Virus record (IMG/VR): IMGVR_UViG_3300020202_000062
Location: 1 to 64,000 of that record
Length of the DNA stretch: 64,000 nt
Direction: 5' to 3' (one strand)
Source: a virus
The notes beneath the pieces are model-generated. The model made no database searches, was not told where the DNA came from, and saw nothing but the letters and a program-made list of their open reading frames with translations. The position numbers were made by a program, and so were the translations under genes. Positions 1 to 64,000 of this stretch are shown here, one piece after another (positions within the stretch are counted from its first letter, which is position 1; the number at the start of each line of letters is the position of its first letter).

Positions 1-330
1 CAGGCAGCAAACGGTAGTACAATTCTTCTGGGTGTCTGGGATACTAACAAGAATGACTGGTTCGGACATCTTCAGATCTCCCCAGTCGGCCCTGTAAAGA
101 TCACAGACCCGTATTACCGTGACAGGGGTAACACAAACACTAACTGGGAACTAAGAGTAAGTCAGTTCTACGGTAAGCGTAACTGTGCCTTGGACGCGGC
201 AACAAAGGAAGTGGTCCTAAACCATCTCCGTAGTGGAATTGCCCAGTGGAAAGAGAAACTGGAGCAAGAGGCGGCCGAGAAGGCTGCTGAAAAACAAGAG
301 AAAAAGGAAGCAATAGCACATGGCATCTAA
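1..330 (+). CDS. hypothetical protein, 5'-truncated by window
   Basis: Frame 1 is open from base 1 to TAA 328-330 and overlaps the start of the next gene. Confidence 0.7.
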   Translation, partial: QAANGSTILLGVWDTNKNDWFGHLQISPVGPVKITDPYYRDRGNTNTNWELRVSQFYGKRNCALDAATKEVVLNHLRSGIAQWKEKLEQEAAEKAAEKQEKKEAIAHGI

Positions 331-517
331 TGACGGTAAGCGTCTTTACGAATACCACGTCCTAGATCGTTCAGGCGAGAACACCGTAACGGTAGTCGAG
401 CCAACCACGGTCTTGGCATCAAGCGAGAGCGTTGCCCGCAATCTAGCTGTTCGTGCAGTCCCTGAGGCTGCCGCAGAGCACCTAGAAAAGCTGGAGATCG
501 TAGTTCGCGCCCTCTAG
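320..517 (+). CDS. small hypothetical protein (LYEY...VLA...EIVVR family, copy 1)
   Basis: Similar to 563..988 and 56922..57113. Confidence 0.8.
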   Translation: MASNDGKRLYEYHVLDRSGENTVTVVEPTTVLASSESVARNLAVRAVPEAAAEHLEKLEIVVRAL

Positions 518-562
518 TCGATAGACAAGAACTACTTAGTCTAACGACGAATAGGAGAAATC

Positions 563-988
563 GTGAACGACGGTAAGCAGTTATACGAGTACGCTGTACT
601 CCACCGCGATCCCGAGGGTCCTACCGAAGTAGTCCTTGAGCCAACCCACGTGTTGGCCAAGGACGAAAAGGTTGCCCGCATGATCGCAATCCGTGAGGTA
701 CCAGCCGACAAGGTGGAAGCCCTTGAGGAGATGGAAGTTCTTGTAAGCCCGTTCGCGGGTGGGTCAAGGACCGCCAATGCTTCGCTGGACAGCACAGTGT
801 CATCCTTTGTCGAGGGTGCTGGTGGTAAGGTAACGACGGTAGAATTCCGGTACGGTGGACAGACTCACCGTCTCCTGAAGGCTAACGTCAGCGGTGGCGT
901 AGGCTACTGCCCCATTGACCTGCTTCAGGCAGGCAACTGGGACCTTGCTGCTACGGTAGCCAAGGCTGCATTCGACAACGGGGTTTAG
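563..988 (+). CDS. hypothetical protein (same family, copy 2, with C-terminal extension)
   Basis: GTG start after AGGAG SD; N-terminal ~65 aa paralogous to 320..517. Confidence 0.85.
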   Translation: MNDGKQLYEYAVLHRDPEGPTEVVLEPTHVLAKDEKVARMIAIREVPADKVEALEEMEVLVSPFAGGSRTANASLDSTVSSFVEGAGGKVTTVEFRYGGQTHRLLKANVSGGVGYCPIDLLQAGNWDLAATVAKAAFDNGV

Positions 989-992
989 TTGG

Positions 993-1010
993 AGGGGGCT
1001 TCGGCCCCCT
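993..1010 (+). terminator. GC-rich hairpin, putative terminator
   Basis: AGGGGGC-TTCG-GCCCCCT just after the stop; weak U tract. Confidence 0.6.
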
Positions 1011-1035
1011 TCTGCTATCTCTTCTAGGAGATAAT

Positions 1036-1263
1036 ATGGAAAGAGATCCCGTTCAGATCAGGCGCATCTCAGACAAGATAGTCATGCTGTGGGAACTCAA
1101 TCCACAGTGGCGCATTGGAGAGTTGATCGACAATGCACATTTCCTCATCGAAGTAGAACACGGCGTAGATGAACTAGGTCGCGTATCCGATGAGCACATG
1201 GAAACAGCACTAGACGAACTCCTAGAGAGGAGCAAGAATGCCCCGAGTACTCGTAGTCGTTGA
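1036..1263 (+). CDS. hypothetical protein
   Basis: AGGAG SD, 75 aa ORF. Confidence 0.75.
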   Translation: MERDPVQIRRISDKIVMLWELNPQWRIGELIDNAHFLIEVEHGVDELGRVSDEHMETALDELLERSKNAPSTRSR

Positions 1264-1837
1264 TGTACAGAATGACTTCTGCGAAGGCGGATCTCTTGCT
1301 GTGTCTGGTGGTACAAAGGTAGCACAACGAATCACTGATTTCGTTAATGCTTCTGGCGATAGATATGACTCGATTCTAGCAACTCGCGATTGGCATCCGG
1401 CTAATTGGCGTGAGATTGGATTCGGGCACTTCAGCGACGACCCCGACTACAAGGACACCTGGCCTCCACATTGTGTGGAGAAGACCTATGGTGCAGAGTT
1501 CCATCCTGACCTGCAAGTAACATTCCATGCAGAGTTCAAGAAGGGACAAGACGCAGCGGCCTATTCAGGCTTTGAAGGCAACTGGTCTCTGATGGGACGC
1601 CCATTCGGTATGGGTGAGTGGCTGGAGAACAACAGGATCACTCACGTTGACGTATGTGGTCTAGCCTTCGACTACTGTGTCAAGGCGACAGCACTAGATT
1701 CGGTAAGGTCAGGATACAGCACTGCTGTCATCACAGATCTAACCGCCTATGTGCATATGAACTCCTACGATTTGGCAGTCAATGAAATGATGATCGAAGG
1801 AGTCACCCTACAGACGGCGGCTTATTCGCTTTCCTAA
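1238..1837 (+). CDS. pncA: nicotinamidase (isochorismatase family)
   Basis: VVDVQNDF..GGSLAV, TRDWHP, WPPHCV, KGQ..AAYSGF, GLAFDYCVKATALD motifs. Confidence 0.95.
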   Translation: MPRVLVVVDVQNDFCEGGSLAVSGGTKVAQRITDFVNASGDRYDSILATRDWHPANWREIGFGHFSDDPDYKDTWPPHCVEKTYGAEFHPDLQVTFHAEFKKGQDAAAYSGFEGNWSLMGRPFGMGEWLENNRITHVDVCGLAFDYCVKATALDSVRSGYSTAVITDLTAYVHMNSYDLAVNEMMIEGVTLQTAAYSLS

Positions 1838-1854
1838 CACTAAGGTAAACTACC

Positions 1855-2574
1855 ATGTTTGCTGCGGAATTTAGTCTAACCCAGTTGTTTACTGGGCCAC
1901 TAGAGTTCTTCGCGTTCATTACTTCTATTGCATGTGTGTGGCTTATCACAATCAAGAAGCCGCACCGAGTTGGAATCGGCAACTGGACTCTATTCCATTT
2001 CGACTTCAACTGGAACTGGCCGATCGGCATCATAACTTCGGTACTCTACTTCTTCATCTTCTGGAAGTACCACCTGTGGATGAATGCAATCCTTCAGATC
2101 TTCTACGTCCTCAGCGGTTTCTGGGGATGGTATCGATGGCTCAAGGGCTTCGATAAGAAGGATGAGATTCCGATCAAGCGTTTCGATACACCGAAAAGAA
2201 AGCCTGAGAATGGCTGGGGCTATGCTCAACATGCGTTGACGGGTTTCTGTATTGTGGCACTAGTTGCCATTTGCTATCCAGCCATGGTTCACTTCAAGGA
2301 TGCTGCTCCCTTCTGGGATAGCGTCCTGTTTGCAATGTCGGTCGTGGCACAGTTCGTCATGACCTGGAAGTACAAGGAACACTGGAAGATCTGGTTCGTT
2401 GAAGACATCATTGCGGTGTTCGTCTTCTGGAATCTAGGTCTTGGTGCAACGTCAGTCCTCTACGGTCTGTTCGCAATCAATGCAGTCCGTGGCATGGTGA
2501 CGTGGCGACAGATGGAAGCCGCAGAGCATCAAGGTAGGATGTCTCGCTATGCCGATAGTGATGGAAGAGCATAA
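1855..2574 (+). CDS. pnuC: nicotinamide riboside transporter PnuC
   Basis: Multi-TM protein; WNWPIGI, LQIFY...WGWYRW, FWDS...SVVAQFVM..K..E.W motifs. Confidence 0.9.
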   Translation: MFAAEFSLTQLFTGPLEFFAFITSIACVWLITIKKPHRVGIGNWTLFHFDFNWNWPIGIITSVLYFFIFWKYHLWMNAILQIFYVLSGFWGWYRWLKGFDKKDEIPIKRFDTPKRKPENGWGYAQHALTGFCIVALVAICYPAMVHFKDAAPFWDSVLFAMSVVAQFVMTWKYKEHWKIWFVEDIIAVFVFWNLGLGATSVLYGLFAINAVRGMVTWRQMEAAEHQGRMSRYADSDGRA

Positions 2575-2755
2575 GGTAGAAGACCGTCCAGACACCTGCC
2601 CCGTCTGCAACACTAAGACGGTGGCAGGTGATCTGAGATCCTCAGTTTACATCTGGAATTGTGATGACTGTGGTGATTACTGGTCTTGTATACCTTGTGC
2701 CAAAGAAGACAGCAAGCGCCACGTAAAGGAACGCAAAGATGCCGAAGCCGTATAA
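2549..2755 (+). CDS. small zinc-ribbon hypothetical protein
   Basis: CPVC, CDDC, CIPC; overlaps neighbours in the operon. Confidence 0.6.
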   Translation: MPIVMEEHKVEDRPDTCPVCNTKTVAGDLRSSVYIWNCDDCGDYWSCIPCAKEDSKRHVKERKDAEAV

Positions 2756-3764
2756 CGTAGGTGTTACAGCAGGCAAGTTCTATCCACCACACATGGGTCA
2801 TCACGGGTTGATTGATGAACTTTCCAGTCAGTGCGACGTTGGCTATGTTCTTGTTGTTTATCGCCATGACGAGAAGCCCGATATAGACCTTCGTCTCAAG
2901 TGGCTAGAGACTGAGCACGCGGGTCAAGGTAACCTAGTCTTCATCCCCGTGTCTGACATTCCTGGGCATGATGATGATTCAGTCGCATGGGCTAGGTATA
3001 CTCGCGAAGTTCTTCCTGAAGGAATTGCAATCGATGCGGTGTTCACTTCCGAGAACTATGGTGACACATGGGCAGCCGAACTGGGCTGCAAGCATGTCCA
3101 GTTTGATCTAGCGCGTGAGTCTTGGCCGGTGTCAGGGACTGCCGTTCGACTCGATCCTTATTCTAACTGGGAGTACCTCGGTTGGGATGCGAGACAGTAC
3201 TACGCCATGCGAGTCTGTATCGTAGGTGGCGAGTCAGTGGGCAAGTCAACAATGACTGAGCGCCTAGCAAAATACTTCCGAACCAAGAGTGTTGAGGAGT
3301 ATGGTCGCACCTATGTCGAGCGGCATGGAGTAGACCCTAAGGATCCAGTCATATGGCCTGCGATCCTACACAACCAGCCTCGCCTAGAAGATGAGGCTGC
3401 CTATGCCTCCAATGGTCTGGTGTTCTGCGATACAGACCTGATCACCACCATGATTTGGTATGAGCGTTGGGTGCACGACGGTAAGCAATTGTCGGCAGAA
3501 AAAGATCCCATGTATTGGGCTATCTATCGAGAGGCTGCGCGCCGCAGGTACGATCTTTACATCCTACTTCACCACGAAGATACAGACTGGGTGCAGGATG
3601 GGACCAGAACTGAGTCGGAACATCGCGCTTGGTTCACCAATCGAATCAAAGAAGAACTACTCTTTCACGCATGTCCACTCCGAGAAATCAAGGGTGGAAC
3701 ATGGGATGAGAAGTTCGAAGAAGCAAAGAACTACGTCTTTAGCAAATGGAAGATGCCACGATGA
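2739..3764 (+). CDS. nadR: NadR-type NMN adenylyltransferase / ribosylnicotinamide kinase
   Basis: GKFYPPHMGH (HxGH), VSGTAVR, P-loop GGESVGKST, EYGR, FCDTD, WVQDGTR; no HTH domain. Confidence 0.93.
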   Translation: MPKPYNVGVTAGKFYPPHMGHHGLIDELSSQCDVGYVLVVYRHDEKPDIDLRLKWLETEHAGQGNLVFIPVSDIPGHDDDSVAWARYTREVLPEGIAIDAVFTSENYGDTWAAELGCKHVQFDLARESWPVSGTAVRLDPYSNWEYLGWDARQYYAMRVCIVGGESVGKSTMTERLAKYFRTKSVEEYGRTYVERHGVDPKDPVIWPAILHNQPRLEDEAAYASNGLVFCDTDLITTMIWYERWVHDGKQLSAEKDPMYWAIYREAARRRYDLYILLHHEDTDWVQDGTRTESEHRAWFTNRIKEELLFHACPLREIKGGTWDEKFEEAKNYVFSKWKMPR

Positions 3765-5011
3765 CAGAACGTTTACCCGTAGAGACTTTTGACATTCCTG
3801 TCAGTGAAATTCGTCGGGGTTATAGGTCTGCCATCTACTTCAATCGGTCCAAGAAGGTACTTGAGCAGATCTCAACTGTTCCTTGCCCGAATGTAACGAT
3901 GCAGGTGTTTCAGAAAAAAGATGCTATCCTATGTGGCATCGATGAGGCTATCGCTGTTCTGAAGACATGCGCTGGACGGTGGAGTGATCTCGCTAAGGCT
4001 GAGAAACTCTTCGACGCTTACATGACTCACAAACTTCTTGCGCGGAAGTATCAGGCCACTAAGCACTTTGACAGGGCCGCTGACCAGTTGGCTAGCATGA
4101 TCTGGACAGAAGGACTTCTGGATGATCTGTGGGTGCCAAGTTGGGATAGGCTCGATGTAAAGGCATTGCATGATGGTGATGAGATCTCACCATGGGAACC
4201 GGTGATGCACATTGAAGGTCCTCTTGCGGATATTGTTCACCTTGAATCTGTTTACCTTGGTCTTCTGGCCAGACGAACAAAGGTTGCAACCAACGTTAAC
4301 CGCACGGTCACAGCCGCCAACGGGAAGCCGGTACTGTTCTTCGCAGATCGATTTGACCACTATGCAACACAAGGTGGAGATGGATACGCCGCTCATGTGG
4401 GTGGTGCTACATCAGTCGCATCCGATGCTATGGGTGCTTGGTGGGGCGACCACGGTATCGGCACCATGCCGCATGCTCTGATCGCAGCCTTTGATGGTGA
4501 TGTGGTCTGGGCTTCTAAGGCTTTCTCGAAGGTACTTCCTGAGGTGCCTCTGGTTGCTCTGGTCGACTTCAACAACGACTGTGTATATGACGCACTAGCA
4601 TGTGCTAAGGAGTTTGGCGATCGGCTTTATGCTGTTCGCCTAGACACTAGCGAGAACATGGTAGATCGTTCGATCTCACACATGAGCGAATACACTGCTG
4701 ACTATGCTGGCGGTATCACCTGGAAGTCTCCTGGCGATTATAAGCCAACTGGTGTCAACCCTCATCTCGTATGGAATGTACGTGAGGCGCTGGATAACGG
4801 TGGCTACGAGCATGTAAAGATCATTGTGTCAGGTGGTTTCGGGGTTGATAAGATCACAGCGTTTGAAGCAGATCATGTGCCGGTAGATTCCTATGCTGTT
4901 GGGTCGTCACTTCTTCAGGGGTCTTTTGACTTCACTGCTGACGTGGTCGACCCAGTATCAAAGGCTGGTCGCTGGTATCGAGAAAATGATCGACTGGAAA
5001 TAGTAGAATGA
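3761..5011 (+). CDS. pncB: nicotinate phosphoribosyltransferase family protein
   Basis: GTMPHALI, LVDFNND, VRLDTS, KIIVSGGF, VGS motifs; ATGA overlap with nadR. Confidence 0.85.
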   Translation: MTERLPVETFDIPVSEIRRGYRSAIYFNRSKKVLEQISTVPCPNVTMQVFQKKDAILCGIDEAIAVLKTCAGRWSDLAKAEKLFDAYMTHKLLARKYQATKHFDRAADQLASMIWTEGLLDDLWVPSWDRLDVKALHDGDEISPWEPVMHIEGPLADIVHLESVYLGLLARRTKVATNVNRTVTAANGKPVLFFADRFDHYATQGGDGYAAHVGGATSVASDAMGAWWGDHGIGTMPHALIAAFDGDVVWASKAFSKVLPEVPLVALVDFNNDCVYDALACAKEFGDRLYAVRLDTSENMVDRSISHMSEYTADYAGGITWKSPGDYKPTGVNPHLVWNVREALDNGGYEHVKIIVSGGFGVDKITAFEADHVPVDSYAVGSSLLQGSFDFTADVVDPVSKAGRWYRENDRLEIVE

Positions 5012-5199
5012 CACCAGGAGTTCTGACGCTTATCTTCATGGGTATAGTCATTGGTGTACAGGCGCTCATTTGGGTGCTATATCGCGCATACCACTGGCAC
5101 AAGAACACTTCACAACGCAATGCTGATGATGCTATGTTTGGTGTCTGCATCACGTTGTTTATGGGAATCGTATGGATAGCACTTCTGCTATTACTATAG
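5008..5199 (+). CDS. small membrane protein
   Basis: Two hydrophobic segments; ATGA overlap. Confidence 0.65.
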   Translation: MTPGVLTLIFMGIVIGVQALIWVLYRAYHWHKNTSQRNADDAMFGVCITLFMGIVWIALLLLL

Positions 5200-5207
5200 A
5201 AGTTCCT

Positions 5208-5281
5208 TCGGGGGTCGTCTAACGGTAAGACAATGGACTTTGGATCCATGAATGAGCGTTCGATTCGTTCCCCCCGAGCCA
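5208..5281 (+). tRNA. tRNA-Gln(TTG)
   Basis: Cloverleaf; ATGGA-CTTTGGA-TCCAT; CCA encoded. Confidence 0.93.
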
Positions 5282-5282
5282 T

Positions 5283-5357
5283 TCGGAGGTAGTTCAATGG
5301 TAGAACGTCGCCCTCTGGAGGCGAATGTTGGGGGTTCGAGCCCTCCCCTCCGAGCCA
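5283..5357 (+). tRNA. tRNA-Gln(CTG)
   Basis: Cloverleaf; TCGCC-CTCTGGA-GGCGA; CCA encoded. Confidence 0.93.
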
Positions 5358-5740
5358 TGAGAACAAAGATCACTGTTAAGCGAGTCCATAACCTTTCCTA
5401 CGAAGAGTATAGGGAGTGCTATAAGGCTAACTACGGTAGCAATGGTTCTATCCGAGATGATCTCGTAGATTTTCGATACAACCGCAAGATTCAGGCTCAT
5501 GTCCTGATGCTACGCGATGATGCCAACCGGCTAATGGCGTGGGCTTTGGTTGATTTCAAGGAAAGCCACCCTACTATTCAGATCTGGGTCAAGGGTCCAT
5601 ATCGTCGCAAGGGTTATGGCGCTCGGCTATTCAAAAAGGCTGAGAATAGATGGGGTACTCCGTATGTATTTCCACATAATGATGTCGCTTCTTCTTTCTT
5701 TCAAAAGATGGAAGTCCCCGCAGACCTCAAGATATACTAA
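5357..5740 (+). CDS. GNAT-family acetyltransferase
   Basis: Motif A WVKGPYRRKGYGARL, N..A..FF; ATG overlaps the tRNA CCA. Confidence 0.75.
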   Translation: MRTKITVKRVHNLSYEEYRECYKANYGSNGSIRDDLVDFRYNRKIQAHVLMLRDDANRLMAWALVDFKESHPTIQIWVKGPYRRKGYGARLFKKAENRWGTPYVFPHNDVASSFFQKMEVPADLKIY

Positions 5741-5901
5741 TGCCAAATCCTAAGCGTCTACCACTGAAGACATGCTCTCGATGCGGTGTTCAGAGCAGGA
5801 CTGTAGAGCGTGTCAAGAGAGCCAACAACGCACTACTGTGTGCTGAATGTATCATTGATGGAATACTGGACGTGTGGGAAGCGGATATAGATGCTGATTG
5901 A
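5740..5901 (+). CDS. small CxxC protein (below ORF-track cutoff)
   Basis: TAATG coupling; CSRC and CAEC. Confidence 0.6.
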   Translation: MPNPKRLPLKTCSRCGVQSRTVERVKRANNALLCAECIIDGILDVWEADIDAD

Positions 5902-6106
5902 TGTCAACTTCAAGTGGTCAGACGAGCACGGTAGGTGTCAAGACTGTGGTCGTCCAGCGGCGTACAAAGTTCTAGGTATGTACCAGAGAGCCGACAGACC
6001 CGGAAGCGAGAACACTTTCGAGAAGATGTGTGCTGTCTGTGCCGCATACAATGTATGGGAATCTGGTAACTCTTATCGGTTAGAGTATCTGTTCGATCCG
6101 AACTAG
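5891..6106 (+). CDS. small zinc-finger hypothetical protein
   Basis: CQDC, CAVC. Confidence 0.65.
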   Translation: MLIDVNFKWSDEHGRCQDCGRPAAYKVLGMYQRADRPGSENTFEKMCAVCAAYNVWESGNSYRLEYLFDPN

Positions 6107-6111
6107 GTTTC

Positions 6112-6191
6112 GGGCCAGTGGCGCAATTGGCTGACGCGCATGACTCAAAATCATGTCCTTCGGGATGTGGGTTCGAATCCCACCTGGCTCA
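6112..6191 (+). tRNA. tRNA-Leu(CAA)
   Basis: CATGA-CTCAAAA-TCATG; long variable arm TCC-TTCG-GGA; CCA not encoded. Confidence 0.93.
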
Positions 6192-6203
6192 CTTGGAGAA
6201 GAA

Positions 6204-6710
6204 GTGTTAGTAGTAGACAAATGGCTAAGTCGACATGTCGACTGGTCTGAGGATCCTGTAACCTTCGAATCCCTCGAGAAGGATCCAGTAGGTGCACCTA
6301 TCACTCCTATCAATCTCTTTCAATTGCTAAACCTAGAAGAAGATCTGAGATCTCTGTTCCTCAAGACTGGTTTGGTTAAGTCTAACTCGGACATTAAGCG
6401 CCTGATCAAGCAGAATGGCCTTAGGGTCAACGGTGTTACAATATTAGAAGAGAATCTAACCTCAACTCTGTTGACATTGTTTTCTGCTGATCACCCAACA
6501 AAGATGCGACCTACGGTCGTGCTTCGTAGAGGGAAGTCAGATCTCTGGGTGTTCGAGATTGCTTCAACCAACAAGACTCCTACCTTTGTGATCTGTAAGG
6601 GTCAAGAACTCAGCAAACTGAAGTGGCTCAAGTTTTGGCAATGGCGCAAGCGTTGGGAGTGTCATTGGTCTAAGTGGCCATGCTATGAATGTGCTTATGG
6701 AGCAAAATGA
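6204..6710 (+). CDS. standalone S4-like RNA-binding protein (TyrRS C-terminal-like)
   Basis: L..LF..TGLVKSNSDIKRLIKQNGLRVNG...VLRRGK; GTG start after GGAG. Confidence 0.7.
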   Translation: MLVVDKWLSRHVDWSEDPVTFESLEKDPVGAPITPINLFQLLNLEEDLRSLFLKTGLVKSNSDIKRLIKQNGLRVNGVTILEENLTSTLLTLFSADHPTKMRPTVVLRRGKSDLWVFEIASTNKTPTFVICKGQELSKLKWLKFWQWRKRWECHWSKWPCYECAYGAK

Positions 6711-6967
6711 AGAACTACGTAGCAGAACTATCCCAAGCGTGGAAAAATAACTACCCTTCTTGTGCAACCTATTCTGAGTATAATTGCTATCTCATAGAAT
6801 ACGTATGTGATGTGTCGGATGGTCACGGAATCAGTGCGCCTAAGGGTATGAGGTTCTGGTGGCGCAGCAAGACCATAACCGAGAGTAATTCCAATAGGTA
6901 CAAGTTAGTCTATGACGGTAGGTTAGACATCTCCTATGACGTACCTACATGCAAAAGGAAAGCCTGA
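6707..6967 (+). CDS. hypothetical protein (MKNY...GMRxW...KLxYDG...CKRK family)
   Basis: ATGA overlap; similar to 39340..39615. Confidence 0.65.
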   Translation: MKNYVAELSQAWKNNYPSCATYSEYNCYLIEYVCDVSDGHGISAPKGMRFWWRSKTITESNSNRYKLVYDGRLDISYDVPTCKRKA

Positions 6968-7114
6968 TGGTAGCAGTATTGGTGATCAGCCTCATTCTGA
7001 TGTTCTTCGTATGCGTTATAGAGGACGACGCAGAAGTAGGTTGGAACCTACTTACTTTATGGCTGGTTATATGCGGGTTCTTTTTCTTGTTGGCAACGGT
7101 AGGGATTGCACTAA

Positions 7115-7846
7115 ATGACAATTGATGCTTCGAAGTTTCAGAAGATCGCTGTAGTTACTGGTGCGGGCATCTCAGCCCCCAGTGGGCTACCGACGTTCCG
7201 AGGTAAGGACGACAGTCTTTGGAACGACGAAGACTTCATGAACAAGTCCCACATCAACTACATCCGTTCTCATGTAGATCATGTAGATGAGATGTGGGGA
7301 TATTGGCGGCCATTCCGTGAAGGTTTAGCGACAGTCGAGCCAAACCCGGCACACTACGCTCTGGCCATCGCTGGTGAGCGTCAGCAGATCACGATCGGCA
7401 CGCAGAACATCGACGGCCTACATCAGAAGGCTGGATCTCATAACGTCTATGAACTGCACGGAACACTGTTCGAAGATAAGTGTCTAGATGAGTGCCAAGA
7501 GAATGAGTTCGGTAACTGGAACGTGAATGCTTGGCCCGCTGGTGAACATGATGCATGTCCAGAGTGTGGCGGTCCAATCCGACCTAACGCAGTGTTCTTT
7601 GGTGAGTTTCTACCACAGCGAGTAGTAGCAGCAGTAGAGAAGGCTGTCATTGAGTGTGACCTCTTTATGATGGTAGGTACATCTGGCATCGTATACCCAG
7701 TCGCCGGATATGTAGATGTAGCCTCCAAGTGGGGTAAGCCGACTCTCCTGGTCAACGATCAAGAGTGGGATCATCCTTATCCGTTTACTGAAAAGATCTT
7801 TGGCGACTGCGCCGAGATTCTTCCGGAGTTGTTCGGTGTCAACTAG
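7115..7846 (+). CDS. cobB: Sir2/CobB NAD-dependent deacylase
   Basis: TGAGISAPSGLPTFRG, TQNIDGLHQKAG, ELHG, Zn-site Cys pairs, RPNAVFFGE, VGTSG.VYP. Confidence 0.93.
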   Translation: MTIDASKFQKIAVVTGAGISAPSGLPTFRGKDDSLWNDEDFMNKSHINYIRSHVDHVDEMWGYWRPFREGLATVEPNPAHYALAIAGERQQITIGTQNIDGLHQKAGSHNVYELHGTLFEDKCLDECQENEFGNWNVNAWPAGEHDACPECGGPIRPNAVFFGEFLPQRVVAAVEKAVIECDLFMMVGTSGIVYPVAGYVDVASKWGKPTLLVNDQEWDHPYPFTEKIFGDCAEILPELFGVN

Positions 7847-8025
7847 TACTACTCTTGGGGTATTCAAAGAGTCTATCGATGGAGCAACAGAAACTGTGAA
7901 CACCACGGGCGGAACAACATTCTTAGAGATACTCATACCAGGCTTAATCCTATTGGGGTTGATTGTCTGGTCTCTAGTTGAGTACACAAAGAATCACAAC
8001 GACGACTAAGACTCAGCCCCTACAA

Positions 8026-8102
8026 GGGGCGTGAGGCAGCTGGTTGAGCCGCCATTCTTATAAAATGGGATTACGAGACGGGTTCGATTCCCGTACGCCC
8101 TA
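8026..8102 (+). tRNA. tRNA-Ile(TAT), atypical
   Basis: CCATT-CTTATAA-AATGG; T arm ACGGG-TTCGATT-CCCGT; 9-nt variable region; G at position 8. Confidence 0.75.
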
Positions 8103-8114
8103 CTCGGAGTACAA

Positions 8115-8372
8115 ATGTTTCTTATCTATTACCTCCTAATCGGCATTGTGCTGTTGCCTTTGTTTGGTAGGTGGGCAATGTACATTGATCGCCTAGATCG
8201 AGGCGCATCTTCATCTGTTGATGGGGACTTGGTTTTTGTTGTGCTCGTCATGGGTGGACTTCTGTGGCCCTTGGGATTCCTTTTGTTCATTGGCTTACAT
8301 ATCTATGTTGCGGCCTCTATAGCACCTAAAGAAAATCTTATGAGTCGATTTATCTTCGGGAGAAAGAAATGA
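8115..8372 (+). CDS. membrane protein
   Basis: GGAG SD; two TM segments. Confidence 0.7.
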   Translation: MFLIYYLLIGIVLLPLFGRWAMYIDRLDRGASSSVDGDLVFVVLVMGGLLWPLGFLLFIGLHIYVAASIAPKENLMSRFIFGRKK

Positions 8373-8584
8373 AGGTCTGCGATGTGTGCATGCAGAAGGG
8401 TGATCTTAAAGATGTCGAGTGCCAACTAATTGTTGGTAGCGATGTCACCAGGATCCGATCTACCGAAGTCTGTCCAACCTGTATCGGCAAACTGCGATGG
8501 TCCTTCGATGGGGGCATCAAAAAGATGGCAGAGTTCAAACAGGTCGAGGAACGTTACTATGACCGTCTCTGGTCTAAAAAGTAA
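8369..8584 (+). CDS. small CxxC protein
   Basis: CDVC, CPTC; ATGA overlap. Confidence 0.65.
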   Translation: MKVCDVCMQKGDLKDVECQLIVGSDVTRIRSTEVCPTCIGKLRWSFDGGIKKMAEFKQVEERYYDRLWSKK

Positions 8585-8672
8585 GGAAAGTTGGCCGAAC
8601 GGTAAGGCACCGGATTGCTAATCCGAGATCTCTCGCAAGGGGGAACAGGTTCAACTCCTGTACTTTCCGCCA
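8585..8672 (+). tRNA. tRNA-Ser(GCT)
   Basis: Long variable arm, G73, CCA. Confidence 0.93.
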
Positions 8673-8674
8673 CG

Positions 8675-8737
8675 GGACGTGAGCGACAGGGTCGTCGCGG
8701 GGCACCGCGTCTACGGGTTCGATTCCCGTTCGGTCCA
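8675..8737 (+). ncRNA. shrunken tRNA-like RNA (no anticodon loop)
   Basis: Acceptor GGAC..GTCC-A; T arm ACGGG-TTCGATT-CCCGT; inner hairpins GCGAC/GTCGT and CGCGG-GGCA-CCGCG. Confidence 0.6.
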
Positions 8738-8743
8738 CTTCTT

Positions 8744-8787
8744 GGGCCGCTCTGGGCAGAGTAGGGGTTCGAGTCCCCCACGTTCCA
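8744..8787 (+). ncRNA. minimal tRNA-like RNA (acceptor, one hairpin, T arm)
   Basis: GGGG-TTCGAGT-CCCC T arm; GGGCCG/CGTTCC-A with G3:U70. Confidence 0.45.
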
Positions 8788-8789
8788 CT

Positions 8790-8879
8790 GGAGGGTTGAC
8801 AGAAATGGCAATCGTGCCGGTCTTGAAAACCGAGGCCTCTCGCAAGGGAGTGGGGGTTCGAATCCCTTGCCCTCCGCCA
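8790..8879 (+). tRNA. tRNA-Ser(TGA)
   Basis: Long variable arm; CTTGAAA loop; GCCA end. Confidence 0.93.
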
Positions 8880-9091
8880 TGAGAAAAGAAAATGCAGTCA
8901 TCATAGAACCAGATGGTTCGTTTGAGCGACCGTTTACAGACAAACGAGATCCACGGATCGAACTGGGCCATCATTTCAAGCGGGGCGACATGATCTATGT
9001 CGTATCGCACATTAGTCACGACGGTATGATTATGGATCCTCCAAAAGGAAACAAAATCTACGTCCGTTATTATTATCCATGGGAAACCTAA
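8879..9091 (+). CDS. hypothetical protein
   Basis: ATG overlaps tRNA CCA; next gene follows closely. Confidence 0.65.
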   Translation: MRKENAVIIEPDGSFERPFTDKRDPRIELGHHFKRGDMIYVVSHISHDGMIMDPPKGNKIYVRYYYPWET

Positions 9092-9092
9092 A

Positions 9093-9386
9093 ATGGCATT
9101 CGACTACATCTATATCTCGACCGATCTTAAGGTTCTAGGGCGCAAAGTCCAAGACGAGTATCATACTGAAGATGGTGGGCAGATGCTCGGCAGGGGTGGA
9201 TCTATTGAGCGCTGTATGGAGATTGCTAACTACTGGTTGCGTTGCGAACCAATTCCCTACGGAGTGAAGTATAGTACCGACTTAGAGATCCCTATGGTGA
9301 TTCAGCGCGAGACTACCACTATGCCAATAGAAGAATGGCTAGAGCAGATGGCCGACATACGAGCACAGTTTAATAAAGTTGGCTGA
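9093..9386 (+). CDS. hypothetical protein
   Basis: 97 aa ORF in a gene run. Confidence 0.65.
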   Translation: MAFDYIYISTDLKVLGRKVQDEYHTEDGGQMLGRGGSIERCMEIANYWLRCEPIPYGVKYSTDLEIPMVIQRETTTMPIEEWLEQMADIRAQFNKVG

Positions 9387-9520
9387 GATATTCGAACTAG
9401 TTCAGTTAAATAGATATGGGCGCACGGATATCCTCATTGTGGGCGGCAATAAAGACGGCCTTACTAAACTGCGACGTAAACATGGATACGGGGATAGTTG
9501 GGTACGAGACTACACCGGCA

Positions 9521-9657
9521 AACCAGTCGAGTTCCCTAAGCGAGGACAGTCCTCTCGCCAACGGTGAGTAGTATAGATAAGTTTTCTCTGAAGCTTTGAT
9601 AGCTTCCGTCTATCTGGGTAGAGTACTCACGTCTCTGGCGAAGAACTTCGACTAGTT
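9521..9657 (+). ncRNA. candidate rod-shaped structured RNA
   Basis: Nested complementary blocks AGTCGA/TCGACT, GTTC/GAAC, TCGCCA/TGGCGA, GTGAGTA/TACTCAC, TAGATA/TATCTG, GAAGCT/AGCTTC. Confidence 0.5.
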
Positions 9658-9682
9658 GACAGTTTATCACACGGGACCAAAC

Positions 9683-9853
9683 ATGGCCATTAAGATCAAG
9701 GCAGAAAAACCGACCTATCGGATATACTGTGAAGAGTGCAACAAGAGTCACGGTGGTCTCACTCTCGAAGAAGCAAAGAAGAATGCCGCATGGCACAACG
9801 GTTACCATAACGATGAGTTAGACATAATCCGAATACTTTCAAGCCATCGATAG
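9683..9853 (+). CDS. small CxxC..H..H protein
   Basis: CEEC ... WHNGYH. Confidence 0.55.
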   Translation: MAIKIKAEKPTYRIYCEECNKSHGGLTLEEAKKNAAWHNGYHNDELDIIRILSSHR

Positions 9854-9860
9854 TAATCTA

Positions 9861-9932
9861 GCACCTCTAGCTCAATGGCAGAGCTACGGACTTTTAATCC
9901 GTTGGTTCTGGGTTCGAATCCCAGGGGGTGTA
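9861..9932 (+). tRNA. tRNA-Lys(TTT)
   Basis: ACGGA-CTTTTAA-TCCGT; cloverleaf. Confidence 0.93.
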
Positions 9933-9935
9933 CTT

Positions 9936-10100
9936 ATGGAAGATAATGTATGTCTCGTCTGTAGCAAGACGATTATAGGTATCGGCGTAAACGTCAAGAA
10001 CTGCTGGTGGAGAGTTGGAGACAACGGCCAGATGGAACAAGCCAATGAAGATGGCCTTGTTTGCCTGCGTTGCCTACGAAAAGAACTTGCGGAGGCGTAA
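9936..10100 (+). CDS. small CxxC protein (54 aa)
   Basis: MEDNVCLVC...CLRC; TAATG-coupled to next gene. Confidence 0.6.
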   Translation: MEDNVCLVCSKTIIGIGVNVKNCWWRVGDNGQMEQANEDGLVCLRCLRKELAEA

Positions 10101-10276
10101 TGTCTCTACGTGAGCACTTCACTGAAGACGGCAGGCCAAAGACGGGCTTCAGAGACGAGCAAGTAGTTGCAGAGGCTGTAGAGAACATTCGAGAGTTCGA
10201 GCCAGACAAAAACATCGACTATTACACCTGCTCATTCTGTGGCGAATACCACATCGGAACTTGGAAGAAGAAATGA
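10100..10276 (+). CDS. small protein with YxCxxCxxYHIG motif
   Basis: GGAGG SD; TAATG coupling. Confidence 0.65.
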   Translation: MSLREHFTEDGRPKTGFRDEQVVAEAVENIREFEPDKNIDYYTCSFCGEYHIGTWKKK

Positions 10277-10446
10277 TCATCAATACGCTGATTACATTAG
10301 GTATATTTGCAGCGCTTGCTCTAGTGATCACCCTCATGATCATATGGCCTCCACTCATACTTGGGATAGCGGCTGCTCCTGCGTTTATGATGGTGTACTT
10401 ATTTGTAGATGAGGAAAGGAGAGGGCGTGCACGACGATCTAGGTGA
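10273..10446 (+). CDS. small membrane protein
   Basis: Hydrophobic; ATGA overlap. Confidence 0.6.
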   Translation: MIINTLITLGIFAALALVITLMIIWPPLILGIAAAPAFMMVYLFVDEERRGRARRSR

Positions 10447-11191
10447 TCGGATGAAACGGTACGAGCATGTGACTCGCGCCTACCTTCCTCGCCGTACATA
10501 TACAATCGTTCGTGTAGATGGTCGCGCTTTCCACACCCTCACCAAGGGCTGTGAACGTCCGTATGACGAGAATCTAGCGGACTACATGGATCTGACTGCT
10601 GTGGCTCTCTGCAAAGAGATGGCAGGTGCACAGTTTGCATTCGTGCAGTCTGATGAGATCTCTGTTCTTCTGACAGATTTTGCTTCGACGCACACTGAGC
10701 CTTGGTTCGGCGGCAATATCCAGAAGATCTGTTCCATCTCAGCAGCAGTAGCAACCGCCGCGTTCAACAACTATTGGTGGCCTGCTGCGCCATGGCAGGA
10801 CTTTAGAGGTACTGCTTATTTCGATTCCCGTGTATTCACCATACCTGACCCAACCGAAGTGCACAACTACTTCGTTTGGCGACAGAAGGATGCTACACGG
10901 AATTCGATCTCAATGGCCGCACAGTCCCATTTCAGCCACGCTGAATTGCAAGGACTGTCTTCTGATGCACTGCAAGAAAAGATGTGGGTAGAAAAAGATG
11001 TCAACTGGAACAACTATCCAGTAGGCTTCAAGCGCGGTCGTTTGATCCGCAAGGTGTCGTACGAGCGAGTGATTCCCGCAGTGAATGGTGCACCTGAAAA
11101 GGTTGTTCCATCGTGGCGCTGGGCTTCGACTGAGCCAGATGTATTTACGGCATCAGAACAATTAAAGGAACTTATTCCTTCATACTCTTGA
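10427..11191 (+). CDS. Thg1-like tRNA(His) guanylyltransferase / 3'-5' polymerase
   Basis: RMKRYE, VRVDGRAFH, QSDEIS, FDSRVF, YFVWRQKDATRNSI, FKRG. Confidence 0.92.
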   Translation: MHDDLGDRMKRYEHVTRAYLPRRTYTIVRVDGRAFHTLTKGCERPYDENLADYMDLTAVALCKEMAGAQFAFVQSDEISVLLTDFASTHTEPWFGGNIQKICSISAAVATAAFNNYWWPAAPWQDFRGTAYFDSRVFTIPDPTEVHNYFVWRQKDATRNSISMAAQSHFSHAELQGLSSDALQEKMWVEKDVNWNNYPVGFKRGRLIRKVSYERVIPAVNGAPEKVVPSWRWASTEPDVFTASEQLKELIPSYS

Positions 11192-11197
11192 GATCTA

Positions 11198-11206
11198 TGA
11201 TACTAT
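11198..11206 (+). promoter_or_regulatory. extended -10 promoter upstream of tmRNA
   Basis: TGaTACTAT ending 11 nt before ssrA, inside the inverted repeat GAGATCTAT/ATAGATCTC. Confidence 0.5.
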
Positions 11207-11217
11207 AGATCTCTCAC

Positions 11218-11592
11218 GGGGCCGACAGGCATCGACTTCGGTAAACTGAGTATCGATTTGCAACCCGAGTTCGTTGACAGACTCGTTAAACAGTTGACAA
11301 AAAACAAATGCAGATGAGAACCTGCTAGTTGCTGCCTAGTCTTCGGATTAGTAAACAGTAACTCTGTTAGTCCAAGAGACCGAACGGGGCTTGATCCAAA
11401 TGCCTGGCAACAGAATTGGATTTGACAAGCGGGAAAGACCCTTGACTCTGAGGAAAAGACTCCAGTGACTTCTAGGAATGAGACTAGACGAACGAGACCC
11501 GCTCGGTGCTAGCGTCAAGGCAGAACTCGGGAATGGTTGTATCGGAAAGATATGATGGCCGAAACACGGGGGTTCGATTCCCCCCGGCTCCA
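11218..11592 (+). ncRNA. ssrA: tmRNA
   Basis: GGGGCCG/CGGCTCC-A acceptor with G3:U70; T arm; tag ORF 11310-11339 ADENLLVAA*. Confidence 0.95.
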
Positions 11593-11595
11593 CTT

Positions 11596-11718
11596 ATGAT
11601 AGAAAAAGAGCAATATCAAGGTCCGGATGGTGGGTACTCTTCTATCGAAGATGTACGAAACGAAACTCGGGCTAGGTTTTTCAAGAGCAACGAGGAAGAC
11701 GATGTGCAAAGCGAATGA
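11596..11718 (+). CDS. small hypothetical protein
   Basis: ATG 4 nt after the tmRNA discriminator. Confidence 0.5.
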   Translation: MIEKEQYQGPDGGYSSIEDVRNETRARFFKSNEEDDVQSE

Positions 11719-11778
11719 TTGCAAGAACTTAGCAGTAGGATTAGGTCTATGTTCGAAGCATCTAGCAGAGCACTTCAA

Positions 11779-11854
11779 GGGTCTGTAGCCCAATGGCAGA
11801 GGCACATGCCTTAGGAGCATGCAAGTGTGGGTTCGAATCCCACCAGACCTACCA
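11779..11854 (+). tRNA. tRNA-Leu(TAG), short variable loop
   Basis: CATGC-CTTAGGA-GCATG; 5-nt variable loop; ACCA. Confidence 0.9.
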
Positions 11855-11856
11855 AT

Positions 11857-11930
11857 GGACGTGTCGCCAAGCGGTCTAAGGCACCGGCTTTACACGCCGA
11901 CATCCGCAGGTTCGAATCCTGCCACGTCTA
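11857..11930 (+). tRNA. tRNA-Val(TAC)
   Basis: TTTACAC loop; cloverleaf. Confidence 0.9.
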
Positions 11931-11932
11931 CT

Positions 11933-12151
11933 ATGGGATTTAGAATAATCGAACCTAAACAAGTACCGCATAATTGCGAACGACCCAATCTGCTTAGCGG
12001 TACGTTCTCAAGAGATGGTAAAATGTATTCTGTCGGAACAAAGATCGAATGTGATGTTTGTGATGCAGTATGGGAAATAAAGAGTTGGTATCAATACAAC
12101 GAATCTGGGTACCAGTGGCAGAAGATCAAACAAGGTAGGCTAGACTACTAA
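11933..12151 (+). CDS. hypothetical protein
   Basis: ATG just after tRNA; HxC and CDVC. Confidence 0.65.
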   Translation: MGFRIIEPKQVPHNCERPNLLSGTFSRDGKMYSVGTKIECDVCDAVWEIKSWYQYNESGYQWQKIKQGRLDY

Positions 12152-12155
12152 CATT

Positions 12156-12226
12156 GCACCGGTGCCCGAGCGGCTAGGGGGCGGTTTGCAACACCGACTA
12201 CGTGGGTTCGAATCCCGCCTGGTGCT
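12156..12226 (+). tRNA. tRNA-Cys(GCA)
   Basis: TTGCAAC loop; U73. Confidence 0.9.
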
Positions 12227-12304
12227 CTAAAAAGGTATGGTCTCCTATAGTTGGTTACTATAGGCACAGTCCGTGGAGAATTCACCACCTCGCGATGGAC
12301 ACAA

Positions 12305-12382
12305 CTACCCGTAGCGCAGTTTGGTCAGCGCGCCTGCTTTGGGAGCAGGAGGCCGCAGGTTCGAATCCTGCCGGGTAGACCA
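12305..12382 (+). tRNA. tRNA-Pro(TGG)
   Basis: CCTGC-TTTGGGA-GCAGG; C1-G72; ACCA. Confidence 0.95.
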
Positions 12383-12525
12383 TGACAATTAGATTGAATC
12401 GTAACCGATACCCCTATTCAAGCAGTGCGCTTCGGAGATGGGGTCCTATTGCTGCTATAGTGGTGATCGTAGCAATCATCACAGCAGTAGTCCTCGCCGG
12501 TGGATCATCTATTCATAGATCCTGA
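12382..12525 (+). CDS. small single-TM protein (47 aa)
   Basis: ATG overlaps CCA; IAAIVVIVAIITAVVLAGG. Confidence 0.55.
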   Translation: MTIRLNRNRYPYSSSALRRWGPIAAIVVIVAIITAVVLAGGSSIHRS

Positions 12526-12567
12526 AGGCTCATACGTCTTCACGTGTCCAGGCCCGTATAGGTAGAA

Positions 12568-12894
12568 ATGGAAAGTCCAGAAGAGATCCTATCCGACTAC
12601 ATTGTTAAGAAGTCTGGCTGGGACGACAACGCACACACGCGCAAGTTTGGGTGCACTGTCACAGCATCTAATGTAGTCGTCGGTACGGATGGTGACGGGT
12701 GCTGTGAGATGTGCTACAGTGAATACGCTGCGATCTTCTATGATCTAGAGTGCACGTGTCCAGCACAGGTGCCACAGAAGAAGAACCCAGAGAAGATGAC
12801 GGCCAACACAAACCGTGTCAACTTTAAGCGGGCATCGTTTAGTGCATACGACTTTCCGCTGCTTGATCTAGTCAACCATGTTCTAAGGACATAA
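12568..12894 (+). CDS. Cys-rich hypothetical protein
   Basis: 108 aa; GCCEMC. Confidence 0.7.
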   Translation: MESPEEILSDYIVKKSGWDDNAHTRKFGCTVTASNVVVGTDGDGCCEMCYSEYAAIFYDLECTCPAQVPQKKNPEKMTANTNRVNFKRASFSAYDFPLLDLVNHVLRT

Positions 12895-12903
12895 ATAACA
12901 CGA

Positions 12904-12976
12904 TCCGGTAGGGCGGGACGGTGACCGCACCTGGCTCATAATCAGGATAATGTGGGTTCGATTCCCATTGCCGGTA
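12904..12976 (+). tRNA. tRNA-Met(CAT)-type
   Basis: CCTGG-CTCATAA-TCAGG; 1:72 mismatch. Confidence 0.85.
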
Positions 12977-13014
12977 CTAAAATCCCCAAGTGACCATTCA
13001 CAAGGGGGTTATAT

Positions 13015-13425
13015 ATGACTAGTGATATTGTAGATCTGATCCGAATGGATCATAAAGCCGTAGAGGAACTCTTCGCAAAAGTGAGGACATGTCACTCTAG
13101 GCCAGACAAACTGCACCTAGCGGATAAGATCGCTATGGAACTCATGAAGCACATGGCTGCTGAAGAGAATGTAGTTTACCCCCATCTTCCTTTCGAAATG
13201 CGCCAACATGCTAAAGAAGAGCATTGTGACGCTCGTGAGTTCATCGACCGCATAATAACTGGCGTAGGTGATCTAGATACAACTCTAGAATCACTACACG
13301 AAGCCATTGTACATCATGTGGAAGAAGAAGAAACTGACATGATTCCGTGGTTGTGCAACAATCGCGAGCATCTAGACCTAGACAGTATGGGTGTCAAGTT
13401 CGAAGAGTTCAAGAAGGGGGTGTAA
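13015..13425 (+). CDS. hemerythrin (HHE) domain protein
   Basis: DH..V..LF, H...EE.VVYP, EEH, HHVEEEE. Confidence 0.85.
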   Translation: MTSDIVDLIRMDHKAVEELFAKVRTCHSRPDKLHLADKIAMELMKHMAAEENVVYPHLPFEMRQHAKEEHCDAREFIDRIITGVGDLDTTLESLHEAIVHHVEEEETDMIPWLCNNREHLDLDSMGVKFEEFKKGV

Positions 13426-13498
13426 TGAATATCATTGCAGTCATTCTCATTGTTCTTCTAATCCTGATTCTTTTAGGCGCTCTGTAGAGAGGTAAGTT

Positions 13499-13825
13499 GT
13501 GCCCGATTGTAGGCGAAAGCCAAAGCGTTCTTGTATCAATTGCGGCACAACTTACGTAGTGGATTTCTGCTGCGAGAAGGAAGCGCAGATAACCTGTCTA
13601 GATTGCTTCTATAAGGTATGCGAAGTGGGCATAGCCGAACAGAAGAAAAAGAAGAAGGATATCTGGAAGATGGCATTTGACGATGTCGTCAAATCTGGTA
13701 AAATAGTCTACAAGAACGACTATATCAAGGATTACACTACGTTACAGATTCCAAATGAGTATCTCTACGCACACTGGAATAGTGCGACAACAAATACTAC
13801 GTCAACGTTTGTAAATCCTTACTAA
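13499..13825 (+). CDS. hypothetical CxxC protein
   Basis: GAGG SD, GTG start. Confidence 0.6.
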   Translation: MPDCRRKPKRSCINCGTTYVVDFCCEKEAQITCLDCFYKVCEVGIAEQKKKKKDIWKMAFDDVVKSGKIVYKNDYIKDYTTLQIPNEYLYAHWNSATTNTTSTFVNPY

Positions 13826-13836
13826 TACAAGATCGA

Positions 13837-13914
13837 CGCGGAGTGGTAGCAGTCTGGTAGCTCGCTAGCCTCATAAGCTAGAGGTCGCAGGTTCAAATCC
13901 TGCCTCCGCCACCA
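13837..13914 (+). tRNA. tRNA-Met(CAT), initiator-like
   Basis: CGCGGAG.., C1:C72 mismatch, TTCAAAT, ACCA; lacks the three G-C pairs in the anticodon stem. Confidence 0.9.
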
Positions 13915-13933
13915 TTTTAAGGGATATTACTAA

Positions 13934-14371
13934 ATGGGTATAAAGGGTAAGATCAAGTATCATGCCCATTTCGGCAAATTAGCCCTAGAACGCAGAATGA
14001 ATAGGAACCGGCCCCCGAGGCCGGTTTCTTCATTTAGCCTTATTTACGATACCTACGACTACAACAAAAAAGACGGCTCTGTCCGTCAACGACGAATTAT
14101 CCTAGATAGCGCCAGATGGCGAAATTGTACTTTGGGTGATTTGCTCGATTTCTACAAATGTTCGGGTTTCCGGCCAAAATCACATTTGGTACATGGAACA
14201 CATTTGTCGTATGGGACCGTAGTGGCTCTAGATGTGCCACCGAGCGTAGGGCCTCAGATCGTAAAATCGACACCTTTGCTACGAGACACAATCATCGATG
14301 ATGTCTTTTTGTCGCATAAGAGCGTTTCTGTTTTCGTGAACAATGCAGTCCTAGACTTACCTGTCGACTAA
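13934..14371 (+). CDS. hypothetical protein
   Basis: 145 aa ORF with SD. Confidence 0.65.
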   Translation: MGIKGKIKYHAHFGKLALERRMNRNRPPRPVSSFSLIYDTYDYNKKDGSVRQRRIILDSARWRNCTLGDLLDFYKCSGFRPKSHLVHGTHLSYGTVVALDVPPSVGPQIVKSTPLLRDTIIDDVFLSHKSVSVFVNNAVLDLPVD

Positions 14372-14469
14372 ATATATAGGTTTTTATAGGTCCTATATAG
14401 TAGAAATCGGGAAAAAAATTTGATGGGCCAAATGGCTTATGTAAATCCGATTTTGATTTTGGGGAAAGA

Positions 14470-14748
14470 ATGGACTGTTCAAGTTGTGGCCAGCGCCTTA
14501 CAGGCGACCCGTGCTACTCAGTCTTCATGGTAGATTACTTCGGTAAAGGTACTGGCATGTGGGGGCATTACTGCTCTGCGACGTGCGTCTTCCGTGATGT
14601 AGGTAACGTACTTATGAATGAAGTAAAGAAAGAACAAAGAGAAGAAGAAGATCAGATCGAGATGGAACTTGCTATGTCAGACATAGAAGAATGTGCTGTA
14701 GCAAGCCTTGATCTAGCAAGCGTTCTTGCAGGCGACGAATTTGGGTAG
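14470..14748 (+). CDS. zinc-finger hypothetical protein
   Basis: CSSC ... YCSATC. Confidence 0.65.
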   Translation: MDCSSCGQRLTGDPCYSVFMVDYFGKGTGMWGHYCSATCVFRDVGNVLMNEVKKEQREEEDQIEMELAMSDIEECAVASLDLASVLAGDEFG

Positions 14749-14751
14749 GTA

Positions 14752-15351
14752 ATGGACACTCGTAATGTAGCCGACCAGTACAAAGGGTGGGAAGAAGATC
14801 TCATCAAGAAGGATCTTCAGTCGAAGTCTTTCCCATTCTCTGTGTGCATGTTGCAGTTGCAGGGCGACTTTAACATGGGGACTGTTGTTCGTAATGCCAA
14901 CGTCTTCGGTGCAGAGAAGGTCTTCTATGTCGGTAACAAGAAGTGGGATCGTCGCGGCGCAGTAGGAACATACCACTACACTGAAGTAGAGTGGTGGGAT
15001 AACTGGGAAGACCTAGCAGATGGCATCTGGACAACACATCTAGTGGTTGCACTAGAAGACCGTGCTTATGCCGAGGCTATCTGTGATCAGAGCGATCGCC
15101 AGAAGGTCTATGATCTCGATGAATTCAATTGGGCAATAACGCCGGTCGAAGATAGTCCGTTCTTGATGATCTTCGATAAGGTCTTGATGCTAGTTGGTGA
15201 AGAGGGTGCCGGTATCCCAGAAGAGATACTTAAGCGCGCCGACTATGTAGTATCAATCCCGCAGTTCGGATCAGTCAGGTCCTTGAACGCGGGTGTAGCA
15301 AGTGGCATTGCCATGTACGATTTCGTTAGTAAATACAAGAGGAATATATAA
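14752..15351 (+). CDS. SpoU/TrmH-family RNA 2'-O-methyltransferase
   Basis: NMGTVVRNANVFG, VGEEGAGI, VSIPQFGSVRSLNAGVA. Confidence 0.92.
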   Translation: MDTRNVADQYKGWEEDLIKKDLQSKSFPFSVCMLQLQGDFNMGTVVRNANVFGAEKVFYVGNKKWDRRGAVGTYHYTEVEWWDNWEDLADGIWTTHLVVALEDRAYAEAICDQSDRQKVYDLDEFNWAITPVEDSPFLMIFDKVLMLVGEEGAGIPEEILKRADYVVSIPQFGSVRSLNAGVASGIAMYDFVSKYKRNI

Positions 15352-15352
15352 A

Positions 15353-15733
15353 ATGTGGAACTCACCAGAGAAGACTAGCGCACAGTGGAAGGCCGATCCT
15401 TTCGGCGTATATGACATCAACCTTGATGTTGTAACGACCCCTGAGGCTACCGTTGCAGTACTGAGTGGCATTATCAACGGCGAGGCTTATACCTGGAATG
15501 GTGTATCAAAGCGTTTCCCTGGTGATCGTTACATCCCAGCCATCGGTATCAAGATTGCTGTAGGCCGTGCGTTCGCTCGTGCAGCCAAGCAGATGCTCAA
15601 GCAGGGCAACGGCCTTGTCAAGAACATGGACGATAATCGGGAGCGCCAGGCCGAACAAGCCAAGGCCCAGAAGGCATCGCCTCGCTACCACCGCGTCTCA
15701 CGTCGTCGTGAGCGTTCATCTTCGGCAGTTTAA
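15353..15733 (+). CDS. DUF1876/dsRBD-fold-like protein
   Basis: G.SKR.PGD...P.IG..IA.GRA motif. Confidence 0.65.
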   Translation: MWNSPEKTSAQWKADPFGVYDINLDVVTTPEATVAVLSGIINGEAYTWNGVSKRFPGDRYIPAIGIKIAVGRAFARAAKQMLKQGNGLVKNMDDNRERQAEQAKAQKASPRYHRVSRRRERSSSAV

Positions 15734-15766
15734 ATATATAACTACGCTTAAGGATTCCTACTAGAG

Positions 15767-16960
15767 ATGACTGATACAATCATTAGCAAGTACATGGGCG
15801 ACATGAACGTCCAGGTACCGTGGGCCATGGAGAACGACTACGACTCCATCCCCACTAACTTGATGACCGCACAGGTTTCTAGTAGGAACCTCAAGCACAT
15901 GAGTTTCTTCAGTGTATCCGTTGAGGAAAACACCTTCACTTATGATTCTATTGCGAATCGTGATGAGTGGAACGTGGTCTTTTCTATCGGATACAATCAG
16001 AACTCTGAGGTTGCGTACTACGTTGAGATGGTGGGCGTCGATGCCGTAATGGTCATTCGATTCCGCCAGAACAAACTCAACTTCACTATGGCAGCCGACT
16101 CTGAGCAGACTGCCTCTGGCGTAGAGGCATGGGTGCGTGAGGCTTATCCTCAGCCCAAGATCCAGCGCAAGTCTGACAGTGTGCCTCTGGCATTCTGGTC
16201 GCAGTCTCCTCATGGTTTCATCAAGCGCGATAAGAAGATCGTTCCTCTCGTATGGGAAGAGATCCGCGGCAACTACACCGCAGAGGCGAGGAAGCAGGTT
16301 GATAACCTCGTTGCAGTACATCCACCTCTTGATGGTGGTCGCCTTCTTCTTTGGCACGGGCCTCCCGGTACGGGCAAGTCTTCTGCTATCCGTTCTCTCA
16401 TTCACCATTGGCTGCCTTGGTGTAATGCGTCTTACGTAGTAGATCCTGAGATGTTCTTCGGTTCAGCCGAGTACATGCTCAACGTCTTGCTTTCATCTAC
16501 CAACAAGCAGTACGACATCTATGATGAGGACTACGACGAAGACGAAGAAGAGGAGACTCGCTTCATCCTTCAGGGTGAGGAGCGTTGGAACCTTCTTATC
16601 ATCGAGGACGCTGATGAGTTTCTCGTGGCCGATGCTAAGGAGCGCACCGGTCAGGCTCTATCGCGACTACTGAACATGAGCGATGGTCTCATCGGCCAGG
16701 GCCTAAACTTCCTCTGCCTTATCACTACTAACGAACCGATCGCCAACATCCACCAGGCTGTTTCGCGTGAGGGTCGTTGCATGGCTAACATCAACTTCCC
16801 CGCACTTCCTCGTGACGAGGCTGAGGCATGGTTGGGTCAGAAGATCCCCGCATCTGTCGGCGGAACTGAGTTCCCTCTCGCTAAGTTGTTTGACATGCGC
16901 CGTGAACTAAGCCAGATCAAGACGGAAGTCAAGACCTACTCGACAGGAGTGTACCTGTAG
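15767..16960 (+). CDS. AAA+ ATPase (DUF5925-associated actinobacterial type)
   Basis: LLLWHGPPGTGKS, LIIEDADE, LSRLLN.SDGLIG, ITTN, REGRC. Confidence 0.88.
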   Translation: MTDTIISKYMGDMNVQVPWAMENDYDSIPTNLMTAQVSSRNLKHMSFFSVSVEENTFTYDSIANRDEWNVVFSIGYNQNSEVAYYVEMVGVDAVMVIRFRQNKLNFTMAADSEQTASGVEAWVREAYPQPKIQRKSDSVPLAFWSQSPHGFIKRDKKIVPLVWEEIRGNYTAEARKQVDNLVAVHPPLDGGRLLLWHGPPGTGKSSAIRSLIHHWLPWCNASYVVDPEMFFGSAEYMLNVLLSSTNKQYDIYDEDYDEDEEEETRFILQGEERWNLLIIEDADEFLVADAKERTGQALSRLLNMSDGLIGQGLNFLCLITTNEPIANIHQAVSREGRCMANINFPALPRDEAEAWLGQKIPASVGGTEFPLAKLFDMRRELSQIKTEVKTYSTGVYL

Positions 16961-17118
16961 TGCCTTGTCTCACCGAAGAAGAAACCGTAGTCGATCCAAT
17001 CAAAGAGATTCGCAGCAAAGTGATCGAGATGCTAGACAAGTTCAGCGGTCAGGAACTTTGCAGCAGTGATACGGTCTGCGATGACCTTTTAGACATACTA
17101 CTGTTAACGGACGATTAA

Positions 17119-17454
17119 ATGGGACTTAAAGTACTCGACAACAAAGTGCAGCCAGACGGGGAACTAAGTACGCTCTCCGAACTGGCTGCGCTTATCTTCG
17201 GCCAGTACGCTGTAAGCGATTACAACAGTAACTTCAGTGTACTGAACGCCAAGTGCTGTGCGCTCATGTACTATGTGCTGACGGGCAAGGAAGCACCAAA
17301 GCCAGTCTACAATGCCAATAAGATCTCCAGGTGGGATCTTGAAAAGGTTATGCGGCTTTATGCCATGGCTCCTGATGACATCAAGGAGAGAATGGATCCC
17401 CAGATCGAGGTCTGGAAGAAGGAAGTCTACGGTGACCCTTACGCAAAAAGTTGA
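17119..17454 (+). CDS. hypothetical protein
   Basis: 111 aa ORF. Confidence 0.65.
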   Translation: MGLKVLDNKVQPDGELSTLSELAALIFGQYAVSDYNSNFSVLNAKCCALMYYVLTGKEAPKPVYNANKISRWDLEKVMRLYAMAPDDIKERMDPQIEVWKKEVYGDPYAKS

Positions 17455-17695
17455 TGTCTTTTTCACTATCGAGATACACGATCGAACTAGGCCCTATTCC
17501 AGCGTGCATAACTGGGACTTCAAGATCTTGCTTGGTGATGTTGACCTCTACTACAGTGATCTGTATTATGATTCGATAGCAGACGCACAGGCCGTAGCAG
17601 AACGCCTCTTAGCAAAGGCAATCACAGGTCATGCTAAACTGGATCACGAATCAGAAAGAGAACTCTTCGACGCATGTACGTACAGGTATTTGTAG
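17432..17695 (+). CDS. hypothetical protein
   Basis: Probable GTG start; fills the gap before RNase H. Confidence 0.5.
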   Translation: MTLTQKVDVFFTIEIHDRTRPYSSVHNWDFKILLGDVDLYYSDLYYDSIADAQAVAERLLAKAITGHAKLDHESERELFDACTYRYL

Positions 17696-18129
17696 ACGGC
17701 GCTTCCAGAGGGCAAGGTCAGAAAAAGGTGGGTGAAGCAGCGTGTGCTGCTGTGGTTTTCCGGAACCGCAAAAGAATTACTCACTATGCTCGGGGCTTAG
17801 GTAAGCGCAGTAACAATGAAGCAGAGTACGAAGCCCTACTCTTGGGTCTATTGATGTGTGCTATGGCAGACCTCAAGGATCCTGTAATCTATTCAGACTC
17901 TGCTGTAGTTGTGAACCAGGTCACCGGCAGGTGGGAGTGTAAGAATCCCAACCTGCTGCCACTACTGATGTCGATCAAAGATATCCAAAGTGAGTTCAGG
18001 TTTCGGCTGGAACAAGTCCCACGCAACATGGTCTATGTTGCCGATGAACTATGTAACGAGTTCTTAGATAATTTAGATGAGCAGAAGAGGCTCATCGTAC
18101 CTAAGAAACAAATCATTAAATCTAACTAG
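17674..18129 (+). CDS. rnhA: ribonuclease HI
   Basis: FVDGASRG, SNNEAEYEALLLGL, YSDS.VVVNQ, VPR...ADEL. Confidence 0.92.
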   Translation: MYVQVFVDGASRGQGQKKVGEAACAAVVFRNRKRITHYARGLGKRSNNEAEYEALLLGLLMCAMADLKDPVIYSDSAVVVNQVTGRWECKNPNLLPLLMSIKDIQSEFRFRLEQVPRNMVYVADELCNEFLDNLDEQKRLIVPKKQIIKSN

Positions 18130-18134
18130 AGGTC

Positions 18135-18776
18135 ATGGTGTCTGCCAACCCTTACGCACACTTTGAAGACGACGACGAACTATTGGGCGTCAACACAGCA
18201 GCGACCCAGCACAACGGTGCTGTATTTGAACTCCGTGGCCCTCATGGTGAAGATCTTCCTGAAGAAATGCAGGAAGCGCTACAGAAATACCTGGGCTATA
18301 GCATCCCAGTACGATCAGAGACGGTCCCTCTGATCTTCCGTGCAATCACGGGAGTGTACGACTTCTTTGCGAACTTCGCAGACTATTCGACACAAGGACC
18401 GCTGCTAGCCGCCCTGGCAGAAGTAGTTGACGATCTAACAGACGGTAAACTCGGAGAGGTTTACAATCTGATCGAAGCCGAGCGTAAGATCCTTTACACT
18501 TGGGCCATCGAGAAGTTCCTTATTGCCATACTTCCCGAAGATGGGAACTGGGGTAAGGATCTCGCAGGAGATGCGAGCAATGAAGAAGTCGCGATGTATT
18601 TCGAGACTTACTTAGATGCTGTGCGCTTCGTTCGATCGAAGGCTAGTTCTATTTATTACAATCTATGTTCTAAACTCAATCGCCAGCCCGATGAAGGACT
18701 GGTCAACACTGGTATCTATTCTAAGCGTGATGAGATTCGTTACATCACACTGAACAAGCCACCAGTGGCACGTTAA
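18135..18776 (+). CDS. hypothetical protein
   Basis: 213 aa ORF. Confidence 0.75.
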   Translation: MVSANPYAHFEDDDELLGVNTAATQHNGAVFELRGPHGEDLPEEMQEALQKYLGYSIPVRSETVPLIFRAITGVYDFFANFADYSTQGPLLAALAEVVDDLTDGKLGEVYNLIEAERKILYTWAIEKFLIAILPEDGNWGKDLAGDASNEEVAMYFETYLDAVRFVRSKASSIYYNLCSKLNRQPDEGLVNTGIYSKRDEIRYITLNKPPVAR

Positions 18777-18799
18777 AACACAAAGGAACAAGAAGATAA

Positions 18800-19090
18800 A
18801 TGGCTAACACAGCATCGGTCCGGATCCTTCCGACCACAAACAACAACGCACGACGCTCACTTACTGAGGCTGGCATCAACAGCATCCTCGGTGACATCCT
18901 TGATTCAATGATCAAGTACCCCAAGCAGAGCACTGAAGAGCGTGCCTCAGAGACAGCACGTATCGCACGCAAGCGTAAGGTAACTAACCTTCAGGTTGCT
19001 GCCATCCGTGCCAACCTTTCACGTGGTACTTACGGTAACGTCCGCACTCTTATGAGGAACCGCAAGAACAGCCTCTCAGCATCTGCATAG
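18800..19090 (+). CDS. basic hypothetical protein
   Basis: AAGGA SD; Arg-rich. Confidence 0.75.
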   Translation: MANTASVRILPTTNNNARRSLTEAGINSILGDILDSMIKYPKQSTEERASETARIARKRKVTNLQVAAIRANLSRGTYGNVRTLMRNRKNSLSASA

Positions 19091-19100
19091 AGCATCGTAG

Positions 19101-19478
19101 GTGACGGTGGATATCAGTTGGGAAGAATACAAAGATAAGCTGTATCGTTCTCGGTTAGACTGGCAGAACGATTCAGCCTGTCGGAGTATCGAAACAGCAA
19201 AGATGTATCCGTCATCTGAAAAGAATCAGGGGGTAGTTGCAGAGACAATCTGCGCTCCCTGCCCGGTTCGACTGAACTGTCTCGTCTATGCACTAGCATA
19301 TGACGAGCAGTTCGGTGTATGGGGTGGCACTACGGAAAAAGAACGAGCCAAGTTCCAGAAGGAACTTAAGGAGTTCACCACCCTATCTGTAAGAAGGAAG
19401 AACCTAGAGTCAATGGCTGCGCGTCACGTAGGTATTGCAGAGGTCTCCTCTCTTGCGGTGCAAGTAGTTAATGCTTAA
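19101..19478 (+). CDS. whiB: WhiB-family transcriptional regulator
   Basis: W...SAC..., CAPCPVRLNC, FGVWGGT.E.ER. Confidence 0.93.
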   Translation: MTVDISWEEYKDKLYRSRLDWQNDSACRSIETAKMYPSSEKNQGVVAETICAPCPVRLNCLVYALAYDEQFGVWGGTTEKERAKFQKELKEFTTLSVRRKNLESMAARHVGIAEVSSLAVQVVNA

Positions 19479-19606
19479 TTAGAAGGATTGAATGTAGGTT
19501 AGAGAGTTATACATTTATACACAGCGGACTCATAAACCTCATTCAATCCGTCGACCTAAGTCTACTTTCTGAAACTGTAACTTCAACAGAAATAGACAGG
19601 CAACAC

Positions 19607-19882
19607 ATGGTCAACAATACAGAGCTGGAACAGACAATCAGATCCAAGATAGAGACCTACGTTTCTATCGCCTACAAGGCTTTGACGGCTGGTCCGGCTA
19701 TCGGCGGAAGTAAGACGACAGAAGAGTACATCATCAGGTTCATCACTAGAGTGACTGAAGAGTACGTAGTGAAACTATTGACACGTTTTGCTATCAGTTT
19801 GAGTACTGCTTTCTGGTCTATAAAAGAACTATTTGACTACATTAACAATCGACGGGCACGGAAAGACTTAGTGCTCGTCTAA
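19607..19882 (+). CDS. hypothetical protein
   Basis: 91 aa ORF. Confidence 0.55.
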   Translation: MVNNTELEQTIRSKIETYVSIAYKALTAGPAIGGSKTTEEYIIRFITRVTEEYVVKLLTRFAISLSTAFWSIKELFDYINNRRARKDLVLV

Positions 19883-19910
19883 CGAGAGTTGTTCGAAAGA
19901 GCCTACCATC

Positions 19911-20336
19911 ATGAGTGGTTACACCGATACTCGTCCAGAGGATAGCGGAGTGATAGAAACGTTCACCTTTTCAACCAAGTTGATTCCAGATACTAAGGCA
20001 AACATTGACCTTCAATTAGAAGCGTTAAATGCTCGCCTTGAGAACCTGGTAGACAAGTGTAAGGTAGACTATCAAGACGGTAGGTACCCAATTCTCGCGA
20101 AAATCTTGGATGTAAGTCGCGATCGCACCGAACTGGAGCGCCTATCAAAGGGGCTCCAGATCGTGGCGTCGTTCATCGAAGAGTTTGACGTACTTCGTGA
20201 GCGACAGAATGTATTAGCAATGGCCCAGAAGGATCCAGGTTGGTTCGCTGCTGCCTTTGGCGACTTTGATAAAGACATCAACCATTTTCTAGATGTCATA
20301 ACTCAAGATGATGAGACTTTAACTAGCGAGGAATAG
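19911..20336 (+). CDS. hypothetical protein, first gene of the Ubl operon
   Basis: TAGTG-coupled to the E2 gene. Confidence 0.7.
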   Translation: MSGYTDTRPEDSGVIETFTFSTKLIPDTKANIDLQLEALNARLENLVDKCKVDYQDGRYPILAKILDVSRDRTELERLSKGLQIVASFIEEFDVLRERQNVLAMAQKDPGWFAAAFGDFDKDINHFLDVITQDDETLTSEE

Positions 20337-21892
20337 TGAAAACTGAGATCGTACTAGGTGCTGATGGCGTCCGTAAGGATGTCGACATGGGCACGGTGTC
20401 ACAGAGTGACTTCCGCGACATGGCCAGCACCTATAAGGAACTTTCAAAGATTGCTCTCTTCGATACTGGTATCCTACCCTTGCTAGGATCAGGTGTCCTA
20501 GCAATCCGCCATTGCCTCAATCATACACAGATTGTAGTCCAGCATGCTCCTGGAAAATACTACATCAACTGGTGTGACAACGAAGGTGATGAAGATGTAC
20601 AGACATACTACTTGGCTCAGCCATGGCGTATCGTTATCGGTGATATCAAGGACGACGAACTCTTAGGTGCTCGTACCTTCTATTCGCCTCACCCAATCCA
20701 GACATTAGAGCAGCCGCTCTATCACGTCAACCTACCTAACATCAACTGTGAAGGCTACGGCTATGCCTCTGAGCCTTATGGTGGGAACGGTGTAGGTTGG
20801 ATTTGCCTCTACCACACTGGTAGTTGGCACAACCTAACGATGGGTGAGAGGATCCGTGCTCTCATCGAGCGTGCCTCAGGCGTAGAAGTCTACAACGATG
20901 GCAACATGAGCGAGACAGACGGTCCTCGCTTTTACTTTAAGAACGAAAAGCCAGAATACGTTTGCTCCCCCGATGCCTGGCAGAAGAAGTCAGATGAAGA
21001 AGGATTTGAGTGGACGCTGGATGAGGATCTTTGGATTCCTGTCCTGGTTACTGGACGAGACAAGCAAGATCGGCACGACCCTGAGGGTGTACCGCTGACT
21101 CTAGAGATGGCAATGTATGGTGGCTATCGTGCGTACTACGAGGAGAATCTAGTACCGAAGCCAGTCAATGCATTTGGCCGCGACGATCTAGAGAATCCAA
21201 CGGGCAAGGAACTATTCAAGCATATCTCAAGCGCAGTATCCAAGGCGAACATCGCAACAACTGGACCCGTCAAGCCACAGGTAGTCGCGGTAGAGGAAGT
21301 TCTAGCAGAGAACATCTGCAAGTGCTGCGAAGAAGACGAAATTGATGACTACGACTTTGTTGTCATCCATGATGGCACTAAGATCTGCTCCAGATGTGCG
21401 AACGAAGGTTGCTACGTACCTTGCGAAGAGTGCCATGACTACTTCCACTACAAGTCTGCTAAGCCCTTCAGTGAGGATGAAGAACTCTGGGCGTGTAATG
21501 ATCACGCACACCTATTAGACACATGCTCTGGCTGTGGTGCATACTGGTGGAAGAATCCAGGTGCTGGAATTGATGACTGGAGACACTGCATAGACTGTGC
21601 CGTTCCTGTCGACTGTTCAAGCTGCGGTAACGTCGTTGCTGATTGTGATATCATCGTTGTAGAGGCTAAGGCTTCTCCAGACGATGAGCACACAATGGAG
21701 TTCTCTCTCTGTCACTCCTGTGCAGGTAGCACTAAGACCTGTGCATGTAATGTCTTGGTCAACGCCAAAGACACCGGCCCACTAAACGGCCTGTCGGTAT
21801 GTCAGCCATGCGTCGTGAATGACGATGAAGGCATCCCTTCTTATGTCCCACAGTCTGCCGTGAATGTCACGTTGACTACTACTACTTCCTAA
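20336..21892 (+). CDS. prokaryotic E2-like (Prok-E2_D type) protein fused to zinc-finger repeats
   Basis: LAQPW, LYHVNLPNINC...GWICL; about ten CxxC/CxxH pairs in the C-terminal part. Confidence 0.7.
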   Translation: MKTEIVLGADGVRKDVDMGTVSQSDFRDMASTYKELSKIALFDTGILPLLGSGVLAIRHCLNHTQIVVQHAPGKYYINWCDNEGDEDVQTYYLAQPWRIVIGDIKDDELLGARTFYSPHPIQTLEQPLYHVNLPNINCEGYGYASEPYGGNGVGWICLYHTGSWHNLTMGERIRALIERASGVEVYNDGNMSETDGPRFYFKNEKPEYVCSPDAWQKKSDEEGFEWTLDEDLWIPVLVTGRDKQDRHDPEGVPLTLEMAMYGGYRAYYEENLVPKPVNAFGRDDLENPTGKELFKHISSAVSKANIATTGPVKPQVVAVEEVLAENICKCCEEDEIDDYDFVVIHDGTKICSRCANEGCYVPCEECHDYFHYKSAKPFSEDEELWACNDHAHLLDTCSGCGAYWWKNPGAGIDDWRHCIDCAVPVDCSSCGNVVADCDIIVVEAKASPDDEHTMEFSLCHSCAGSTKTCACNVLVNAKDTGPLNGLSVCQPCVVNDDEGIPSYVPQSAVNVTLTTTTS

Positions 21893-21903
21893 GGATCATT
21901 TAA

Positions 21904-23133
21904 GTGAGTGAACCATTCGTAGCAGTTCCCATGGAGGAACTCAATTACTTCTGGGTCATCGAAGATGAGGTACCTTGCTTCATCGGTGACGTAGAAGACA
22001 TCACCAAGCACGCCGACACCTACGGTTATGAGATCTACTACGTTCTCGCTAACCGTGAGGTGACTACGAAGGGGGCAAACAATGTCGTCCATACTTCGTA
22101 CGAGCCAAGCACCTGGAAGGTTATCAACACCTTTGTCGGTCGCGCCATAGTCCCAGCAGATGGTGAAATCGCTCTTACTACTCTTGAGACCAACGCATGG
22201 TACAGCCTGCCGAAGATCCCGTGGGAACTAGTTCAGCGCATCGACACATTCTTCCGTGCAGTTGACAAGAAGCACTCGACTGAGTCTATTGTCATCCTCA
22301 CCTTTGATTCGACTAAGGACGATTCATCTGGTTGGGGTGTCTTGGTACCAAACCAGGAGAACTCAGCCGTAGATTGTGATTACGATCCCACCAGTGTGGC
22401 CGAGGCTAAGTCTGAGGCTGGCGAGCACATCAACATCGTAGGCTCAGTACATAGCCATCCCGATATGTCAGCCTATGCATCACACACTGACCACAAGGAT
22501 CAGGCCACCTTCCCTGGTATTCACATCACGCACGGCTGGTCTAACAAGACCGGTGGCGTTACTGAATACCACATCGAGTTCATGATGGGTGGTTACACCT
22601 GGGAGTTCAAGCCAGAGCAGGTATTCGCCAACATGCCACAGCCCGAGATCGTCGTAGACGAAGAGATCGAGGAGTGGATGTCTAAGGTGAAGCCAGCGAC
22701 GAAGACCTTCCCAAAAGCTGGGAGTGGCACCTTTGGCTCGACTTCTAGCCCTGGCGGCCACTCTTCGGGCTCTGGTAACGCTGCGCTAACTCGCATCACG
22801 TTACCCTCCGATGCTCCTAGCCTTGATGATACGATCATCATTGGTGAGATTGCTAGGGACTCGCGTAACTGCTTGCTTTGTGATGGGCTACTAATCGGTC
22901 CAGAACTGGACAAGCGTCGTTGCTTGTCTTGCCACTCGTATCTGCTTCTCCCAGAAGAGACCATCGCCAACCTCCTTGAGGTTCAGGCTGAGTATAAACT
23001 CTTCGCATGGGAGATCGATCCTAGCCAGAAGCCAGATAAGGCTATTGTCATTTGGCGGAAGACCGAGGATGGCAAGAACGTATACGAGAATGTCTACACT
23101 CCTGAATCTGAGTCAACCCTGGGAAAATCCTAA
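21904..23133 (+). CDS. JAB/MPN+ metallo-isopeptidase
   Basis: E...VGSVHSHPDMSAYASHTD (HxH-x7-S-x2-D). Confidence 0.9.
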   Translation: MSEPFVAVPMEELNYFWVIEDEVPCFIGDVEDITKHADTYGYEIYYVLANREVTTKGANNVVHTSYEPSTWKVINTFVGRAIVPADGEIALTTLETNAWYSLPKIPWELVQRIDTFFRAVDKKHSTESIVILTFDSTKDDSSGWGVLVPNQENSAVDCDYDPTSVAEAKSEAGEHINIVGSVHSHPDMSAYASHTDHKDQATFPGIHITHGWSNKTGGVTEYHIEFMMGGYTWEFKPEQVFANMPQPEIVVDEEIEEWMSKVKPATKTFPKAGSGTFGSTSSPGGHSSGSGNAALTRITLPSDAPSLDDTIIIGEIARDSRNCLLCDGLLIGPELDKRRCLSCHSYLLLPEETIANLLEVQAEYKLFAWEIDPSQKPDKAIVIWRKTEDGKNVYENVYTPESESTLGKS

Positions 23134-23777
23134 GGTGGCTCTCTAGGACAGGTGGATCCTCCGAGGGTCGGGAATATCTTTCCGGTCCCGGAGGGTCTAT
23201 CCTAGACGTAGGCTTCTGCGTAGAGTGCGGCGAACTGACCGAAGGTGATGGTCCAGAAGACAGTCTATGCCCTAGTTGCTGGAAAGAACTACGCCCAGCA
23301 CAAGAAGCATTTGATTGGGAGTTTCAGTGCGATGAATGTCAAGAGCCTGTGGAGTTTGCTTCACTTCTCTGTCGCTCATGCAAGTATGTATTCCCAACTG
23401 ACCACTGGACTGGTTGGACTAACCTTAGTGCAGAGGCAGTAAGACAAGCAGAGCCACCTCCCTTCGAAATAGATCCATCAGAGATCTACGACTATATGTT
23501 GTGCTGTAACGAGTCCCAGTGGGATTGTCAGTGCGAAGGCAGACAGAAGATCTCCTGGGATATGCGGAATGATGTTCCCAGAGAAGTCATGCAGAGTGCA
23601 TACAAACTAAACTCCAGTTGTATGGGGTGCGAGTTCTACTACACCCCAGCCTGCATGCCCTTCCGTGCCTGGATAAAGAACACATTGCTCACCGGCGAAG
23701 TCGGTGTACAAATCACTACTTGTAGCGCCTTCAAAGCAGATGAGACCTATGGTGCATATGCTTTTGAGTATGTATAA
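23121..23777 (+). CDS. Cys-rich extension of JAB reached by -1 frameshift at GGGAAAA
   Basis: -1 frame is open from 23121 to 23777 with no ATG/GTG/TTG before 23349; CVEC, CPSC, CDEC, CRSC. Confidence 0.75.
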   Translation, partial: GKILRWLSRTGGSSEGREYLSGPGGSILDVGFCVECGELTEGDGPEDSLCPSCWKELRPAQEAFDWEFQCDECQEPVEFASLLCRSCKYVFPTDHWTGWTNLSAEAVRQAEPPPFEIDPSEIYDYMLCCNESQWDCQCEGRQKISWDMRNDVPREVMQSAYKLNSSCMGCEFYYTPACMPFRAWIKNTLLTGEVGVQITTCSAFKADETYGAYAFEYV

Positions 23778-23814
23778 AAACTCAGGGAAGGCATTAAGAA
23801 AGGTACTCTAAACC

Positions 23815-24585
23815 ATGCGCGATCCCTATCGTACCATTGTGGTAGGTTGTGGGGGTATCGGCACCTGGCTGATCGAAGGTCTGTGTCGACAGATCTCAGC
23901 ATCAGCCCCTGGTTCTGGCATCATCCTAATTGACGGCGATTCATTCGAAGAGAAGAATCGTGAGCGTCAGTTGTTCAATGGTGCTGGCAACAAGGCAGTG
24001 GTGCTTGCCCGAAACCTCACACCACAATTCCAGAACCTCATGATCGTTGGTCAGCCCTGGTGGGTTGTCGGTGGTGAGGTATCTGGTGAGCCTGAAGAGG
24101 CATCAGATGACGGGACCGTGGTGACACGAGTACCTGCCAAGAAGATTCTTCAGAACGGCGATGTAGTCTATGCTGTTGTCGACAACAACGCAGCACGTAA
24201 GGTGTTGCTTGAAGCGGCAATGGAGATCGACAACATTGATGTGTTCTGTGCCGGTAATGATGACATGTACTACGGTTCAGTCTATCACTACCAGAGGCGA
24301 GATGGCCGTGACATCACGGTCAATCCGCTAGAAAATCACCCGGAGTATGCTGATCCTCAGGATCGGAACCCCGGTGAAATGAGTTGCCAGGAGCGCGCTG
24401 AACTAGATAGTGGTACTCAGCTCGTGGCAACCAACATGGCCGTTGCGGCTTGGCTGCTCGGTCGTAATCATAAGAGCATTCTTATGGGTGACGAACCGGA
24501 TGTGACTCAGATCTATTTCGATCTAGGTCATGGGCTAGCCCAATCGAATGATCGACGTATTGAATACGCCACAACGGCATCCTAA
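23815..24585 (+). CDS. ThiF/E1-like adenylyltransferase
   Basis: VGCGGIG, IDGD.FE.KN..RQ, NKA, VDNNAARK, putative catalytic SC. Confidence 0.92.
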   Translation: MRDPYRTIVVGCGGIGTWLIEGLCRQISASAPGSGIILIDGDSFEEKNRERQLFNGAGNKAVVLARNLTPQFQNLMIVGQPWWVVGGEVSGEPEEASDDGTVVTRVPAKKILQNGDVVYAVVDNNAARKVLLEAAMEIDNIDVFCAGNDDMYYGSVYHYQRRDGRDITVNPLENHPEYADPQDRNPGEMSCQERAELDSGTQLVATNMAVAAWLLGRNHKSILMGDEPDVTQIYFDLGHGLAQSNDRRIEYATTAS

Positions 24586-24614
24586 CCTAGGTTAAACTAC
24601 AGGAGATATATCTA

Positions 24615-24875
24615 ATGGAAATGGCTTCAGGCCCTCAGAAGAAGGCCACAGCAGCAGCGGCACAGCCGACGAAGATTCAGTTCGGCTTCTTCACACTGAC
24701 TGGTAACCAGTACGCTGGCAAGACCATCGGTGAGATCCGCGCACAGCGTGGTCCAATGTGGCAGATGCCCGAAGACACCGTCGCTATGATCGGTGGTCAG
24801 AAGGTTGATGACACTCGCGTTCTAGCAGAAGGCGATCAGTTGGAGTTCCACCGCAAGGCCGGTGAGAAGGGCTAG
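24615..24875 (+). CDS. ubiquitin-like (beta-grasp) protein ending AGEKG
   Basis: GKTIGEIR...AMIGG..V....VL.EGD.LEF..KAGEKG; strong AGGAG SD. Confidence 0.85.
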   Translation: MEMASGPQKKATAAAAQPTKIQFGFFTLTGNQYAGKTIGEIRAQRGPMWQMPEDTVAMIGGQKVDDTRVLAEGDQLEFHRKAGEKG

Positions 24876-24892
24876 TCTCTTCATTAGTAGGA

Positions 24893-24932
24893 CTGAGGGT
24901 AGGGTTGGGGCGAATGGCAGCCCTACCCTCAG
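24893..24932 (+). terminator. 15-bp hairpin after Ubl gene
   Basis: CTGAGGGTAGGGTTG/CAGCCCTACCCTCAG; no U tract. Confidence 0.55.
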
Positions 24933-24956
24933 AAATACATATTCCTAAGGCTTACT

Positions 24957-26129
24957 ATGACTTCACAATCTCTTGCTATAAATCGTTTTTTTAAAGAGCA
25001 GCCAGATTGTATGGCGCACAGTCGGAACGCAGACGAACTGAAAGAACGATTCGAAGCGTTAGTTGCAGTGCCAAAGAATACTACAAAGACTGGCACCGCC
25101 AAAGATAGGCTAGCAGTCTTCGCTAGCAAGGGACTAGCCGAAGGTACTCATTGGTTCAATATGGGTAAGGTGTTCGAACACAACTTCGCTCGCACATACC
25201 CTAACCCGACCATCAAGTACTGGCTAGAGAAACAAGTTGGCATTCCATCAGACCAGTGCCAACTGGCCTTCATGGACAACGGTGACATCTTCCTGTTTAA
25301 GATTGAACCCAAGAACATTGAAGCAGTAAAGATCAAAGCACTGCCTACGCTCGACGGCAAGGCTGTAGACTTCTCGGTGCAAGAGCGTCCTAAGAAGCGC
25401 GCCGCTGTCGACCCAAGGTTTGGGGACATGCCTGATGTATCTGGTATGGCAATCTGTATGCCTAATTATCATGGCGGTGATACTCCGTCTGATATCACGC
25501 GTCTCCATAATGCAGGCTTTCCGCACCGCCGTATCGTTGCGGTTGAGAAAGATAAGACAGTATATGGTAGACTTTACGAACAAGTGCGGGGGCTGGGAGT
25601 AATCACAGTCAACCAAGATGTCGAAGAAGTTGTATGGGATCTCGCTAACGACGGCGACCGTGTCTCATGCTACTACGCAGACTACTGTGGTCAGTTCACC
25701 AAGAAGGTTCTCCATGGCTTCGAAGGCTTGATGGGTAATCTTACTGACAACGCACGCGTTATGGCAACCTTCAGTCGCTGTCATGACTCAGTCAAGTTCG
25801 ATGATATCTATGGTCCGCTAATGTTTGAGAAGTTAGCGAAGATGCGTAAGCGCCACTTCTTTCCATCAGAAGCATATGCTACACCAGCAGCGTGCTTGTG
25901 GATAACGCTTGTGATCAACCACGCACTCGGTTTAACAGCAGAGCAGTTTGCTAACCGTGTCACTATGCCTACTCCTAAGACTGGTTATTATGTAGAGGTC
26001 AAGTCTATTGACTACTATGCTGACTCGGTTCCCATGGAGTTTTCGACCTTCGATCTTCGTAAGGTTGACGATCCAGCAGATCATCTGCCAGATATGATCA
26101 GGGATTTGATGATTTCGTTCAGTGCATAG
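24957..26129 (+). CDS. hypothetical protein, C-terminal part possibly SAM-methyltransferase-like
   Basis: IVAVEKD, NQDV, YADYCG patterns. Confidence 0.55.
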   Translation: MTSQSLAINRFFKEQPDCMAHSRNADELKERFEALVAVPKNTTKTGTAKDRLAVFASKGLAEGTHWFNMGKVFEHNFARTYPNPTIKYWLEKQVGIPSDQCQLAFMDNGDIFLFKIEPKNIEAVKIKALPTLDGKAVDFSVQERPKKRAAVDPRFGDMPDVSGMAICMPNYHGGDTPSDITRLHNAGFPHRRIVAVEKDKTVYGRLYEQVRGLGVITVNQDVEEVVWDLANDGDRVSCYYADYCGQFTKKVLHGFEGLMGNLTDNARVMATFSRCHDSVKFDDIYGPLMFEKLAKMRKRHFFPSEAYATPAACLWITLVINHALGLTAEQFANRVTMPTPKTGYYVEVKSIDYYADSVPMEFSTFDLRKVDDPADHLPDMIRDLMISFSA

Positions 26130-26168
26130 TGGTATACTAGACCTCACCACAAATATGAGAGGTTTAGT

Positions 26169-26687
26169 ATGGCAACAGTTCAGAAGATTCTGGAGGCGAA
26201 GCGCGCTCTAGATGAACTTCTTGGTCCTGAGTTGACTGAGATCATCGAGGCTATGAAAGAAGAGCCCGGTCCAAAGAACAAGTACTTTGTTGAGATCCCT
26301 TCCGGTGAGAAGGTTGACTACTCCATCGAAGAGATGATGGCTCTAGTTGCCGTCACGTCTAACCGATATCAGCGAGCGGCTCGTGCAGCAGGTCTGGCAA
26401 GATCACTCTTCAAGATCTCTGAAGCACGGTATAAGTTGAAGTTTAAGACTTCACTCACAGGTAAGAACACAGCAGAGCGTGAAGCCAACGCAATGGAAGC
26501 TGCCACTCAGGAGTTTCTGGCACTAGCAGTTGTAGAATCCTGTGTTGAATTAGCTGAATCACTGGAGTCAGCAGCAAAGATGGCTAATGAATCTGCCAAG
26601 AAGATCTTGGATAAGATCCAGACGATGTATGTTGCTCAGCGTCGTGAAGAAAAAGGTGCCTACCGAGAAAGTGATTTTGGTAGATAA
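26169..26687 (+). CDS. helical/coiled-coil hypothetical protein
   Basis: GAGG SD; upstream TGgTATACT. Confidence 0.75.
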   Translation: MATVQKILEAKRALDELLGPELTEIIEAMKEEPGPKNKYFVEIPSGEKVDYSIEEMMALVAVTSNRYQRAARAAGLARSLFKISEARYKLKFKTSLTGKNTAEREANAMEAATQEFLALAVVESCVELAESLESAAKMANESAKKILDKIQTMYVAQRREEKGAYRESDFGR

Positions 26688-26733
26688 CTATGCTACAATA
26701 GTATATGTATGAATACATGTATAAAGGTGGCTA

Positions 26734-26991
26734 ATGGTGGTTAATCCTACTTACTACGGTGAATATCGGTCAAGCACGGTGTCTCAGACAGGCTGCATCA
26801 AGCAGTTCGTGACGACACCTGGTTCAAATCTACTCTTCCCGCCACAGGTCAGTTACGAATGTGATCTGTGTAAGAAGTCACATGGTTTCAGGCTGGTCCG
26901 AACATGGTCAGTCTCCACCGAGCGCCAAATCAAGCAATTTGAGAAGTATTGTCAAGATCACAAGATGGATCAAGACGTACCGCTTAACTAA
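26734..26991 (+). CDS. hypothetical protein
   Basis: 85 aa; CDLC. Confidence 0.6.
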   Translation: MVVNPTYYGEYRSSTVSQTGCIKQFVTTPGSNLLFPPQVSYECDLCKKSHGFRLVRTWSVSTERQIKQFEKYCQDHKMDQDVPLN

Positions 26992-27013
26992 GTCTTTATC
27001 TATAACTACAGCG

Positions 27014-27040
27014 AAGGGACCAGCATCGTCTGGTCCTTTT
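27014..27040 (+). terminator. intrinsic terminator-like hairpin
   Basis: AAGGGACCAG-CATCGT-CTGGTCCTTTT. Confidence 0.55.
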
Positions 27041-27059
27041 GTATTTGAGAGGAAGTTTT

Positions 27060-36806: not shown

Positions 36807-37028
36807 ATGGCTGACAAACTAACCAAGGCCCAGAAGAGCGTCGATGGCGCTCTTTCTTCATTCCGCAAGGCTCACGCTGCACTAGAGAAGGCAGAGGCTT
36901 CACTCGATACTGAGGCCGAGAAGATCGCTGCCCAGATCGCAGACCTTCAGGCCAAGGCAGAGGCTGCTCAGGCACAGAAGGAGCGCACTGCTGCCGTCAA
37001 GGAAAAGATTGCGGAGTTCGTAGTCTAG
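36807..37028 (+). CDS. Ala-rich coiled-coil protein
   Basis: AAGGA SD. Confidence 0.75.
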   Translation: MADKLTKAQKSVDGALSSFRKAHAALEKAEASLDTEAEKIAAQIADLQAKAEAAQAQKERTAAVKEKIAEFVV

Positions 37029-37453
37029 TGCCACAACCATCTATCGATATCGGTGGATGGGAACACGTCGGAAACTGTTACGTAGACGCGGGTCTCATTT
37101 GGATAGGAGACCCGTGCTACGTAATGGGCGACGATGCATCCAGCCGCGTAACTGACTGGTCAGAGTTTTGTGACAAATTGTTTGCTTGTGAAGTGGACAA
37201 CGTCGCAAAACCTCTAGGCGAAGGCACTGGCATTACAGTCGGTTCTGGGTATGGTGATGGCGAATATGCTGTCTATGTCCAGCGCAGCGACGGACGTATC
37301 GCACGTGCAATGATTGAGTTCATTGGTATGGACGACTACTACCTAGAGGACGACGAAGATCCTGAATGGGATCATGCTAAATGCGGAGAGTGTGGTGACT
37401 ACCTGGATGAGGTAGGATACTGCCCTAACTGCGAGCCAGAAGAACAATTCTAG
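37028..37453 (+). CDS. DUF4241-like hypothetical protein
   Basis: VDAG.IWIGDPCY, SGYGDG.Y.V. Confidence 0.65.
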   Translation: MPQPSIDIGGWEHVGNCYVDAGLIWIGDPCYVMGDDASSRVTDWSEFCDKLFACEVDNVAKPLGEGTGITVGSGYGDGEYAVYVQRSDGRIARAMIEFIGMDDYYLEDDEDPEWDHAKCGECGDYLDEVGYCPNCEPEEQF

Positions 37454-37458
37454 TTCTC

Positions 37459-37529
37459 GTCTCCGTAGTATAGAGGTAGAACAGATCTCTCCTAAAGATC
37501 AGGCCTGGGTTCGACTCCCAGCGGAGATG
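37459..37529 (+). tRNA. tRNA-Arg(CCT)
   Basis: GATCT-CTCCTAA-AGATC. Confidence 0.9.
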
Positions 37530-37531
37530 CT

Positions 37532-37741
37532 ATGATAAAATGTGACTGGAACGGCCACCACGACAAGGGATATGATCCCGACACCCTTTGTCATGGTCAA
37601 TCTATATTTGAATTGATCGATCCACCCATGACATATCAAATCTGTATAGATCACGCAGAAGCCGCCGAAAGGTATGTGGAACGTTCTGGTGGTAGATCCC
37701 GCATCGATAGCAAGCCTCAGTGTAGACGTGCAAAAGCCTAG
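37532..37741 (+). CDS. hypothetical protein
   Basis: ATG 3 nt after the tRNA discriminator. Confidence 0.55.
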   Translation: MIKCDWNGHHDKGYDPDTLCHGQSIFELIDPPMTYQICIDHAEAAERYVERSGGRSRIDSKPQCRRAKA

Positions 37742-38163
37742 AAGTCTTTCAGATCTAATGAATGAGAGAGAAGAACTAGAGTGCTGCCTGCATTGTCAGG
37801 AAAACATCCTTGAGTTCTTCCGCCGAAACCCTACTTTCCTTGAGTATTTGATTACCGAGTGTGAGACATGAAAACCGTAGGCTACGATTGTACTTATTGT
37901 GGACTATTCATCCCTTCACTGGACGTACATTGTCCTCATGATGAAGAGTGTCCGAACCACGACTGGTGTCAATGTGACAACTATGCCCATTCTGAATGTT
38001 GCCCCGAGTGCATATGAGGATACTAGAAGGCATTAGATACTGCTCTATCTATGGCGGCATCGTGGAATGGGAAGAGGGCGAAGAAGCAGGCTGTCACTGG
38101 TGTGGCCCTGATACTTTCTTTGATCAGAATCATTCTGAAGTAGCAGTCCTAGAGTAACACCCC

Positions 38164-38235
38164 GCCTCCTTAGTATAATGGCTATTACAGTTGCCTTGTA
38201 AGCTCCAGATCTCAGTTCGATTCTGGGAGGAGGCT
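38164..38235 (+). tRNA. tRNA-Thr(TGT), two mismatches in anticodon stem
   Basis: GCCTCCT/AGGAGGC; CTTGTAA loop. Confidence 0.8.
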
Positions 38236-38258
38236 CTCCCTAGTAAGAGAAAGATAGT

Positions 38259-38543
38259 ATGCAAATACTTGTTGTTGAAGACAAGCACGACACTTCTTAT
38301 TATGCGGCTGATACTGAAGAACACCTTTATGCTGCGGCCCTTAAGATAGTTAAAGAACGTTATAGCGATGGATGGTATTACTCTATGGGGGACGAAGTAG
38401 CATGGCTGCATAAAGCTCTTGATGGAAATAATCCACAAGAGTGTGGCATGGCTGCTTGGAGACTCCTCAAGGCTCGCAGGGATTATGAATATGAGAGATG
38501 TTATCTAGATGACGTATTCGTGGTGGAACCCGCAAATGTCTAG
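38259..38543 (+). CDS. hypothetical protein
   Basis: 94 aa ORF. Confidence 0.7.
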   Translation: MQILVVEDKHDTSYYAADTEEHLYAAALKIVKERYSDGWYYSMGDEVAWLHKALDGNNPQECGMAAWRLLKARRDYEYERCYLDDVFVVEPANV

Positions 38544-38728
38544 GCGATCCAAGCGCAAGGCAGCAGAGAGAGCAGCAAGAGAGTGGGATAGGGAATACGA
38601 GAAGTGGTGGATGGAGCAGTTTGCTCAAGGCTACTCTCTCGGTCCTAGCATTCCCAAAGAACAGCAGATTGCAGAAGTGAATGCGATTGCTGTAGAGATT
38701 TTCGGCGGAAGATACTATTGCATCGGAG

Positions 38729-38965
38729 ATGACGTTGAGTTCACGCTTAGTTCCTAACGAACCCACGTATGATGAAGTCCCAGTAGACATCTATGACCAA
38801 CTAGAAGACATAGATAACGCTCCTTATTTTGACGAAGACGGAGATTTGATCTACTATCCATATGAAGACGATTACAACGAGTACTTCTCGTACGATGACG
38901 ATGAGTACCTGGGCGCTGAGGATGACTATCCTTACGACTGGGTCGATCCATATGGAGATACATAA
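38729..38965 (+). CDS. very acidic Asp/Tyr-rich small protein
   Basis: GGAG upstream; composition. Confidence 0.6.
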   Translation: MTLSSRLVPNEPTYDEVPVDIYDQLEDIDNAPYFDEDGDLIYYPYEDDYNEYFSYDDDEYLGAEDDYPYDWVDPYGDT

Positions 38966-38968
38966 CTA

Positions 38969-39343
38969 ATGGCATTCCTGGTTAGACTAGAAAAAGAAGA
39001 TGCAGAGTGGCTCGCCAATCTAATGGCGACAGGTATTGAAAAAGCCAGTCGGCTAGAGGGCGGTTGGGCCAACCACATCGAACGACTCTTGGCTATCCAG
39101 ACTGCATTAGAAGAGAAAGATAAGGCAGATCATCAACCTGGCGATAAGGTTGAGCGAACTCGCCGGACTAAAGAGGAGATCGAGGCAGAGAAGCGACAGG
39201 CACTCTGCCCCGATCATCCTAAGAACCAACTCAAGAAGCGCCCTAGCACGGATTGTGATGGATGCTGGAGTGCCTACGAGCGCCTAGAGCCTATGAAGTA
39301 TGAGGCCGCACGCAGATCCTACGAGGCTTCAAAGAGGAAATGA
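38969..39343 (+). CDS. hypothetical protein
   Basis: CPDH, CDGC. Confidence 0.7.
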   Translation: MAFLVRLEKEDAEWLANLMATGIEKASRLEGGWANHIERLLAIQTALEEKDKADHQPGDKVERTRRTKEEIEAEKRQALCPDHPKNQLKKRPSTDCDGCWSAYERLEPMKYEAARRSYEASKRK

Positions 39344-39615
39344 TGAAGAACTATATCGTAGATGAAGAATCCAGGAAATGGATCGAAAGCAACTACGGTA
39401 AGGGCTGCGAATATGCCTCTCCTGCCTATAGGGACAGTGCTCCTTACCTATTGGAGCGGGTTAAACAAGATCCCTATGGATACGGTCACGTCGGAATGCG
39501 GATGTGGTATGACACTCTACCCGGTAGCCAGAGTCAATGGAAATTGCTTTACGACGGCGGAACTGATACTATCATAGAGCCTTTCGATATTAAATTACAG
39601 TGTAGGCGTAAGTAA
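39340..39615 (+). CDS. hypothetical protein (CxRK-ending family)
   Basis: Similar to 6707..6967. Confidence 0.65.
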   Translation: MMKNYIVDEESRKWIESNYGKGCEYASPAYRDSAPYLLERVKQDPYGYGHVGMRMWYDTLPGSQSQWKLLYDGGTDTIIEPFDIKLQCRRK

Positions 39616-39620
39616 GTTCT

Positions 39621-39696
39621 GCGGCATTGGTGTTAATGGTTAGCATGTCAGTCTTCCAAACTGAAGGTAGGGGTTCGAATCCCCTATGCCGCTCCA
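39621..39696 (+). tRNA. tRNA-Gly(TCC)
   Basis: TCAGT-CTTCCAA-ACTGA; U73; CCA. Confidence 0.95.
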
Positions 39697-39709
39697 AAGG
39701 AACAGGTTT

Positions 39710-40057
39710 GTGAATAATATAGTAGAATTAAAGGACACTCTTAGAGAGTGTCTTTCTTTTTGCCCGGACGACTACAGGGGTCCTGTATCCTTACATTCGA
39801 AGCCCGATGGTGCGAGTCTGTTTATCGTTTGGAATGGCGCATACTTTCCCACTATGAACCTACGCAGGGGTGTCTGTGGCTGGATTAGATCATATGATCT
39901 CTCCAATAATATCTGGAATCTCATCGGTCTCTATGACGAGAAGACTGGCCTTGTCAAGTGGACGGATAGCCAAGGTTATGTATATGGTTCTGTAGACGCA
40001 TTCCACAACATGGTATTCGGTAAGGGTAGACTGTCATGCAAGAGGAAAGTAAGTTAG
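39710..40057 (+). CDS. hypothetical protein (ends CKRKVS)
   Basis: GTG start after the tRNA. Confidence 0.6.
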   Translation: MNNIVELKDTLRECLSFCPDDYRGPVSLHSKPDGASLFIVWNGAYFPTMNLRRGVCGWIRSYDLSNNIWNLIGLYDEKTGLVKWTDSQGYVYGSVDAFHNMVFGKGRLSCKRKVS

Positions 40058-40731
40058 TTAAGTATCCTCGTACCATGCACCTACCGTGGTCTCCTGGCTT
40101 ACAAAACGATGACAGAGTGATAGAAGATCTGTCAGTCCTAGAATCTTGTGACGATGTAGTAGTCACAGAGAAGATGGATGGAGAGAATACTACTCTCTAT
40201 TGCGATACGGCTCATGCTAGGTCTTTGACGAGCGGCCCGCATCCATCTCGCGCCAAAGTCAAAGAACTCTGGCAAAGTCTCCGTTGGGATATTCCCCCAG
40301 GTATGCGTATCTGTGGTGAGAATATGTACGCAAAGCATTCAATCTATTATGACAGCCTCAGATCCTACTTCCTCGTCTTCAATATCTGGCTCGGAGATGT
40401 ATGTCTCTCCTGGGAAGATACAATTCTCTGGTGTGGACTTCTCGGACTCGATACAGTCCCTGTCCTATACCGTGGCAAATGGAACGAATCAGTCTGGTCC
40501 GATCCATATCATGCCGAGCGGTGGATTCGTCAAGGGCGAGATGATCATGACGGTGGCTCCGAGCGGGAAGGATTTGTTGTCCGACTGGCTGAAGAAATAC
40601 GGCTTGACGACTTCGGAAGAAGTGTGGCCAAGTATGTACGCAAAGGTCACGTACAAACAGACGAACACTGGATGTCGCAGGAAATCACGCCAAATAAACT
40701 AAGTGCGAACGTAGATAAAGATATCTACTAA
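40036..40731 (+). CDS. RNA ligase (ATP-dependent, Rnl2-like family)
   Basis: KYPRT.HLPWS, TEKMDGEN, GEN.YA.HSI.Y, EG.VVR, KYVR. Confidence 0.9.
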   Translation: MQEESKLVKYPRTMHLPWSPGLQNDDRVIEDLSVLESCDDVVVTEKMDGENTTLYCDTAHARSLTSGPHPSRAKVKELWQSLRWDIPPGMRICGENMYAKHSIYYDSLRSYFLVFNIWLGDVCLSWEDTILWCGLLGLDTVPVLYRGKWNESVWSDPYHAERWIRQGRDDHDGGSEREGFVVRLAEEIRLDDFGRSVAKYVRKGHVQTDEHWMSQEITPNKLSANVDKDIY

Positions 40732-40762
40732 TCCTACATAAACCTATCAAGGCGGTGATGAT

Positions 40763-41026
40763 ATGGAATTTGTAGGAACTTTTGGTGTTGATGACTATAG
40801 CGCACGTACTATCGAGGAACGTTTTGAGATCGATGGCTGGTTACAGTTCCATGGTATCCTGCCACTCAAAGTGCAGAGTATTCGCATCGAAGATAACCAC
40901 ATTATAGTCAACGAATATTACTTGTCATCTGAGAATAAGATGATGTACGATCGTAAGACTAAAGAAGTCGCTACTACTGAGCGTATGTATCGACTTAAGA
41001 AGGACCCTCCATTCTGGAAGGAATGA
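40763..41026 (+). CDS. hypothetical protein
   Basis: 87 aa ORF. Confidence 0.6.
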   Translation: MEFVGTFGVDDYSARTIEERFEIDGWLQFHGILPLKVQSIRIEDNHIIVNEYYLSSENKMMYDRKTKEVATTERMYRLKKDPPFWKE

Positions 41027-41185
41027 TATGTTCAAGTGTTCTGCATTGGGTCATAATTGGGTACCATTATGGTCAGGTATGGGTAGGCGTGGATGCTTGA
41101 GGTGCGGTAAGATATCTGAGGAGATCCCTAATGCACAGAAAAAACGCAAGTAACCAATCGCAGGGATCGATTTAATCCCACTCAT

Positions 41186-41260
41186 TCCGGGGTAGTTCAG
41201 TGGTAGAACGGGTGACTGTTAATCACCATGTGGGGGGTTCGATTCCTCCCCCTGGAGCCA
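41186..41260 (+). tRNA. tRNA-Asn(GTT)
   Basis: GGTGA-CTGTTAA-TCACC; GCCA. Confidence 0.95.
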
Positions 41261-41277
41261 AGTAGAATAGGATAGGT

Positions 41278-41460
41278 ATGTCTGCTAGAATCCATGTTTT
41301 CTGTAAGAAGCATAGCTGTTATATCGTTACCCATGAAGGACAGTTGAACATCAAACATCCGTTTGACCTACAGGACAGACGAGATATGTGGTGTCCTTAC
41401 TCTACCGAAAAGAACATGTGCGCCAACGATCCAAACGATTGGCGATTCATAATTACATAG
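41278..41460 (+). CDS. hypothetical protein
   Basis: AGGA SD. Confidence 0.55.
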   Translation: MSARIHVFCKKHSCYIVTHEGQLNIKHPFDLQDRRDMWCPYSTEKNMCANDPNDWRFIIT

Positions 41461-41465
41461 ATCAA

Positions 41466-41540
41466 GGTCCAGTGGTGAACTGGCGTATATCACACTAGTC
41501 TGTCGAACTAGAGTAGGGGGATCGATACCCCTCTGGACCG
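41466..41540 (+). tRNA. tRNA-Asp(GTC)
   Basis: CTAGT-CTGTCGA-ACTAG; atypical T loop ATCGATA. Confidence 0.88.
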
Positions 41541-41604
41541 CTTGGTATTGGAAGCATTAAGCGTCTTCCGACTCGAAACGGAATCTTATCCAATACCATA
41601 TCAA

Positions 41605-41679
41605 GCGGGTGTATCTCGGCGGTTAGAGCAACTGAATTTTAATCAGTTGGTCGGGGGTTCAAATCCCTTACGTATCGCG
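41605..41679 (+). pseudogene. degenerate tRNA-Lys(TTT)
   Basis: Good anticodon and T arms; mispaired acceptor stem. Confidence 0.55.
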
Positions 41680-41809
41680 CGAGGTGGCTTATGTTTATGA
41701 GAAACTTACGAATGTGGTTTTATGAAACTCTCATAGTTTGGGCATTCAAGAAACTTGGCTCTGATCAGTACATAAACTACAAAGAAAAAGTAAAGATCAC
41801 TAAAATCTA

Positions 41810-41885
41810 GCACGTGTAGCTCAGTGGCTAGAGCAGACGGCTCTTAACCGTAAGGTCGCGGGTTCGAATCCCTCCACGTGTACCA
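41810..41885 (+). tRNA. tRNA-Lys(CTT)
   Basis: CTCTTAA loop; ACCA. Confidence 0.92.
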
Positions 41886-41901
41886 AAAGAACAGGAAAAC
41901 C

Positions 41902-42420
41902 ATGTCGCAACTATACGATCCCACAAGAATCGACCTGAAATTAGATCCGTTCGAGATGCGGATGACAGGTACAGCAAGGCACGGAATGGTGCCCTTCGAT
42001 GTACCTTACATCTCAGAGATCGCAGACAATCTATTCCAGGGCGGATGTGCTAACGATCTACTACTGCCTGAGAACATCAAGCATGTAGTGTCGCTGTACA
42101 AATGGGAAGCATATTCCTGCGAACATGAGTTAGATTCTGTAACTGTCGTTACTATGTACGATTCAACGTCCACACCAATCAATAGAGATCAGGTTGTGGC
42201 ACTGGCAAACTGGGTGAATGTCTGTCGTAAGACTGGACCTACCTTAGTTCATTGTCAGGCTGGTTTGAATAGGTCTTCTTTGGTCGCGGCGCTTGCCCTG
42301 ATCTTGGGGGATGGTTTGACTCCTGAGGAAGCAATTGCTACCCTCAAGGAGAGGAGATCACCTGCTTGCTTATGCAATCATGTGTTCACTGAATGGCTAC
42401 TTGAAGAGAAGTATAAGTAG
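41902..42420 (+). CDS. dual-specificity/tyrosine protein phosphatase
   Basis: LVHCQAGLNRS (HCx5R). Confidence 0.9.
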   Translation: MSQLYDPTRIDLKLDPFEMRMTGTARHGMVPFDVPYISEIADNLFQGGCANDLLLPENIKHVVSLYKWEAYSCEHELDSVTVVTMYDSTSTPINRDQVVALANWVNVCRKTGPTLVHCQAGLNRSSLVAALALILGDGLTPEEAIATLKERRSPACLCNHVFTEWLLEEKYK

Positions 42421-42427
42421 TCAACAC

Positions 42428-42501
42428 GGGCTTGTAGTTCCAATTGGCAGAACAGCTCCTTTGCACGGAGAAGGTTGGGGGTTCGAATCCCCCCTGGTCC
42501 A
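42428..42501 (+). tRNA. tRNA-Ala(TGC)
   Basis: TTTGCAC loop; G3:U70. Confidence 0.92.
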
Positions 42502-42565
42502 CGGGGTAGTAGTCGATGAAAGCAGAGCGTACGGCTGCATGAGGTTGCTATACCCAGTATTTCTT

Positions 42566-42621
42566 GGGCTAGTCGCATTGGTAAATACTAGTTGTTGCGG
42601 GTTCGAATCCCGTCTAGTCCA
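42566..42621 (+). ncRNA. anticodon-less tRNA-Ala-like RNA
   Basis: GGGCTAG/CTAGTCC-A (G3:U70); T arm GCGGG-TTCGAAT-CCCGT; only 24 nt between. Confidence 0.65.
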
Positions 42622-42622
42622 C

Positions 42623-42772
42623 TGTGGTGCCTTTAGGTTGGAGTCACACAAGATTAACCGAAGCACAATTGCATGGTAAAGTGACCTGTAAATCATGCAG
42701 CCACACAATACGGGTCGATAAAGTTGCGGCTGAGATCGACAGTTGGCGGAGTCCGCAAAACTCACGGTCAAC
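42623..42772 (+). ncRNA. candidate structured RNA with two kissing-loop modules
   Basis: Hairpin loops GTCAC/GTGAC and TTGCGG/CCGCAA are complementary. Confidence 0.55.
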
Positions 42773-42777
42773 AACAT

Positions 42778-42849
42778 GGTCTATTCGTCTAGTGGTTAAG
42801 ACGCCAGATTCTCAATCTGGAAACGGGGTTTCGACTACCCCATAGACTG
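42778..42849 (+). tRNA. tRNA-Glu(CTC)
   Basis: CCAGA-TTCTCAA-TCTGG. Confidence 0.92.
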
Positions 42850-42852
42850 CTT

Positions 42853-42963
42853 ATGGAAGAATATGAATGCGATCAAGAATGTGCCGTCCACTTTGATGGG
42901 TGTGACGGCTTTTGTGATCATCTCGACGGTCACGTAAACGGATGCTGGAGAAAAAGTGACTAA
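42853..42963 (+). CDS. 36-aa Cys/His-rich peptide
   Basis: ATG 4 nt after the tRNA discriminator. Confidence 0.45.
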   Translation: MEEYECDQECAVHFDGCDGFCDHLDGHVNGCWRKSD

Positions 42964-43106
42964 GGGTACTGGCAACAAGACAGAGATGTCGATAAACTGG
43001 GACTACTCAGAAAAAGCAAAGCGATGCCCAAAGGCATACAAGATCGTGAAGGGTCAATACCTTCGCGGTGGCCGCGGGGTAAAGAACATCTTCGGAAAGT
43101 AATACA

Positions 43107-43895
43107 ATGCGAATCATGATGGCAGGCGACACACATAGCAACTTTGAGCAGTGGGAGTACCTATTCCCCATCGCTAAGGACCTTAACGTTGATGTCATCA
43201 TGCAACTCGGAGACTTTGGATACTGGGCGCACACCAAGGGTGGACTTAACCACCTTGATGCTCTACACGATCTTGCTGTAGAGTACGATATCCCAATCTA
43301 CTGGCTGGATGGCAACCACGAGAACCATGTGCACCTACGGGTGAACAGGATCGCAGTATGGAATATGTTCTGTCTTATGGCAGGCGTAGATCCTGGGCCA
43401 TTCGTCCCGATCCGCGGCACGCATATTGTGCACACGCCGCGGGGTGCAACCTGGGAGTGGGACGGCGTTAAGTTCCTAGCAGTTGGCGGTGCGTTCAGTA
43501 TCGACAGAGGCTGGAGAGATGTTGGGGAGTCCTTCTGGTTTGAAGAGGAACTCACTGACGCTGAAGCAGACTATGCTTCTAGAGTTGGGAAGGTCGATGT
43601 GCTGGTGTCACACGACGTTCCGATGGGCACGGATATGGCGTACATGTTCATCCGACAGGGTAGGTCGTACAGACCTATTCCGCAGGCTGAACCTAACCGC
43701 CGACGCTTGAGGCAGGTGGTCGAGGCCACGAAGCCTAACTACATATACCATGGCCATTACCATATCTGCTATAAGAACTACCTCGAACTTAATAGCGGAC
43801 ACACCATTGTCGTCATGGGCCTCGGTGCTGATGGGATGGAACAGGATTCCTGGACTATTCTTGACACTGAGGACTTGACAAATCCGGTTGGATAG
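43107..43895 (+). CDS. calcineurin-like metallophosphoesterase
   Basis: GDTH, GDFG, DGNHE, SHD, HGHYH. Confidence 0.92.
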   Translation: MRIMMAGDTHSNFEQWEYLFPIAKDLNVDVIMQLGDFGYWAHTKGGLNHLDALHDLAVEYDIPIYWLDGNHENHVHLRVNRIAVWNMFCLMAGVDPGPFVPIRGTHIVHTPRGATWEWDGVKFLAVGGAFSIDRGWRDVGESFWFEEELTDAEADYASRVGKVDVLVSHDVPMGTDMAYMFIRQGRSYRPIPQAEPNRRRLRQVVEATKPNYIYHGHYHICYKNYLELNSGHTIVVMGLGADGMEQDSWTILDTEDLTNPVG

Positions 43896-43903
43896 TTTAC
43901 TAT
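43875..43903 (+). promoter_or_regulatory. sigma70/SigA-type promoter
   Basis: TTGACA-N17-TACTAT upstream of the Pth-like gene. Confidence 0.75.
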
Positions 43904-43935
43904 CAATAGACCGATGAGAAAAGGAAACACAAGAA

Positions 43936-44277
43936 ATGGAAAACACGTAGATTTCTAAACTGTATGTCATCACAAGATCAGACTTCAGTTGCGGCTATCA
44001 AGTAGCACAGTCTGTTCACGGTGGCATGGCATGGGCTATGGAAAAGTCCCATTTGCTAGATGAATGGTCAGGGACTGTAGTCTGTGTAACAGTAGAGTCT
44101 GAAGCCGATCTATATTGGTGGGCTTCTGAACTCGAATTACGTGGTCAAGAGGTATCCATTTTTAGAGAGCCAGACATTGGTGATCAACTAAGTTGCATTG
44201 CTGTTCTTCTGAATCAGGAGCAGGCACAGTGGCTTTGTAGGTTGCCCTTGGCTGGCTCTTGTGGTTTACCACCATAG
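43936..44277 (+). CDS. Pth2-like peptidyl-tRNA hydrolase with in-frame TAG at codon 5
   Basis: MENT*ISKLYVITRSDFSCGYQVAQSVHG...TVVCV...FREPDIGDQLSCIA...LPLA; AAGGA SD. Confidence 0.8.
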
Positions 44278-44306
44278 GTATCGTCTCCGAAAGGAGGTGA
44301 TACAGT

Positions 44307-44600
44307 ATGACTGAAATGGAACTTAAGGCTGAAGTAGCATCACTCCGAAATGAGTTAGCAACACTTCGTGACCTGATTGCAGGCGGCGATCTAGCGTCTG
44401 GCGTAAACCGCCTAGCACAAAAGATCGAACGTCAGCGTCAGGCTCTTGATAGACTGCACACCCGTGTGGTCAATCAGCGTTTCCACCTTCGCACTCTCGA
44501 TGAGTTAGGCCGCGGTCTAACCAAGGATGAGTACGAAACGGCTCGTGCAGCAGTGACTAACGAGCAGGTTAAGGATCGTCTAGTAGGCGTCATCGCTTAA
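44307..44600 (+). CDS. coiled-coil hypothetical protein
   Basis: AAGGAGGTGAT SD. Confidence 0.8.
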   Translation: MTEMELKAEVASLRNELATLRDLIAGGDLASGVNRLAQKIERQRQALDRLHTRVVNQRFHLRTLDELGRGLTKDEYETARAAVTNEQVKDRLVGVIA

Positions 44601-44662
44601 CCAATAGTGCCAGGTCAGACAGATCTAACGTAAAGTCGAGAATTGTAACTGCTGGCACTCTC

Positions 44663-44762
44663 GCCCCGGTAGCTTAACGGTAAAGCAGCGGATAAAGAGA
44701 CTCAGTATCTCACGGTTTGGGTCTCTCCGTCGATGGTGGTTCGAATCCACCCTGGGGCACCA
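44663..44762 (+). ncRNA. tRNA-like RNA with a long hairpin replacing the anticodon loop
   Basis: Intact acceptor, D and T arms and ACCA; insert GAGACTCAG/TTGGGTCTC. Confidence 0.75.
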
Positions 44763-44763
44763 T

Positions 44764-44831
44764 GGAAGAAATAGTGTAACCCGGTAGCACAGGCGACGGC
44801 CAGGCGAGGTTCGAATCCTCATCTTCCACCA
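44764..44831 (+). ncRNA. tRNA-like RNA with truncated anticodon arm
   Basis: GGAAGA/TCTTCC-ACCA; D arm; GGC-GACG-GCC; T arm. Confidence 0.7.
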
Positions 44832-44832
44832 C

Positions 44833-44939
44833 GCCCCGATAGCTTAGTGGGAAAGCCTCTTTCTGGATCCTGTGAGGCTAGCAGGGAAAGGTTAGAGTAG
44901 CGCGCAAACACGGAGGTTCGATTCCTCCTCGGGGTACCA
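44833..44939 (+). ncRNA. tRNA-like RNA with expanded anticodon/variable region
   Basis: GCCCCGA/TCGGGGT-ACCA; D and T arms intact; ~45-nt insert. Confidence 0.75.
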
Positions 44940-44940
44940 A

Positions 44941-45082
44941 GAGCCTGTAGTGCACGCCGAAGCGTGACGTAACATGAGTAGCCATACGAATCCTAGGCCA
45001 CCCTTATGGCGAGGGGTGTTACGGTAGTGGGAGCACGACCGCCAGAAAGCGGTTAGGATGGGTTCGAATCCCATCAGGTTCA
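44941..45082 (+). ncRNA. tRNA-like RNA with structured D-loop insert
   Basis: GAGCCTG/CAGGTTC-A; GTGC/GCAC D stem enclosing ~80 nt; 6-nt anticodon loop. Confidence 0.7.
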
Positions 45083-45083
45083 C

Positions 45084-45398
45084 ATGAAAACTAAAATAGA
45101 CAGAGACCTTTTATCAGAGTTAACAACCAGTACAGAACTTGAAGGCTGGACAGTGCTTCAGGATAAACACCTTCGCAACAAGAGGTGGACTGAACAGCGG
45201 CGCATCGTCCTAACCAATCCAGAGTTCCCTGGCATATGGGCTTTCGATTATGAAATTGGACTTACCGAGATGCAGGACTTCTCTTGGTATGACCACTACC
45301 CAGAAGAGATAGAGTTGTTCCAGGTTGTACCTAGAACAGAAACGGTAATGGTGTATGAAAAAGCCCCTGTGGAAGAGCACGATAGTAATCTGGACTGA
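45084..45398 (+). CDS. hypothetical protein
   Basis: RWT..., Y.IGLTEMQ; ATG just after the tRNA-like RNA. Confidence 0.75.
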   Translation: MKTKIDRDLLSELTTSTELEGWTVLQDKHLRNKRWTEQRRIVLTNPEFPGIWAFDYEIGLTEMQDFSWYDHYPEEIELFQVVPRTETVMVYEKAPVEEHDSNLD

Positions 45399-45552
45399 GT
45401 TCGATCCATACGATACAGAGATCGACACTCTAGCGTGGCACGCAATGGAAGGCGACGGGTATTGTTCGCGCCACATTGCAGATCACATAGCAGATCCAGA
45501 GTCAGATCCCGATTGGGATGGAACAGAATTCTTCTGGGATCCAGAAGAGTAA
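45355..45552 (+). CDS. acidic hypothetical protein
   Basis: 65 aa ORF. Confidence 0.55.
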   Translation: MKKPLWKSTIVIWTEFDPYDTEIDTLAWHAMEGDGYCSRHIADHIADPESDPDWDGTEFFWDPEE

Positions 45553-45597
45553 GGCTTGAGGTAGGGTGTTCGGGTGTGTGCGCCCTGCCTCAAATTT

Positions 45598-45669
45598 GCT
45601 TCGGTAGTTCAATGGTAGAACAGCGCCCTCTAAAAGCGTATGTTGAGGGTTCGAATCCCTTCCGAGGCG
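45598..45669 (+). tRNA. amber suppressor tRNA (CTA), tRNA-Gln-like body
   Basis: Loop CT-CTA-AA with anticodon at 45630-45632; D arm identical to tRNA-Gln(CTG) at 5283; G73. Confidence 0.85.
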
Positions 45670-45674
45670 CTCAA

Positions 45675-45858
45675 GATCACGTAGCTCAGGTGGATAGAGC
45701 AGCGCAAAAACGGAGGCGTGGTATCTAGAGAAGGTTTGCGGATGCACCGGGACCGGGCCGCATGCAGTAATGTATGTGGTTGGGGAACCTTAGCCCCCGG
45801 CAGGGAAGCGCGTTATCCTAACTCTAGCGTTGCGGAGGTTCGAGTCCTCCCGTGATCA
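45675..45858 (+). ncRNA. tRNA-like RNA with ~120-nt structured insert in the anticodon arm
   Basis: GATCACG/CGTGATC-A; GCTC/GAGC D arm; GGAGG-TTCGAGT-CCTCC T arm. Confidence 0.75.
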
Positions 45859-45859
45859 C

Positions 45860-46033
45860 ATGAAAACATATCAAGATATATTCGAAAGCATTGTCGCATT
45901 ACTTGATGCTCCTGTTACAGATGACCCGGTGGACATTCTCAAGTTAATCGCGGCAGAGTGTGAATATCCAGGTGAGTACACCTACTTTGATAACAAGGGT
46001 CAGTGGGTAAGATACCCTATAGAAGGCGAGTAA
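45860..46033 (+). CDS. hypothetical protein
   Basis: ATG 2 nt after the discriminator. Confidence 0.6.
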   Translation: MKTYQDIFESIVALLDAPVTDDPVDILKLIAAECEYPGEYTYFDNKGQWVRYPIEGE

Positions 46034-46034
46034 A

Positions 46035-46259
46035 ATGAATTTAGTTACCTGCACATGCGGTAATGATCAGATCATAATCGTAACTCCCGCAGTTCATAAG
46101 TCTAGCGAAGAGATTGAAATCGTAGACAACGGATATCAAGCCTGGAACAGTGACTCTAGTTGGGAAATATCTGACGAAGACGGAGCAAGGTTTGTTTGCG
46201 AAGAATGCGACCATTCTTGGAAAGTTGATCGTCCAGTTACTTGGGAGTGGATTAACTAG
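46035..46259 (+). CDS. zinc-ribbon hypothetical protein
   Basis: CTCG, CEEC. Confidence 0.65.
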   Translation: MNLVTCTCGNDQIIIVTPAVHKSSEEIEIVDNGYQAWNSDSSWEISDEDGARFVCEECDHSWKVDRPVTWEWIN

Positions 46260-46538
46260 ATGAGTATGTCTACTAGAGTAGAAGCCTACAAAGATCCAGA
46301 AGACGAGAAGTACATACAGTACAAAGCCATCTGGGATGCATGTAGAGAAGCATACGTTCAGGTCCCTGATGAAGTGATGAGTTACTTCGGATATGAAACA
46401 CCTGATGAGCATGGTGTAAGGGTGAACTTAAAGCATGAGAAATTCTCTGATCGTGATTCGGTAAGTGATGGTATTATCATCAAGGTAGCAGACATACCTA
46501 AAGATGTAACTGTCATTAGGTTTGTGAACAGTTACTAA
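46260..46538 (+). CDS. hypothetical phage protein
   Basis: 92 aa; abuts the previous stop. Confidence 0.75.
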   Translation: MSMSTRVEAYKDPEDEKYIQYKAIWDACREAYVQVPDEVMSYFGYETPDEHGVRVNLKHEKFSDRDSVSDGIIIKVADIPKDVTVIRFVNSY

Positions 46539-46548
46539 TTAGTGACAA

Positions 46549-46621
<73 letters not shown>

Positions 46622-46625
46622 CCGC

Positions 46626-46701
46626 GCAGGGATAGTATAACGGTTCATTACATATCTATGGTACAGATATAATCAGGGTTCGATTCCCTGTTCCTGCTCC
46701 A
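46626..46701 (+). tRNA. tRNA-Thr(GGT)
   Basis: TATCT-ATGGTAC-AGATA; TCCA end. Confidence 0.88.
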
Positions 46702-46702
46702 A

Positions 46703-46778
46703 GGACCAGTAGCTCAGCCAGGCTTAGAGCATCCGTCTGATACACGGAAGGCCGGGGGTTCGAATCCCTCTTGGTCCA
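46703..46778 (+). tRNA. tRNA-Ile(GAT)
   Basis: TCCGT-CTGATAC-ACGGA. Confidence 0.93.
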
Positions 46779-46782
46779 CTTG

Positions 46783-46809
46783 AAGGTCACGTTTATTCGT
46801 GGCCTTTTT
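46783..46809 (+). terminator. intrinsic terminator closing the tRNA cluster
   Basis: AAGGTCACG-TTTATT-CGTGGCCTT-TTT. Confidence 0.7.
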
Positions 46810-46846
46810 CTATTTGTCCCCGTAGGTTTCTTTTTTAGGGCGCACA

Positions 46847-47509
46847 TTGACTAGCACATTTGTAATCCCAGACAGGTTGTACTTCTACTCTGAGCGTGTA
46901 GCGACTCAGAAGGTTGACGAGAAGCAGAAGTATGGCAAGGAGAACATCTCCGATGCGGTAGATCCTACTGAGGCCAACCTTATATCTTCTCTTCTTGAGA
47001 ATGGCAATCACGCGCCGGTCATTGATTTCGACTACCCGATCGAAGTCATCCCAAGCACTACGCTGGGACACTTCCATCTCTACATTCATAAAGAAGTAGA
47101 GTGGAACAAATACAAGAACGTACTTAATGCACTTGCCAATGCTGATCTTATAGAAAAAGGTTACGCCAAGGCATCAATGCATAAAGGTTTTAGTGCAGTG
47201 CGCCCACCTGGCGTGCAAAAGTTGAACGCACCAGAGGTATCAGATACTCTTGGTGAGTTGGCTAAGGCTAAGCGCCGCAACTTTGAACTAGAACTTGAAC
47301 TAACCAAACTGCAAGGGCAAGTAGCAATGCTCAAGGCTCAGTTGGGCCAGCAGGGTGAGCATACGTGCAAGTGGGACTGTGGCTACAGTACAGACGTGCT
47401 GACAGATCTCAACTACCATTACTTTGCTTACTGTCCTTTAGCAGAACAACAAACACCACCACCTGGAGAGGAGGCGAAACGCAATGGCACTATACAGGAC
47501 GCTTTTTAA
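46847..47509 (+). CDS. hypothetical protein
   Basis: H.PVID.D....PST..GHFHLYI motif plus coiled coil; TTG start. Confidence 0.7.
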   Translation: MTSTFVIPDRLYFYSERVATQKVDEKQKYGKENISDAVDPTEANLISSLLENGNHAPVIDFDYPIEVIPSTTLGHFHLYIHKEVEWNKYKNVLNALANADLIEKGYAKASMHKGFSAVRPPGVQKLNAPEVSDTLGELAKAKRRNFELELELTKLQGQVAMLKAQLGQQGEHTCKWDCGYSTDVLTDLNYHYFAYCPLAEQQTPPPGEEAKRNGTIQDAF

Positions 47510-48158
47510 GGGAATCTGTGGGTCTATAGCCTACGGATTAAACCACGCAGACAGCGACGTAGATGAACGTGGCGTGTTCGCCTACCCTACCAATGTGGTC
47601 CTCGGGCTGGACATGCCAGCCGAAACCATCGAAGTACATGAGCCTGACGTGTGCCTACATGAGGTTGGGAAGTTCTTGCGCCTTGCAAGGGCGAACAACC
47701 CTAACATCCTAGAGATGTTCTGGCTCGAAGAGTATACAGAAATGACCCCTGAGGGCTATATGCTTCTCGGTGCTCGTGACATCTTCTTGTCTCAGAAGGT
47801 TCGTAAGACTTATGCGGGCTACGCTATGTCCCAGATCCATAGGCTAGAAGTCAGAGCAGAGAAGGGTGACGCATCCTTTGGGTCAGACCTTCGTAAGCGA
47901 TACTCTAAGCACGCGCGACATTGCTTCAGGTTAATTCAACAAGGGCGTATGATCCTTGAGACTGGTAAACTTGTCGTCAAGGTACCTAACCGAGATGAAC
48001 TGTTTGCCATAGGTGAGATGGAACCAGAAGCATTGATTGCGCGATTCAATGAAGAGTACGAAGACTTCAAGAACGTCAAATCTGACCTCCCAGAGGAACC
48101 AGACAGCGATAAGATCAATGAACTTCTTCTGAAGATCAGGCGACTGAACTACTCATGA
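47484..48158 (+). CDS. Pol-beta superfamily nucleotidyltransferase (RlaP/PF10127-like)
   Basis: GS.AYGL...DSDVD.RGVF, HE..KF..L....NPN.LE, KHA.H..RL. Confidence 0.88.
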   Translation: MALYRTLFKGICGSIAYGLNHADSDVDERGVFAYPTNVVLGLDMPAETIEVHEPDVCLHEVGKFLRLARANNPNILEMFWLEEYTEMTPEGYMLLGARDIFLSQKVRKTYAGYAMSQIHRLEVRAEKGDASFGSDLRKRYSKHARHCFRLIQQGRMILETGKLVVKVPNRDELFAIGEMEPEALIARFNEEYEDFKNVKSDLPEEPDSDKINELLLKIRRLNYS

Positions 48159-48433
48159 AGCGCATCATACATATCAACCAGCACAACATCAAGGCTAACG
48201 CTAAGAACGGGAGTGATCTACCCGTGATCACAGTCAAGACATACAAGTCCAATGACTATGGTCACGAGGTAGACATTCTCGACGCCGTGGGTAGAGTTGT
48301 GGCTAGGATCGTATACCCAGATAAACCTTTAGCCTGCGGCGCTAGAGTGTGGATAGAGACCGAGAACGATGTCAGAATCAGAACAAGAACTACCCAATCT
48401 AAACAACTGGGTAATGACAGCAGCATTTCGTAA
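48155..48433 (+). CDS. conserved-looking phage hypothetical protein
   Basis: IHINQH.I..N, P.ITVK, KPL.CGARVWIET. Confidence 0.75.
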   Translation: MKRIIHINQHNIKANAKNGSDLPVITVKTYKSNDYGHEVDILDAVGRVVARIVYPDKPLACGARVWIETENDVRIRTRTTQSKQLGNDSSIS

Positions 48434-48833
48434 AGAAGTTGTAACGATTGGTACGAAAATCTTTTGGCGTGATTACGTCTGGGAATCAGAGCAGGTAACT
48501 CTCTTCGATGACGGCTCCTACGAAATGGATCAGGTCATCTCCACAGTCTCAGAAGTAAGTAAGAAGTTCTTGCCTGGGCATTGCTGGTACAGGGTCAATA
48601 CCGAATGGGATTACGATTCCACCTATAGGTATGAATATGTCTCTGGATGGCGAAAGCAGACCGAAACAGAGCACAAAGATTACCTGAAACGCCTAGCCGC
48701 TCAGAAAGAGGCCGAGAAGAAGCGTGCGGCCAAAGAACGCGAACGCACTAAGAAGGCAAGAGCGCAACTAGAAGCAGAAGAACGAAAGACGTTAGAAAAG
48801 CTGCTAAAGAAATACGGAAAAGAAATACAATGA
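48369..48833 (+). CDS. hypothetical protein with charged C-terminal helix
   Basis: 154 aa; ATGA overlap with next gene. Confidence 0.65.
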   Translation: MSESEQELPNLNNWVMTAAFRKEVVTIGTKIFWRDYVWESEQVTLFDDGSYEMDQVISTVSEVSKKFLPGHCWYRVNTEWDYDSTYRYEYVSGWRKQTETEHKDYLKRLAAQKEAEKKRAAKERERTKKARAQLEAEERKTLEKLLKKYGKEIQ

Positions 48834-49411
48834 CCATATGGTTTACCAGTGACCTTCACTTCGGTCACGCTAACATAATCAAGTACTGTAACCGACCGTT
48901 TGAGTCTGTGGATCACATGAACCAGGAACTCATCCGGCGCTGGAACGAGAAGGTCCAGCCAGAGGATACGGTATGGGTGCTAGGTGACGTGGCTATGGGC
49001 AAGTTGAAGGAAACGGTTCCACTGGTCGCTCAACTAAATGGCGACAAGCATCTGGTTGCTGGTAACCATGACGGCTGCTGGAAGTACCACAAGAAGGCTG
49101 ACAAAATGGCAGCCCTCTACTTCGATGCCGGGTTCCGAAGCATATGGACCGAAGCATGGTCGACTCTTCCTTTCGGGGATAAAGACATAAAGTTTCAGAT
49201 GCACCACTTCCCCTTTGTCGGAGATAGTCACGACACTGATAGATACAGTGAGATGCGCCCGATCGATAAGGGTCAGATACTTCTTCATGGTCACGTACAC
49301 GATGCCTGGAAGGCAAAGCCACGCATGGTGAATGTGGGCTGTGACGTATGGGGCTACGCTCCTGTTACATTCGATCAACTGATGAGCGCAATCGCAGAAT
49401 GTGAAGACTAA
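48830..49411 (+). CDS. calcineurin-like metallophosphoesterase
   Basis: SDLHFGH, LGD, GNHD, HGHVH, NVGCD. Confidence 0.92.
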   Translation: MTIWFTSDLHFGHANIIKYCNRPFESVDHMNQELIRRWNEKVQPEDTVWVLGDVAMGKLKETVPLVAQLNGDKHLVAGNHDGCWKYHKKADKMAALYFDAGFRSIWTEAWSTLPFGDKDIKFQMHHFPFVGDSHDTDRYSEMRPIDKGQILLHGHVHDAWKAKPRMVNVGCDVWGYAPVTFDQLMSAIAECED

Positions 49412-49517
49412 TGATAGTAATTGATATCGTGTTTATGACTGTAGTGCTAATGTTCTGTGTTGCTTTCGCCCTTGGTTTGGCCATCTTAATCAAGATGCTC
49501 TGGCAGGAGTTGATGAA

Positions 49518-49718
49518 ATGAAAGACTTGTATATGGTCGTCTGGTCTGGGGGGTATGAAGCCCCTCAGTACCAGGTGCTAGACACAGACATTGCTGCTTG
49601 GGCACTAGCACAGTCGTGGGCAGACGATATGGACGACGAAAGTGATTGGATTGATGTTCTACGCATCAACGGATCAGATCTTTCAGTAGAACGATTAGGT
49701 GAATTCCTTGAGCGATAA
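49518..49718 (+). CDS. hypothetical protein
   Basis: AGGAG SD. Confidence 0.6.
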   Translation: MKDLYMVVWSGGYEAPQYQVLDTDIAAWALAQSWADDMDDESDWIDVLRINGSDLSVERLGEFLER

Positions 49719-49859
49719 AGACGATTCATTTCAGGTAATGTTCCCCGGCAGCTACAGACCTGCCCTAGAACGTTGGCTTTCTAGCCTCAACAGAGAACTG
49801 GTCAAGTACCCTTTCACTGAAGATGATGACCTTCCCACTTACTTCCTGGGACTGCCAAA

Positions 49860-50117
49860 ATGACCTGGGTTGTCATAGAACAAGATGAAGGGCTAATGGT
49901 CGACTACCGTGCCCAGGCTGATATTGAAGTTCTGTTCATTGACTACGATGAGTCAAAACAGAACAAAGAGTACGCCAAAGAGAAGATGATCGATATCTTA
50001 ATCGGGCACTACGAAGAGATTCCTTCCTCTATTCTGGATGGAGTTGCCAAATGCTTAGAAAAGCAACATCCCGGACTCCGTGCGGAAATCTTTAGAGAAA
50101 TAGAAGGGAACATATGA
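49860..50117 (+). CDS. hypothetical protein
   Basis: ATGA overlap with orn. Confidence 0.6.
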   Translation: MTWVVIEQDEGLMVDYRAQADIEVLFIDYDESKQNKEYAKEKMIDILIGHYEEIPSSILDGVAKCLEKQHPGLRAEIFREIEGNI

Positions 50118-50716
50118 ATTACTTTGCGTGGTTTGATACAGAAACTACAGGACTGGATGACGACGCAGCACTCCTAGAAGTTGGCTTCGTTTTAACTGAC
50201 TCAGATCTGAACATCTTATGGCAGAAAGACTGGCTCACGGAGACTATTAAGACCTGTATGTTTGGTCCTGTCGATGGAGTCAGAGAAGAGCAGGCTCTCT
50301 GTAATGACTTTGTGCGAGAGATGCACAACAAGAACAATCTATGGGGCGATAGAATGACCAAGCCTCTAACAATGCCAGGAGCCATGCAAGAAGAGATTGC
50401 CACCAAGATCTACGAGTTGGGCATCGAGGCAAAAGAAGTTCCCATGGCAGGCAGTACGGTCGGATTCGATCGCGCCACTCTCAAAAGAGAGATACCCAAT
50501 CTAGAATCCATGTTTCACTACCGCAGTATAGATGTATCAAGCATCAAAGAACTAGCCAAAGTATGGAACCCAAGCGTGTATCGGCTCCGTCCGGGCCAAG
50601 ACGAATCCAAGAAAGAACACAGAGCCTTAGCTGATGTGTTAACCTCTATCGAAGAATTAAAGCACTACCGTAACCTCTTCTTCTTTCGTCAAGTATCTAG
50701 CGTATTAGGAAACTAA
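50114..50716 (+). CDS. orn: oligoribonuclease (DEDDh)
   Basis: WFDTETTGLD, GS.V.FDR, FHYRSIDVSSIKELA..W, HRALAD...SIEELK.YR. Confidence 0.93.
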   Translation: MNYFAWFDTETTGLDDDAALLEVGFVLTDSDLNILWQKDWLTETIKTCMFGPVDGVREEQALCNDFVREMHNKNNLWGDRMTKPLTMPGAMQEEIATKIYELGIEAKEVPMAGSTVGFDRATLKREIPNLESMFHYRSIDVSSIKELAKVWNPSVYRLRPGQDESKKEHRALADVLTSIEELKHYRNLFFFRQVSSVLGN

Positions 50717-52679
50717 ATGCCGCAAATGATCTATATTGCATTCTGGTGTGACTATGGCGACTGGGCTTTTGATACAGATGAAGAGACCGGTGGTTGGCTA
50801 GGCTTCTCAACTGAAGAAGCGTGCCAAAAGAGGATCGATTATCTCAACGAGCGTGACGGGACCTATCGTGGTTCACCTCGCTGGAGCATTGAAGAGATAG
50901 AGGTTCGCAATGCCTGATATCATCAAGCCTACAGGAGACTACTTCTGGCAGTGTGGTGAGTGTGGTGTTCAGAGTCCTGAGGGCTCTGGTCTCTCCACCG
51001 AATATGATGCACAGCGTAGTTTATGGGCACACTACGATGAAGAGCATGAACTTCTTTGCGAACGCTGCGGCTACCCCGATAGTGGTGAATGGGGCGGACT
51101 ATTTCCCCTTACCGTAGAAGTAGGTGCATCGCATGAAGAAGGCTGGGAAAAATGGCAGCAATTCATGTGCGCCGACTGCTGGGATGAGATGCGAGATGAA
51201 CTAGAAAAGTTTGTCTATGAAGTATGGGGCATCGACAAGAAGAAACGCTTCGGCGGATGGTCTTTCCATGCCGAGTGGGAAGAGCGTGAGAACTCTAGGT
51301 ACAGATTATGAGAATATCTATATGGTGGCATAAACTAAAGGGCCACACCCTAGAGATGCGTAAGGTATCGGTGCCGCTCTTTGATATTTCTGCTCGTGGC
51401 GAACTATGGATCTGCTCGTGTAAGAAAAGATGGGCGCTATGACCTTCGAAGAAGAAGTCGACGCAGTCACCCCCGAAGAAGTGGGTATGGCCATCCTTAA
51501 GATGTTCAACGCTCTTCTGTTACTGTATAAGTTCGACGGCACGGTGCCCTCCTGGGATCCCGAGGCGGAACCAATTCAGGTCCCCTTTGCGGATACTGTA
51601 GACGAAGCAGTAGAGGCTTTCGATAAGCCTGCTCTTCGTCGCAAGTTAACACAATTACTATGGCCGAACGGATACAGGAACAGTGGCATACAAAGTCAAG
51701 GATCTTAAAGATCTACTAGAGGGCCTACCAGACGATATGATGGTCGTCCTGTCTAGTGATGGAGAGGGAAACTCTTTTAGTCCCTTAAGTGGATACTGGG
51801 ATGAAGGTTACTACATCCCGGATAGCACTTGGAGTGGCGATGTTCGTTCCCTTGAGGATATGGAGGATGAACACGACGAAGATTATTACGACGATGAAGA
51901 TCAGCCCGAGTTCAAACTGCCAGAAGACGCACAGAAAGTACTGGTCCTATGGCCTACGAACTAACTGACGAGGATCTACTTAGCCTCAAGTACACAGCCA
52001 TGGACATGGCAGAATACGAAGATGATAGTTGGTCATGTTGCGGCGAAGAACGTAGAGACCGAGTCTACAATTGGGAAGAAGTTGTTTCAGTTGTCATTAG
52101 GGAATACGAAAACATCAAGGCTAAAAATGCTGGTTGAGTTCCTGATAGGCACTGTGTCTTTATTGGCCGGAAGTCTTATATATGTTCTCTGGATGCTATA
52201 TCAGATAGCATCCTTGAAATGGCATCGACACCCACATGACCCAAACACCTACAGATATATTCAAGGACCACGATGAACACACCTAATTGCCCAGAGTGCG
52301 GTAACCCCATGGCCATCATGGGTAAAGGCGGCAATGAGAACAATGGCATGATCTGGTATTGTGACGGACCCAGTTGGGAACCACCGCGGCCAGGATGCTA
52401 CTACACAATGAGCGCCATGCAGGTTTCAACTTTCACTGGTGAGGTTTTCTAATGACCAAGTTCATCGAACTAAAGTGTCTTGTTTCAGACCCAGGAACCT
52501 TCAATCAAACCGAGAGAATGGTTTTAGTGTCTTTGGATCACATCTCTCACGTATTTCCTCATAGGAATCTCAAGGATAGATGTGTACTGGTCCTGAATAG
52601 TAGGATCAACATGGCCATAATGGAATCTTACAAAGATGTCACGAGAAAGTTAAAGAGGCTATCCCCTACTAAAGTCTAG
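50717..52679 (+). other. run of small hypothetical genes (50717-50917, 50910-51311, 51439-51708, 51683-51964, 51949-52137, 52452-52679 and smaller ones)
   Basis: Tightly overlapping plus-strand ORFs with no recognised motifs. Confidence 0.6.
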
Positions 52680-52697
52680 GGGATAACCTCTTTTTTT
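52652..52697. terminator. terminator at convergence of plus- and minus-strand blocks
   Basis: AGAGGCTATCCCCTA/TAGGGGATAACCTCT followed by a T run. Confidence 0.8.
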
Positions 52698-52719
52698 ATA
52701 TAAAACGGGGGGATGATAT

Positions 52720-52959
52720 TTACTCTTGCTGTTTATTCTCCTCGTGCACTAGCACCTGTGCGCCCACGACAATGCCGATTCCTGTCATTGTGAGAGCAAA
52801 GGCACTCATTTCATAGATGAGCAATTGTTCGCCGCTGAAGGGTCCGTATACCATGAGTGGCAATGACAAGAGTACTAGTATTACACCCATCCTGAGTTGA
52901 GCATGGGCCGATAGTGAATGTAGGAGCCAATTACCAACCTTGTCAATATACTTCATCAT
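52720..52959 (-). CDS. two-TM membrane protein (holin-like candidate)
   Basis: Hydrophobic segments; near endolysin. Confidence 0.55.
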   Translation of the reverse strand: MMKYIDKVGNWLLHSLSAHAQLRMGVILVLLSLPLMVYGPFSGEQLLIYEMSAFALTMTGIGIVVGAQVLVHEENKQQE

Positions 52960-53378
52960 TAGAAACAGACCCCCATCATACATACTACTGTACCGTCTGG
53001 TTGTTCTGGTTCTTCTGGGTCATCCGGCGCTGGCTCAGGTTCTGGTTCTGTCACCGGCGCTGGCTGCGTCGTCGGGGGAGTCTGCTCTTCTTGGACAGGA
53101 GCAGAGCGGCCAGAACCACTATCACTGTCCCTGACAATAAAAGTGACGTTGGACTCCTCTGAATCTTCTTCCTGTTCATCCGCAGTTTCCTCCTCTGTTG
53201 GGTTTACTGTGGTTGTGGTAGTTCCGATACCAACTTGCTCTAGTCTGTCTTGCGCTAGAGCAAGATCATTCTTGGTCTCTGCGTACCGGTTTCCCACTAT
53301 GTAGGAAGATACCATCATGAATATGATGAAGATAACTATCGCCAATTCTCGCTTTGGTGTCAGTACTGCGTGAGCCAT
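52959..53378 (-). CDS. single-TM protein with acidic Pro-rich tail
   Basis: GGAGG SD; N-terminal TM; PEPEPEP. Confidence 0.7.
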   Translation of the reverse strand: MAHAVLTPKRELAIVIFIIFMMVSSYIVGNRYAETKNDLALAQDRLEQVGIGTTTTTVNPTEEETADEQEEDSEESNVTFIVRDSDSGSGRSAPVQEEQTPPTTQPAPVTEPEPEPAPDDPEEPEQPDGTVVCMMGVCF

Positions 53379-53459
53379 AATCGTACCCTCCTACTATGAC
53401 TAGTACTAACTAACTACCAATTCAATAGTTTTTTTAAACCTTCATCTTAGATGCCTGGC

Positions 53460-54275
53460 TTACTTAAAGACGTATGTGCCACCATCTTCAGCAAAGAGGA
53501 CGTATCCGTAGTATACCCCAGAACTATTTGTCAGTAACTCGAAACCACAAATAGGCTTGTTTAGGGTAATTCCCTTTGATGGAACGTCTCCTCGTAGCAC
53601 ATTGTTTCCTGCTACCTGATTGTAGGCATGGACTGTTCCGTCTGGCTTTACAGCGATGAACGTAAGCCTTCCATTGCTCTGTAGTTGTGCTCCTGGAACC
53701 ATTCTAGCCCCAATGTACTGTCCTGTCATCATTGCCTCCTGTGGCGTCTTTGCTAGTCTAATTGCTACTTCTCTGCGGAAGTCGTTCATGTCGATACCAT
53801 ATGGATCGATTTTTCTGGTCGGTGCCCATTCCTTGTGGCCGCATGTATAACTGGCATCGTTTCCAATTCCATCCAGCATTGCTGCTACAATTCTGTAGTA
53901 TGCTTCCAACTGAACCAGTGGCCAAGGCTCACCCCTACCGTCGTTGGCTGCTTCGATCCCTAGCGCCTGAGTGTTTAGAGTGAAGCCCTTCCATGATCCG
54001 GCACCGGCATGGTTTGCCTTACCTGATGCCACCATGTAGGCGGTGCCATCGCGACCTAGATACACCTGACACAGCGGTCCTGGCAGGTCAGACCTTCCGA
54101 CCGTAACCAGCCTCAAGCCTGGGGCGCTCGCTGGCCCTGCGATAGCGTCATGGTGTACAATTACTACTTCTGGATTGAGTGTGGCATCGCCACGGGTCGT
54201 CCAGCCATCAACGAGTTGTACTTTAACACCGTACTCTCTCATCTTATCTGGAAGCCATAAAACTCTTCCGCTCAT
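53460..54275 (-). CDS. endolysin, N-acetylmuramoyl-L-alanine amidase (Amidase_2)
   Basis: VHHD, DLPGPLCQ, ANHAG, GIEA.N, GHKEWAP.RK.DP. Confidence 0.92.
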   Translation of the reverse strand: MSGRVLWLPDKMREYGVKVQLVDGWTTRGDATLNPEVVIVHHDAIAGPASAPGLRLVTVGRSDLPGPLCQVYLGRDGTAYMVASGKANHAGAGSWKGFTLNTQALGIEAANDGRGEPWPLVQLEAYYRIVAAMLDGIGNDASYTCGHKEWAPTRKIDPYGIDMNDFRREVAIRLAKTPQEAMMTGQYIGARMVPGAQLQSNGRLTFIAVKPDGTVHAYNQVAGNNVLRGDVPSKGITLNKPICGFELLTNSSGVYYGYVLFAEDGGTYVFK

Positions 54276-54321
54276 ATTTATCCCCTTCGTTCGAATACAC
54301 TACAGATAGTAACCACAAAGG

Positions 54322-54330
54322 TGGTATAAT
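54322..54330 (+). promoter_or_regulatory. extended -10 promoter, probably leaderless
   Basis: TGgTATAAT followed 7 nt later by ATG 54338. Confidence 0.6.
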
Positions 54331-54337
54331 GGTTGAC

Positions 54338-55138
54338 ATGAATACACGATACTTTGACCAAGAACAGCCAATTGTTGTGGGACTCTTAGGTAATGCTGGT
54401 GCCGGGAAGACTAGTACCGCAGATGCCATTGTTCCTCAATCTCTTATCGCTTCTGAGGGTGTCGTAAGGTGGGATCATTTAGTATTGGCTACGCCACTCT
54501 ATGAAATGGTTACGACCAAGCGAATGACCACTGGAGAGATAAAGGGTAAAGAGAGGCAACTATATGCTCTCCATGACCTACTGGTAGATCTATTCGGTGG
54601 CAGCCCACTATATGGTGCACCCGACTATGACGATTTAGTAGATCTAGTCCGCTACATCCAAGGTGTCCCAGTGCCACTAGAAGGCAAACCCAGGACATTC
54701 ATGCAGAGTGTAGCAACCCTGTGCCGAGAATATGATCCAGACTGCTTTGCTAACAGAGTTCGCAAGACAGTGATGAAGCAGAACCTCCACTATCAAGAAC
54801 AGGACCTATTCTATGCGGCGCTTGTTTCTGATGTCAGGTTCATCAATGAAGTAAGCATGATTAAGAAGCAGCCAAATGGCGTAGTTATCAAGTTAGATGC
54901 TTCGCCTGAAGTCCGTGCTGCAAGGATCGAGAAGCGTGACGGTAAGGCTATGACTGCCGAAGAGTTGAGCCATGAGTCTGAGAAACTCGACATCCCCGAA
55001 GAGATGATTGATCTTCATATTGACACCGATCCGATTGGGATCCAGGATGTTGCCACCGCCGTCAAAAAGGCGTTGTTTGACATCTTCCCTGGTTTCCAGG
55101 ATCTAACCGTAACAGAGGAAGAATTAACGAATGCCTAA
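54338..55138 (+). CDS. deoxynucleoside monophosphate kinase-like P-loop protein
   Basis: VGLLGNAGAGKTS, PR.FMQ, SDVRFINE, HESE. Confidence 0.85.
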   Translation: MNTRYFDQEQPIVVGLLGNAGAGKTSTADAIVPQSLIASEGVVRWDHLVLATPLYEMVTTKRMTTGEIKGKERQLYALHDLLVDLFGGSPLYGAPDYDDLVDLVRYIQGVPVPLEGKPRTFMQSVATLCREYDPDCFANRVRKTVMKQNLHYQEQDLFYAALVSDVRFINEVSMIKKQPNGVVIKLDASPEVRAARIEKRDGKAMTAEELSHESEKLDIPEEMIDLHIDTDPIGIQDVATAVKKALFDIFPGFQDLTVTEEELTNA

Positions 55139-55475
55139 CCAGTCAGTAGATGCAGCAGAGCAGGTAGAAGGGAACTTTGTAATACAAGAGTTCGAACGTG
55201 TTCTGCCTAACATCGTAGTGTCAGGTGTGCCGATCCTTACATCGGGCATCAACCGCAAGATTAACATCGGCAACTATGAGAACATCGATGTGTTCGCCGC
55301 TATTTCATTACCACTCCCCGAGACGAGCCTAGAAGAAGTAGAGGCCCTTAAAGAGATTGTGGCTATGGCTGCGGAACTAGGATTCTCTATGATGGCTAAG
55401 GAAATCAACGCACGTTATGCGGCCATCAAAGAACTACAGTCGCCACGTAAGACAGAGGATGAAGCGGCTACTTAA
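55131..55475 (+). CDS. hypothetical protein
   Basis: RKINIGNYENID motif. Confidence 0.7.
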   Translation: MPNQSVDAAEQVEGNFVIQEFERVLPNIVVSGVPILTSGINRKINIGNYENIDVFAAISLPLPETSLEEVEALKEIVAMAAELGFSMMAKEINARYAAIKELQSPRKTEDEAAT

Positions 55476-55623
55476 CCACTACAACAGTATCAACCTTCGT
55501 CTTTAGACGATTAGTTGTTTGCCTAAGGGAATGAGTTACACTTTCTAACTGTTCCCTTAGGCTTTTTAGTTCTTCTAGGTCTTTTTCAGGTGACTCAGTC
55601 TTAGGCTTATTCCAGATAAACAT
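55468..55623 (-). CDS. small coiled-coil protein
   Basis: Follows the holin-like gene. Confidence 0.45.
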   Translation of the reverse strand: MFIWNKPKTESPEKDLEELKSLREQLESVTHSLRQTTNRLKTKVDTVVVVK

Positions 55624-55627
55624 AAGG

Positions 55628-55966
55628 TTATACTCTCTTTCTGAGTTCCTTCCGATTATCAGAAATTTCCTCGACCACGTCATGCATCACTTGATTCAAC
55701 TGCACTAGGGCAGGAACGATTTCTTTTCTGATGTTTTCGTTTAGAGTTTTTACTTCTACTTGAAGTTCTGAGTTCTCTTGGCGTAGGCGATCACGTTCGC
55801 CTGTGGTAGTGAGTTTGTCGAAGATAACGAGCAGGAGCACAACGCCAAATGGGCCGCCATGTGTAATGTATGTGACCCAATCGATGTCTGCGGGAGAGCT
55901 AGCCTGACCAAGAATTGAGACTACTCCCCAAACTGCTGTAATTGCTAGCGAGATAGCATATACCAT
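55628..55966 (-). CDS. membrane protein with coiled coil (holin-like candidate)
   Basis: Two TM segments then heptads. Confidence 0.65.
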   Translation of the reverse strand: MVYAISLAITAVWGVVSILGQASSPADIDWVTYITHGGPFGVVLLLVIFDKLTTTGERDRLRQENSELQVEVKTLNENIRKEIVPALVQLNQVMHDVVEEISDNRKELRKRV

Positions 55967-55981
55967 TTGAGGTTCCTAACG

Positions 55982-56569
55982 TTAAGGTGTCTTTGGATAT
56001 ATTCTGAAATTTACTGTAGTCCAACTACGAGAGACACCATTCGGCTCATCTGCTGGAGTTTCAACTCCCGTTATACGCCAAACAACATACTCTTTACCTT
56101 GTTCAAAGAACACACTAGAACGTTCTTCCACTTCCTTAGGTATAACGTTCTGATATATTTTCTCTACACAGCCCGGATCTCTAGTGCCTATGCCTTCTCC
56201 ACTCGCATAAGCACCACCCGGAGGCTCTACCGAAACCCAGGAAGAGCGACCTTCTACAGTTACTGGGTTGTTTGTATTATTACACTTGGTACCCACAACC
56301 TCTACTGTATCTCCCAACCTTAGAGCAGGAACATCCACGCCTGGTAACCTGTTCATAACTTCTTGAACTGGATACTCTCCAAGTGGGTCATACTGATCTG
56401 GTTGCGCGCTTAGGCGCAAGAAATAAAGTTGCCCCACAATAAGTAGGGCCACCAGGAAGAGTCTCAGTGACCAGTTGGTTGCCTTTGGTGTAGAAGGAGT
56501 GCTGCTCTCCTTGCCACCGTTGTAAATTCTGTTGTACACAGCCTCTTCGGATGTTGCCCCTAATGACAT
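55982..56569 (-). CDS. single-TM hypothetical protein
   Basis: AGGAG SD; TM followed by beta-rich domain. Confidence 0.75.
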   Translation of the reverse strand: MSLGATSEEAVYNRIYNGGKESSTPSTPKATNWSLRLFLVALLIVGQLYFLRLSAQPDQYDPLGEYPVQEVMNRLPGVDVPALRLGDTVEVVGTKCNNTNNPVTVEGRSSWVSVEPPGGAYASGEGIGTRDPGCVEKIYQNVIPKEVEERSSVFFEQGKEYVVWRITGVETPADEPNGVSRSWTTVNFRIYPKTP

Positions 56570-56613
56570 AGAAACTCCTAGACCAATAAGAAAAAGAAAC
56601 TACATACAATAGT

Positions 56614-56645
56614 AAAAGGGACAAGCCAAAAAAGAGCCTGTCCCT
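56614..56645 (-). terminator. minus-strand intrinsic terminator
   Basis: AGGGACAGGC...GCTTGTCCCT-TTT. Confidence 0.65.
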
Positions 56646-56718
56646 ATATAAATCTATCTAGCTATGACATGACTATTTTAGTAGAATCACCAAGATAGTA
56701 CTGTCCCAAGTCTAAGAT

Positions 56719-56931
56719 TTAAGCATCTGCCCTAAGTACGTCTGCCGCTGACCTGTATAGCGTAGTGCCCGATGGCGACCCATATGTAACAATTGGGTTT
56801 GTCGAGGAAGAATTAGAGGTCGTCCAAATTGCATTGGCATTCAGTGTACCTGAATTATCAATGGTAAAACCTGGGCTAGTCAATGTCTTTACACTACCGC
56901 TAGGAGTTGCGACAGACCTCTTTAGAAAGGG
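56719..56931 (-). CDS. S/T/G-rich extension, probably reached by -1 frameshift at CCCTTTC
   Basis: 70 open codons in the -1 frame overlapping the stop of the upstream gene. Confidence 0.55.
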   Translation of the reverse strand, partial: PFLKRSVATPSGSVKTLTSPGFTIDNSGTLNANAIWTTSNSSSTNPIVTYGSPSGTTLYRSAADVLRADA

Positions 56932-57113
56932 CGAACGATTACCTCTACACGGGTTAGATCGTCTACGTACTCTTCTGGAATTGCACGTGCTGCCAGCAAT
57001 GTTGCGGCATTCTGGTCAGAAGCGAGAACGCGGGTTACGTCTACGATAAGATCTGACTTACCCTTCTCACCCTCTTCTGGATGCAGTACTACTGCGTATT
57101 CAAATAACTTCAC
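56922..57113 (-). CDS. small protein (LFEY...VRPF family, copy 3)
   Basis: GTG after GAGG SD (alternative ATG at 57254); paralog of 320..517 and 563..988. Confidence 0.75.
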   Translation of the reverse strand: MKLFEYAVVLHPEEGEKGKSDLIVDVTRVLASDQNAATLLAARAIPEEYVDDLTRVEVIVRPF

Positions 57114-57254
57114 TTTGTTTCCTCTTTTTGCTTTCTTTATACTGTCCCACCAATCAGGTGGCATAGCGTTCAATGTCTGTAGGAGTATGCTAGCCTGTAA
57201 AGCGGTTGCTTCACGGTCTCTTTGGCGTTGCGTAATTGTTCCACAAAACGACAT

Positions 57255-58268
57255 CTACTTAACCCTTATATCGTGTGGAGCAGATTCTATCACACCATGA
57301 GGGGTTACACCAATCAGTTGTGCTTTCTCTTTGAACTCTGGGAGCGTGTGTGCACCCACATAAGACATTGCACTTCTTAGTCCGCCCATCAGGTAGTTGA
57401 TAACTTCTTTTACTGAGCCTCTATATGGTACAAATCCACTGACACCCTCAGCATGTTCTCTGCCGCTGGCTTCTGTAGACGCCATGCCACGGTAAGCCTT
57501 GACCTTTTCACCATCCAGTTCGATCACCTCACCAGGGGCTTCATCGGTCCCTGCAAATAGACTACCGATCATAACCACATCTGCACCAGCGGCAAAGGCT
57601 TTGGCTAGGTCACCTGGGTTGCGGATTCCACCGTCAGCGATGATTGATACATCAGCAAACTTTGCGGCCTCAGCGCAATCCATAATAGCAGTAACCTGAG
57701 GCACACCTACGCCAGTCATGACGCGGGTAGAGCATGCTGCTCCTGGGCCAATGCCGACCTTAACAGCATGAGCACCTGCACTAGCCATTGAAAATACGGC
57801 CTTGCCTGTGGCTACATTACCGGCCACAATCCAGACATTGTCTGCGTACTTGTTTGCGATGTACTCTATTGTATGCAAAGCATGCTGGGAATGGCCATGG
57901 GCAATGTCGAAGACAATAGAAGAAACCCCAGCATCCACTAGAGCATCGATTCTGTCGTAATCTTTAACCCCTACGGCAGCGCCTACAGCGAGGCCATCGT
58001 CGGCTAGGAACTTAACCTTCTTCACTTGCTTCGCTGCGTACATGTTCCTATGGATAATACCTAAGCCACCGTTGTAAGCCATGGTTGCAGCCATCGCCCC
58101 TTCGGTTACTGTGTCCATGTTAGCAGAGATAAGTGGGATCTGAAGATGAACAAACTTATCGCCTGCCTTCATCTTGGATGAAACGTCGCAATTGCTTCTT
58201 GATGCCACGGTTGAAAACTCGGGCACGATAAGAACGTCATCGAATGACAATCCCATACGTAGTGACAT
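57255..58268 (-). CDS. guaB: IMP dehydrogenase/GMP reductase family protein (no CBS domains)
   Basis: [43 protein letters not shown]. Confidence 0.9.
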
Positions 58269-58300
58269 AGTTCTTCCTCTCTTTAACAGAGGTAAGTTTA

Positions 58301-59146
58301 TCAGATGAGACCCTCGGCTACAAGTGCTTCGCGCACCTTTAGTCCGATCTTCTTGAAGTGCTCACGAACTGTGTTGGGATGCTCTGTGATCCTGTGTGCT
58401 ATGTCGGATGATTTCTGACCATCTACATACTTCCACTTAAGTAGCTGACGCTCCTGCATATTGAGAATGTCGAACGGGAACATAGCAGTATCGCCTATGA
58501 CCCAGAACTCATCGATGTCCTCTGCTCCTATCAGATCCTCCGCTGAAGGCTCTGACGGCCCCTGGAAGCCCTGTGGCTTGTCGTCTGTCTCACCGTCGCC
58601 AAAGTCTTCATCTGTTATTAGTGGGAATGTATTACGACCGTTCTGGTCGATTAAGAATACGTCTACATTCCTCTTCAGCTTGTAGAAGAAATAGCGGTAT
58701 AAGAATCCACTGAACGGTACGTGACCTCCAGCCTTAGATTCCTTACGCTTGTAAATGCTCACACATTCAAAGAGTGTCATGTTAACAGTCTGACGGATAT
58801 CTTCTTCGTCACCGTAACGCTGCACCATGTAATGGATACCACGTACTGTCTCGTTTACATGCTTGTGTCCCTTGGCATTGAGTTTGTTCTTGCGAAGGTA
58901 CATACCAACCATCTTATCAGTAACATACAGGCTGATGAACTGGCGAGCATCGTAGTCGGACAGTTTGTACTTGGCGTAATAGATTAGATTGACCCATTTG
59001 GTCAAGAAATTGGCGAAGATGTCGAGTAGTTGCTGTTGCGCTACCCCATCCCCGGCTTTCACCCTAGCGATAAGAGCCTGCATCTCTTCTTCTTCTAGGT
59101 TGTAGTAGGTTTCCTTAAAGGCTGGCTTCTTTTTGACTTCGGGCAT
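58301..59146 (-). CDS. phage RNA polymerase sigma-factor-like protein
   Basis: LI.R.K.GD..AQ..L, ED..Q, F..FL, region-4-like L..QER.LL...Y.DG....DIA. Confidence 0.7.
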   Translation of the reverse strand: MPEVKKKPAFKETYYNLEEEEMQALIARVKAGDGVAQQQLLDIFANFLTKWVNLIYYAKYKLSDYDARQFISLYVTDKMVGMYLRKNKLNAKGHKHVNETVRGIHYMVQRYGDEEDIRQTVNMTLFECVSIYKRKESKAGGHVPFSGFLYRYFFYKLKRNVDVFLIDQNGRNTFPLITDEDFGDGETDDKPQGFQGPSEPSAEDLIGAEDIDEFWVIGDTAMFPFDILNMQERQLLKWKYVDGQKSSDIAHRITEHPNTVREHFKKIGLKVREALVAEGLI

Positions 59147-59549
59147 CCCTGTATCCTTGGGCGTTAATGCGACTACACTCTCTACAGAATCTATGCCGCG
59201 CTGTATTGTAATAAGTATTATCTTCGGTGTATTCGTGCCCCTTAGGGCAGTGTGTGATGAGTCTCTTACCTCTAGAAACATTCTCTTTGCATGTTACCGC
59301 TTCTAGATGCTCTGGCCTTACACACTTCCTGTTCCTGCACAAATGATCAATATGCAATCCGTCTGGTATGGGTCCAAAAGACAATTCATACGATACTCTA
59401 TGAGCGTATTTGTTTTTTGACTTCCCATTCTCACGAACCATGAACTGACCGTAACCGGTAGGTTGACATGACGCCGTCCAAATCCAGCAGGCATCTGTTC
59501 TGTCTACCTTAGACCAAAATCTATCTGGCTTAGGCTTAGTGGTAGACAT
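59115..59549 (-). CDS. HNH homing endonuclease
   Basis: CWIW, AHRVSY, IDHLCRNR.CV.P.HL..VT..EN, CPKGH, CREC. Confidence 0.9.
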   Translation of the reverse strand: MSTTKPKPDRFWSKVDRTDACWIWTASCQPTGYGQFMVRENGKSKNKYAHRVSYELSFGPIPDGLHIDHLCRNRKCVRPEHLEAVTCKENVSRGKRLITHCPKGHEYTEDNTYYNTARHRFCRECSRINAQGYRDARSQKEASL

Positions 59550-60154
59550 TATTGGCCTTCCCATGTAGGTATACGATCTTTGTACTCTTTCCTCATATCC
59601 TGGTAATACATAAGGATTGGAATCCCTAGACGCTTGAAGAACTTATCTGCCTTAGTGCCCTTCTCGCAGATAGCATATAGTTTGGCAAACTCTTCGGGGT
59701 AATTCTCTTTAAACCCCATCAACTTAGAGAACGTGCCTGGCATAACGCGACCCTTTACCTCTACCCAGATCTCTTCTCCTTCATAGTCGAGTATGTGGAA
59801 GTCGGGTAGATAGGCCACAGCAGAATTCTTAGGTCTGTCGAATTCAAATAACTTACTCTCGTATTCCCACTTGATCTTATTCAACTTCAGAACTCTTGCA
59901 AAGTTCCTCTCCCATCCGCTACGATACACCGTCTTCCCCAGGTCTGGGGCAGTACCGGCTCCGATACGTCGGGGCTTGCTAGAAACTTTTACGGTTTTGA
60001 TTTGACTTTCCCTAGAGAGAGCGAGTATTCTGCTCCGCACTGAGGTTTCCGACCGGTTAGGAAGAATGAGGGCCAGATCTGAGACAGTAAGAAGTCCCGC
60101 ATTTCTGCGGATGATTTCATCTTCTCGTTTGGTCCACGCCCTTCTTCTAGCCAT
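59549..60154 (-). CDS. PD-(D/E)XK endonuclease with N-terminal Myb/HTH-like domain
   Basis: WT..ED, YRS.WE, YLPDF, VEVKG. Confidence 0.8.
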   Translation of the reverse strand: MARRRAWTKREDEIIRRNAGLLTVSDLALILPNRSETSVRSRILALSRESQIKTVKVSSKPRRIGAGTAPDLGKTVYRSGWERNFARVLKLNKIKWEYESKLFEFDRPKNSAVAYLPDFHILDYEGEEIWVEVKGRVMPGTFSKLMGFKENYPEEFAKLYAICEKGTKADKFFKRLGIPILMYYQDMRKEYKDRIPTWEGQ

Positions 60155-60236
60155 AGTGAGTATCCTTAAGTGTTAGTTAATATAACTACAGAATACAGTA
60201 GTCACAGAAAAAAGTCAAAAAAAGATACATTTCAAC

Positions 60237-60266
60237 TTGCAAAGACCCATATAAAGGTAGTAAAGT
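60237..60266 (+). promoter_or_regulatory. promoter, probably leaderless
   Basis: TTGCAA-N18-TAAAGT followed 7 nt later by ATG 60274. Confidence 0.55.
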
Positions 60267-60273
60267 AACCGAC

Positions 60274-60483
60274 ATGAACACATTAGACAACTTCACATCA
60301 TCAATCGCAACCGAAATCCTAGACAATGTCTACACGACTTTGATTGACGCAGGACTCGACCCAGGTGTCGCTTACCAGCGTGCATTCAACTCAGACTATG
60401 ACTTTGCTCTAGACTTGGCAGAGAACCCAGTCTCAGCAGAAGAGGCCGAGGACGAGTTAGACGCTTGGGTTCCTAGCGTCTAA
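60274..60483 (+). CDS. small acidic protein
   Basis: Isolated plus-strand gene with its own promoter; one basic residue. Confidence 0.7.
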   Translation: MNTLDNFTSSIATEILDNVYTTLIDAGLDPGVAYQRAFNSDYDFALDLAENPVSAEEAEDELDAWVPSV

Positions 60484-61273
60484 TCTCTACCCTTGAAGCC
60501 CTAGCCGTCCCTGTCGAACATACCCCGTTGTTAAAGTCACACCAGGAGCAGATTCGTTTATTAGACGTGGTATGAAAATGCCGTTTGTTTACAATCTCGG
60601 CAGTAATTTCCAACAACCTAGACTCAACTTCATCAAGGTCACTCCTGCTAAAGGTGTGGCCTTTTTGAGCGCCCGAGCGCAAGTAGTAAAGGTTGGCCGT
60701 AACGGGCTTGCCTCCGAAGATCTTGTCTGCTGCTAGAGCATAGATACCTAACTGTAGATTCTTGGGGGCTCCTTTTTTGGATACCTCATGCTTACCGGTC
60801 TTGTAGTCGGTGATGACAATCCTATCGTCGTACTCGTCTACACGGTCGATAAATCCGTTGATAAGAGCAGAGCCTACCACAATTGAGAACGGCATCTCTT
60901 TACTGTGAATGGGGATCTCATCGTCTTGATGGCGATCAGCAAACTCAGTAAGGATCTGCTTGCCTACCTCTATTAGTTCTTGGCCTACCTGATCGTCTGG
61001 ATCCCACTTAGGTACCTGGGCTTCAAACTCTTCCATCAGTTGTTCTAGAGTGAACTTCTCATTAGGCTGTAAACGTTCCTCTAGGGTGCTATGAACTATG
61101 TTACCAAGGGTAGCAGCAGCGCCGAACTGACGCGGCTCCTTAACGATGTAGGTGTAGTAATACTTAGCCCAGCATCCAAAACTACCGTAGACTGTCTCGA
61201 TCCTCGTGTTGCTCATGTCGATCAGGCTCAATCGCTCCAGATCGCTTACTTCCTCCAGCAGCCTTACTGCCAT
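60473..61273 (-). CDS. RecB/Cas4-like PD-(D/E)XK exonuclease
   Basis: C..KYY, G..VH, E..F, G.IDRVD, DYKTG, QL..YA, C..CDF...C. Confidence 0.88.
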   Translation of the reverse strand: MAVRLLEEVSDLERLSLIDMSNTRIETVYGSFGCWAKYYYTYIVKEPRQFGAAATLGNIVHSTLEERLQPNEKFTLEQLMEEFEAQVPKWDPDDQVGQELIEVGKQILTEFADRHQDDEIPIHSKEMPFSIVVGSALINGFIDRVDEYDDRIVITDYKTGKHEVSKKGAPKNLQLGIYALAADKIFGGKPVTANLYYLRSGAQKGHTFSRSDLDEVESRLLEITAEIVNKRHFHTTSNKRICSWCDFNNGVCSTGTARASRVEIRR

Positions 61274-61631
61274 ATGTTCTCCCTGTTAGGTACTCAACTA
61301 GTTTTGGATTGTTCTGTAGCGCATTTAGTAGTCCTGCTGTCATCGTGGATACGATACGCTCTTCTAGGCCCGAATCAAAGTTCTGTGGACCTCCAGCCTG
61401 CGCCCATACAACATGCAGTGTCTCATGCAGTAATGTATCCTGCATACACTCATGCGTCTGGTCTGGATCTAAGAGGATTCTTCCTCCCCTGTAGTCCATG
61501 TATCCAAAGACCTCATGCTCGTCATGTTTACGAGCGAACTCATAGTAGTCTTCCTTGTCGGAACTTACTTCAAACTTCATAGGCCCGACAACTAATGTCT
61601 TTGGGTGAGGTAATACTTCCTGCTTAGGCAT
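61182..61631 (-). CDS. HExxH metallopeptidase-like protein
   Basis: DTLLHETLH...EE. Confidence 0.7.
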   Translation of the reverse strand: MPKQEVLPHPKTLVVGPMKFEVSSDKEDYYEFARKHDEHEVFGYMDYRGGRILLDPDQTHECMQDTLLHETLHVVWAQAGGPQNFDSGLEERIVSTMTAGLLNALQNNPKLVEYLTGRTYGSKAAGGSKRSGAIEPDRHEQHEDRDSLR

Positions 61632-62172
61632 TCGCTTTCTCCAACTTCTCCTGGATGCGGTTGATCATAAAGTTCAAATTGAAATCTATATGATCTCGAT
61701 TTGCTTCAAGATAATCACAGATCACACCGTGCTTTTTCAGCAGGTTTTTGAGTGCTTCGTCAATGACAATTGCCTCTTCTTCTGTCTGTGTTCTACCTTT
61801 TGGATTGTAGGTCCTACTCTTATGTCTTTTCAAAAACACGTTGTAGTTGTTAAACGTATTGAAGGTATGTAACACAAACCTCTCAAACTCAGGACCCCAA
61901 TGCTTGCCGTATTCTAAGAGCAAGAAGAGTGGCGAGTCTGTAACGATGACATCTACCTTGTCATCTAGAATAAACTGCTTATGGTGCTGCTTCCCCAAGA
62001 GGTACAACTGATCCTTAAGGACTGCTATACTCTCTTCCCAAACCTTATGCTTGGCGAATTCCGAAACTAGCTCGCAGTTATAACCGCGCCACTTGAGTTC
62101 GGCAAACAACTGTGCTGCCGTAGTGCTCTTCCCTGTTCCGGGACCGCCATATAGGTTAACTACTAGGGCCAT
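61624..62172 (-). CDS. NadR/thymidylate-kinase-like P-loop protein
   Basis: NLYGGPGTGKST, EFAK, TDSPL, GR.Q..EEA. Confidence 0.8.
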   Translation of the reverse strand: MALVVNLYGGPGTGKSTTAAQLFAELKWRGYNCELVSEFAKHKVWEESIAVLKDQLYLLGKQHHKQFILDDKVDVIVTDSPLFLLLEYGKHWGPEFERFVLHTFNTFNNYNVFLKRHKSRTYNPKGRTQTEEEAIVIDEALKNLLKKHGVICDYLEANRDHIDFNLNFMINRIQEKLEKANA

Positions 62173-62292
62173 CTTCGTCCTCGTCTTCGAAGTCTTCGGG
62201 ATCTAAGATCTCGTTGGTCAGAGTGTTTAGGTAGCGGCCATCCTCTAATGCGACTAGGCCAGTTTTACCAATTTCCATGTAATCTTTTTCCA

Positions 62293-62592
62293 TTATATCA
62301 CCACCGATCCTAGCACAAGTAGAACACCGAGTAGCACCACAGTAGCAATGAATATCATTAGCCAATTGGGTCCACCACCCCCGAACATGCTGTGCTCTTC
62401 TTTTTCGTATAGTTTCATAACTTCCCTAAGGCCGTGGAACTCTGGCTCTCTAAACTCTAAGCCACAGCACCCTCCAGCCCTAAGGAAGTATCTGTTGTGC
62501 AGGTGAGGCTTGGTGTAGTGATAGATTCTCAACTGCACGTTAGACTCATCTGCGTCGTAATACGAGATTGAATCCGCTTCTACCTGGCTCAT
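62293..62592 (-). CDS. hypothetical protein
   Basis: TAATG coupling. Confidence 0.5.
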   Translation of the reverse strand: MSQVEADSISYYDADESNVQLRIYHYTKPHLHNRYFLRAGGCCGLEFREPEFHGLREVMKLYEKEEHSMFGGGGPNWLMIFIATVVLLGVLLVLGSVVI

Positions 62593-62963
62593 TATTCGTT
62601 GTATACCTTGATGGGATTCCAGTTGGGATTGTCCAACTTCTCCTGCATGTCGGCAACATACGAATCCCAATCGCGTTCGTCTTCGGTCTTAGATTCTCTC
62701 TGAATCGATCCTCGGAACGGATTGCGACCATACTTAGTGATGATGACGCGGCCTTCCTGAGTCCTCCATCGGAGAACGCCCTGGGTGCACTGACAAAAGT
62801 CATCCAAGTGTGGATCGATCTTGCCGTTCATGTCGAATCTACCACTGCATGAGTTGGGTAGTGGGCATGCTGAAGTGCCCTTCTTACTGCATCTACCACA
62901 CGCTGTGCAAGTCTCCCAGCACCCCCGTGTAGAAGGATCTCTATATGTGCCTGGTGCGGCCAT
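62592..62963 (-). CDS. Cys-rich hypothetical protein
   Basis: AGGAG SD; CW..CTACGRC. Confidence 0.75.
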   Translation of the reverse strand: MAAPGTYRDPSTRGCWETCTACGRCSKKGTSACPLPNSCSGRFDMNGKIDPHLDDFCQCTQGVLRWRTQEGRVIITKYGRNPFRGSIQRESKTEDERDWDSYVADMQEKLDNPNWNPIKVYNE

Positions 62964-62971
62964 CTGTACTC

Positions 62972-64000
62972 CTAAACCATATTCTCGATGTTATTGAGGG
63001 CAACGATGGTTTGCAGCCTATCTTCTACTTCGATAGAAGTGCTAGCCTTAAACTTGATCGTTACCCTGTGAGTCCCTTCGGGGTATTCGTAATACACCGG
63101 AGAGTCACCATTCACGCTATTGATTATAGCACTTATCTTGTGAATCTGCTGCTCTGTCAACTTAGAATTACCCTTCAAGAAGATGGGCCTGCTACCCCTT
63201 AGGTATGCGGCGTCCATCTTAGAGAAATCCAAGTAGTATATCTTGTAGATCGCACTCTCATCTTCGCCCTCCTTAGCAACCGTACCTTGTAGGATTCCGA
63301 TTTCGCCTGTCTGGAAGAAGTCCTCTGAGACCTTGTCGGCATTGTTGGGGAATACGATTACCTCAACCTCGCCGGTAAGATCACTGAACGTCAAGTAGTA
63401 CATCTTCTTGCCGCTCTTGGTTGTCTTCTTCTTTACTGATGTTATGATTCCGGCGACCTTCACAATACCCATCGTCTCTTCTAGGTCAGACAAGACTGTG
63501 TTGGTCTGGTTCTCTAGGTAATCCCACACCTCCAATAGAGGATGGTCTGTTACGTAGATGCCCAACTCATCCTTCTCGCGATTCAAGAGATCAATCTTGA
63601 TCTGCCTGTCTACTCTGGGCTGCTTGAACCAGTCAGGAATGATTTCGTCAAAGGCACCTGAGCCTGCAAGGTGGTCCATAGTTCTCTTATTGAGTAGGAC
63701 TGGATCACACTTACGTAGGAAGTCATAGATGCTCGTGTACTCCCTGTCTTCTTCTCTCAGCATGGCGTTAACCATAGCGTCACCCATACCTTCAATAGCG
63801 CCAAGACCAAAGAGAATCTGCTTCTCTCCTGAGACTGTGAAATCTCTCTCTGAGCGCCTGATAGATGGCGACTGAACCTCTAGACCTAGCCTTCTGCACT
63901 CGTTCAAGTAGAGCGACAACTTGTCCTTACTGTCCGTAACACTAGACAGTAGGGCGGCCATATACTCTTCTGGGTAATGAGTCTTCAGGTAGGCCGTAAC
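62972..64000 (-). CDS. dnaE: DNA polymerase III alpha subunit (C-terminal part; 5' end outside window)
   Basis: TAYLKTHYPEEYMAALL, I.FGL.AI.G.G, E...LG.Y...HPL, OB fold D.TGEVE...F. Confidence 0.95.
   Translation of the reverse strand, partial: VTAYLKTHYPEEYMAALLSSVTDSKDKLSLYLNECRRLGLEVQSPSIRRSERDFTVSGEKQILFGLGAIEGMGDAMVNAMLREEDREYTSIYDFLRKCDPVLLNKRTMDHLAGSGAFDEIIPDWFKQPRVDRQIKIDLLNREKDELGIYVTDHPLLEVWDYLENQTNTVLSDLEETMGIVKVAGIITSVKKKTTKSGKKMYYLTFSDLTGEVEVIVFPNNADKVSEDFFQTGEIGILQGTVAKEGEDESAIYKIYYLDFSKMDAAYLRGSRPIFLKGNSKLTEQQIHKISAIINSVNGDSPVYYEYPEGTHRVTIKFKASTSIEVEDRLQTIVALNNIENMV

Follow-up and report, generated by a model that had tools for sequence, protein, structure and literature searches.

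Ten small phage genes without an SD start 2-4 bases past tRNAs, and tRNA excision probably frees them as almost leaderless messages

Results

tRNA arrays with flush small genes

Ten small genes start 2-4 bases past a tRNA-type element and lack an SD, suggesting that excision of the tRNAs probably frees almost leaderless messages. Our best reading of the ten junctions, which we hold to be probable though far from certain, is that the messages are released by processing and belong to the leaderless class, with the 3' cut made at or next to C74. The window, i.e., the whole stretch of 64,000 nt that was analysed, has two tRNA regions, at about 5.2-14 kb and 36-47 kb, both dense arrays on a single strand; small genes there are interleaved with tRNAs, a tmRNA and tRNA-shaped RNAs, with minimal spacer on either side. 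In 15 cases, the stop codon of an ORF lies -1 to 11 nt ahead of a tRNA 5' end. No convincing terminator was found on the + strand within the first array. We found no paper in the literature describing flush tRNA-gene starts in phages.

The DNA comes from an uncultured giant soil phage. Its host is very probably an actinobacterium, as judged by a WhiB-family gene and an acetyltransferase (GNAT) gene resembling those of Streptomyces phages. Among the control genomes, only Corynebacterium had a match to PF02467 (WhiB), and the GNAT gene has its nearest homologues in Streptomyces phages of the Stanwilliamsviridae. The phage also codes for a PF01743 nucleotidyltransferase (CCA-adding family), a Thg1-like enzyme, an RNA ligase and a SpoU methylase.

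Eight discriminators were placed with ARAGORN and with Rfam, whose model stops at the discriminator. The ten ATGs that the original prediction had put 2-4 nt past a discriminator were all exact (Table 1). Eight of the upstream elements are standard tRNAs or the tmRNA; the other two are tRNA-shaped RNAs with large inserts. The RNA at 44941-45083 keeps an acceptor stem that closes the fold (-54.7 kcal/mol, z -2.9) as well as a GGTTCGAATCC T-arm, but ARAGORN gave no call for it, whether or not introns were allowed. The RNA at 45675-45859 was called solely with introns allowed.

Table 1. Elements upstream of the flush starts, the flush ORFs and the host marker gene
Feature	Coordinates	Strand	Details
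tRNA-Gln(CTG)	5283..5357	+	CCA encoded; discriminator G5354; G-CCAtg, ATG 5357
tRNA-Ser(TGA)	8790..8879	+	CCA encoded; discriminator G8876; G-CCAtg, ATG 8879
tRNA-Lys(TTT)	9861..9933	+	no CCA; discriminator A9932; A-CTTatg, ATG 9936
tmRNA	11218..11593	+	tag ADENLLVAA; discriminator A11592; A-CTTatg, ATG 11596
tRNA-Val(TAC)	11857..11931	+	no CCA; discriminator A11930; A-CTatg, ATG 11933
tRNA-Pro(TGG)	12305..12382	+	CCA encoded; discriminator A12379; A-CCAtg, ATG 12382
tRNA-Arg(CCT)	37459..37530	+	no CCA; discriminator G37529; G-CTatg, ATG 37532
tRNA-Glu(CTC)	42778..42850	+	no CCA; discriminator G42849; G-CTTatg, ATG 42853
tRNA-shaped RNA	44941..45083	+	large insert; A45082-C-atg, ATG 45084
tRNA-shaped RNA	45675..45859	+	110-nt insert in anticodon loop; A45858-C-atg, ATG 45860
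GNAT acetyltransferase gene	5357..5740	+	127 aa; starts at tRNA position 76
Orphan ORF	8879..9091	+	70 aa; tRNA position 76; exact gene call; coding score top 5%
CxxC...CxxC small protein ORF	9936..10100	+	54 aa; discriminator +4; exact gene call
ORF	11596..11718	+	40 aa; +4; coding score top 2%; no public gene call
ORF	11933..12151	+	72 aa; fills tRNA-Val/tRNA-Cys gap, 3 nt after Val and 4 nt before Cys
ORF, one hydrophobic helix	12382..12525	+	47 aa; tRNA position 76; unconfirmed
ORF	37532..37741	+	69 aa; +3; exact gene call in three sources
Cys-rich ORF	42853..42963	+	36 aa; +4; unconfirmed, no gene call
Gene	45084..45398	+	104 aa; +2; exact gene call; coding score top 3%
ORF	45860..46033	+	57 aa; +2; exact gene call; highest coding score of the ten
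WhiB-family gene, actinobacterial host marker	19161..19352	+	PF02467, E = 1.5e-19, above cut-off

The juxtaposition is real and strongly non-random. An ATG lies at +2 to +4 of 12 of the 32 tRNA-type 3' ends (6.8% expected, p = 6e-7); at 10 of the 32 it is the start of an ORF of 35 or more codons (2.6% expected, p = 6e-9). Two flush ATGs have no gene behind them: that at 44762, which has 5 codons and is followed by the next tRNA-like RNA, and that at 11855, followed by tRNA-Val. Start offsets are bimodal, with ten starts at +2 to +4 that have no usable SD, nine at +13 to +39 that have one, and no credible start at +5 to +12 downstream of the tRNA-type 3' ends. Pairing of the flush starts with the anti-SD (median -2.35 kcal/mol) equals that at random positions (-2.7 kcal/mol), whereas pairing of the nine spaced starts is stronger (-6.4 kcal/mol; Mann-Whitney p = 0.006). 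SD-like G-runs occur at two junctions (Lys-ttt and Arg-cct), both within the acceptor stem, in agreement with the view that there is no room for an unpaired SD. Against our best reading, these two runs could act on unfolded precursors. All ten flush ORFs start with ATG (about 70% expected, p = 0.03), their first 30 nt have less structure than 30-mers drawn at random (p = 1.6e-4), and their codons 2-6 contain 53% A, compared with 27% genome-wide.

Flush starts in other phages

We counted flush junctions, defined as an ATG or GTG at +1 to +5 with which an ORF of 35 or more codons begins, in five cultured actinophages and seven proteobacterial phages. They amounted to 10 of 25 here, 12 of 105 in the other actinophages and 2 of 105 in the proteobacterial phages. 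Both the phage studied here (p = 6e-7) and the other actinophages (p = 0.010) differ from the proteobacterial set. The tRNA-to-ATG statistics across related phages that had been suggested as a check separate actinophages from proteobacterial phages, but the 12 of 105 does not exceed the roughly 9% expected at random positions (p = 0.23). Flush starts are tolerated, not selected, in the five other actinophages, and are avoided in the proteobacterial phages. C74 is present in 27 of 27 tRNAs here and in 146 of the 148 tRNAs of the other actinophages, among which just 6 encode CCA; a T at position 75 is frequent across all trailers.

Curated annotations place CDS starts 0-3 nt past the annotated tRNA end in Streptomyces phages Tomas (for example, genes 152 and 210) and Wakanda (159), Arthrobacter phage Racecar (135, 152) and Gordonia phage GodonK (128, 149). 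Cultured actinophages have 1-3 flush junctions per genome, about 11% of their junctions, as against 40% here, and several of their flush genes code for HNH homing nucleases, whereas no flush gene here codes for a nuclease. No paper interpreting these flush CDS starts was found in the literature.

Packing could by itself have pushed the ORFs onto the tRNAs, tRNA excision being incidental and initiation being internal and SD-independent, on unprocessed or differently cut transcripts, by way of the A-rich, unstructured starts. We give this explanation a real but minor chance. The arrays are indeed packed very tightly on both sides of the tRNAs, A-rich, open start regions would also favour internal initiation of this kind, 53% of the leadered genes of M. 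smegmatis have no canonical SD (PMC6448022), and flush starts in other actinophages are not commoner than at random positions. However, compaction predicts continuous short spacers, yet there is a gap from +4 to +13, and the enrichment here far exceeds the null. Moreover, unprocessed RNA would hold a folded GC-rich acceptor stem and T-arm directly 5' of the AUG, and since the tRNAs need excision anyway, processed ends near the AUG must arise.

Release by tRNA processing and the 3' nuclease

Under the processing reading that we favour, the arrays would be transcribed into long precursors, in which host RNase P would cut each tRNA 5' end and a host endonuclease would cut each 3' end at or adjacent to the invariant C74. 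A CCA-adding enzyme would complete the tRNA, and the phage carries a member of that family. At the ten genes, the 5' end of the downstream product would fall 0-3 nt ahead of the AUG; this product would carry a 5' monophosphate, lack an SD and be translated via the leaderless route widely used by actinobacteria. Nine other genes downstream of tRNAs retain an ordinary spacer of 13-39 nt with an SD. Against this reading, 5'-monophosphate ends invite decay by RNase E or RNase J.

The original prediction assumed that RNase Z cuts just after the discriminator. Three of the ten junctions encode CCA, and for most RNase Z enzymes of bacteria an encoded CCA acts as an anti-determinant. Published end maps for Streptomyces coelicolor and Propionibacterium acnes place the cut of CCA-encoding tRNAs between C74 and C75; for CCA-less tRNAs they locate it no more closely than 'a few nucleotides downstream' (PMC4681348, PMC3848588). 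The site preferred by mycobacterial RNase E is RN↓CNU, cut 5' of the C (PMC10641625), and the three R-C↓C-A-U(G) junctions match this site exactly. These maps favour another nuclease, most likely of the actinobacterial RNase E type, which cuts 5' of a C and between C74 and C75; RNase Z is the other candidate. Thus, the proposal that tRNA processing frees near-leaderless mRNAs is retained as the best reading, but RNase Z is not the best-supported nuclease.

The appeal to actinobacterial leaderless translation fits the very likely host, and such hosts make wide use of leaderless messages, which in M. smegmatis include those with leaders of up to 5 nt (PMC6448022). Conversely, most of the ten messages would retain a leader of 1-3 nt under any assumed cut; in Caulobacter, leaderless initiation is about halved per added 5' nucleotide, and in E. 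coli a single 5' nucleotide is reported to be inhibitory (PMC8459731).

At the three CCAtg junctions, and perhaps others, a given precursor might instead yield either a mature tRNA, through a downstream cut and trimming that destroy the start codon, or an intact mRNA. In that case the overlap would fix a ratio of tRNA to protein output rather than couple the two positively. The A of CCA (tRNA position 76) is the A of the start codon at 5357, 8879 and 12382, and E. coli-type maturation cuts downstream of CCA before exonuclease trimming (PMC4681348). We nevertheless regard this as improbable: Streptomyces and Propionibacterium cut most CCA-encoding tRNAs between the two Cs, which keeps C-AUG intact and the tRNA repairable by a CCA-adding enzyme, and the phage encodes an enzyme of that family.

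Support for the ten ORFs

At least seven of the ten flush ORFs have independent support as genes. Exact public gene calls exist for six and not for the other four, and codon scores are ambiguous in five. For the GNAT gene, which has an exact call in a public collection and a coding score in the top 1%, the Pfam PF00583 and phrog_12636 alignments begin at residue 1, and this residue matches the annotated start of gene 190 of Streptomyces phage Tomas. The gene at 45084 matches phrog_6343 (E = 2.6e-10) and has homologues in Aeromonas jumbo phages. Homologues of ORF 11933 are small proteins of 77 and 66 aa, the 77-aa one aligned residue 2 to residue 2. ORF 9936 has a weak PHROG match and an ambiguous coding score, and its first bases are similar to those of ORF 42853; a homologue search with ORF 8879 found none. 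ORF 11596 is uncertain because an overlapping ORF of 53 aa (11627-11788) has an AAGG SD, and ORF 12382 has no gene call and a neutral coding score. One to three of ORFs 11596, 12382 and 42853 are without independent support.

It is therefore worth asking whether several of the ten are genes at all, or whether their ATGs belong to a 3' trailer (C-T-T-A-T-G or C-C-A-T-G) preferred for tRNA processing and not for translation. The four ORFs lacking a public call, the five ambiguous codon scores, the ATGs at the same offset without a gene (44762 and 11855) and the frequent T at position 75 across all trailers are in line with this idea. We consider it quite improbable, as 10 of the 12 flush ATGs open ORFs of 36-127 codons (p = 6e-9), homologues exist for GNAT, ORF 11933 and ORF 45084, and no ATG was found in the trailers of tRNAs without a following gene. 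Finally, promoters within the tRNA genes that start transcription exactly at the ATGs, to give primary leaderless mRNAs, are very unlikely: they are the usual origin of actinobacterial leaderless genes (PMC6448022) and TAGACT lies at -10 to -5 of junction 42853, but the upstream sequences have no TANNNT -10 element at the right distance (near -12 to -7) at nine of the ten junctions, making a transcription start at the ATG unlikely, and sigma-70-like matches in the arrays are at chance level.

Discussion

The analogy with mitochondrial tRNA punctuation drawn originally is apt, since tRNAs directly flank ORFs on both sides in same-strand polycistronic units, with stops close to the next tRNA. 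Punctuation of animal mitochondrial transcripts by tRNAs was reportedly described by Ojala, Montoya and Attardi in 1981. As in the mitochondrial case (reviewed in PMC4394434 and PMC8601606), the downstream ORFs have a 0-3 nt leader and no SD, and in this phage tRNA excision would set the mRNA ends. In contrast to mitochondria, the setting is a virus of bacteria and no organelle; flush junctions make up only about half of those between a tRNA and a gene, SD leaders being kept at the others; and RNase Z is probably not the 3' nuclease. The stop codons of the phage are complete, so that, unlike in mitochondria, polyadenylation is not required to finish them.

Plant mitochondrial t-elements are tRNA-like processing signals next to mRNA ends. 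They resemble the RNAs at 44941-45083 and 45675-45859, both of which precede an ATG by 2 nt, in being non-decoding tRNA shapes with an acceptor stem and T-arm that adjoin mRNA ends. These two RNAs may likewise be processing signals, although other roles are possible. In E. coli, MazF generates leaderless mRNAs, and as cited in PMC3848588 (reference 96) it is likewise an endonuclease, not promoter choice, that makes the messages; MazF is a stress toxin that leaves 5'-OH ends at ACA sites, with no tRNA involved.

Actinobacterial tRNA 3' processing is matched by the invariant C74 of the phage tRNAs and by CCAUG, which fits R-C↓C-A-U; such a cut would leave the AUG intact and the tRNA repairable by a CCA-adding enzyme. 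Studies of this processing were made on host tRNAs and draw no connection between the cut and translation of the gene that follows. The leaderless mRNAs of M. smegmatis, M. tuberculosis, P. acnes and S. coelicolor (PMC6448022, PMC3898074, PMC3848588, PMC4681348) likewise have no SD, an AUG start and an open start region, and in this lineage leaders do not exceed 5 nt in about one-quarter of transcripts. The known cases are primary transcripts whose first codon is the start codon and whose 5' end is a triphosphate, whereas the phage 5' end would be made by processing, carry a monophosphate and mostly leave a leader of 1-3 nt.

Ten ORFs start flush against tRNA-type 3' ends

ARAGORN found 26 tRNAs and one tmRNA in the whole record, all on the + strand and all inside the window, and Rfam, with a tRNA model that stops at the discriminator (N73), added intron-like tRNAs to this set. 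The original prediction was that ten ORFs start at discriminator +2 to +4 (hereafter, flush), and reading of the sequence bore out all ten junction sequences and ATG positions, which are therefore confirmed as sequence anatomy. An ATG lies at +2 to +4 of 12 of the 32 tRNA-type 3' ends, against 6.8% expected (p = 6e-7), and is the start of an ORF of 35 codons or more at 10 of the 32, against 2.6% expected (p = 6e-9). Among the tRNAs with a gene behind them, ten starts are found at +2 to +4 and nine (the spaced class) at +13 to +39, and no credible start was found between +4 and +13. The nine spaced starts are preceded by GGAG, AGGA or AAGG and show strong anti-SD pairing (-6.4 kcal/mol; p = 0.006). 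Pairing in the flush class (median of -2.35 kcal/mol) is at the level of random positions (-2.7 kcal/mol), in agreement with the earlier view that these starts leave no room for an unpaired SD; two flush junctions carry SD-like runs, located within the acceptor stem. The start codon is ATG in all ten flush ORFs, the first 30 nt fold more weakly than random sequence (p = 1.6e-4), and codons 2 to 6 are 53% A. Judged on sequence, the flush class thus fits the leaderless class, with no SD, an AUG start and an accessible start region. ORF stops are found -1 to 11 nt ahead of tRNA 5' ends in 15 cases, and therefore the tRNAs punctuate genes on both sides. The proposed mitochondrial-type geometry, with same-strand tRNAs abutting ORFs on either side with a near-zero spacer, is thus present at ten starts and 15 stops.

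Positions of the junctions and of the genes discussed in the text
Feature	Position(s)	Basis or location
CCAtg junctions	ATGs at 5357, 8879, 12382	junction sequence
N73-CT-atg junctions	ATGs at 11933, 37532	junction sequence
N73-CTT-atg junctions	ATGs at 9936, 11596 (tmRNA), 42853	junction sequence
N73-C-atg junctions	ATGs at 45084, 45860	junction sequence
tRNA repair/processing genes	10409-11191, 14752-15351, 40036-40731, 41902-42420, 43107-43895; 2413-3144 of the 235,865-bp contig (L005)	within or next to tRNA arrays
NAD salvage set and SIR2-family gene	1238-5011 and 7115-7846	
WhiB-family gene	19161-19352	above Pfam cut-off
Flush HNH or Holliday-junction resolvase genes in cultured phages	Gordonia phage GodonK 18018-18461, 22190-22591; Arthrobacter phage Racecar 21819-22331	

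Public gene calls give the exact product for six of the ten flush ORFs, and the codon-usage score is in the top 5% for five. ORF 5357 (ORFs are named by the position of their ATG) codes for a GNAT acetyltransferase. Its first residue coincides with position 1 in the alignment to phrog_12636, and with the start annotated for the homologue in Streptomyces phage Tomas. ORF 11933 exactly occupies the interval from tRNA-Val to tRNA-Cys and has free-standing homologues of 66-77 residues, the closest aligning residue 2 to residue 2. ORF 45084 is a member of phrog_6343. ORFs 11596, 12382 and 42853 are unconfirmed as genes, and the first of these is overlapped by a competing ORF with an SD. An ATG 4 nt past the discriminator of tRNA-Leu(TAG) opens a frame (11855-12151) that is free of stops through the whole of tRNA-Val and in frame with ORF 11933, which is probably a coincidence.

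Source genome and host

The window covers the initial 64 kb of an IMG/VR record of 158,928 bp, estimated to be 75% complete. An ENA assembly has a contig of 235,865 bp from the same genome, of which the IMG/VR record is part; the window begins about 4.7 kb downstream of position 1 of this contig. The phage comes from soil metagenomes, and contigs from two DNA runs show almost no differences from the window across 5200-14000; a search for runs containing this interval listed no RNA run. Neither megablast nor tblastn revealed a close relative in a collection of 50,697 phage records, and none turned up in two viral-contig scans that used the GNAT and NadR-like proteins as queries. For ORFs 5357 and 8879, word-based protein searches retrieved nothing beyond the query.

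The phage uses the standard genetic code, and SD motifs are enriched four- to five-fold upstream of its long ORFs. It carries a WhiB-family gene, the profile of which matched only Corynebacterium among 14 control genomes, and the best homologues of its GNAT protein are found in Streptomyces phages of the Stanwilliamsviridae. From these two genes, the host is very probably an actinobacterium, which had been assumed and now has support, and would belong to a lineage proficient in leaderless translation.

A set of NAD salvage genes is found immediately upstream of the first tRNA array, and a SIR2-family gene between tRNAs. The set codes for an isochorismatase-family protein, possibly a nicotinamidase, an NMN transporter, a NadR-like adenylyltransferase and a QRPTase-like protein. 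An amber suppressor tRNA (45598-45670; anticodon CTA, 'Pyl' in the ARAGORN output) shares 82% identity with tRNA-Gln(CTG) at 5283-5357. Recoding of TAG, as this CUA suppressor might prompt, was rejected: code 11 already yields about 130 kb of long ORFs, and as TAG is the stop codon in 35 of these 111 ORFs, there is no genome-wide recoding.

Two of the upstream elements are tRNA-shaped RNAs with large inserts

That the element upstream of each flush ORF is a tRNA or tmRNA holds for eight of the ten, but not for ORFs 45084 and 45860. The elements preceding these two have inserts of about 70 nt and 110 nt, keep only the acceptor stem and T-arm, and lack the standard cloverleaf with a 7-nt anticodon loop of a canonical tRNA. 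Neither was detected by a default ARAGORN run or by Rfam. The element at 45675-45859 is called by ARAGORN only when introns are allowed; that at 44941-45083 is never called, but its fold closes the acceptor stem and includes a T-arm of standard form.

In all, five back-to-back tRNA-shaped RNAs that keep the acceptor stem and T-arm lie at 44663-45083 and 45675-45859, the first four 1 nt apart. Their D or anticodon regions are remodelled or expanded, with inserts that range from 13 to about 110 nt. Two of the five are detected by Rfam; ARAGORN detects three, and these only when introns are permitted. An Rfam match to YrlA at 45637-45706 (E = 6e-4, under the gathering score) was discarded as an artefact of tRNA adjacency, because it runs from the T-arm of one tRNA into the D-arm of its neighbour. 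Elsewhere, a GC-rich spacer of 117 nt between two tRNA-Ser genes (8673-8789) holds the T-arm-like GGGTTCGAGTCCC, and Rfam reports a partial tRNA match at 41612-41669; both may be tRNA remnants or further tRNA-like elements.

Flush starts across phages

We compared this phage with five cultured actinophages and seven proteobacterial phages by an automatic measure applied to their tRNA regions, namely the first ATG or GTG at +1 to +5 to begin an ORF of 35 codons or more. Flush junctions numbered 10/25 in this phage, 12/105 in the other actinophages and 2/105 in the proteobacterial phages, so that both this phage (p = 6e-7) and the other actinophages (p = 0.010) exceed the proteobacterial phages. 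With ARAGORN-called junctions only, this phage (8/23) also exceeds the other actinophages (p = 0.010). When random positions serve as the null (about 9%), no enrichment is seen in the other actinophages (p = 0.23), and the proteobacterial phages are depleted (p = 0.013). Where an SD is needed, flush starts are thus avoided; actinophages tolerate them, and this phage favours them strongly.

Curated annotations of Tomas, Racecar, Wakanda and GodonK contain CDS starts 0-3 nt past an annotated tRNA end; in those of a T5-like phage and GAP32, every gap from tRNA to CDS is at least 15 nt. Mycobacterium phage Phabba was uninformative, since few of its tRNAs are followed by a gene. Several flush genes of the cultured actinophages code for HNH homing endonucleases or a Holliday-junction resolvase, and both GodonK HNH genes also overlap the following tRNA by about 10 nt.

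Possible origin of the 5' ends

The tRNAs and ORFs of the arrays are all on one strand, the only strong + strand terminators lie at 39731-39755 and 46782-46807, and promoter-like matches are at chance level. Internal promoters that start transcription at the flush ATGs were rejected, since no suitably placed -10 element was found in nine of the ten junctions; any 5' end there would thus have to come from processing. Three copies of TACTATAG (5192-5199, 11201-11208 and 12256-12263), found 9, 10 and 42 nt upstream of tRNA-Gln, tmRNA and tRNA-Pro, could represent a -10-type promoter element; as a phage promoter the motif was rejected, three copies being not above chance.

CCA at positions 74-76 is an anti-determinant that blocks most bacterial RNase Z enzymes. 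RNase Z, the nuclease of the original prediction, is thus not the best-supported one, as CCA is encoded at three of the ten junctions (discriminators 5354, 8876 and 12379). A phage-encoded RNase Z-like metallo-beta-lactamase was rejected, none being found in the 159-kb record in a PF12706 search. CCA is absent from the other seven junctions, all of which have C at position 74, directly after the discriminator. The tRNAs of this phage have C74 without exception (27/27), as do 146/148 of those from the other actinophages, among which only 6 tRNAs encode CCA. In end maps of S. coelicolor and P. acnes, CCA-encoding tRNAs are cut between the two Cs (PMC4681348, PMC3848588). Mycobacterial RNase E cuts 5' of cytidine, at RN↓CNU, and in vivo mapping puts C at +1 in more than 90% of sites (PMC10641625, PMC6448022). 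The three CCAUG junctions, as R-C↓C-A-U, fit this sequence exactly, and C74 places a cytidine in single-stranded RNA beside the acceptor stem, as an RNase E-type cut requires of the sequence. A cut at R-C↓C-A-U would spare C-AUG and leave a tRNA that a CCA-adding enzyme could finish. A PF01743 nucleotidyltransferase is among the phage's own genes, and Thg1-like, RNA-ligase and SpoU genes are found in the arrays and next to them. The repair and processing genes as a whole code for a Thg1-like guanylyltransferase, a SpoU methylase, an RNA ligase, a dual-specificity phosphatase, a metallophosphatase and a PF01743 (CCA-adding/poly(A) polymerase) head-domain protein.

Proposed release of flush genes by tRNA processing

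From the published tRNA processing sites of Streptomyces and Propionibacterium, we infer mRNA 5' ends within 0-5 nt of the flush ATGs. Depending on the cut site, the processed mRNAs would have leaders of 0-3 nt; in mycobacteria, leaders of 5 nt or less belong to the leaderless class (PMC6448022). On the sequence evidence, release of the flush genes by tRNA processing is plausible, and on balance we lean towards it. Against it, leaderless initiation in Caulobacter is about halved by each extra 5' nucleotide, and E. coli is reportedly stricter still (PMC8459731); the SD-like acceptor-stem runs at two junctions and the three unconfirmed ORFs also count against this mechanism. In the papers found by our literature search, leaderless mRNAs arise only by primary transcription or by MazF cleavage, and none reports that tRNA processing releases phage genes.

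If the processed RNAs are translated, the tRNA genes of large actinophages would double as decoders and as processing signals that make translatable messages, a route to leaderless mRNAs without a promoter at each gene. This would also explain the RBS-less genes flush against tRNAs in curated actinophage annotations and provide a rule for calling such starts. The idea is directly testable in the cultured relatives Tomas, Wakanda, Racecar and GodonK.

A broader proposal, that tRNA-shaped RNAs serve as a general punctuation of expression, cut by RNase P and by an RNase E-type activity at C74, with the non-decoding ones kept mainly as signals, seems to us unlikely. Under this proposal, host RNase P and the C74 cut would together dice long early transcripts into monophosphorylated mRNAs of the leaderless class, and the expression of small genes would be tied to the tRNA-processing capacity of the host. 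The elements at 44941-45083 and 45675-45859, each followed by C-ATG, would be retained mainly as processing signals, as are the t-elements of plant mitochondria, to which these non-decoding RNAs may be likened. In our literature search, tRNA punctuation was found only for organelles. If the processed RNAs are translated, the principle of mitochondrial punctuation would apply to bacterial viruses as well, and general punctuation by tRNA-shaped RNAs would be the bacterial-virus counterpart of the organellar system.

What the first reader, a model, noticed from the sequence alone, without database searches (positions are those of the whole stretch)
20336..24875. Complete phage-encoded ubiquitin-like conjugation cassette (E2-ZnF, JAB, E1, Ubl)
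Seen: one operon with an E2-like protein (LPN...GWICL) fused to about five zinc-finger units, a JAB peptidase with an intact HxH-S-D motif, a ThiF E1 with a candidate catalytic Cys (MSC), and a beta-grasp protein ending AGEKG. No thiamine or molybdopterin genes are nearby. Known: E1-E2-JAB-Ubl sets occur in PRTRC cassettes and in bacterial Bil/Bub and CBASS Cap2/Cap3 systems, mostly on the host or plasmid side. Inference: a lytic phage running its own protein-tagging pathway, with zinc fingers as built-in E3-like adaptors, to remodel or destroy host proteins or to undo anti-phage conjugation.
Basis: partly seen in the sequence, partly recalled or inferred. Interest (0 to 1): 0.9.

Follow-up and report, generated by a model that had tools for sequence, protein, structure and literature searches.

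The report
Phage-encoded ubiquitin-like protein-tagging cassette
A large uncultured tailed phage carries its own conserved set of genes for attaching a small ubiquitin-like tag to proteins: an activating enzyme, four carrier-enzyme paralogs, a trimming protease and a glycine-ended tag. Such machinery has been tested experimentally only on the bacterial side, and what the phage tags is unknown.

Summary
Window 20336-24875 holds four tightly packed + strand genes.

- **E2-like protein with a Cys-rich tail:** motif LPN...GWIC with an invariant Cys157. It is homologous to Prok-E2_D paralogs, and its fold matches are weak but almost all UBC enzymes.
- **JAB/JAMM peptidase:** E, HxH, S and D are all conserved.
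- **Minimal ThiF-type E1:** nucleotide-binding motifs plus an invariant Ser-Cys191.
- **86-aa beta-grasp protein:** it ends in an invariant ...AGEKG.

The record is a contractile-tailed phage (portal, sheath and fibre genes). All four genes recur in 53 of 54 loci of its roughly 200-kb clade and in a second, distant phage clade. Relatives include tags with 1-2 residues after the Gly and polyubiquitin-like tandem precursors, one in cultured Bacillus jumbo phages.

The closest curated families are PRTRC A, B and ThiF, all far below cut-off. It is not Bil, CBASS or a sulfur-carrier set.

Not shown: conjugation itself, targets, an E3-like role for the zinc fingers, or a lytic lifestyle. This scan had already found the same cassette on other genomes.

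The parts
19911..20336 (+). Conserved upstream 141-aa protein of unknown function. It overlaps the E2 start by 1 nt and may be an accessory subunit.
   Evidence: A homolog lies directly upstream of the E2-ZnF gene in nearly all close-clade loci. No family hit. The atlas search was uninformative.
20336..21340 (+). E2-like (UBC-superfamily, Prok-E2_D-related) domain of the 518-aa protein. Motif L133-P134-N135 ... G154-W-I-C157, with candidate catalytic Cys157.
   Evidence: Invariant N135, G140 and C157. AF2 pLDDT 88, pTM 0.84. At least 20 of the top 27 VIA matches are E2 enzymes, with Z 3.2-4.5. hhalign against the paralog family gives E 2.7e-10. The nearest atlas structure clusters are viral, and one carries Prok-E2_D.
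21341..21892 (+). Cys/His-rich C-terminal tail of the E2 protein, with about 4-5 predicted zinc sites. Proposed target-recognition module.
   Evidence: 19 Cys and 8 His, with motifs CSRC, CEEC, CNDH, CSGC, CIDC, CSSC, CHSC and CQPC. Six Cys are invariant in 31 relatives, but mean column identity is only 16% and length ranges from 0 to about 350 aa. No consistent Pfam family.
21904..23133 (+). JAB/JAMM metallopeptidase, short (0-frame) product of 409 aa. Predicted to trim the Ubl C-terminus and remove conjugates. It has an internal CxxC...CxxC zinc ribbon at residues 323-343.
   Evidence: Prok-JAB E 5e-6. PRTRC_A is the best NCBIfam system hit, E 0.002. Catalytic E, HxH, S and D are conserved in at least 90% of 68 sequences.
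23121..23127 (+). Slippery heptamer G GGA AAA for -1 ribosomal frameshifting, two codons before the JAB stop.
   Evidence: All 7 genomes with a split JAB / Cys-rich gene have G_GGA_AAA, or C_CCA_AAA in one case. It lies 0-2 codons before the stop.
23150..23203 (+). Strong hairpin downstream of the slippery site.
   Evidence: ViennaRNA MFE -46.5 kcal/mol for the 95 nt after the heptamer, z = -4.6 against shuffles.
23128..23777 (+). -1-frame extension encoding a Cys-rich domain (CVEC, CPSC, CDEC, CRSC, CMGC). With the frameshift it forms a long JAB isoform of about 620 aa. The called ORF 23349-23777 is only its distal part.
   Evidence: The -1 frame is open from the heptamer to 23777 and has no start codon before 23349. 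In most relatives JAB and this domain are one ORF of 542-590 aa.
23815..24585 (+). Minimal ThiF-type E1 (256 aa). It would adenylate the Ubl C-terminal Gly. Candidate catalytic Cys191 lies in PGEMSCQER.
   Evidence: ThiF E 2e-8. PRTRC_ThiF is the best NCBIfam hit, E 5e-7 and below cut-off. Invariant G11xGGxG16, D40GD42, K47N48, R51Q52, D123N124 and S190-C191. No conserved CxxC zinc motifs.
24615..24875 (+). Ubiquitin-like modifier (86 aa): disordered N-terminus, beta-grasp core and flexible tail ending ...AGEKG.
   Evidence: AF2 pLDDT 82 with the core above 90. Foldseek top hits are Caldiarchaeum ubiquitin, SUMO and ubiquitin. G86 is invariant, and some relatives carry 1-2 extra residues after it. 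A profile finds 1,910 cluster representatives, many of them tandem poly-Ubl.
27039..28643 (+). Classical-clade AAA+ ATPase (CDC48/PAN-like). It lies directly after the Ubl in most relatives. An association with the cassette is inferred only.
   Evidence: AAA E 1.6e-20. CDC48 1.5e-36 and PAN 8e-30. It is present after the Ubl in all close-clade loci that reach that far.
31238..33908 (+). Three tandem E2-like paralogs (31238-32152, 32059-33009, 33018-33908). All keep the PLPN...G..C motif.
   Evidence: Prok-E2_D E 9e-9 and 5e-4. PRTRC_B 1.5e-4. Aligned with the main E2. 39 of 54 close-clade loci have 3 E2-family ORFs within the fetched flanks.

Best explanation
This is a phage-owned ubiquitin-like conjugation system, distantly related to the PRTRC cassette of plasmids and ICEs.

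Proposed mechanism:
1. The 256-aa ThiF-type E1 adenylates the C-terminal Gly86 of the 86-aa beta-grasp protein.
2. E1 takes the tag as a thioester on its invariant Cys191.
3. E1 passes the tag to the invariant Cys of one of four E2-like paralogs (Cys157 in the operon's own E2).
4. The E2 transfers the tag to an amino group of a target protein.
5. The fast-evolving Cys-rich tail of the operon's E2, and the different C-terminal parts of the other paralogs, choose the targets.
6. The JAMM peptidase exposes the terminal Gly of precursors and removes the tag again. It is made in a short form and, by -1 frameshifting at G GGA AAA, in a long form with an added Cys-rich domain.

Shown here: all parts are present, their catalytic residues and gene order are conserved across two phage clades, and the tag family has ubiquitin-type precursor forms.

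Inferred: every chemical step, and the targets. The cassette lies among early and replication genes (WhiB, RNase H, SSB, UDG). Its E2 tails diversify quickly. I therefore think tagging of host proteins during takeover or counter-defence is the most likely role (about 45%). Tagging of the phage's own proteins comes next (about 30%).
For: - All four enzyme and tag families are confirmed, with intact catalytic motifs.
- The Ubl model is a beta-grasp whose best solved matches are ubiquitin and SUMO.
- The terminal Gly is invariant in 53 aligned sequences. Some relatives carry 1-2 residues after it (SL, NI, LA, C).
- The family includes tandem poly-Ubl proteins whose repeats each end ...EFVKxxGxKG. 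One is gp211 of the cultured Bacillus phage vB_BceM_WH1. This requires a peptidase that cuts after Gly.
- The E2 domain is homologous to the Prok-E2_D paralogs, and its fold matches are dominated by UBC enzymes.
- All four parts co-occur in 53 of 54 close-clade loci, 20 of 31 distant-clade loci and 24 of 37 MAG contigs.
- The order E2-JAB-E1 is the same as B-A-ThiF in the annotated PRTRC of Ralstonia phage Dina.
- There are no sulfur-transfer partners.
- Precedent: the Bil E1/E2/Ubl/JAB set is a working conjugation system, and its JAB removes a single residue after the Ubl Gly (PMC10557695).
Against: - No biochemical evidence exists for this family or for PRTRC.
- The E2 fold matches are weak (Z at most 4.5). 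Foldseek found nothing significant in the PDB, and the family profile finds no solved relative.
- The tag ends in Lys-Gly, not Gly-Gly.
- The E1 is minimal, with no separate Cys domain and no ubiquitin-fold domain, so thioester relay to an E2 is assumed rather than evident.
- The zinc-finger tail belongs to no recognised family.
- All curated PRTRC models score far below their cut-offs.
Confidence: 0.72

Rival explanations
1. The cassette is cargo, not core phage biology. It would be a Bil-like or PRTRC-like defence or superinfection-exclusion system that the phage carries to block competing phages or plasmids in the infected cell.
For: Related bacterial E1/E2/Ubl/JAB systems (Bil, CBASS Cap2/Cap3) act in anti-phage defence (PMC10557695, PMC10097602). 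The neighbouring AAA+ resembles the anti-phage ATPase IetA/IteA.
Against: The cassette sits at a fixed position between WhiB and the SSB/UDG genes in 53 of 54 related genomes. A second distant phage clade also carries it. This is unlike a variable accessory island. No isolate bacterial genome carries a close relative; only MAG contigs of inconsistent taxonomy do. No PADLOC defence model matches beyond weak E1 Rossmann hits.
Confidence: 0.1
2. The E1 and the small protein form a sulfur-carrier pair of the ThiS/MoaD/TtuB type. The pair would make a thiocarboxylate for a thio-modification of tRNA, DNA or a cofactor, with no protein conjugation.
For: ThiF-family E1 enzymes and Gly-ended beta-grasp proteins are the core of such pathways. 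The phage carries many tRNA genes, according to other first-reader notes listed that I did not check.
Against: The record has no rhodanese, ThiG or MoaE. The set always includes E2-like proteins with an invariant Cys and a JAMM peptidase. Poly-Ubl precursors occur in the family. The tail is KG rather than GG.
Confidence: 0.04
3. The machinery attaches the tag, or another carboxylate activated by the E1, to something other than a protein lysine. The target could be a lipid, cell-wall precursor, nucleic acid or small molecule. Alternatively the E2-like proteins are non-catalytic adaptors.
For: E1-like enzymes also act in peptide and natural-product chemistry (MccB is among the weak solved matches). 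Ubl systems that modify non-protein targets exist (established knowledge: Atg8 and lipid). The E2 fold evidence is only moderate.
Against: An invariant Cys in all four paralogs and in the distant clade's 870-aa E2 argues for catalysis. A protease that cuts after Gly, together with poly-Ubl genes, fits a protein-tag cycle.
Confidence: 0.08

Closest known systems
PRTRC system (ParB-Related, ThiF-Related Cassette; NCBIfam TIGR03735 A, TIGR03737 B, TIGR03736 ThiF) of plasmids, ICEs and some phages such as Ralstonia phage Dina
   Same: The best curated hits of JAB, E2 paralog and E1 are PRTRC A, B and ThiF. The gene order E2-JAB-E1 is the same as B-A-ThiF in Dina. My family profiles hit Dina's A (4e-6) and ThiF (2e-14). 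Both are carried by a mobile element. I found no experimental study of PRTRC in the searched library.
   Different: All scores are far below the family cut-offs. No ParB-like gene occurs in the 159-kb record, and there are no PRTRC C, E or F matches. The Ubl lies after the E1 instead of before the E2. There are four E2 paralogs, one with a zinc-finger tail, a JAB extended by frameshifting, and an AAA+ neighbour.
Bil (BilABCD, types I and II) bacterial anti-phage ubiquitination system
   Same: It has the same four activities. Its JAB pre-processes the Ubl by removing residue(s) after the Gly. It has no separate E3, and target choice is ascribed to the E2 (PMC10557695).
   Different: BilD is a roughly 500-aa E1 with an inactive adenylation domain and a Cys domain, whereas this E1 is a single 256-aa domain. 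BilB has a conserved His after the Cys (CEHH), and no such invariant residue occurs here. Bil is host-encoded defence; this cassette is a conserved block in phage genomes.
Operon types 6d/6e of Iyer, Burroughs and Aravind 2006 (PMC1779556)
   Same: Type 6d has a Ubl, JAB, E1-like and E2-like protein plus an alpha-helical protein, and its E2 lacks the classical His of HPN. The family here has LPN. PolyUbl genes are noted for the related type 6e.
   Different: Those operons were described in bacterial chromosomes. The phage family has its own sequence families: no Pfam model hits the operon's E2 or the Ubl.
Lambdoid/T1 phage tail-assembly TAPI (Ubl) and TAPK (JAB + NlpC)
   Same: A phage-encoded Ubl with a C-terminal Gly, together with a JAB peptidase (PMC1779556).
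   Different: It has no E1 or E2 and lies in the tail module. This cassette lies among early and replication genes and has a full activation and transfer set.

Membership tests
PRTRC system | ThiF-family E1 scoring above the TIGR03736 cut-off (144.75 bits) | tested here: not met
   It is the best NCBIfam hit, but scores only 29.3 bits, E 5e-7.
PRTRC system | PRTRC_A (JAB) and PRTRC_B (E2) above their cut-offs | tested here: not met
   PRTRC_A scores 17.7 bits against 101.8. PRTRC_B scores 21.2 bits against 131.45, and only for the paralog at 33018-33908.
PRTRC system | ParB-related protein in the cassette or element | tested here: not met
   There is no ParB_N match in the 159-kb record, which is 75% complete. 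A ParB_N gene lies about 5 kb upstream of the E1 in one relative, L006.
PRTRC system | PRTRC proteins C (Ubl), E and F | tested here: not met
   No NCBIfam hits for the Ubl or for neighbouring ORFs.
PRTRC system | Gene order E2 (B), JAB (A), E1 (ThiF) | tested here: met
   The window order is E2-JAB-E1. Phage Dina has B-A-ThiF.
Ubiquitin-like conjugation system (generic E1-E2-Ubl-DUB) | E1 adenylation motifs and a conserved Cys after the active site | tested here: met
   GxGGxG, DGD, KN..RQ, VDN and S190-C191 are invariant in 67 sequences.
Ubiquitin-like conjugation system (generic E1-E2-Ubl-DUB) | E2 with a UBC fold and a catalytic Cys after a (H/L)PN motif | tested here: inconclusive
   The motif and Cys are invariant, and homology to Prok-E2_D paralogs gives E 2.7e-10. 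Fold matches are nearly all UBC but have Z at most 4.5, and Foldseek found nothing significant.
Ubiquitin-like conjugation system (generic E1-E2-Ubl-DUB) | Beta-grasp modifier with an exposed or processable C-terminal Gly | tested here: met
Ubiquitin-like conjugation system (generic E1-E2-Ubl-DUB) | JAMM motif E...HxH...S..D | tested here: met
Ubiquitin-like conjugation system (generic E1-E2-Ubl-DUB) | Formation of thioesters and isopeptide conjugates | not testable with these tools
   This needs biochemistry.
Bil (BilABCD) | E1 with an N-terminal inactive adenylation domain (Pfam Prok-E2_C) plus a Cys domain, about 500 aa | tested here: not met
   The E1 is 256 aa, and its only Pfam hit is one ThiF match spanning residues 6-212.
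CBASS type II (Cap2/Cap3) | Fused E1-E2 protein acting on a CD-NTase | tested here: not met
   E1 and E2 are separate genes. PADLOC E1-E2 models hit only the Rossmann part of the E1 (residues 6-78), E 1e-5. I did not search for a CD-NTase.
ThiS/MoaD sulfur-carrier pathways | Partner enzymes (ThiG, MoaE) or a rhodanese sulfur donor | tested here: not met
   None in the 159-kb record.
RING/treble-clef E3 domains (for the zinc-finger tail) | Match to a RING, IBR, LIM or Prok-RING family | tested here: inconclusive
   No hit for the window's tail. Across 31 tails there were scattered single hits (zf_RING-like 0.004, IBR_1 0.016, FYVE in 3 members). Atlas leads to LIM and Prok-RING_2 scored below 0.9.

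The most novel reading that the evidence does not exclude
A widespread clade of roughly 200-kb phages runs a hierarchical ubiquitin-type pathway of its own. The pathway has one E1 and three to four E2s whose divergent tails act as built-in substrate receptors. It also has a deconjugase whose targeting domain is dosed by programmed frameshifting, and a p97/PAN-like AAA+ unfoldase that acts on the tagged proteins. Together these would mark host (or phage) proteins for extraction or destruction during infection. This would be a virus-encoded ubiquitin-segregase system in bacteria.
Probability: 0.2. Interest if true: 0.9.

Novelty: new variant of a known kind. Interest (0 to 1): 0.68.

Why it matters
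Ubiquitin-like conjugation in bacteria has so far been demonstrated only as host defence against phages (Bil, CBASS Cap2/Cap3, Bub). A complete, conserved and paralog-rich tagging system on the virus side would show that both parties use this chemistry. It would also give the untested PRTRC family a tractable relative.

The family has several features of interest:
- one E1 serving several E2s;
- E2s fused to rapidly changing zinc-finger tails and no separate E3;
- polyubiquitin-like precursor genes;
- a deconjugase with frameshift-controlled isoforms.

Related JAB-E1-polyUbl sets occur in cultured Bacillus jumbo phages, so the idea can be tested at the bench.

Tried and rejected
- **Searches of GenBank phages:** megablast with the cassette, and tblastn with the window's E1 and E2, found nothing. 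Only more distant E1 queries reached cultured phages.
- **PHROGs:** no family for any of the four cassette proteins.
- **Word-based homolog search with the Ubl:** it found only the query itself. Homologs came from loci and from a profile search instead.
- **Foldseek of the E2 model against the PDB:** no match at E <= 0.001.
- **E2 family profile against PDB sequences:** no relative found.
- **Complex prediction of E1 with Ubl:** no verdict (scores 0.55, 0.00, 0.00). This is neither support nor evidence against binding.
- **Atlas search for the upstream 141-aa protein:** uninformative.
- **Pfam scan of 31 zinc-finger tails:** no consistent family.
- **Terminase_6N and tyrosine integrase searches in the record:** both negative. 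Phage identity rests on the portal, sheath and fibre hits.
- **Literature searches:** I found no paper describing a bacteriophage-encoded E1-E2-JAB-Ubl set. The jumbo-phage review PMC7824862 does not mention one. The library is incomplete, so this is not proof of absence.
- **Scan of species-representative genomes:** only MAG contigs with inconsistent taxonomic labels, so no host could be assigned.

Full report
**1. What is there**

The window belongs to an IMG/VR virus record of 158,928 bp, with CheckV completeness 75%. An identical E1 protein also occurs on a 235,865-bp contig.

The record encodes a portal protein, tail sheath proteins, a tail fibre and other virion proteins. It is therefore a contractile-tailed phage. 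A WhiB gene lies at 19101-19478, and WhiB genes recur upstream of the cassette in relatives. This suggests, but does not prove, an actinobacterial host.

I found no tyrosine integrase. 'Lytic' is therefore possible but not established.

**2. The four genes of the finding**

The ORFs are exactly as described. They are co-oriented with gaps of 11, 37 and 29 nt, and the upstream 141-aa gene overlaps the first ORF by one base. Promoter-like and terminator-like sites are no more frequent than in shuffles.

*(a) 20336-21892, 518 aa.*
- It has no Pfam, NCBIfam, PHROG or PADLOC hit, but at least 496 metagenomic homologs.
- Residues 1-335 give a confident AlphaFold2 model (pLDDT 88, pTM 0.84).
- Foldseek found nothing significant in the PDB.
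- An exhaustive structural alignment against 48,161 chains ranked E2 enzymes in at least 20 of the top 27 places. These include E2S, UbcH10, Ube2K, UbcH5, Ubc12, Ubc9 and the bacterial CdnG-associated E2. Each aligned 113-139 residues, but Z was only 3.2-4.5.
- The sequence motif LYHVNLPNINC...GNGVGWICLY resembles the HPN...C signature of E2 enzymes. N135, G140 and C157 are invariant in 39 sequences.
- The family profile matches the profile of the downstream paralogs (hhalign probability 96.8%, E 2.7e-10).
- One paralog hits Pfam Prok-E2_D above cut-off and PRTRC_B weakly.
- The nearest predicted-structure clusters (TM 0.56-0.66) are 95-100% viral among members with recorded taxa. One carries Prok-E2_D in 13% of its members.
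- I conclude this is a divergent member of the prokaryotic E2 superfamily, with moderate fold evidence.

The tail (residues 336-518) has 19 Cys and 8 His in eight CxxC/CxxH motifs. Across relatives six Cys are invariant. Otherwise the tail is poorly conserved: mean column identity is 16%, against 42% for the E2 domain. Its length ranges from none to about 350 residues. No zinc-finger family is matched consistently. The atlas leads to LIM and Prok-RING_2 are below the reliability mark.

*(b) 21904-23133, 409 aa.* It hits Prok-JAB above cut-off. E127, H183xH185, S194 and D197 are conserved in at least 90% of 68 relatives, including the distant clade.

*(c) 23815-24585, 256 aa.*
- It hits ThiF above cut-off. 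Its best NCBIfam hit is PRTRC_ThiF.
- The nucleotide-binding and catalytic motifs, and the dipeptide S190-C191, are invariant in 67 sequences.
- It is a minimal single-domain E1 with no conserved zinc motifs.
- The closest solved relatives by sequence are UBA5, TcdA and MccB, all weak.

*(d) 24615-24875, 86 aa.*
- It has no family hit.
- The model is a beta-grasp (pLDDT 82, core above 90). Its best solved matches are Caldiarchaeum ubiquitin, SUMO and ubiquitin.
- The C-terminus ...EFHRxAGEKG is conserved, and G83, K85 and G86 are invariant.

**3. Evidence from relatives**

A profile of the E1 retrieved 118 IMG/VR contigs.
- In the close clade (E1 about 50% identical, contigs up to 268 kb), 53 of 54 loci contain E2, JAB, E1 and Ubl together.
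- In a distant clade (E1 about 32% identical), 20 of 31 loci do. There the E2 is about 870 aa and the Ubl about 155 aa.
- Among 37 MAG contigs, 24 do.
- The MAG contigs carry inconsistent taxonomic labels and include no isolate genome. I read them as mis-binned phage contigs.

Two observations bear directly on mechanism.
- Some tags carry one or two residues after the Gly (GEKG-SL, -NI, -LA; GKKG-C). In the Bil system, the JAB removes exactly such a residue (PMC10557695).
- A Ubl profile finds 1,910 cluster representatives. Many have 2-6 tandem repeats that each end ...EFVKxxGxKG and run straight into the next repeat. This is the organisation of polyubiquitin genes.

One such poly-Ubl, with five repeats, is gp211 of the cultured Bacillus cereus phage vB_BceM_WH1. 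It lies about 4 kb upstream of genes that my JAB and E1 profiles hit at 2e-26 and 1.5e-31. Phages Edson and vB_BauM_KLEB27-3 have it too. The depositor's label 'virion structural protein' for gp211 is unverified.

**4. The cassette is larger than reported**

- **More E2 paralogs.** Three further E2-like paralogs lie at 31238-33908, and all keep the Cys. Most relatives have three E2-family genes within the fetched flanks.
- **A frameshift in JAB.** The JAB stop is preceded by G GGA AAA. The -1 frame is then open for 650 nt into a Cys-rich domain whose first part has no start codon.
  - In most relatives JAB and this domain are one ORF of 542-590 aa.
  - In all seven genomes where they are split, a canonical slippery heptamer (G_GGA_AAA, or C_CCA_AAA in one case) lies 0-2 codons before the stop and the -1 frame is open.
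  - Stable structures follow in several of them, with z = -4.6 in the window.
  - This supports a conserved programmed -1 frameshift.
- **An AAA+ neighbour.** A classical-clade AAA+ ATPase (CDC48/PAN-like) follows the Ubl directly in most close relatives. Its sequence SKWIGESESNMRRAF resembles, from my own recollection, the p97 D2 pore loop. In the window, two genes separate it from the Ubl. A functional link is inference only.

**5. Comparison with known systems**

The best curated matches of all three enzymes are the PRTRC models A, B and ThiF, and the order E2-JAB-E1 is that of PRTRC. Every score is far below cut-off. There is no ParB-like gene in the record and no match to PRTRC C, E or F. 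I therefore file it as a distant relative, not a member.

It is not Bil, because the E1 architecture differs. It is not CBASS Cap2/Cap3, because E1 and E2 are not fused. It is not a sulfur-carrier set.

RefSeq already annotates a full PRTRC set in Ralstonia phage Dina, so a phage-borne set is not unprecedented in databases. I found no paper that describes or tests one.

Earlier notes of this scan report the same clade's cassette on other genomes, with similar conclusions.

**6. Verdict**

The biochemical reading, a virus-owned Ubl conjugation system, is well supported by anatomy and conservation but untested. The biological reading (targets, an E3-like role for the zinc fingers, host remodelling) remains open.

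Noticed in passing
window 23121-23777: There is a conserved programmed -1 frameshift (G GGA AAA plus a hairpin). It fuses JAB to a Cys-rich domain. Seven related genomes have the same arrangement, and most others have a single fused ORF.
   Followed up: yes
window 31238-33908: There are three tandem E2-like paralogs, all keeping PLPN...G..C. The first two ORFs overlap by about 90 nt as called.
   Followed up: partly
window 27039-28643: This is a CDC48/PAN-like AAA+ ATPase. Its sequence KWIGESE resembles, from memory, the p97 pore loop. It lies next to the Ubl in most relatives, and its N-terminal 230 residues match no family.
   Followed up: partly
window 24957-26129: A 390-aa ORF lies between the Ubl and the next conserved gene. 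It has no homolog in any of the 86 loci held and no family hit. It is possibly a recent insertion.
   Followed up: no
L124 (Bacillus phage vB_BceM_WH1, LC597490.1) 769-1668: gp211, annotated 'virion structural protein', consists of five tandem 57-aa Ubl repeats that each end EFKVQAGTKG. This is a polyubiquitin-like precursor in a cultured jumbo phage. A JAB (gp215) and an E1 (gp216) lie downstream.
   Followed up: partly
L068 8801-9361 and other distant-clade loci: The distant clade's Ubl is about 155-186 aa long. Its N-terminal extension matches the N-terminal region of Rho (NCBIfam Rho, profile positions 3-56, E 3.6e-6). This hints at a nucleic-acid-associated tag.
   Followed up: no
window 15767-16960, 17674-18129, 19101-19478, 34899-35651: The neighbours are a DUF5925 + AAA ATPase, an RNase H-like protein, WhiB and a uracil-DNA glycosylase family protein. 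The cassette therefore lies in an early/replication-type region.
   Followed up: no
L087-L123 (genome-contig hits): Contigs carrying the cassette are binned into MAGs labelled Saccharibacteria, Woesearchaeota, Iamiaceae, Limnohabitans and others. This looks like phage contamination of MAGs. One is a 210,765-bp contig in an Iamiaceae MAG.
   Followed up: no

Follow-up and report, generated by a model that had tools for sequence, protein, structure and literature searches.

The JAB/MPN+ peptidase gene in the window (the whole stretch of 64,000 nucleotides of viral DNA analysed here) is very probably decoded in two ways, yielding a 409-aa product and, via a programmed -1 frameshift, a 624-aa isoform. 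An earlier note, made from the sequence alone, had proposed such a frameshift with products of 409 and about 624 aa, and at the sequence level the proposal was supported by every computational test that the note had named. Judged by its signals, this would be -1 frameshifting of the canonical type in a gene family for which it is new. The elements of the locus and the two phage tRNAs matching the slippery codons are as follows.

21904..23133, + strand: JAB/MPN+ peptidase gene in the 0 frame, an ORF for the 409-aa short isoform (C-terminus ...STLGKS)
23121..23127, + strand: slippery heptamer G_GGA_AAA in the X_XXY_YYZ register, with GGA in the P site and AAA in the A site
23131..23133, + strand: 0-frame stop codon TAA, one codon 3' of the heptamer
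23127..23777, + strand: -1 frame extension of 216 codons plus stop, encoding a linker, then the zinc ribbons CVEC..CPSC and CDEC..CRSC, then a C-terminal domain rich in Cys
23138..23226, + strand: predicted RNA structure that would stimulate the shift: a long stem-loop with imperfect pairing (core 23142-23206) and, 3' of it, a small hairpin
9861..9933, + strand: phage tRNA-Lys(UUU) found with ARAGORN, decoding the A-site slippery codon AAA
39621..39696, + strand: phage tRNA-Gly(UCC) found with ARAGORN, decoding the P-site slippery codon GGA

Proposed shift site, predicted RNA structure and products

The JAB product matched Prok-JAB (Pfam PF14464) with 26.7 bits against a cutoff of 25 and contained the JAMM motif E ... 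HxH x7 S xx D (HSHPDMSAYASHTD); the residues E127, H183, H185, S193, and D196 were invariant in 28 homologs. An internal zinc ribbon (C323, C326, C340, and C343) was located in the 0-frame product, and the 409-aa form would comprise the JAB domain, this one zinc ribbon, and a small beta domain. The gene was confirmed to end in CTG GGA AAA TCC TAA, with GGA and AAA of the G GGA AAA at 23121-23127 being 0-frame codons, as the earlier note had read them. Six copies of GGGAAAA were counted in the 158.9-kb contig, and only this one lies in the X_XXY_YYZ register within an ORF of at least 100 aa, which argues against a chance occurrence. Both slippery codons are rare in the window's JAB gene (GGA, 3 of 43 Gly codons; AAA, 6 of 28 Lys codons). 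The use of GGGAAAA as the slippery site of actinophage tail assembly chaperones, stated in the earlier note, agrees with the literature on TM4 (PMC4626039) and Microbacterium phage Bush (PMC11749239), and the related G_GGA_AAG is described as highly shift-prone (PMC5009743).

The -1 frame is open from 23112 to 23777, in accordance with the end point given earlier. Its first ATG, GTG, or TTG is the GTG at 23349, corresponding to residue 75 of the extension, and the CVEC, CPSC, and CDEC motifs are all encoded upstream of this codon; the earlier note had likewise placed these motifs ahead of a GTG. The lengths of the predicted products are 409 aa and 408 + 216 = 624 aa.

The presence of a strong hairpin 3' of the heptamer was borne out by folding. 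The predicted stem-loop in the window comprises 32 bp, and the 100 nt 3' of the heptamer gave -48.1 kcal/mol compared with a shuffle mean of -35.4 (z = -3.7), none of 200 shuffled sequences being as stable. The spacing between a slippery heptamer and its structure is usually 5-9 nt; the base of the window stem, at 23138, is 10 nt past the heptamer and thus slightly beyond this range. The predicted stems of relatives begin 0-10 nt past their heptamers. In all nine loci folded, the predicted structures had z values from -1.8 to -4.9; for four relatives, the gain over shuffled sequences was only modest (z about -1.8 to -2.0). A 9-bp stem was common to six sequences, with compensatory changes at three pairs. 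The region 22900-23500 had no match in Rfam.

According to the proposed mechanism, most or some ribosomes would read CTG GGA AAA TCC and terminate at TAA, producing the 409-aa form. In a fraction of ribosomes, both tRNAs would move back one base, so that tRNA-Gly leaves GGA for GGG and tRNA-Lys pairs again with AAA; this -1 slip is probably promoted by the 32-bp stem-loop and may be helped by the adjacent stop codon. Slipped ribosomes would go on to read the 216 codons of the -1 frame, producing a 624-aa protein with residues 1-408, two more zinc ribbons, and the Cys-rich C-terminal domain. We infer the slip itself, its efficiency, and the role of the extension from the sequence, the signals at the junction being directly observed.

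Conservation of the proposed shift site and of the extension

Conservation in homologs had been suggested as a check, and it was observed on two sides: an in-frame slippery heptamer was found 0-3 nt 5' of the stop codon in 12 lineages (about 40% protein identity), and the single-ORF homologs P0136, P0147, and P0050 were colinear with the predicted fusion. The heptamer was G_GGA_AAA in ten lineages, A_AAA_AAA in one, and C_CCA_AAA in one. Locus L061, a relative of L007, was counted as one further lineage, and L059, from another sample, has the same junction as L056. The ten lineages share NNG GGA AAA, and the codon before GGA varies among CTG, GCG, TCG, ATG, and GAG (Leu, Ala, Ser, Met, and Glu). 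The junctions of L067 (GCA_AAA_AAA_TAA) and L068 (TCC_CCA_AAA_GGA_TAA) are each followed by a long open -1 frame encoding the same domains. A C-terminus of the form xGK(x)* was present in 26 of the 28 short-class proteins. Given x-G-K, the joint codon-usage probability would be ~1e-18 if the lineages were independent, a value that is overstated as the lineages are related; synonymous sites were saturated in most lineage pairs. In these alignments, it is the pattern of the shift site that is kept, not its exact sequence, and by codon usage the site was found conserved beyond the requirements of the protein. A further candidate, L071, was discarded as a spurious zinc-ribbon match. No relative was found in a single-protein scan of IMG/VR or by blastn and tblastn against GenBank phages; accordingly, no cultured relative is available.

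Homology links the extension to the C-terminal part of relatives with a single ORF, and its dN/dS is 0.14 (L007 vs L061); it is a real coding region under purifying selection. Homologs of the extension numbered 38 in a HMMER search, and 11 Cys/Trp columns were invariant. The AF2 model of the extension had a mean pLDDT of 72.7. Foldseek against the PDB returned no match at E <= 0.001, the wide VIA-align search returned only generic zinc-ribbon matches (Z <= 3.2), and the ESM Atlas yielded only unnamed clusters scoring < 0.9. The VIA-align matches, which included NZF/RanBP2-type fingers at Z 2.1-2.3, were set aside as too weak, and kinship with zinc fingers in the 518-aa protein encoded upstream was dropped at a best E of 0.15. 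The Cys-rich C-terminal domain had no match in Pfam, PHROG, PADLOC, or the PDB, and a word-based protein search with the extension recovered its self-match alone. The extension may serve as a docking or targeting module; the earlier note had suggested a fixed ratio of untargeted to targeted deconjugase.

Alternative explanations of the split reading frame

The downstream ORF could be a separate gene, expressed by re-initiation beyond the JAB stop codon or from a non-canonical start, with the heptamer being incidental. One locus (L055) is built in this way, indicating that the C-terminal module can occur as a polypeptide of its own, and the window has a Shine-Dalgarno-like AAGGTGG at 23132-23138. 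However, the codons 5-10 nt past AAGGTGG are TCT, AGG, and ACA, the -1 frame of the window runs for 75 codons without ATG, GTG, or TTG, and a start at GTG 23349 would lose one and a half conserved zinc ribbons. No independent start is conserved among the relatives: the first start codon follows the first CxxC zinc knuckle in six of six loci checked, and the starts called for the extension homologs are scattered over the domain. The argument from missing starts is not universal: in L056/L059 and L058, an in-frame ATG or GTG precedes the first zinc knuckle. Two separate genes would also leave unexplained why the rare GGA and AAA codons and the preceding G are kept in ten lineages and why other canonical heptamers occur in other lineages. 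With these observations, independent initiation is considered very unlikely.

Slippage of RNA polymerase on the A run, adding or dropping a base, would place the event in transcription rather than on the ribosome. There is an A run at the site, reaching seven A's in L065, L066, and L067 but limited to four in the window and in nine further lineages. Atkins et al. are said to put the known runs of bacterial transcriptional slippage at about nine. The conserved X_XXY_YYZ register and a structure at the spacing of ribosomal frameshifting also stand against polymerase slippage, which is regarded as highly improbable. The break could also stem from an indel introduced in assembly or sequencing, or from a recent frameshift that inactivated the gene; the true gene would then be a single ORF, or its C-terminal part would be decaying. 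The single ORF of most homologs (long class) would fit this reading, but it is scarcely credible, since the ENA assemblies ERZ27257313 and ERZ27257319 carry the 1874-nt region in identical form (three independent assemblies including the window), the same break occurs at the same heptamer in 12 diverged lineages, and the extension is under purifying selection. Programmed -1 frameshifting remains the preferred reading.

Gene layouts, cassette context and comparison with known systems

Most homologs belong to the long class of single ORFs, and none of 40 long-class ORFs contained an in-frame GGGAAAA. In three colinear fused genes (L064, L065, and L066), the homologous site also has a heptamer and a hairpin, but the layout is reversed: the long product would come from the 0 frame and the short one from the -1 frame, which stops after one codon. 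In L055, there is no heptamer, and the separate gene begins with an ATG 2 nt past the stop codon. A larger sister clade has a different conserved heptamer-hairpin cassette, located further upstream, in which A_AAA_AAA and then a C/G hairpin come directly behind the catalytic domain (AAA GTA AAA AAA ... CCCCCC..GGGGGG in the long class). Taken by itself, the length of the open -1 frame there did not differ significantly from that under synonymous-codon resampling (mean fraction 0.27) and, for this reason, was not used as evidence. Since relatives reach the same two products by swapped frames or by two genes, the selected output appears, from these gene layouts, to be the short/long pair and not either product alone; the three interchangeable layouts (forward shift, reverse shift in a fused gene, and split genes) likewise argue that both isoforms are needed. 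We lean slightly towards a broader view, in which short and long isoforms made by -1 frameshifting would be a family-wide, repeatedly re-engineered trait of the JAB peptidase in a phage-encoded ubiquitin-like conjugation system, with a catalytic-core form and a form bearing the Cys-rich module arising from the layout of the window, the reversed layout, and the sister-clade cassette.

The JAB gene is flanked by the following genes.

20336..21892, + strand: upstream Cys-rich gene (518 aa), syntenic in relatives
23815..24585, + strand: ThiF/E1-like gene immediately 3' (Pfam ThiF, E = 2.1e-08), syntenic in all relatives
24615..24875, + strand: candidate ubiquitin-like protein of 86 aa with the C-terminus GEKG, also present in relatives

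The GEKG of the candidate ubiquitin-like protein was invariant in nine relatives, two of which carry two extra residues after it. No Pfam match was obtained for this protein, and the 518-aa upstream protein had none in Pfam, PHROG, or PADLOC. Among the cassette proteins, the PADLOC E1-E2 models gave a weak match to the E1 alone, and PHROGs matched none of them. The best explanation of this neighbourhood is that the JAB gene belongs to a phage cassette conjugating a ubiquitin-like protein. As in the prokaryotic E1-E2-JAB-Ubl cassettes (Iyer, Burroughs and Aravind 2006, PMC1779556; Bil-type, PMC10557695; CBASS Cap2/Cap3, PMC10097602), the JAB gene adjoins a ThiF-type E1 and a small protein ending in Gly, and its JAMM residues are intact. 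Unlike those systems, this cassette lies in the genome of a large phage, and its JAB has zinc ribbons and a Cys-rich C-terminal domain. The literature searched contained no frameshift in prokaryotic E1-E2-JAB-Ubl systems and no report of one in a phage JAB/JAMM gene. The source of the window is a large actinophage-like virus, and the JAB frameshift appears to be common to many uncultured large phages.

A close parallel in mechanism is the -1 frameshift of the tail assembly chaperones G/GT of lambda and actinophages (Levin 1993; Xu, Hendrix and Duda 2004; reviewed in PMC5009743). Both have the heptamer G_GGA_AAR, a shift site at the extreme 3' end of the upstream ORF, a common N-terminal part, and an extra C-terminal domain in the long form. 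The JAB case differs from G/GT in encoding a JAB/MPN+ peptidase within a ubiquitin-like cassette and not a tail gene, in the long stem-loop 3' of the shift site, and in having homologs that are also single ORFs, reversed, or two genes. The identity of a tail assembly chaperone was rejected because the gene is a JAB between a Cys-rich protein and a ThiF E1; it would work like G/GT without being a member of that family.

In Escherichia coli, dnaX yields tau and gamma by means of A_AAA_AAG and a 3' hairpin. The reversed loci L064, L065, and L066 resemble it: their long product is read in the 0 frame, and ribosomes slipping by -1 at G_GGA_AAA or A_AAA_AAA, 5' of a GC-rich hairpin, would stop after one codon and release a short product. 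The window has the opposite polarity, its protein family is unrelated, and the JAB site lacks a conserved upstream Shine-Dalgarno-like stimulator. Isoforms of a viral deubiquitinase-type protease with a common catalytic domain and a differing C-terminal part are also known from arteriviruses, in which -2/-1 frameshifting in nsp2 gives nsp2, nsp2TF, and nsp2N (PMC7939443). However, these are animal RNA viruses, their papain-like OTU-type protease has no homology to JAB, and the stimulator is an RNA-bound protein, not an RNA hairpin.

With two-way decoding, the current gene calls at this locus (a 409-aa JAB and a truncated 142-aa ORF) would be an annotation error, shared by dozens of metagenomic entries. 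Frameshifting in tailed phages has been annotated almost only in tail assembly chaperones (2397 of 2476 annotated frameshifts in SEA-PHAGES genomes; PMC10885494), and the JAB case would widen this range. The isoform pair offers a handle on how a phage regulates the removal of its own tag from proteins. If the family-wide view is true, the ratio of short to long isoforms would be a tuned parameter of the writing and erasing of the phage tag during infection.

Genomic setting of the JAB gene

The window covers the first 64 kb of an IMG/VR contig of 158,928 bp with a G+C content of 48% and a CheckV completeness of 75%, which carries 26 tRNA genes and one tmRNA. The features relevant to the JAB gene and its decoding are listed below.

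Features of the window
9861-9933, tRNA-Lys(UUU), decoder of the slippery-site AAA
11218-11593, tmRNA with the tag peptide ADENLLVAA (ARAGORN)
21904-23133 (+), JAB ORF, 409 aa, Pfam Prok-JAB match above threshold
24615-24875, 86-aa ORF after the E1 gene, candidate ubiquitin-like protein with the C-terminus GEKG
39621-39696, tRNA-Gly(UCC), decoder of the slippery-site GGA
45598-45670, amber-reading tRNA, anticodon CUA (ARAGORN label Pyl)

The JAB gene is flanked by genes for a 518-aa Cys-rich protein and a ThiF-type E1, and a WhiB gene (Pfam match) lies closely upstream of the region. The WhiB gene, the tRNA set, and the tmRNA are compatible with a large actinophage. The catalytic residues E127, H183, H185, S193, and D196 were invariant among 28 homologs. 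The GEKG end was likewise invariant in the candidate ubiquitin-like ORFs of the window and of the related loci L004, L055-L057, L064-L066, and L068. In L057 and L064, two additional residues past the Gly would require trimming, a plausible task for the JAB peptidase. The CUA tRNA is irrelevant to the JAB gene, because this gene stops at TAA and its 0 frame would in any case close 23 codons further on.

Shift signal and predicted frameshift product

An earlier note on this DNA had claimed that a programmed -1 frameshift yields short and long JAB isoforms, and its sequence observation was confirmed in full. The JAB gene ends with CTG GGA AAA TCC TAA, which places GGGAAAA (23121-23127) in the X_XXY_YYZ register. 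The -1 frame stays open from 23112 to 23777; its earliest ATG, GTG, or TTG is the GTG at 23349 (extension residue 75), and the Cys pairs CVEC, CPSC, and CDEC all precede it. The predicted proteins comprise 409 and 624 aa. The 100 nt 3' of the heptamer were predicted to fold, at -48.1 kcal/mol, into a 32-bp interrupted stem-loop and then a small hairpin (z = -3.7; 0 of 200 shuffles equally stable). The base of the stem lies 10 nt past the heptamer, and a search of 22900-23500 matched no Rfam family. GGGAAAA occurs six times in the contig, and the JAB site is the sole in-register copy within an ORF of at least 100 aa. The JAB gene rarely uses either slippery codon (GGA, 3 of 43 Gly codons; AAA, 6 of 28 Lys codons). 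Their matching phage tRNAs may be a coincidence, given the 26 tRNAs aboard. A second in-register heptamer, C_CCA_AAA (TTC CCA AAA GCT, 22710-22716), was observed within the JAB gene, where the Gly/Ser linker begins; its -1 frame reaches a stop after 10 codons, and chance alone would put roughly one heptamer of this kind in each gene.

The protein search retrieved 180 relatives in two length classes. The nearest ones (40-43% identity) have about 405-436 aa, and the more distant ones about 540-624 aa. A Cys-rich domain, LCC..W.C.C ... C..C.(F/Y)Y.P.C.P.R, forms the C-terminus of the long proteins, and the same domain is encoded in the -1 frame of the window. When the -1 product served as the query, an exhaustive HMMER search revealed 38 relatives, most of them short "genes" with scattered called starts, some within the first zinc ribbon and some within the second. 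Such scatter is typical of gene callers where a real start is absent. Two of these relatives, P0136 (655 aa) and P0147 (742 aa), are single ORFs whose layout is colinear with that of the predicted frameshift product, including both zinc ribbons. The first canonical start falls after the first CxxC knuckle in all six loci examined for it; this does not hold universally, as L056/L059 and L058 have an ATG or GTG ahead of this knuckle. The extension has a dN/dS of 0.14 (L007 vs. L061) and 11 invariant Cys/Trp columns among 25 sequences. These sequence data indicate that the extension is translated.

The public gene call P0002 (23349-23777, 142 aa) has its GTG start midway through a zinc ribbon and has almost certainly been annotated too short, and the same error is repeated in dozens of metagenomic relatives. 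The AF2 model of the extension was of moderate confidence (mean pLDDT 72.7), with a disordered linker (residues 1-26). No convincing match was found for the extension in PDB, PHROGs, PADLOC, or ESM Atlas, and Pfam gave zinc-ribbon matches below threshold only. Kinship to the zinc fingers of the upstream 518-aa protein was considered and rejected, as there was no resemblance.

Conservation of the site and alternative layouts

The conservation proposed as a check in the earlier note was assessed in the DNA of ten distinct lineages of the short class (the window, L004, L005, L006, L007, L046, L056, L057, L058, and L061). All ten have an in-register NNG GGA AAA separated from the stop by 0 or 3 nt, and in all ten the -1 frame is open for about 200-235 codons and encodes the same domains. 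The residue preceding Gly-Lys differs (L, A, S, M, or E), and its codon ends in G every time. Given x-G-K, the joint chance of NNG GGA AAA in all ten is about 1e-18 assuming independence; most pairs are saturated at synonymous sites, but the lineages are related, which makes this figure an upper bound on significance. An xGK or xGKx C-terminus was present in 26 of the 28 short-class proteins. Other heptamers follow the same pattern in L067 (GCA_AAA_AAA_TAA) and L068 (TCC_CCA_AAA_GGA_TAA), where long open -1 frames encode a zinc ribbon and the Cys-rich domain; recoding sites typically conserve the X_XXY_YYZ pattern and not one fixed sequence. The predicted structure was more stable than shuffles in all nine loci folded (z from -1.8 to -4.9), with stems beginning 0-10 nt past the heptamer. 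For the sub-clade L004/L056/L046/L005/L007/L061, RNAalifold predicted a common 9-bp stem, which begins 7 nt past the heptamer, encloses the first zinc-knuckle codons, and shows compensatory double changes at three pairs.

The sole short-class gene checked in DNA whose product does not end with GK is that of L055 (P0006). It has no heptamer, and its -1 frame becomes open just 4 nt ahead of the stop. A separate downstream ORF begins with an ATG 2 nt past the JAB stop (L055:3752-3760), with AAGGAG 14 nt upstream. This is a truly split gene, with the module divided between two polypeptides.

At the homologous position, a slippery heptamer is retained in three colinear single-ORF genes.

Heptamers of the single-ORF genes
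L064, 2556-2562, GCG_GGA_AAA_GCT_GA
L065, about 2799-2805, TCA_AAA_AAA_GCT_GA
L066, about 2787-2793, GCA_AAA_AAA_GCT_AA

In each gene, the -1 frame holds a single AGC codon ahead of a stop, and a GC-rich hairpin begins 4-6 nt past the heptamer (z = -2.0, -3.7, and -3.0, respectively). Their polarity is like that of dnaX: normal decoding is predicted to give the long product and a -1 slip the short one. The predicted -1 product of L064 ends with ...AGKS, and the 0-frame product of the window with ...LGKS.

In-register GGGAAAA was absent from 40 distinct ORFs of the long class, the longer single-ORF homologs. In the sister clade (L008-L054), an in-register A_AAA_AAA, mostly as AAA GTA AAA AAA, was present in every one of the 39 distinct long-class ORFs, in a KVKK motif directly after the catalytic domain (about codon 280-298). 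A C run and then a pairable G run follow 4-6 nt beyond it in 35 of the 39. This cassette is conserved at the nucleotide level, because CCC, GGG, and GTA are uncommon elsewhere in these genes (12% of Pro, 6% of Gly, and 22% of Val codons, respectively). It is predicted to be a second conserved -1 frameshift cassette, whose slip product would consist of the catalytic domain and a 27-47-aa Gly/Ser/Tyr-rich tail, often ending with YSSWY. Taken by itself, how far the -1 frame stays open was not significant. The cassette is absent from the window, which has AAG GTG AAG CCA instead.

Decoding mechanism and significance

Canonical -1 programmed ribosomal frameshifting is the best explanation for the JAB gene. 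The tRNAs on GGA (P site) and AAA (A site) can each move back by one base and pair again, with GGG and AAA, and the stem-loop would delay the ribosome. The stop one codon past the heptamer may contribute an extra pause. Transcriptional slippage is unlikely on a run of only four A's. Independent initiation of the downstream ORF is contradicted by the lack of any start codon there in the window and by the conservation of the heptamer at the codon level family-wide. An indel or a decaying gene is excluded by replicate assemblies, 12 lineages, and purifying selection: contigs of 235,865 and 2,382 bp from different ENA samples encode the same 409-aa protein and are identical to the window over the JAB gene and the extension (overlaps of 1874 and 1761 nt, zero mismatches).

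The mechanism itself is already known. In E. coli, G_GGA_AAG ranks with the heptamers most prone to shifting (PMC5009743), and GGGAAAA is, as the earlier note stated, the annotated slippery sequence of actinophage tail assembly chaperone genes (PMC4626039, PMC11749239). Nearly all annotated phage frameshifts belong to tail assembly chaperone genes (PMC10885494). The literature search found no report of a frameshift in JAB/JAMM genes or in ubiquitin-like cassettes of prokaryotes or phages. In function, the nearest analog is nsp2 of arteriviruses, a deubiquitinase of viral origin for which frameshifting yields isoforms (PMC7939443). The JAB case gains interest from the use of three interchangeable layouts by a single family. 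That opposite layouts give the same two proteins suggests a need for both isoforms. The long form may be a "targeted" and the short form an "untargeted" enzyme, a reasonable idea first proposed in the earlier note.

Follow-up and report, generated by a model that had tools for sequence, protein, structure and literature searches.

The window analysed here (64,000 nt) comprises positions 1-64,000 of the virus record IMGVR_UViG_3300020202_000062, which totals 158,928 bp and is an estimated 75% complete. The phage DNA comes from soil metagenomes and has a GC content of 48%. ARAGORN and Rfam identify 26 tRNA genes and one tmRNA gene in the window, every one on the plus strand, and between 30 and 50 kb all called tRNAs and long ORFs are plus-strand. 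By blastn against phage records, the tRNAs and some unannotated stretches are similar to large Streptomyces and Mycobacterium phages. Large tRNA-rich phages contain many unannotated stretches between their tRNA genes and, to our knowledge, the function of such spacers is almost uncharted apart from the RNAC and RNAD species of phage T4.

The interval studied, 42623-42772, makes up the 3′ two-thirds of a 275-nt spacer that runs from tRNA-Ala to tRNA-Glu without a credible gene. The flanking genes are listed below, the three protein genes lying among the tRNA genes.

40036-40731: RNA ligase gene (PF09414)
41878-42420: dual-specificity phosphatase gene (PF00782)
42428-42502, plus strand: tRNA-Ala(UGC), called by ARAGORN, Rfam tRNA 51.6 bits; upstream boundary of the spacer
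42778-42850, plus strand: tRNA-Glu(CUC), called by ARAGORN, Rfam 62.1 bits; begins 5 nt past hairpin 2b
43107-43895: calcineurin-like phosphoesterase gene (PF00149)

With its RNA ligase, phosphatase and phosphoesterase genes, the surroundings of the spacer are an RNA-repair neighbourhood. No terminator was found in the spacer. Three ORFs that reach into it, at 42624-42845 (+), 42335-42679 (+) and 42421-42777 (-), were considered as coding sequences and rejected. All three overlap tRNA genes, and minus-strand ORFs of equal size are also found within real genes nearby. Furthermore, the indels of a relative phage described below amount to a net +4 nt, which shifts the overlapping frames and breaks both of the long ORFs that cross the region. 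Coding constraint is absent from the interval, and a check for its translation was negative.

The window holds further tRNA-related features. The phage tmRNA (11218-11595, 83.7 bits, tag ADENLLVAA) lies in the first tRNA cluster. Three Rfam tRNA matches have no ARAGORN call: a partial one at 41612-41669 (32 bits, model positions 8-63) in the spacer between tRNA-Asp and tRNA-Lys, and two over-long tRNA-shaped elements at 44663-44759 and 44833-44936 (97 and 104 nt; Rfam 55.7 and 43.2 bits). A partial YrlA-like match of 30.5 bits at 45637-45706 overlaps the 3′ half of a tRNA with a CUA anticodon. Directly downstream, positions 45692-45817 match unannotated DNA of Gilsonvirus phages of Streptomyces (among them Forrest, Jada and Gilson) at 82% identity.

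Motifs, chance expectation and folding of the 5′ part

A sequence-only reading of this DNA had described the interval as two tandem kissing-loop RNA modules. All of the motifs that it named occur where it placed them, as read directly from the sequence, and they are arranged as follows.

42623-42705, plus strand: module 1 as drawn in that reading, with closing stem TGTGG (42623-42627) / CCACA (42701-42705), hairpins H1 and H2, and the proposed loops GTCAC (42643-42647) and GTGAC (42681-42685); fold z -0.34
42714-42740, plus strand: hairpin 2a of module 2, with a 6-bp outer stem GTCGAT (42714-42719) / ATCGAC (42735-42740), an internal loop, a 2-bp inner stem (A42722-U42731 and G42723-C42730) and the apical loop TTGCGG (42724-42729; UUGCGG as RNA) in the MFE fold
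42742-42772, plus strand: hairpin 2b of module 2, with stem GTTGGC (42742-42747) / GTCAAC (42767-42772) and, in the MFE fold, 11 pairs including the G-U pair G42746-U42768, two bulges and a 7-nt apical loop CCGCAAA, of which CCGCAA (42753-42758) complements UUGCGG of 2a

It had also been argued that two independent loop-loop matches within 150 nt are unlikely by chance. Shuffled sequences and genome tiles contradict this claim. The MFE of 42623-42777 (155 nt) is -39.1 kcal/mol compared with -38.2 +/- 3.8 kcal/mol in dinucleotide shuffles (z -0.24), and complementary words in the region are about as frequent as expected (13 5-mers versus 10.7 +/- 3.6, and 3 6-mers versus 2.6). A module was defined by script as a pair of neighbouring hairpins that have 4-bp stems and loops complementary to each other over 5 nt; on this definition, two disjoint modules were present in 124 of 1000 shuffles (12.4%) and in 68 of 426 genome tiles of 150 nt (16%). 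Pairs of hairpins of the module 2 type, having two 6-bp stems and a 6-nt loop match, were present in 13 of 1000 shuffles (1.3%) and 8 of 426 tiles (1.9%), and about eight such tiles are expected per 64-kb window. Judged by its sequence only, the region as a whole does not exceed chance, and this is a caution for any loop-loop complementarity of 5-6 nt that is spotted by eye in 150 nt. Ordinary nested helices formed by TTGCGG/CCGCAA or GTCAC/GTGAC were also considered and discarded, their ensemble probability being 0.

These values favor the weightiest of the rival explanations, that the spacer is a non-functional filler of decayed tRNA remnants in which hairpins and loop matches arise by chance. 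The truncated tRNA-like element that adjoins the interval, the resemblance of 42627-42650 to the 5′ part of a tRNA with deletions, and the lack of a homologue in the phage, viral, metagenome and genome collections searched all point the same way. For module 1 alone, neutrality is the best reading and a somewhat probable one. For the spacer as a whole we consider it unlikely, in light of the comparative evidence presented below.

The three-way junction with kissing loops that had been proposed for module 1 is not supported, as a stronger alternative fold exists and the homology of the relative stops inside the module. The closing stem has an ensemble probability of ~0.1 in the isolated fragment; folding the entire spacer lowers this to 0 and puts hairpin H2 at 0 too. 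Both drop to 0 because GGCUGCAUGA pairs perfectly with UCAUGCAGCC. The proposed GTCAC loop is a loop only in part, as its GUC is paired in the MFE fold. The features of the alternative fold are given here.

42533-42558, plus strand: 5′ strand of a predicted long-range helix (spacer MFE), in which GGCUGCAUGA pairs with 42693-42702
42566-42621, plus strand: tRNA-like element, truncated, in which a 7-bp acceptor stem and canonical T arm are present and the anticodon and D arms are missing
42627-42666, plus strand: hairpin H1, an irregular 40-nt stem-loop found both in the module 1 fold and in the long-range fold (MFE)
42672-42702, plus strand: 3′ strand of the predicted long-range helix, overlapping the proposed GTGAC loop, the 3′ strand of H2 and part of CCACA

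The core of the long-range helix is a perfect 10-bp inverted repeat, GGCTGCATGA at 42533-42542 and TCATGCAGCC at 42693-42702. Extensions of 7 bp and 4 bp bring the helix to a predicted ~21 bp with a pair probability of ~1.0, and it is predicted to enclose the tRNA-like element together with hairpin H1. For boundaries that were picked after the fold was seen, the 177-nt unit 42530-42706 has a fold z of -2.98, and swapping the tRNA-like element for a tetraloop gives a z of -3.5. A perfect 10-bp complement is found in 2% of shuffles and in 4% of 275-nt genome tiles. The duplex ranks 24th among 6370 tiles (top 0.4%), and ~15-20 other loci in the window have long-range duplexes that are equally strong. 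We regard the predicted duplex as notable, not unique, and module 1 as probably a chance reading of a stretch that folds differently.

The tRNA-like element scores 25.9 bits with the Rfam tRNA model, below the gathering score of 29, and has a fold z of -2.33. Its acceptor features include G3:U70 and A73, which we take to be the alanine identity set. The same positions, 42566-42621, also give a weak mascRNA-like alignment.

A relative phage and the twin hairpins beside tRNA-Glu

Contigs from three soil runs aligned on 41800-43300 formed the comparative sample, in which only one relative was informative. Run X2 contains the window's own phage, with no contig covering the spacer. This phage, from run X3 (a different study and a different year), is ~90% identical to the window in the phosphatase gene, with 24 of 245 nt differing. 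Codon position 3 accounts for 14 of the 17 differences listed for that gene, and arithmetic from these differences gives a third-position divergence of ~24%, about a quarter. One X3 contig (514 nt, depth 6.6) aligns over 42688-42815 with 4 substitutions and 8 gap letters, and the sequence of the relative was rebuilt by script from the aligned edits. The alignment defines one further feature.

42688-42777, plus strand: conserved block, aligned to the ~90%-identical X3 phage

In the relative, both hairpins of module 2 are still the MFE fold. The outer stem of 2a changes from GUCGAU/AUCGAC to GUCAUC/GAUGAC, with three consecutive pairs altered on both sides, and the inner pair A42722-U42731 is replaced by G-C. 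Between the two sequences, four pairs of hairpin 2a are changed on both sides and none is broken. All 25 tested pairs are formed in both phages, and the four double-sided changes compare with 0 when the pairing partners are slid. In a shuffle control, which is weak and involves two sequences only, 50 of 500 reach the observed value. Hairpin 2a has ~12 edits in the relative, all of them outside the loop UUGCGG, which is identical in the two phages. Hairpin 2b differs at a single position, A42764G, located in a bulge; its stem is near-invariant, which is consistent with pairing, and its CCGCAA loop sequence is identical as well. Two adjacent hairpins are predicted in both sequences, with compensatory pairs for 2a, and their apical loops are complementary and conserved between the two.

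The fold z is -1.71 for module 2 and -1.97 for hairpin 2a. A UUGCGG/CCGCAA duplex has a calculated energy of -7.6 kcal/mol, and all six of the loop-loop pairs are invariant, leaving no covariation between the two sequences. A 6-bp loop-loop (kissing) helix in module 2 is plausible and consistent with the invariance of both loops. The invariant loops could also be kept for another partner. A second UUGCGG complementary to the 2b loop is located at 42595-42600, in the tRNA-like element.

Outside hairpin 2a, the flanks of the block (42688-42716 and 42738-42777) contain 2 differences in 69 nt. The binomial probability of so few is ~0.03 if the divergence is the gene average of 10%, and ~1e-6 if it is that of third positions. 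A neutral spacer is at odds with this count, given the divergence at codon third positions, and it is equally at odds with a relative that retains hairpin 2a through four double-sided changes and retains both loops.

Similarity to the relative begins abruptly at 42688, inside module 1, and ends at 42815, just past the anticodon of tRNA-Glu. The relative is unaligned over 42510-42687, and another X3 contig departs from the window at 42509, immediately past tRNA-Ala. Because the relative diverges both after tRNA-Ala and after the tRNA-Glu anticodon, the tRNA region is strongly mosaic. The block 42688-42815 may itself be a mosaic segment, since its similarity breaks off abruptly at both ends, and the high identity of the flanks could come in part from recent exchange and not from selection. 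Recent exchange would not explain a hairpin 2a that is hyper-variable yet fully compensated inside the same block. In the X3 relative, the stretch from the phosphatase gene's end to tRNA-Ala is also longer by ~157 nt (window 42418-42428).

A plus-strand RNA is indicated by the G-U pair of hairpin 2b and by the better fold of the plus strand (-18.4 versus -15.7 for the minus strand, and -60.4 versus -48.7). These same two observations weigh against the third-ranked rival, which places the function in the DNA or in a bound protein: the conserved block would be a promoter or operator for tRNA-Glu and the downstream genes, or a protein-binding site, with the inverted repeats as half-sites. Such an element would account for the conservation of 42688-42716 and hairpin 2b without covariation, and TTGCGG and CCGCAA do form an inverted repeat 23 nt apart. 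On the other hand, a sequence-specific site would be lost if three stem pairs were swapped. Additionally, no sigma-70-like promoter was found in the spacer, and the motifs of the conserved block do not recur beyond chance elsewhere in the 159-kb genome. We consider a DNA-level element quite improbable.

Based on the compensatory changes in the stem, the invariant complementary loops and the strong conservation of the flanks, module 2 is most likely a real, selected plus-strand RNA structure in the pre-tRNA-Glu leader. The earlier proposal of an unrecognised structured non-coding RNA survives for 42688-42777, where compensation within module 2, invariant loops and conservation all argue for it, and is not supported for module 1. 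The oligomerising form that it also suggested is likewise unsupported. The interval is not a set of two autonomous kissing-loop modules; what it contains is a modest candidate structured RNA.

Searches for homologues and known RNA families

No known Rfam family matches 42623-42772. In a permissive scan of the interval with Rfam 15, nothing scored better than E 6 and the sole match was fiv_FSE at 11 bits. A scan of the whole window at gathering scores returned tRNAs and the tmRNA only, with no GOLLD, ROOL, riboswitch or small ribozyme. The interval contains no tRNA according to ARAGORN (with relaxed thresholds and in the intron and mitochondrial modes) or the covariance model.

The negative Rfam results also bear on the last of the rivals, in which the interval is a self-cleaving ribozyme acting to trim the adjacent tRNA or tRNA-like RNA and the loop matches are parts of a nested pseudoknot. 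The location is suitable, directly 3′ of the tRNA-like element and 5′ of a tRNA, and complementarities of the pseudoknot type are present. Nevertheless, no hammerhead, twister, pistol, hatchet or HDV-family model in Rfam matches even at E <= 10, and manual threading onto an HDV-like fold gave candidates for P1, P3 and P4 with no partner for P2. We view a ribozyme as very improbable.

At the nucleotide level, when the spacer and the DNA around it were compared by blastn with 50,697 phage records, only tRNAs and T arms were matched. Exact and gapped DNA patterns run against viral, metagenome and genome contig collections gave chance hits without similarity in the flanks. A covariance model of module 2 was also run on the phage genome, the distant relative G001 and four Streptomyces phages, and it located no further copy; its best hit, at 16.7 bits and E 0.02, was judged to be noise. 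Searches through the neighbouring proteins found no syntenic relatives. The best non-self hit of the metallophosphoesterase is 53% identical, and the contigs bearing these hits are without the spacer. The phosphatase search yielded 66 loci, all at <=62% identity, and the partial phosphatase of the X3 relative found no match at >=90%. Judged by these searches, the spacer region is a nearly orphan candidate structured RNA. Among distant relatives of the phosphoesterase, the adjoining genes include RtcB, RlaP, CCA-adding enzyme and Rnl1-type ligase genes.

Proposed role and comparison with known RNAs

The best reading, which we hold with middling confidence, is that the spacer acts as a structured leader or spacer domain of a polycistronic tRNA transcript. 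The spacer would be co-transcribed with the plus-strand tRNA genes of the phage, and its last 90 nt (42688-42777) would carry the selected structure, consisting of the adjacent hairpins 2a (42714-42740) and 2b (42742-42772). The twin hairpin stops 5 nt short of the tRNA-Glu RNase P site, and its apical loops UUGCGG and CCGCAA may pair as a 6-bp intramolecular helix. We infer that such a structure would let the adjacent tRNA and tRNA-like units fold without interfering with one another and would mark processing sites, and that it probably persists as a processed by-product RNA in the manner of T4 RNAC and RNAD. The 5′ part is more likely composed of hairpin H1 and the 3′ strand of the long-range helix, which together with 42533-42558 would clamp the truncated tRNA-like element at 42566-42621.

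Precedent for such by-products comes from T4, whose tRNA region gives rise to two small RNAs without a known role (PMC3014915). RNAC and RNAD (species 1 and 2) are small non-tRNA RNAs located among the phage tRNA genes on the tRNA strand, and they are presumably freed by the tRNA-processing enzymes (PMC3014915). The spacer described here likewise belongs to a phage tRNA cluster and would be read from the plus strand, so the two cases are alike in setting. In contrast to the present element, RNAC and RNAD are not described as twin kissing hairpins; the host group also differs, and the stable RNA is putative here.

A kissing interaction between adjacent hairpins has parallels in the 3′ UTRs of picornaviruses (enterovirus, Senecavirus), where two hairpins within ~60-70 nt have apical loops that are complementary over ~6 nt (PMC5870040, PMC9189406). 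These domains show that an intramolecular kissing model can apply to hairpins that lie side by side. They are, however, replication elements of eukaryotic RNA viruses with no homology to the phage spacer, and kissing in module 2 is a possibility suggested by its sequence.

We give a small chance to a bolder version of the same evidence, in which module 2 is the core of a new small phage RNA that acts in trans, or the 3′ domain of a tRNA-mimic scaffold formed with 42530-42706. The RNA would then be a twin hairpin locked by kissing, with a variable 'specificity' stem in 2a and invariant loops, released from the operon by RNase P. It might serve in trans as, for example, a guide or decoy for an enzyme of tRNA processing or repair.

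A spacer element with compensatory stems and invariant complementary loops would offer a small, tractable model of ~60-90 nt. It could be used to address the folding and processing of phage tRNA operons, as well as the question of whether spacer RNAs lead independent lives.

GOLLD and ROOL are non-coding RNAs that tend to lie near phage tRNA genes, and the sequence-only reading had drawn an analogy with them. The analogy is one of position only, as neither Rfam model matches anywhere in the window. GOLLD and ROOL also have defined Rfam models and extend over several hundred nt, compared with ~60-90 nt for the supported element here.

YrlA (Rfam RF02553; PMC4201824) resembles the predicted fold of the spacer in its architecture, namely a tRNA-like module on a long stem built from distant strands, and Y RNAs occur in large actinophages that are rich in tRNA and RNA-repair genes. 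This leads to the second-ranked rival, in which 42530-42706 is one RNA with a long stem and a tRNA-like domain, module 2 is an appended 3′ domain, and the whole docks a Ro60-type or RNA-repair protein. The predicted long interrupted stem does enclose the tRNA-like element and H1, RNA ligase and phosphoesterase genes do flank the spacer, and Rfam YrlA aligns weakly over 42566-42706. Furthermore, the YrlA-like RNA of BE-cluster phages, located beside a Ro-like gene, shares its T arm and ~17 nt downstream with the window. The scores are nonetheless low. The YrlA alignment reaches 14.7 bits (E 2.2) against a gathering score of 69 (RF02553), and a model of the BE-phage RNA gives the spacer 14.4 bits (E 0.14) with many pairs broken, a score that ordinary tRNA junctions elsewhere in the window also reach. 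No TROVE/Ro60 gene (PF05731) is found on the 158,928-bp contig, which is an estimated 75% complete. The tRNA-like element is unpermuted, with normal acceptor topology, and is without a D arm, and the X3 relative is unaligned over 42510-42687. A tRNA mimic of the Y RNA kind is unlikely in our judgement. The spacer may function a little like a stem-borne tRNA-like module, but it is not a demonstrable member of YrlA.

In the databases, the spacer is most similar (80% over 46 nt) to an unannotated gap in Streptomyces phage Moab, which lies ~700 nt upstream of a gene for a 'Ro-like RNA binding protein'. The RNA of the Streptomyces BE-cluster phages combines a long stem with a permuted domain resembling T arm, acceptor and D arm, has 13 covarying pairs and gives a partial YrlA match of 30 bits. 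It is probably a phage Y RNA like those that Chen et al. described (PMC4201824). In Moab, an unannotated RNA of ~165 nt occupies 70541-70704, and the gap is conserved in 33 Streptomyces phage records. Some Streptomyces phage records annotate part of the Y-like RNA, inconsistently, as tRNA-Ser, tRNA-His or tRNA-Arg.
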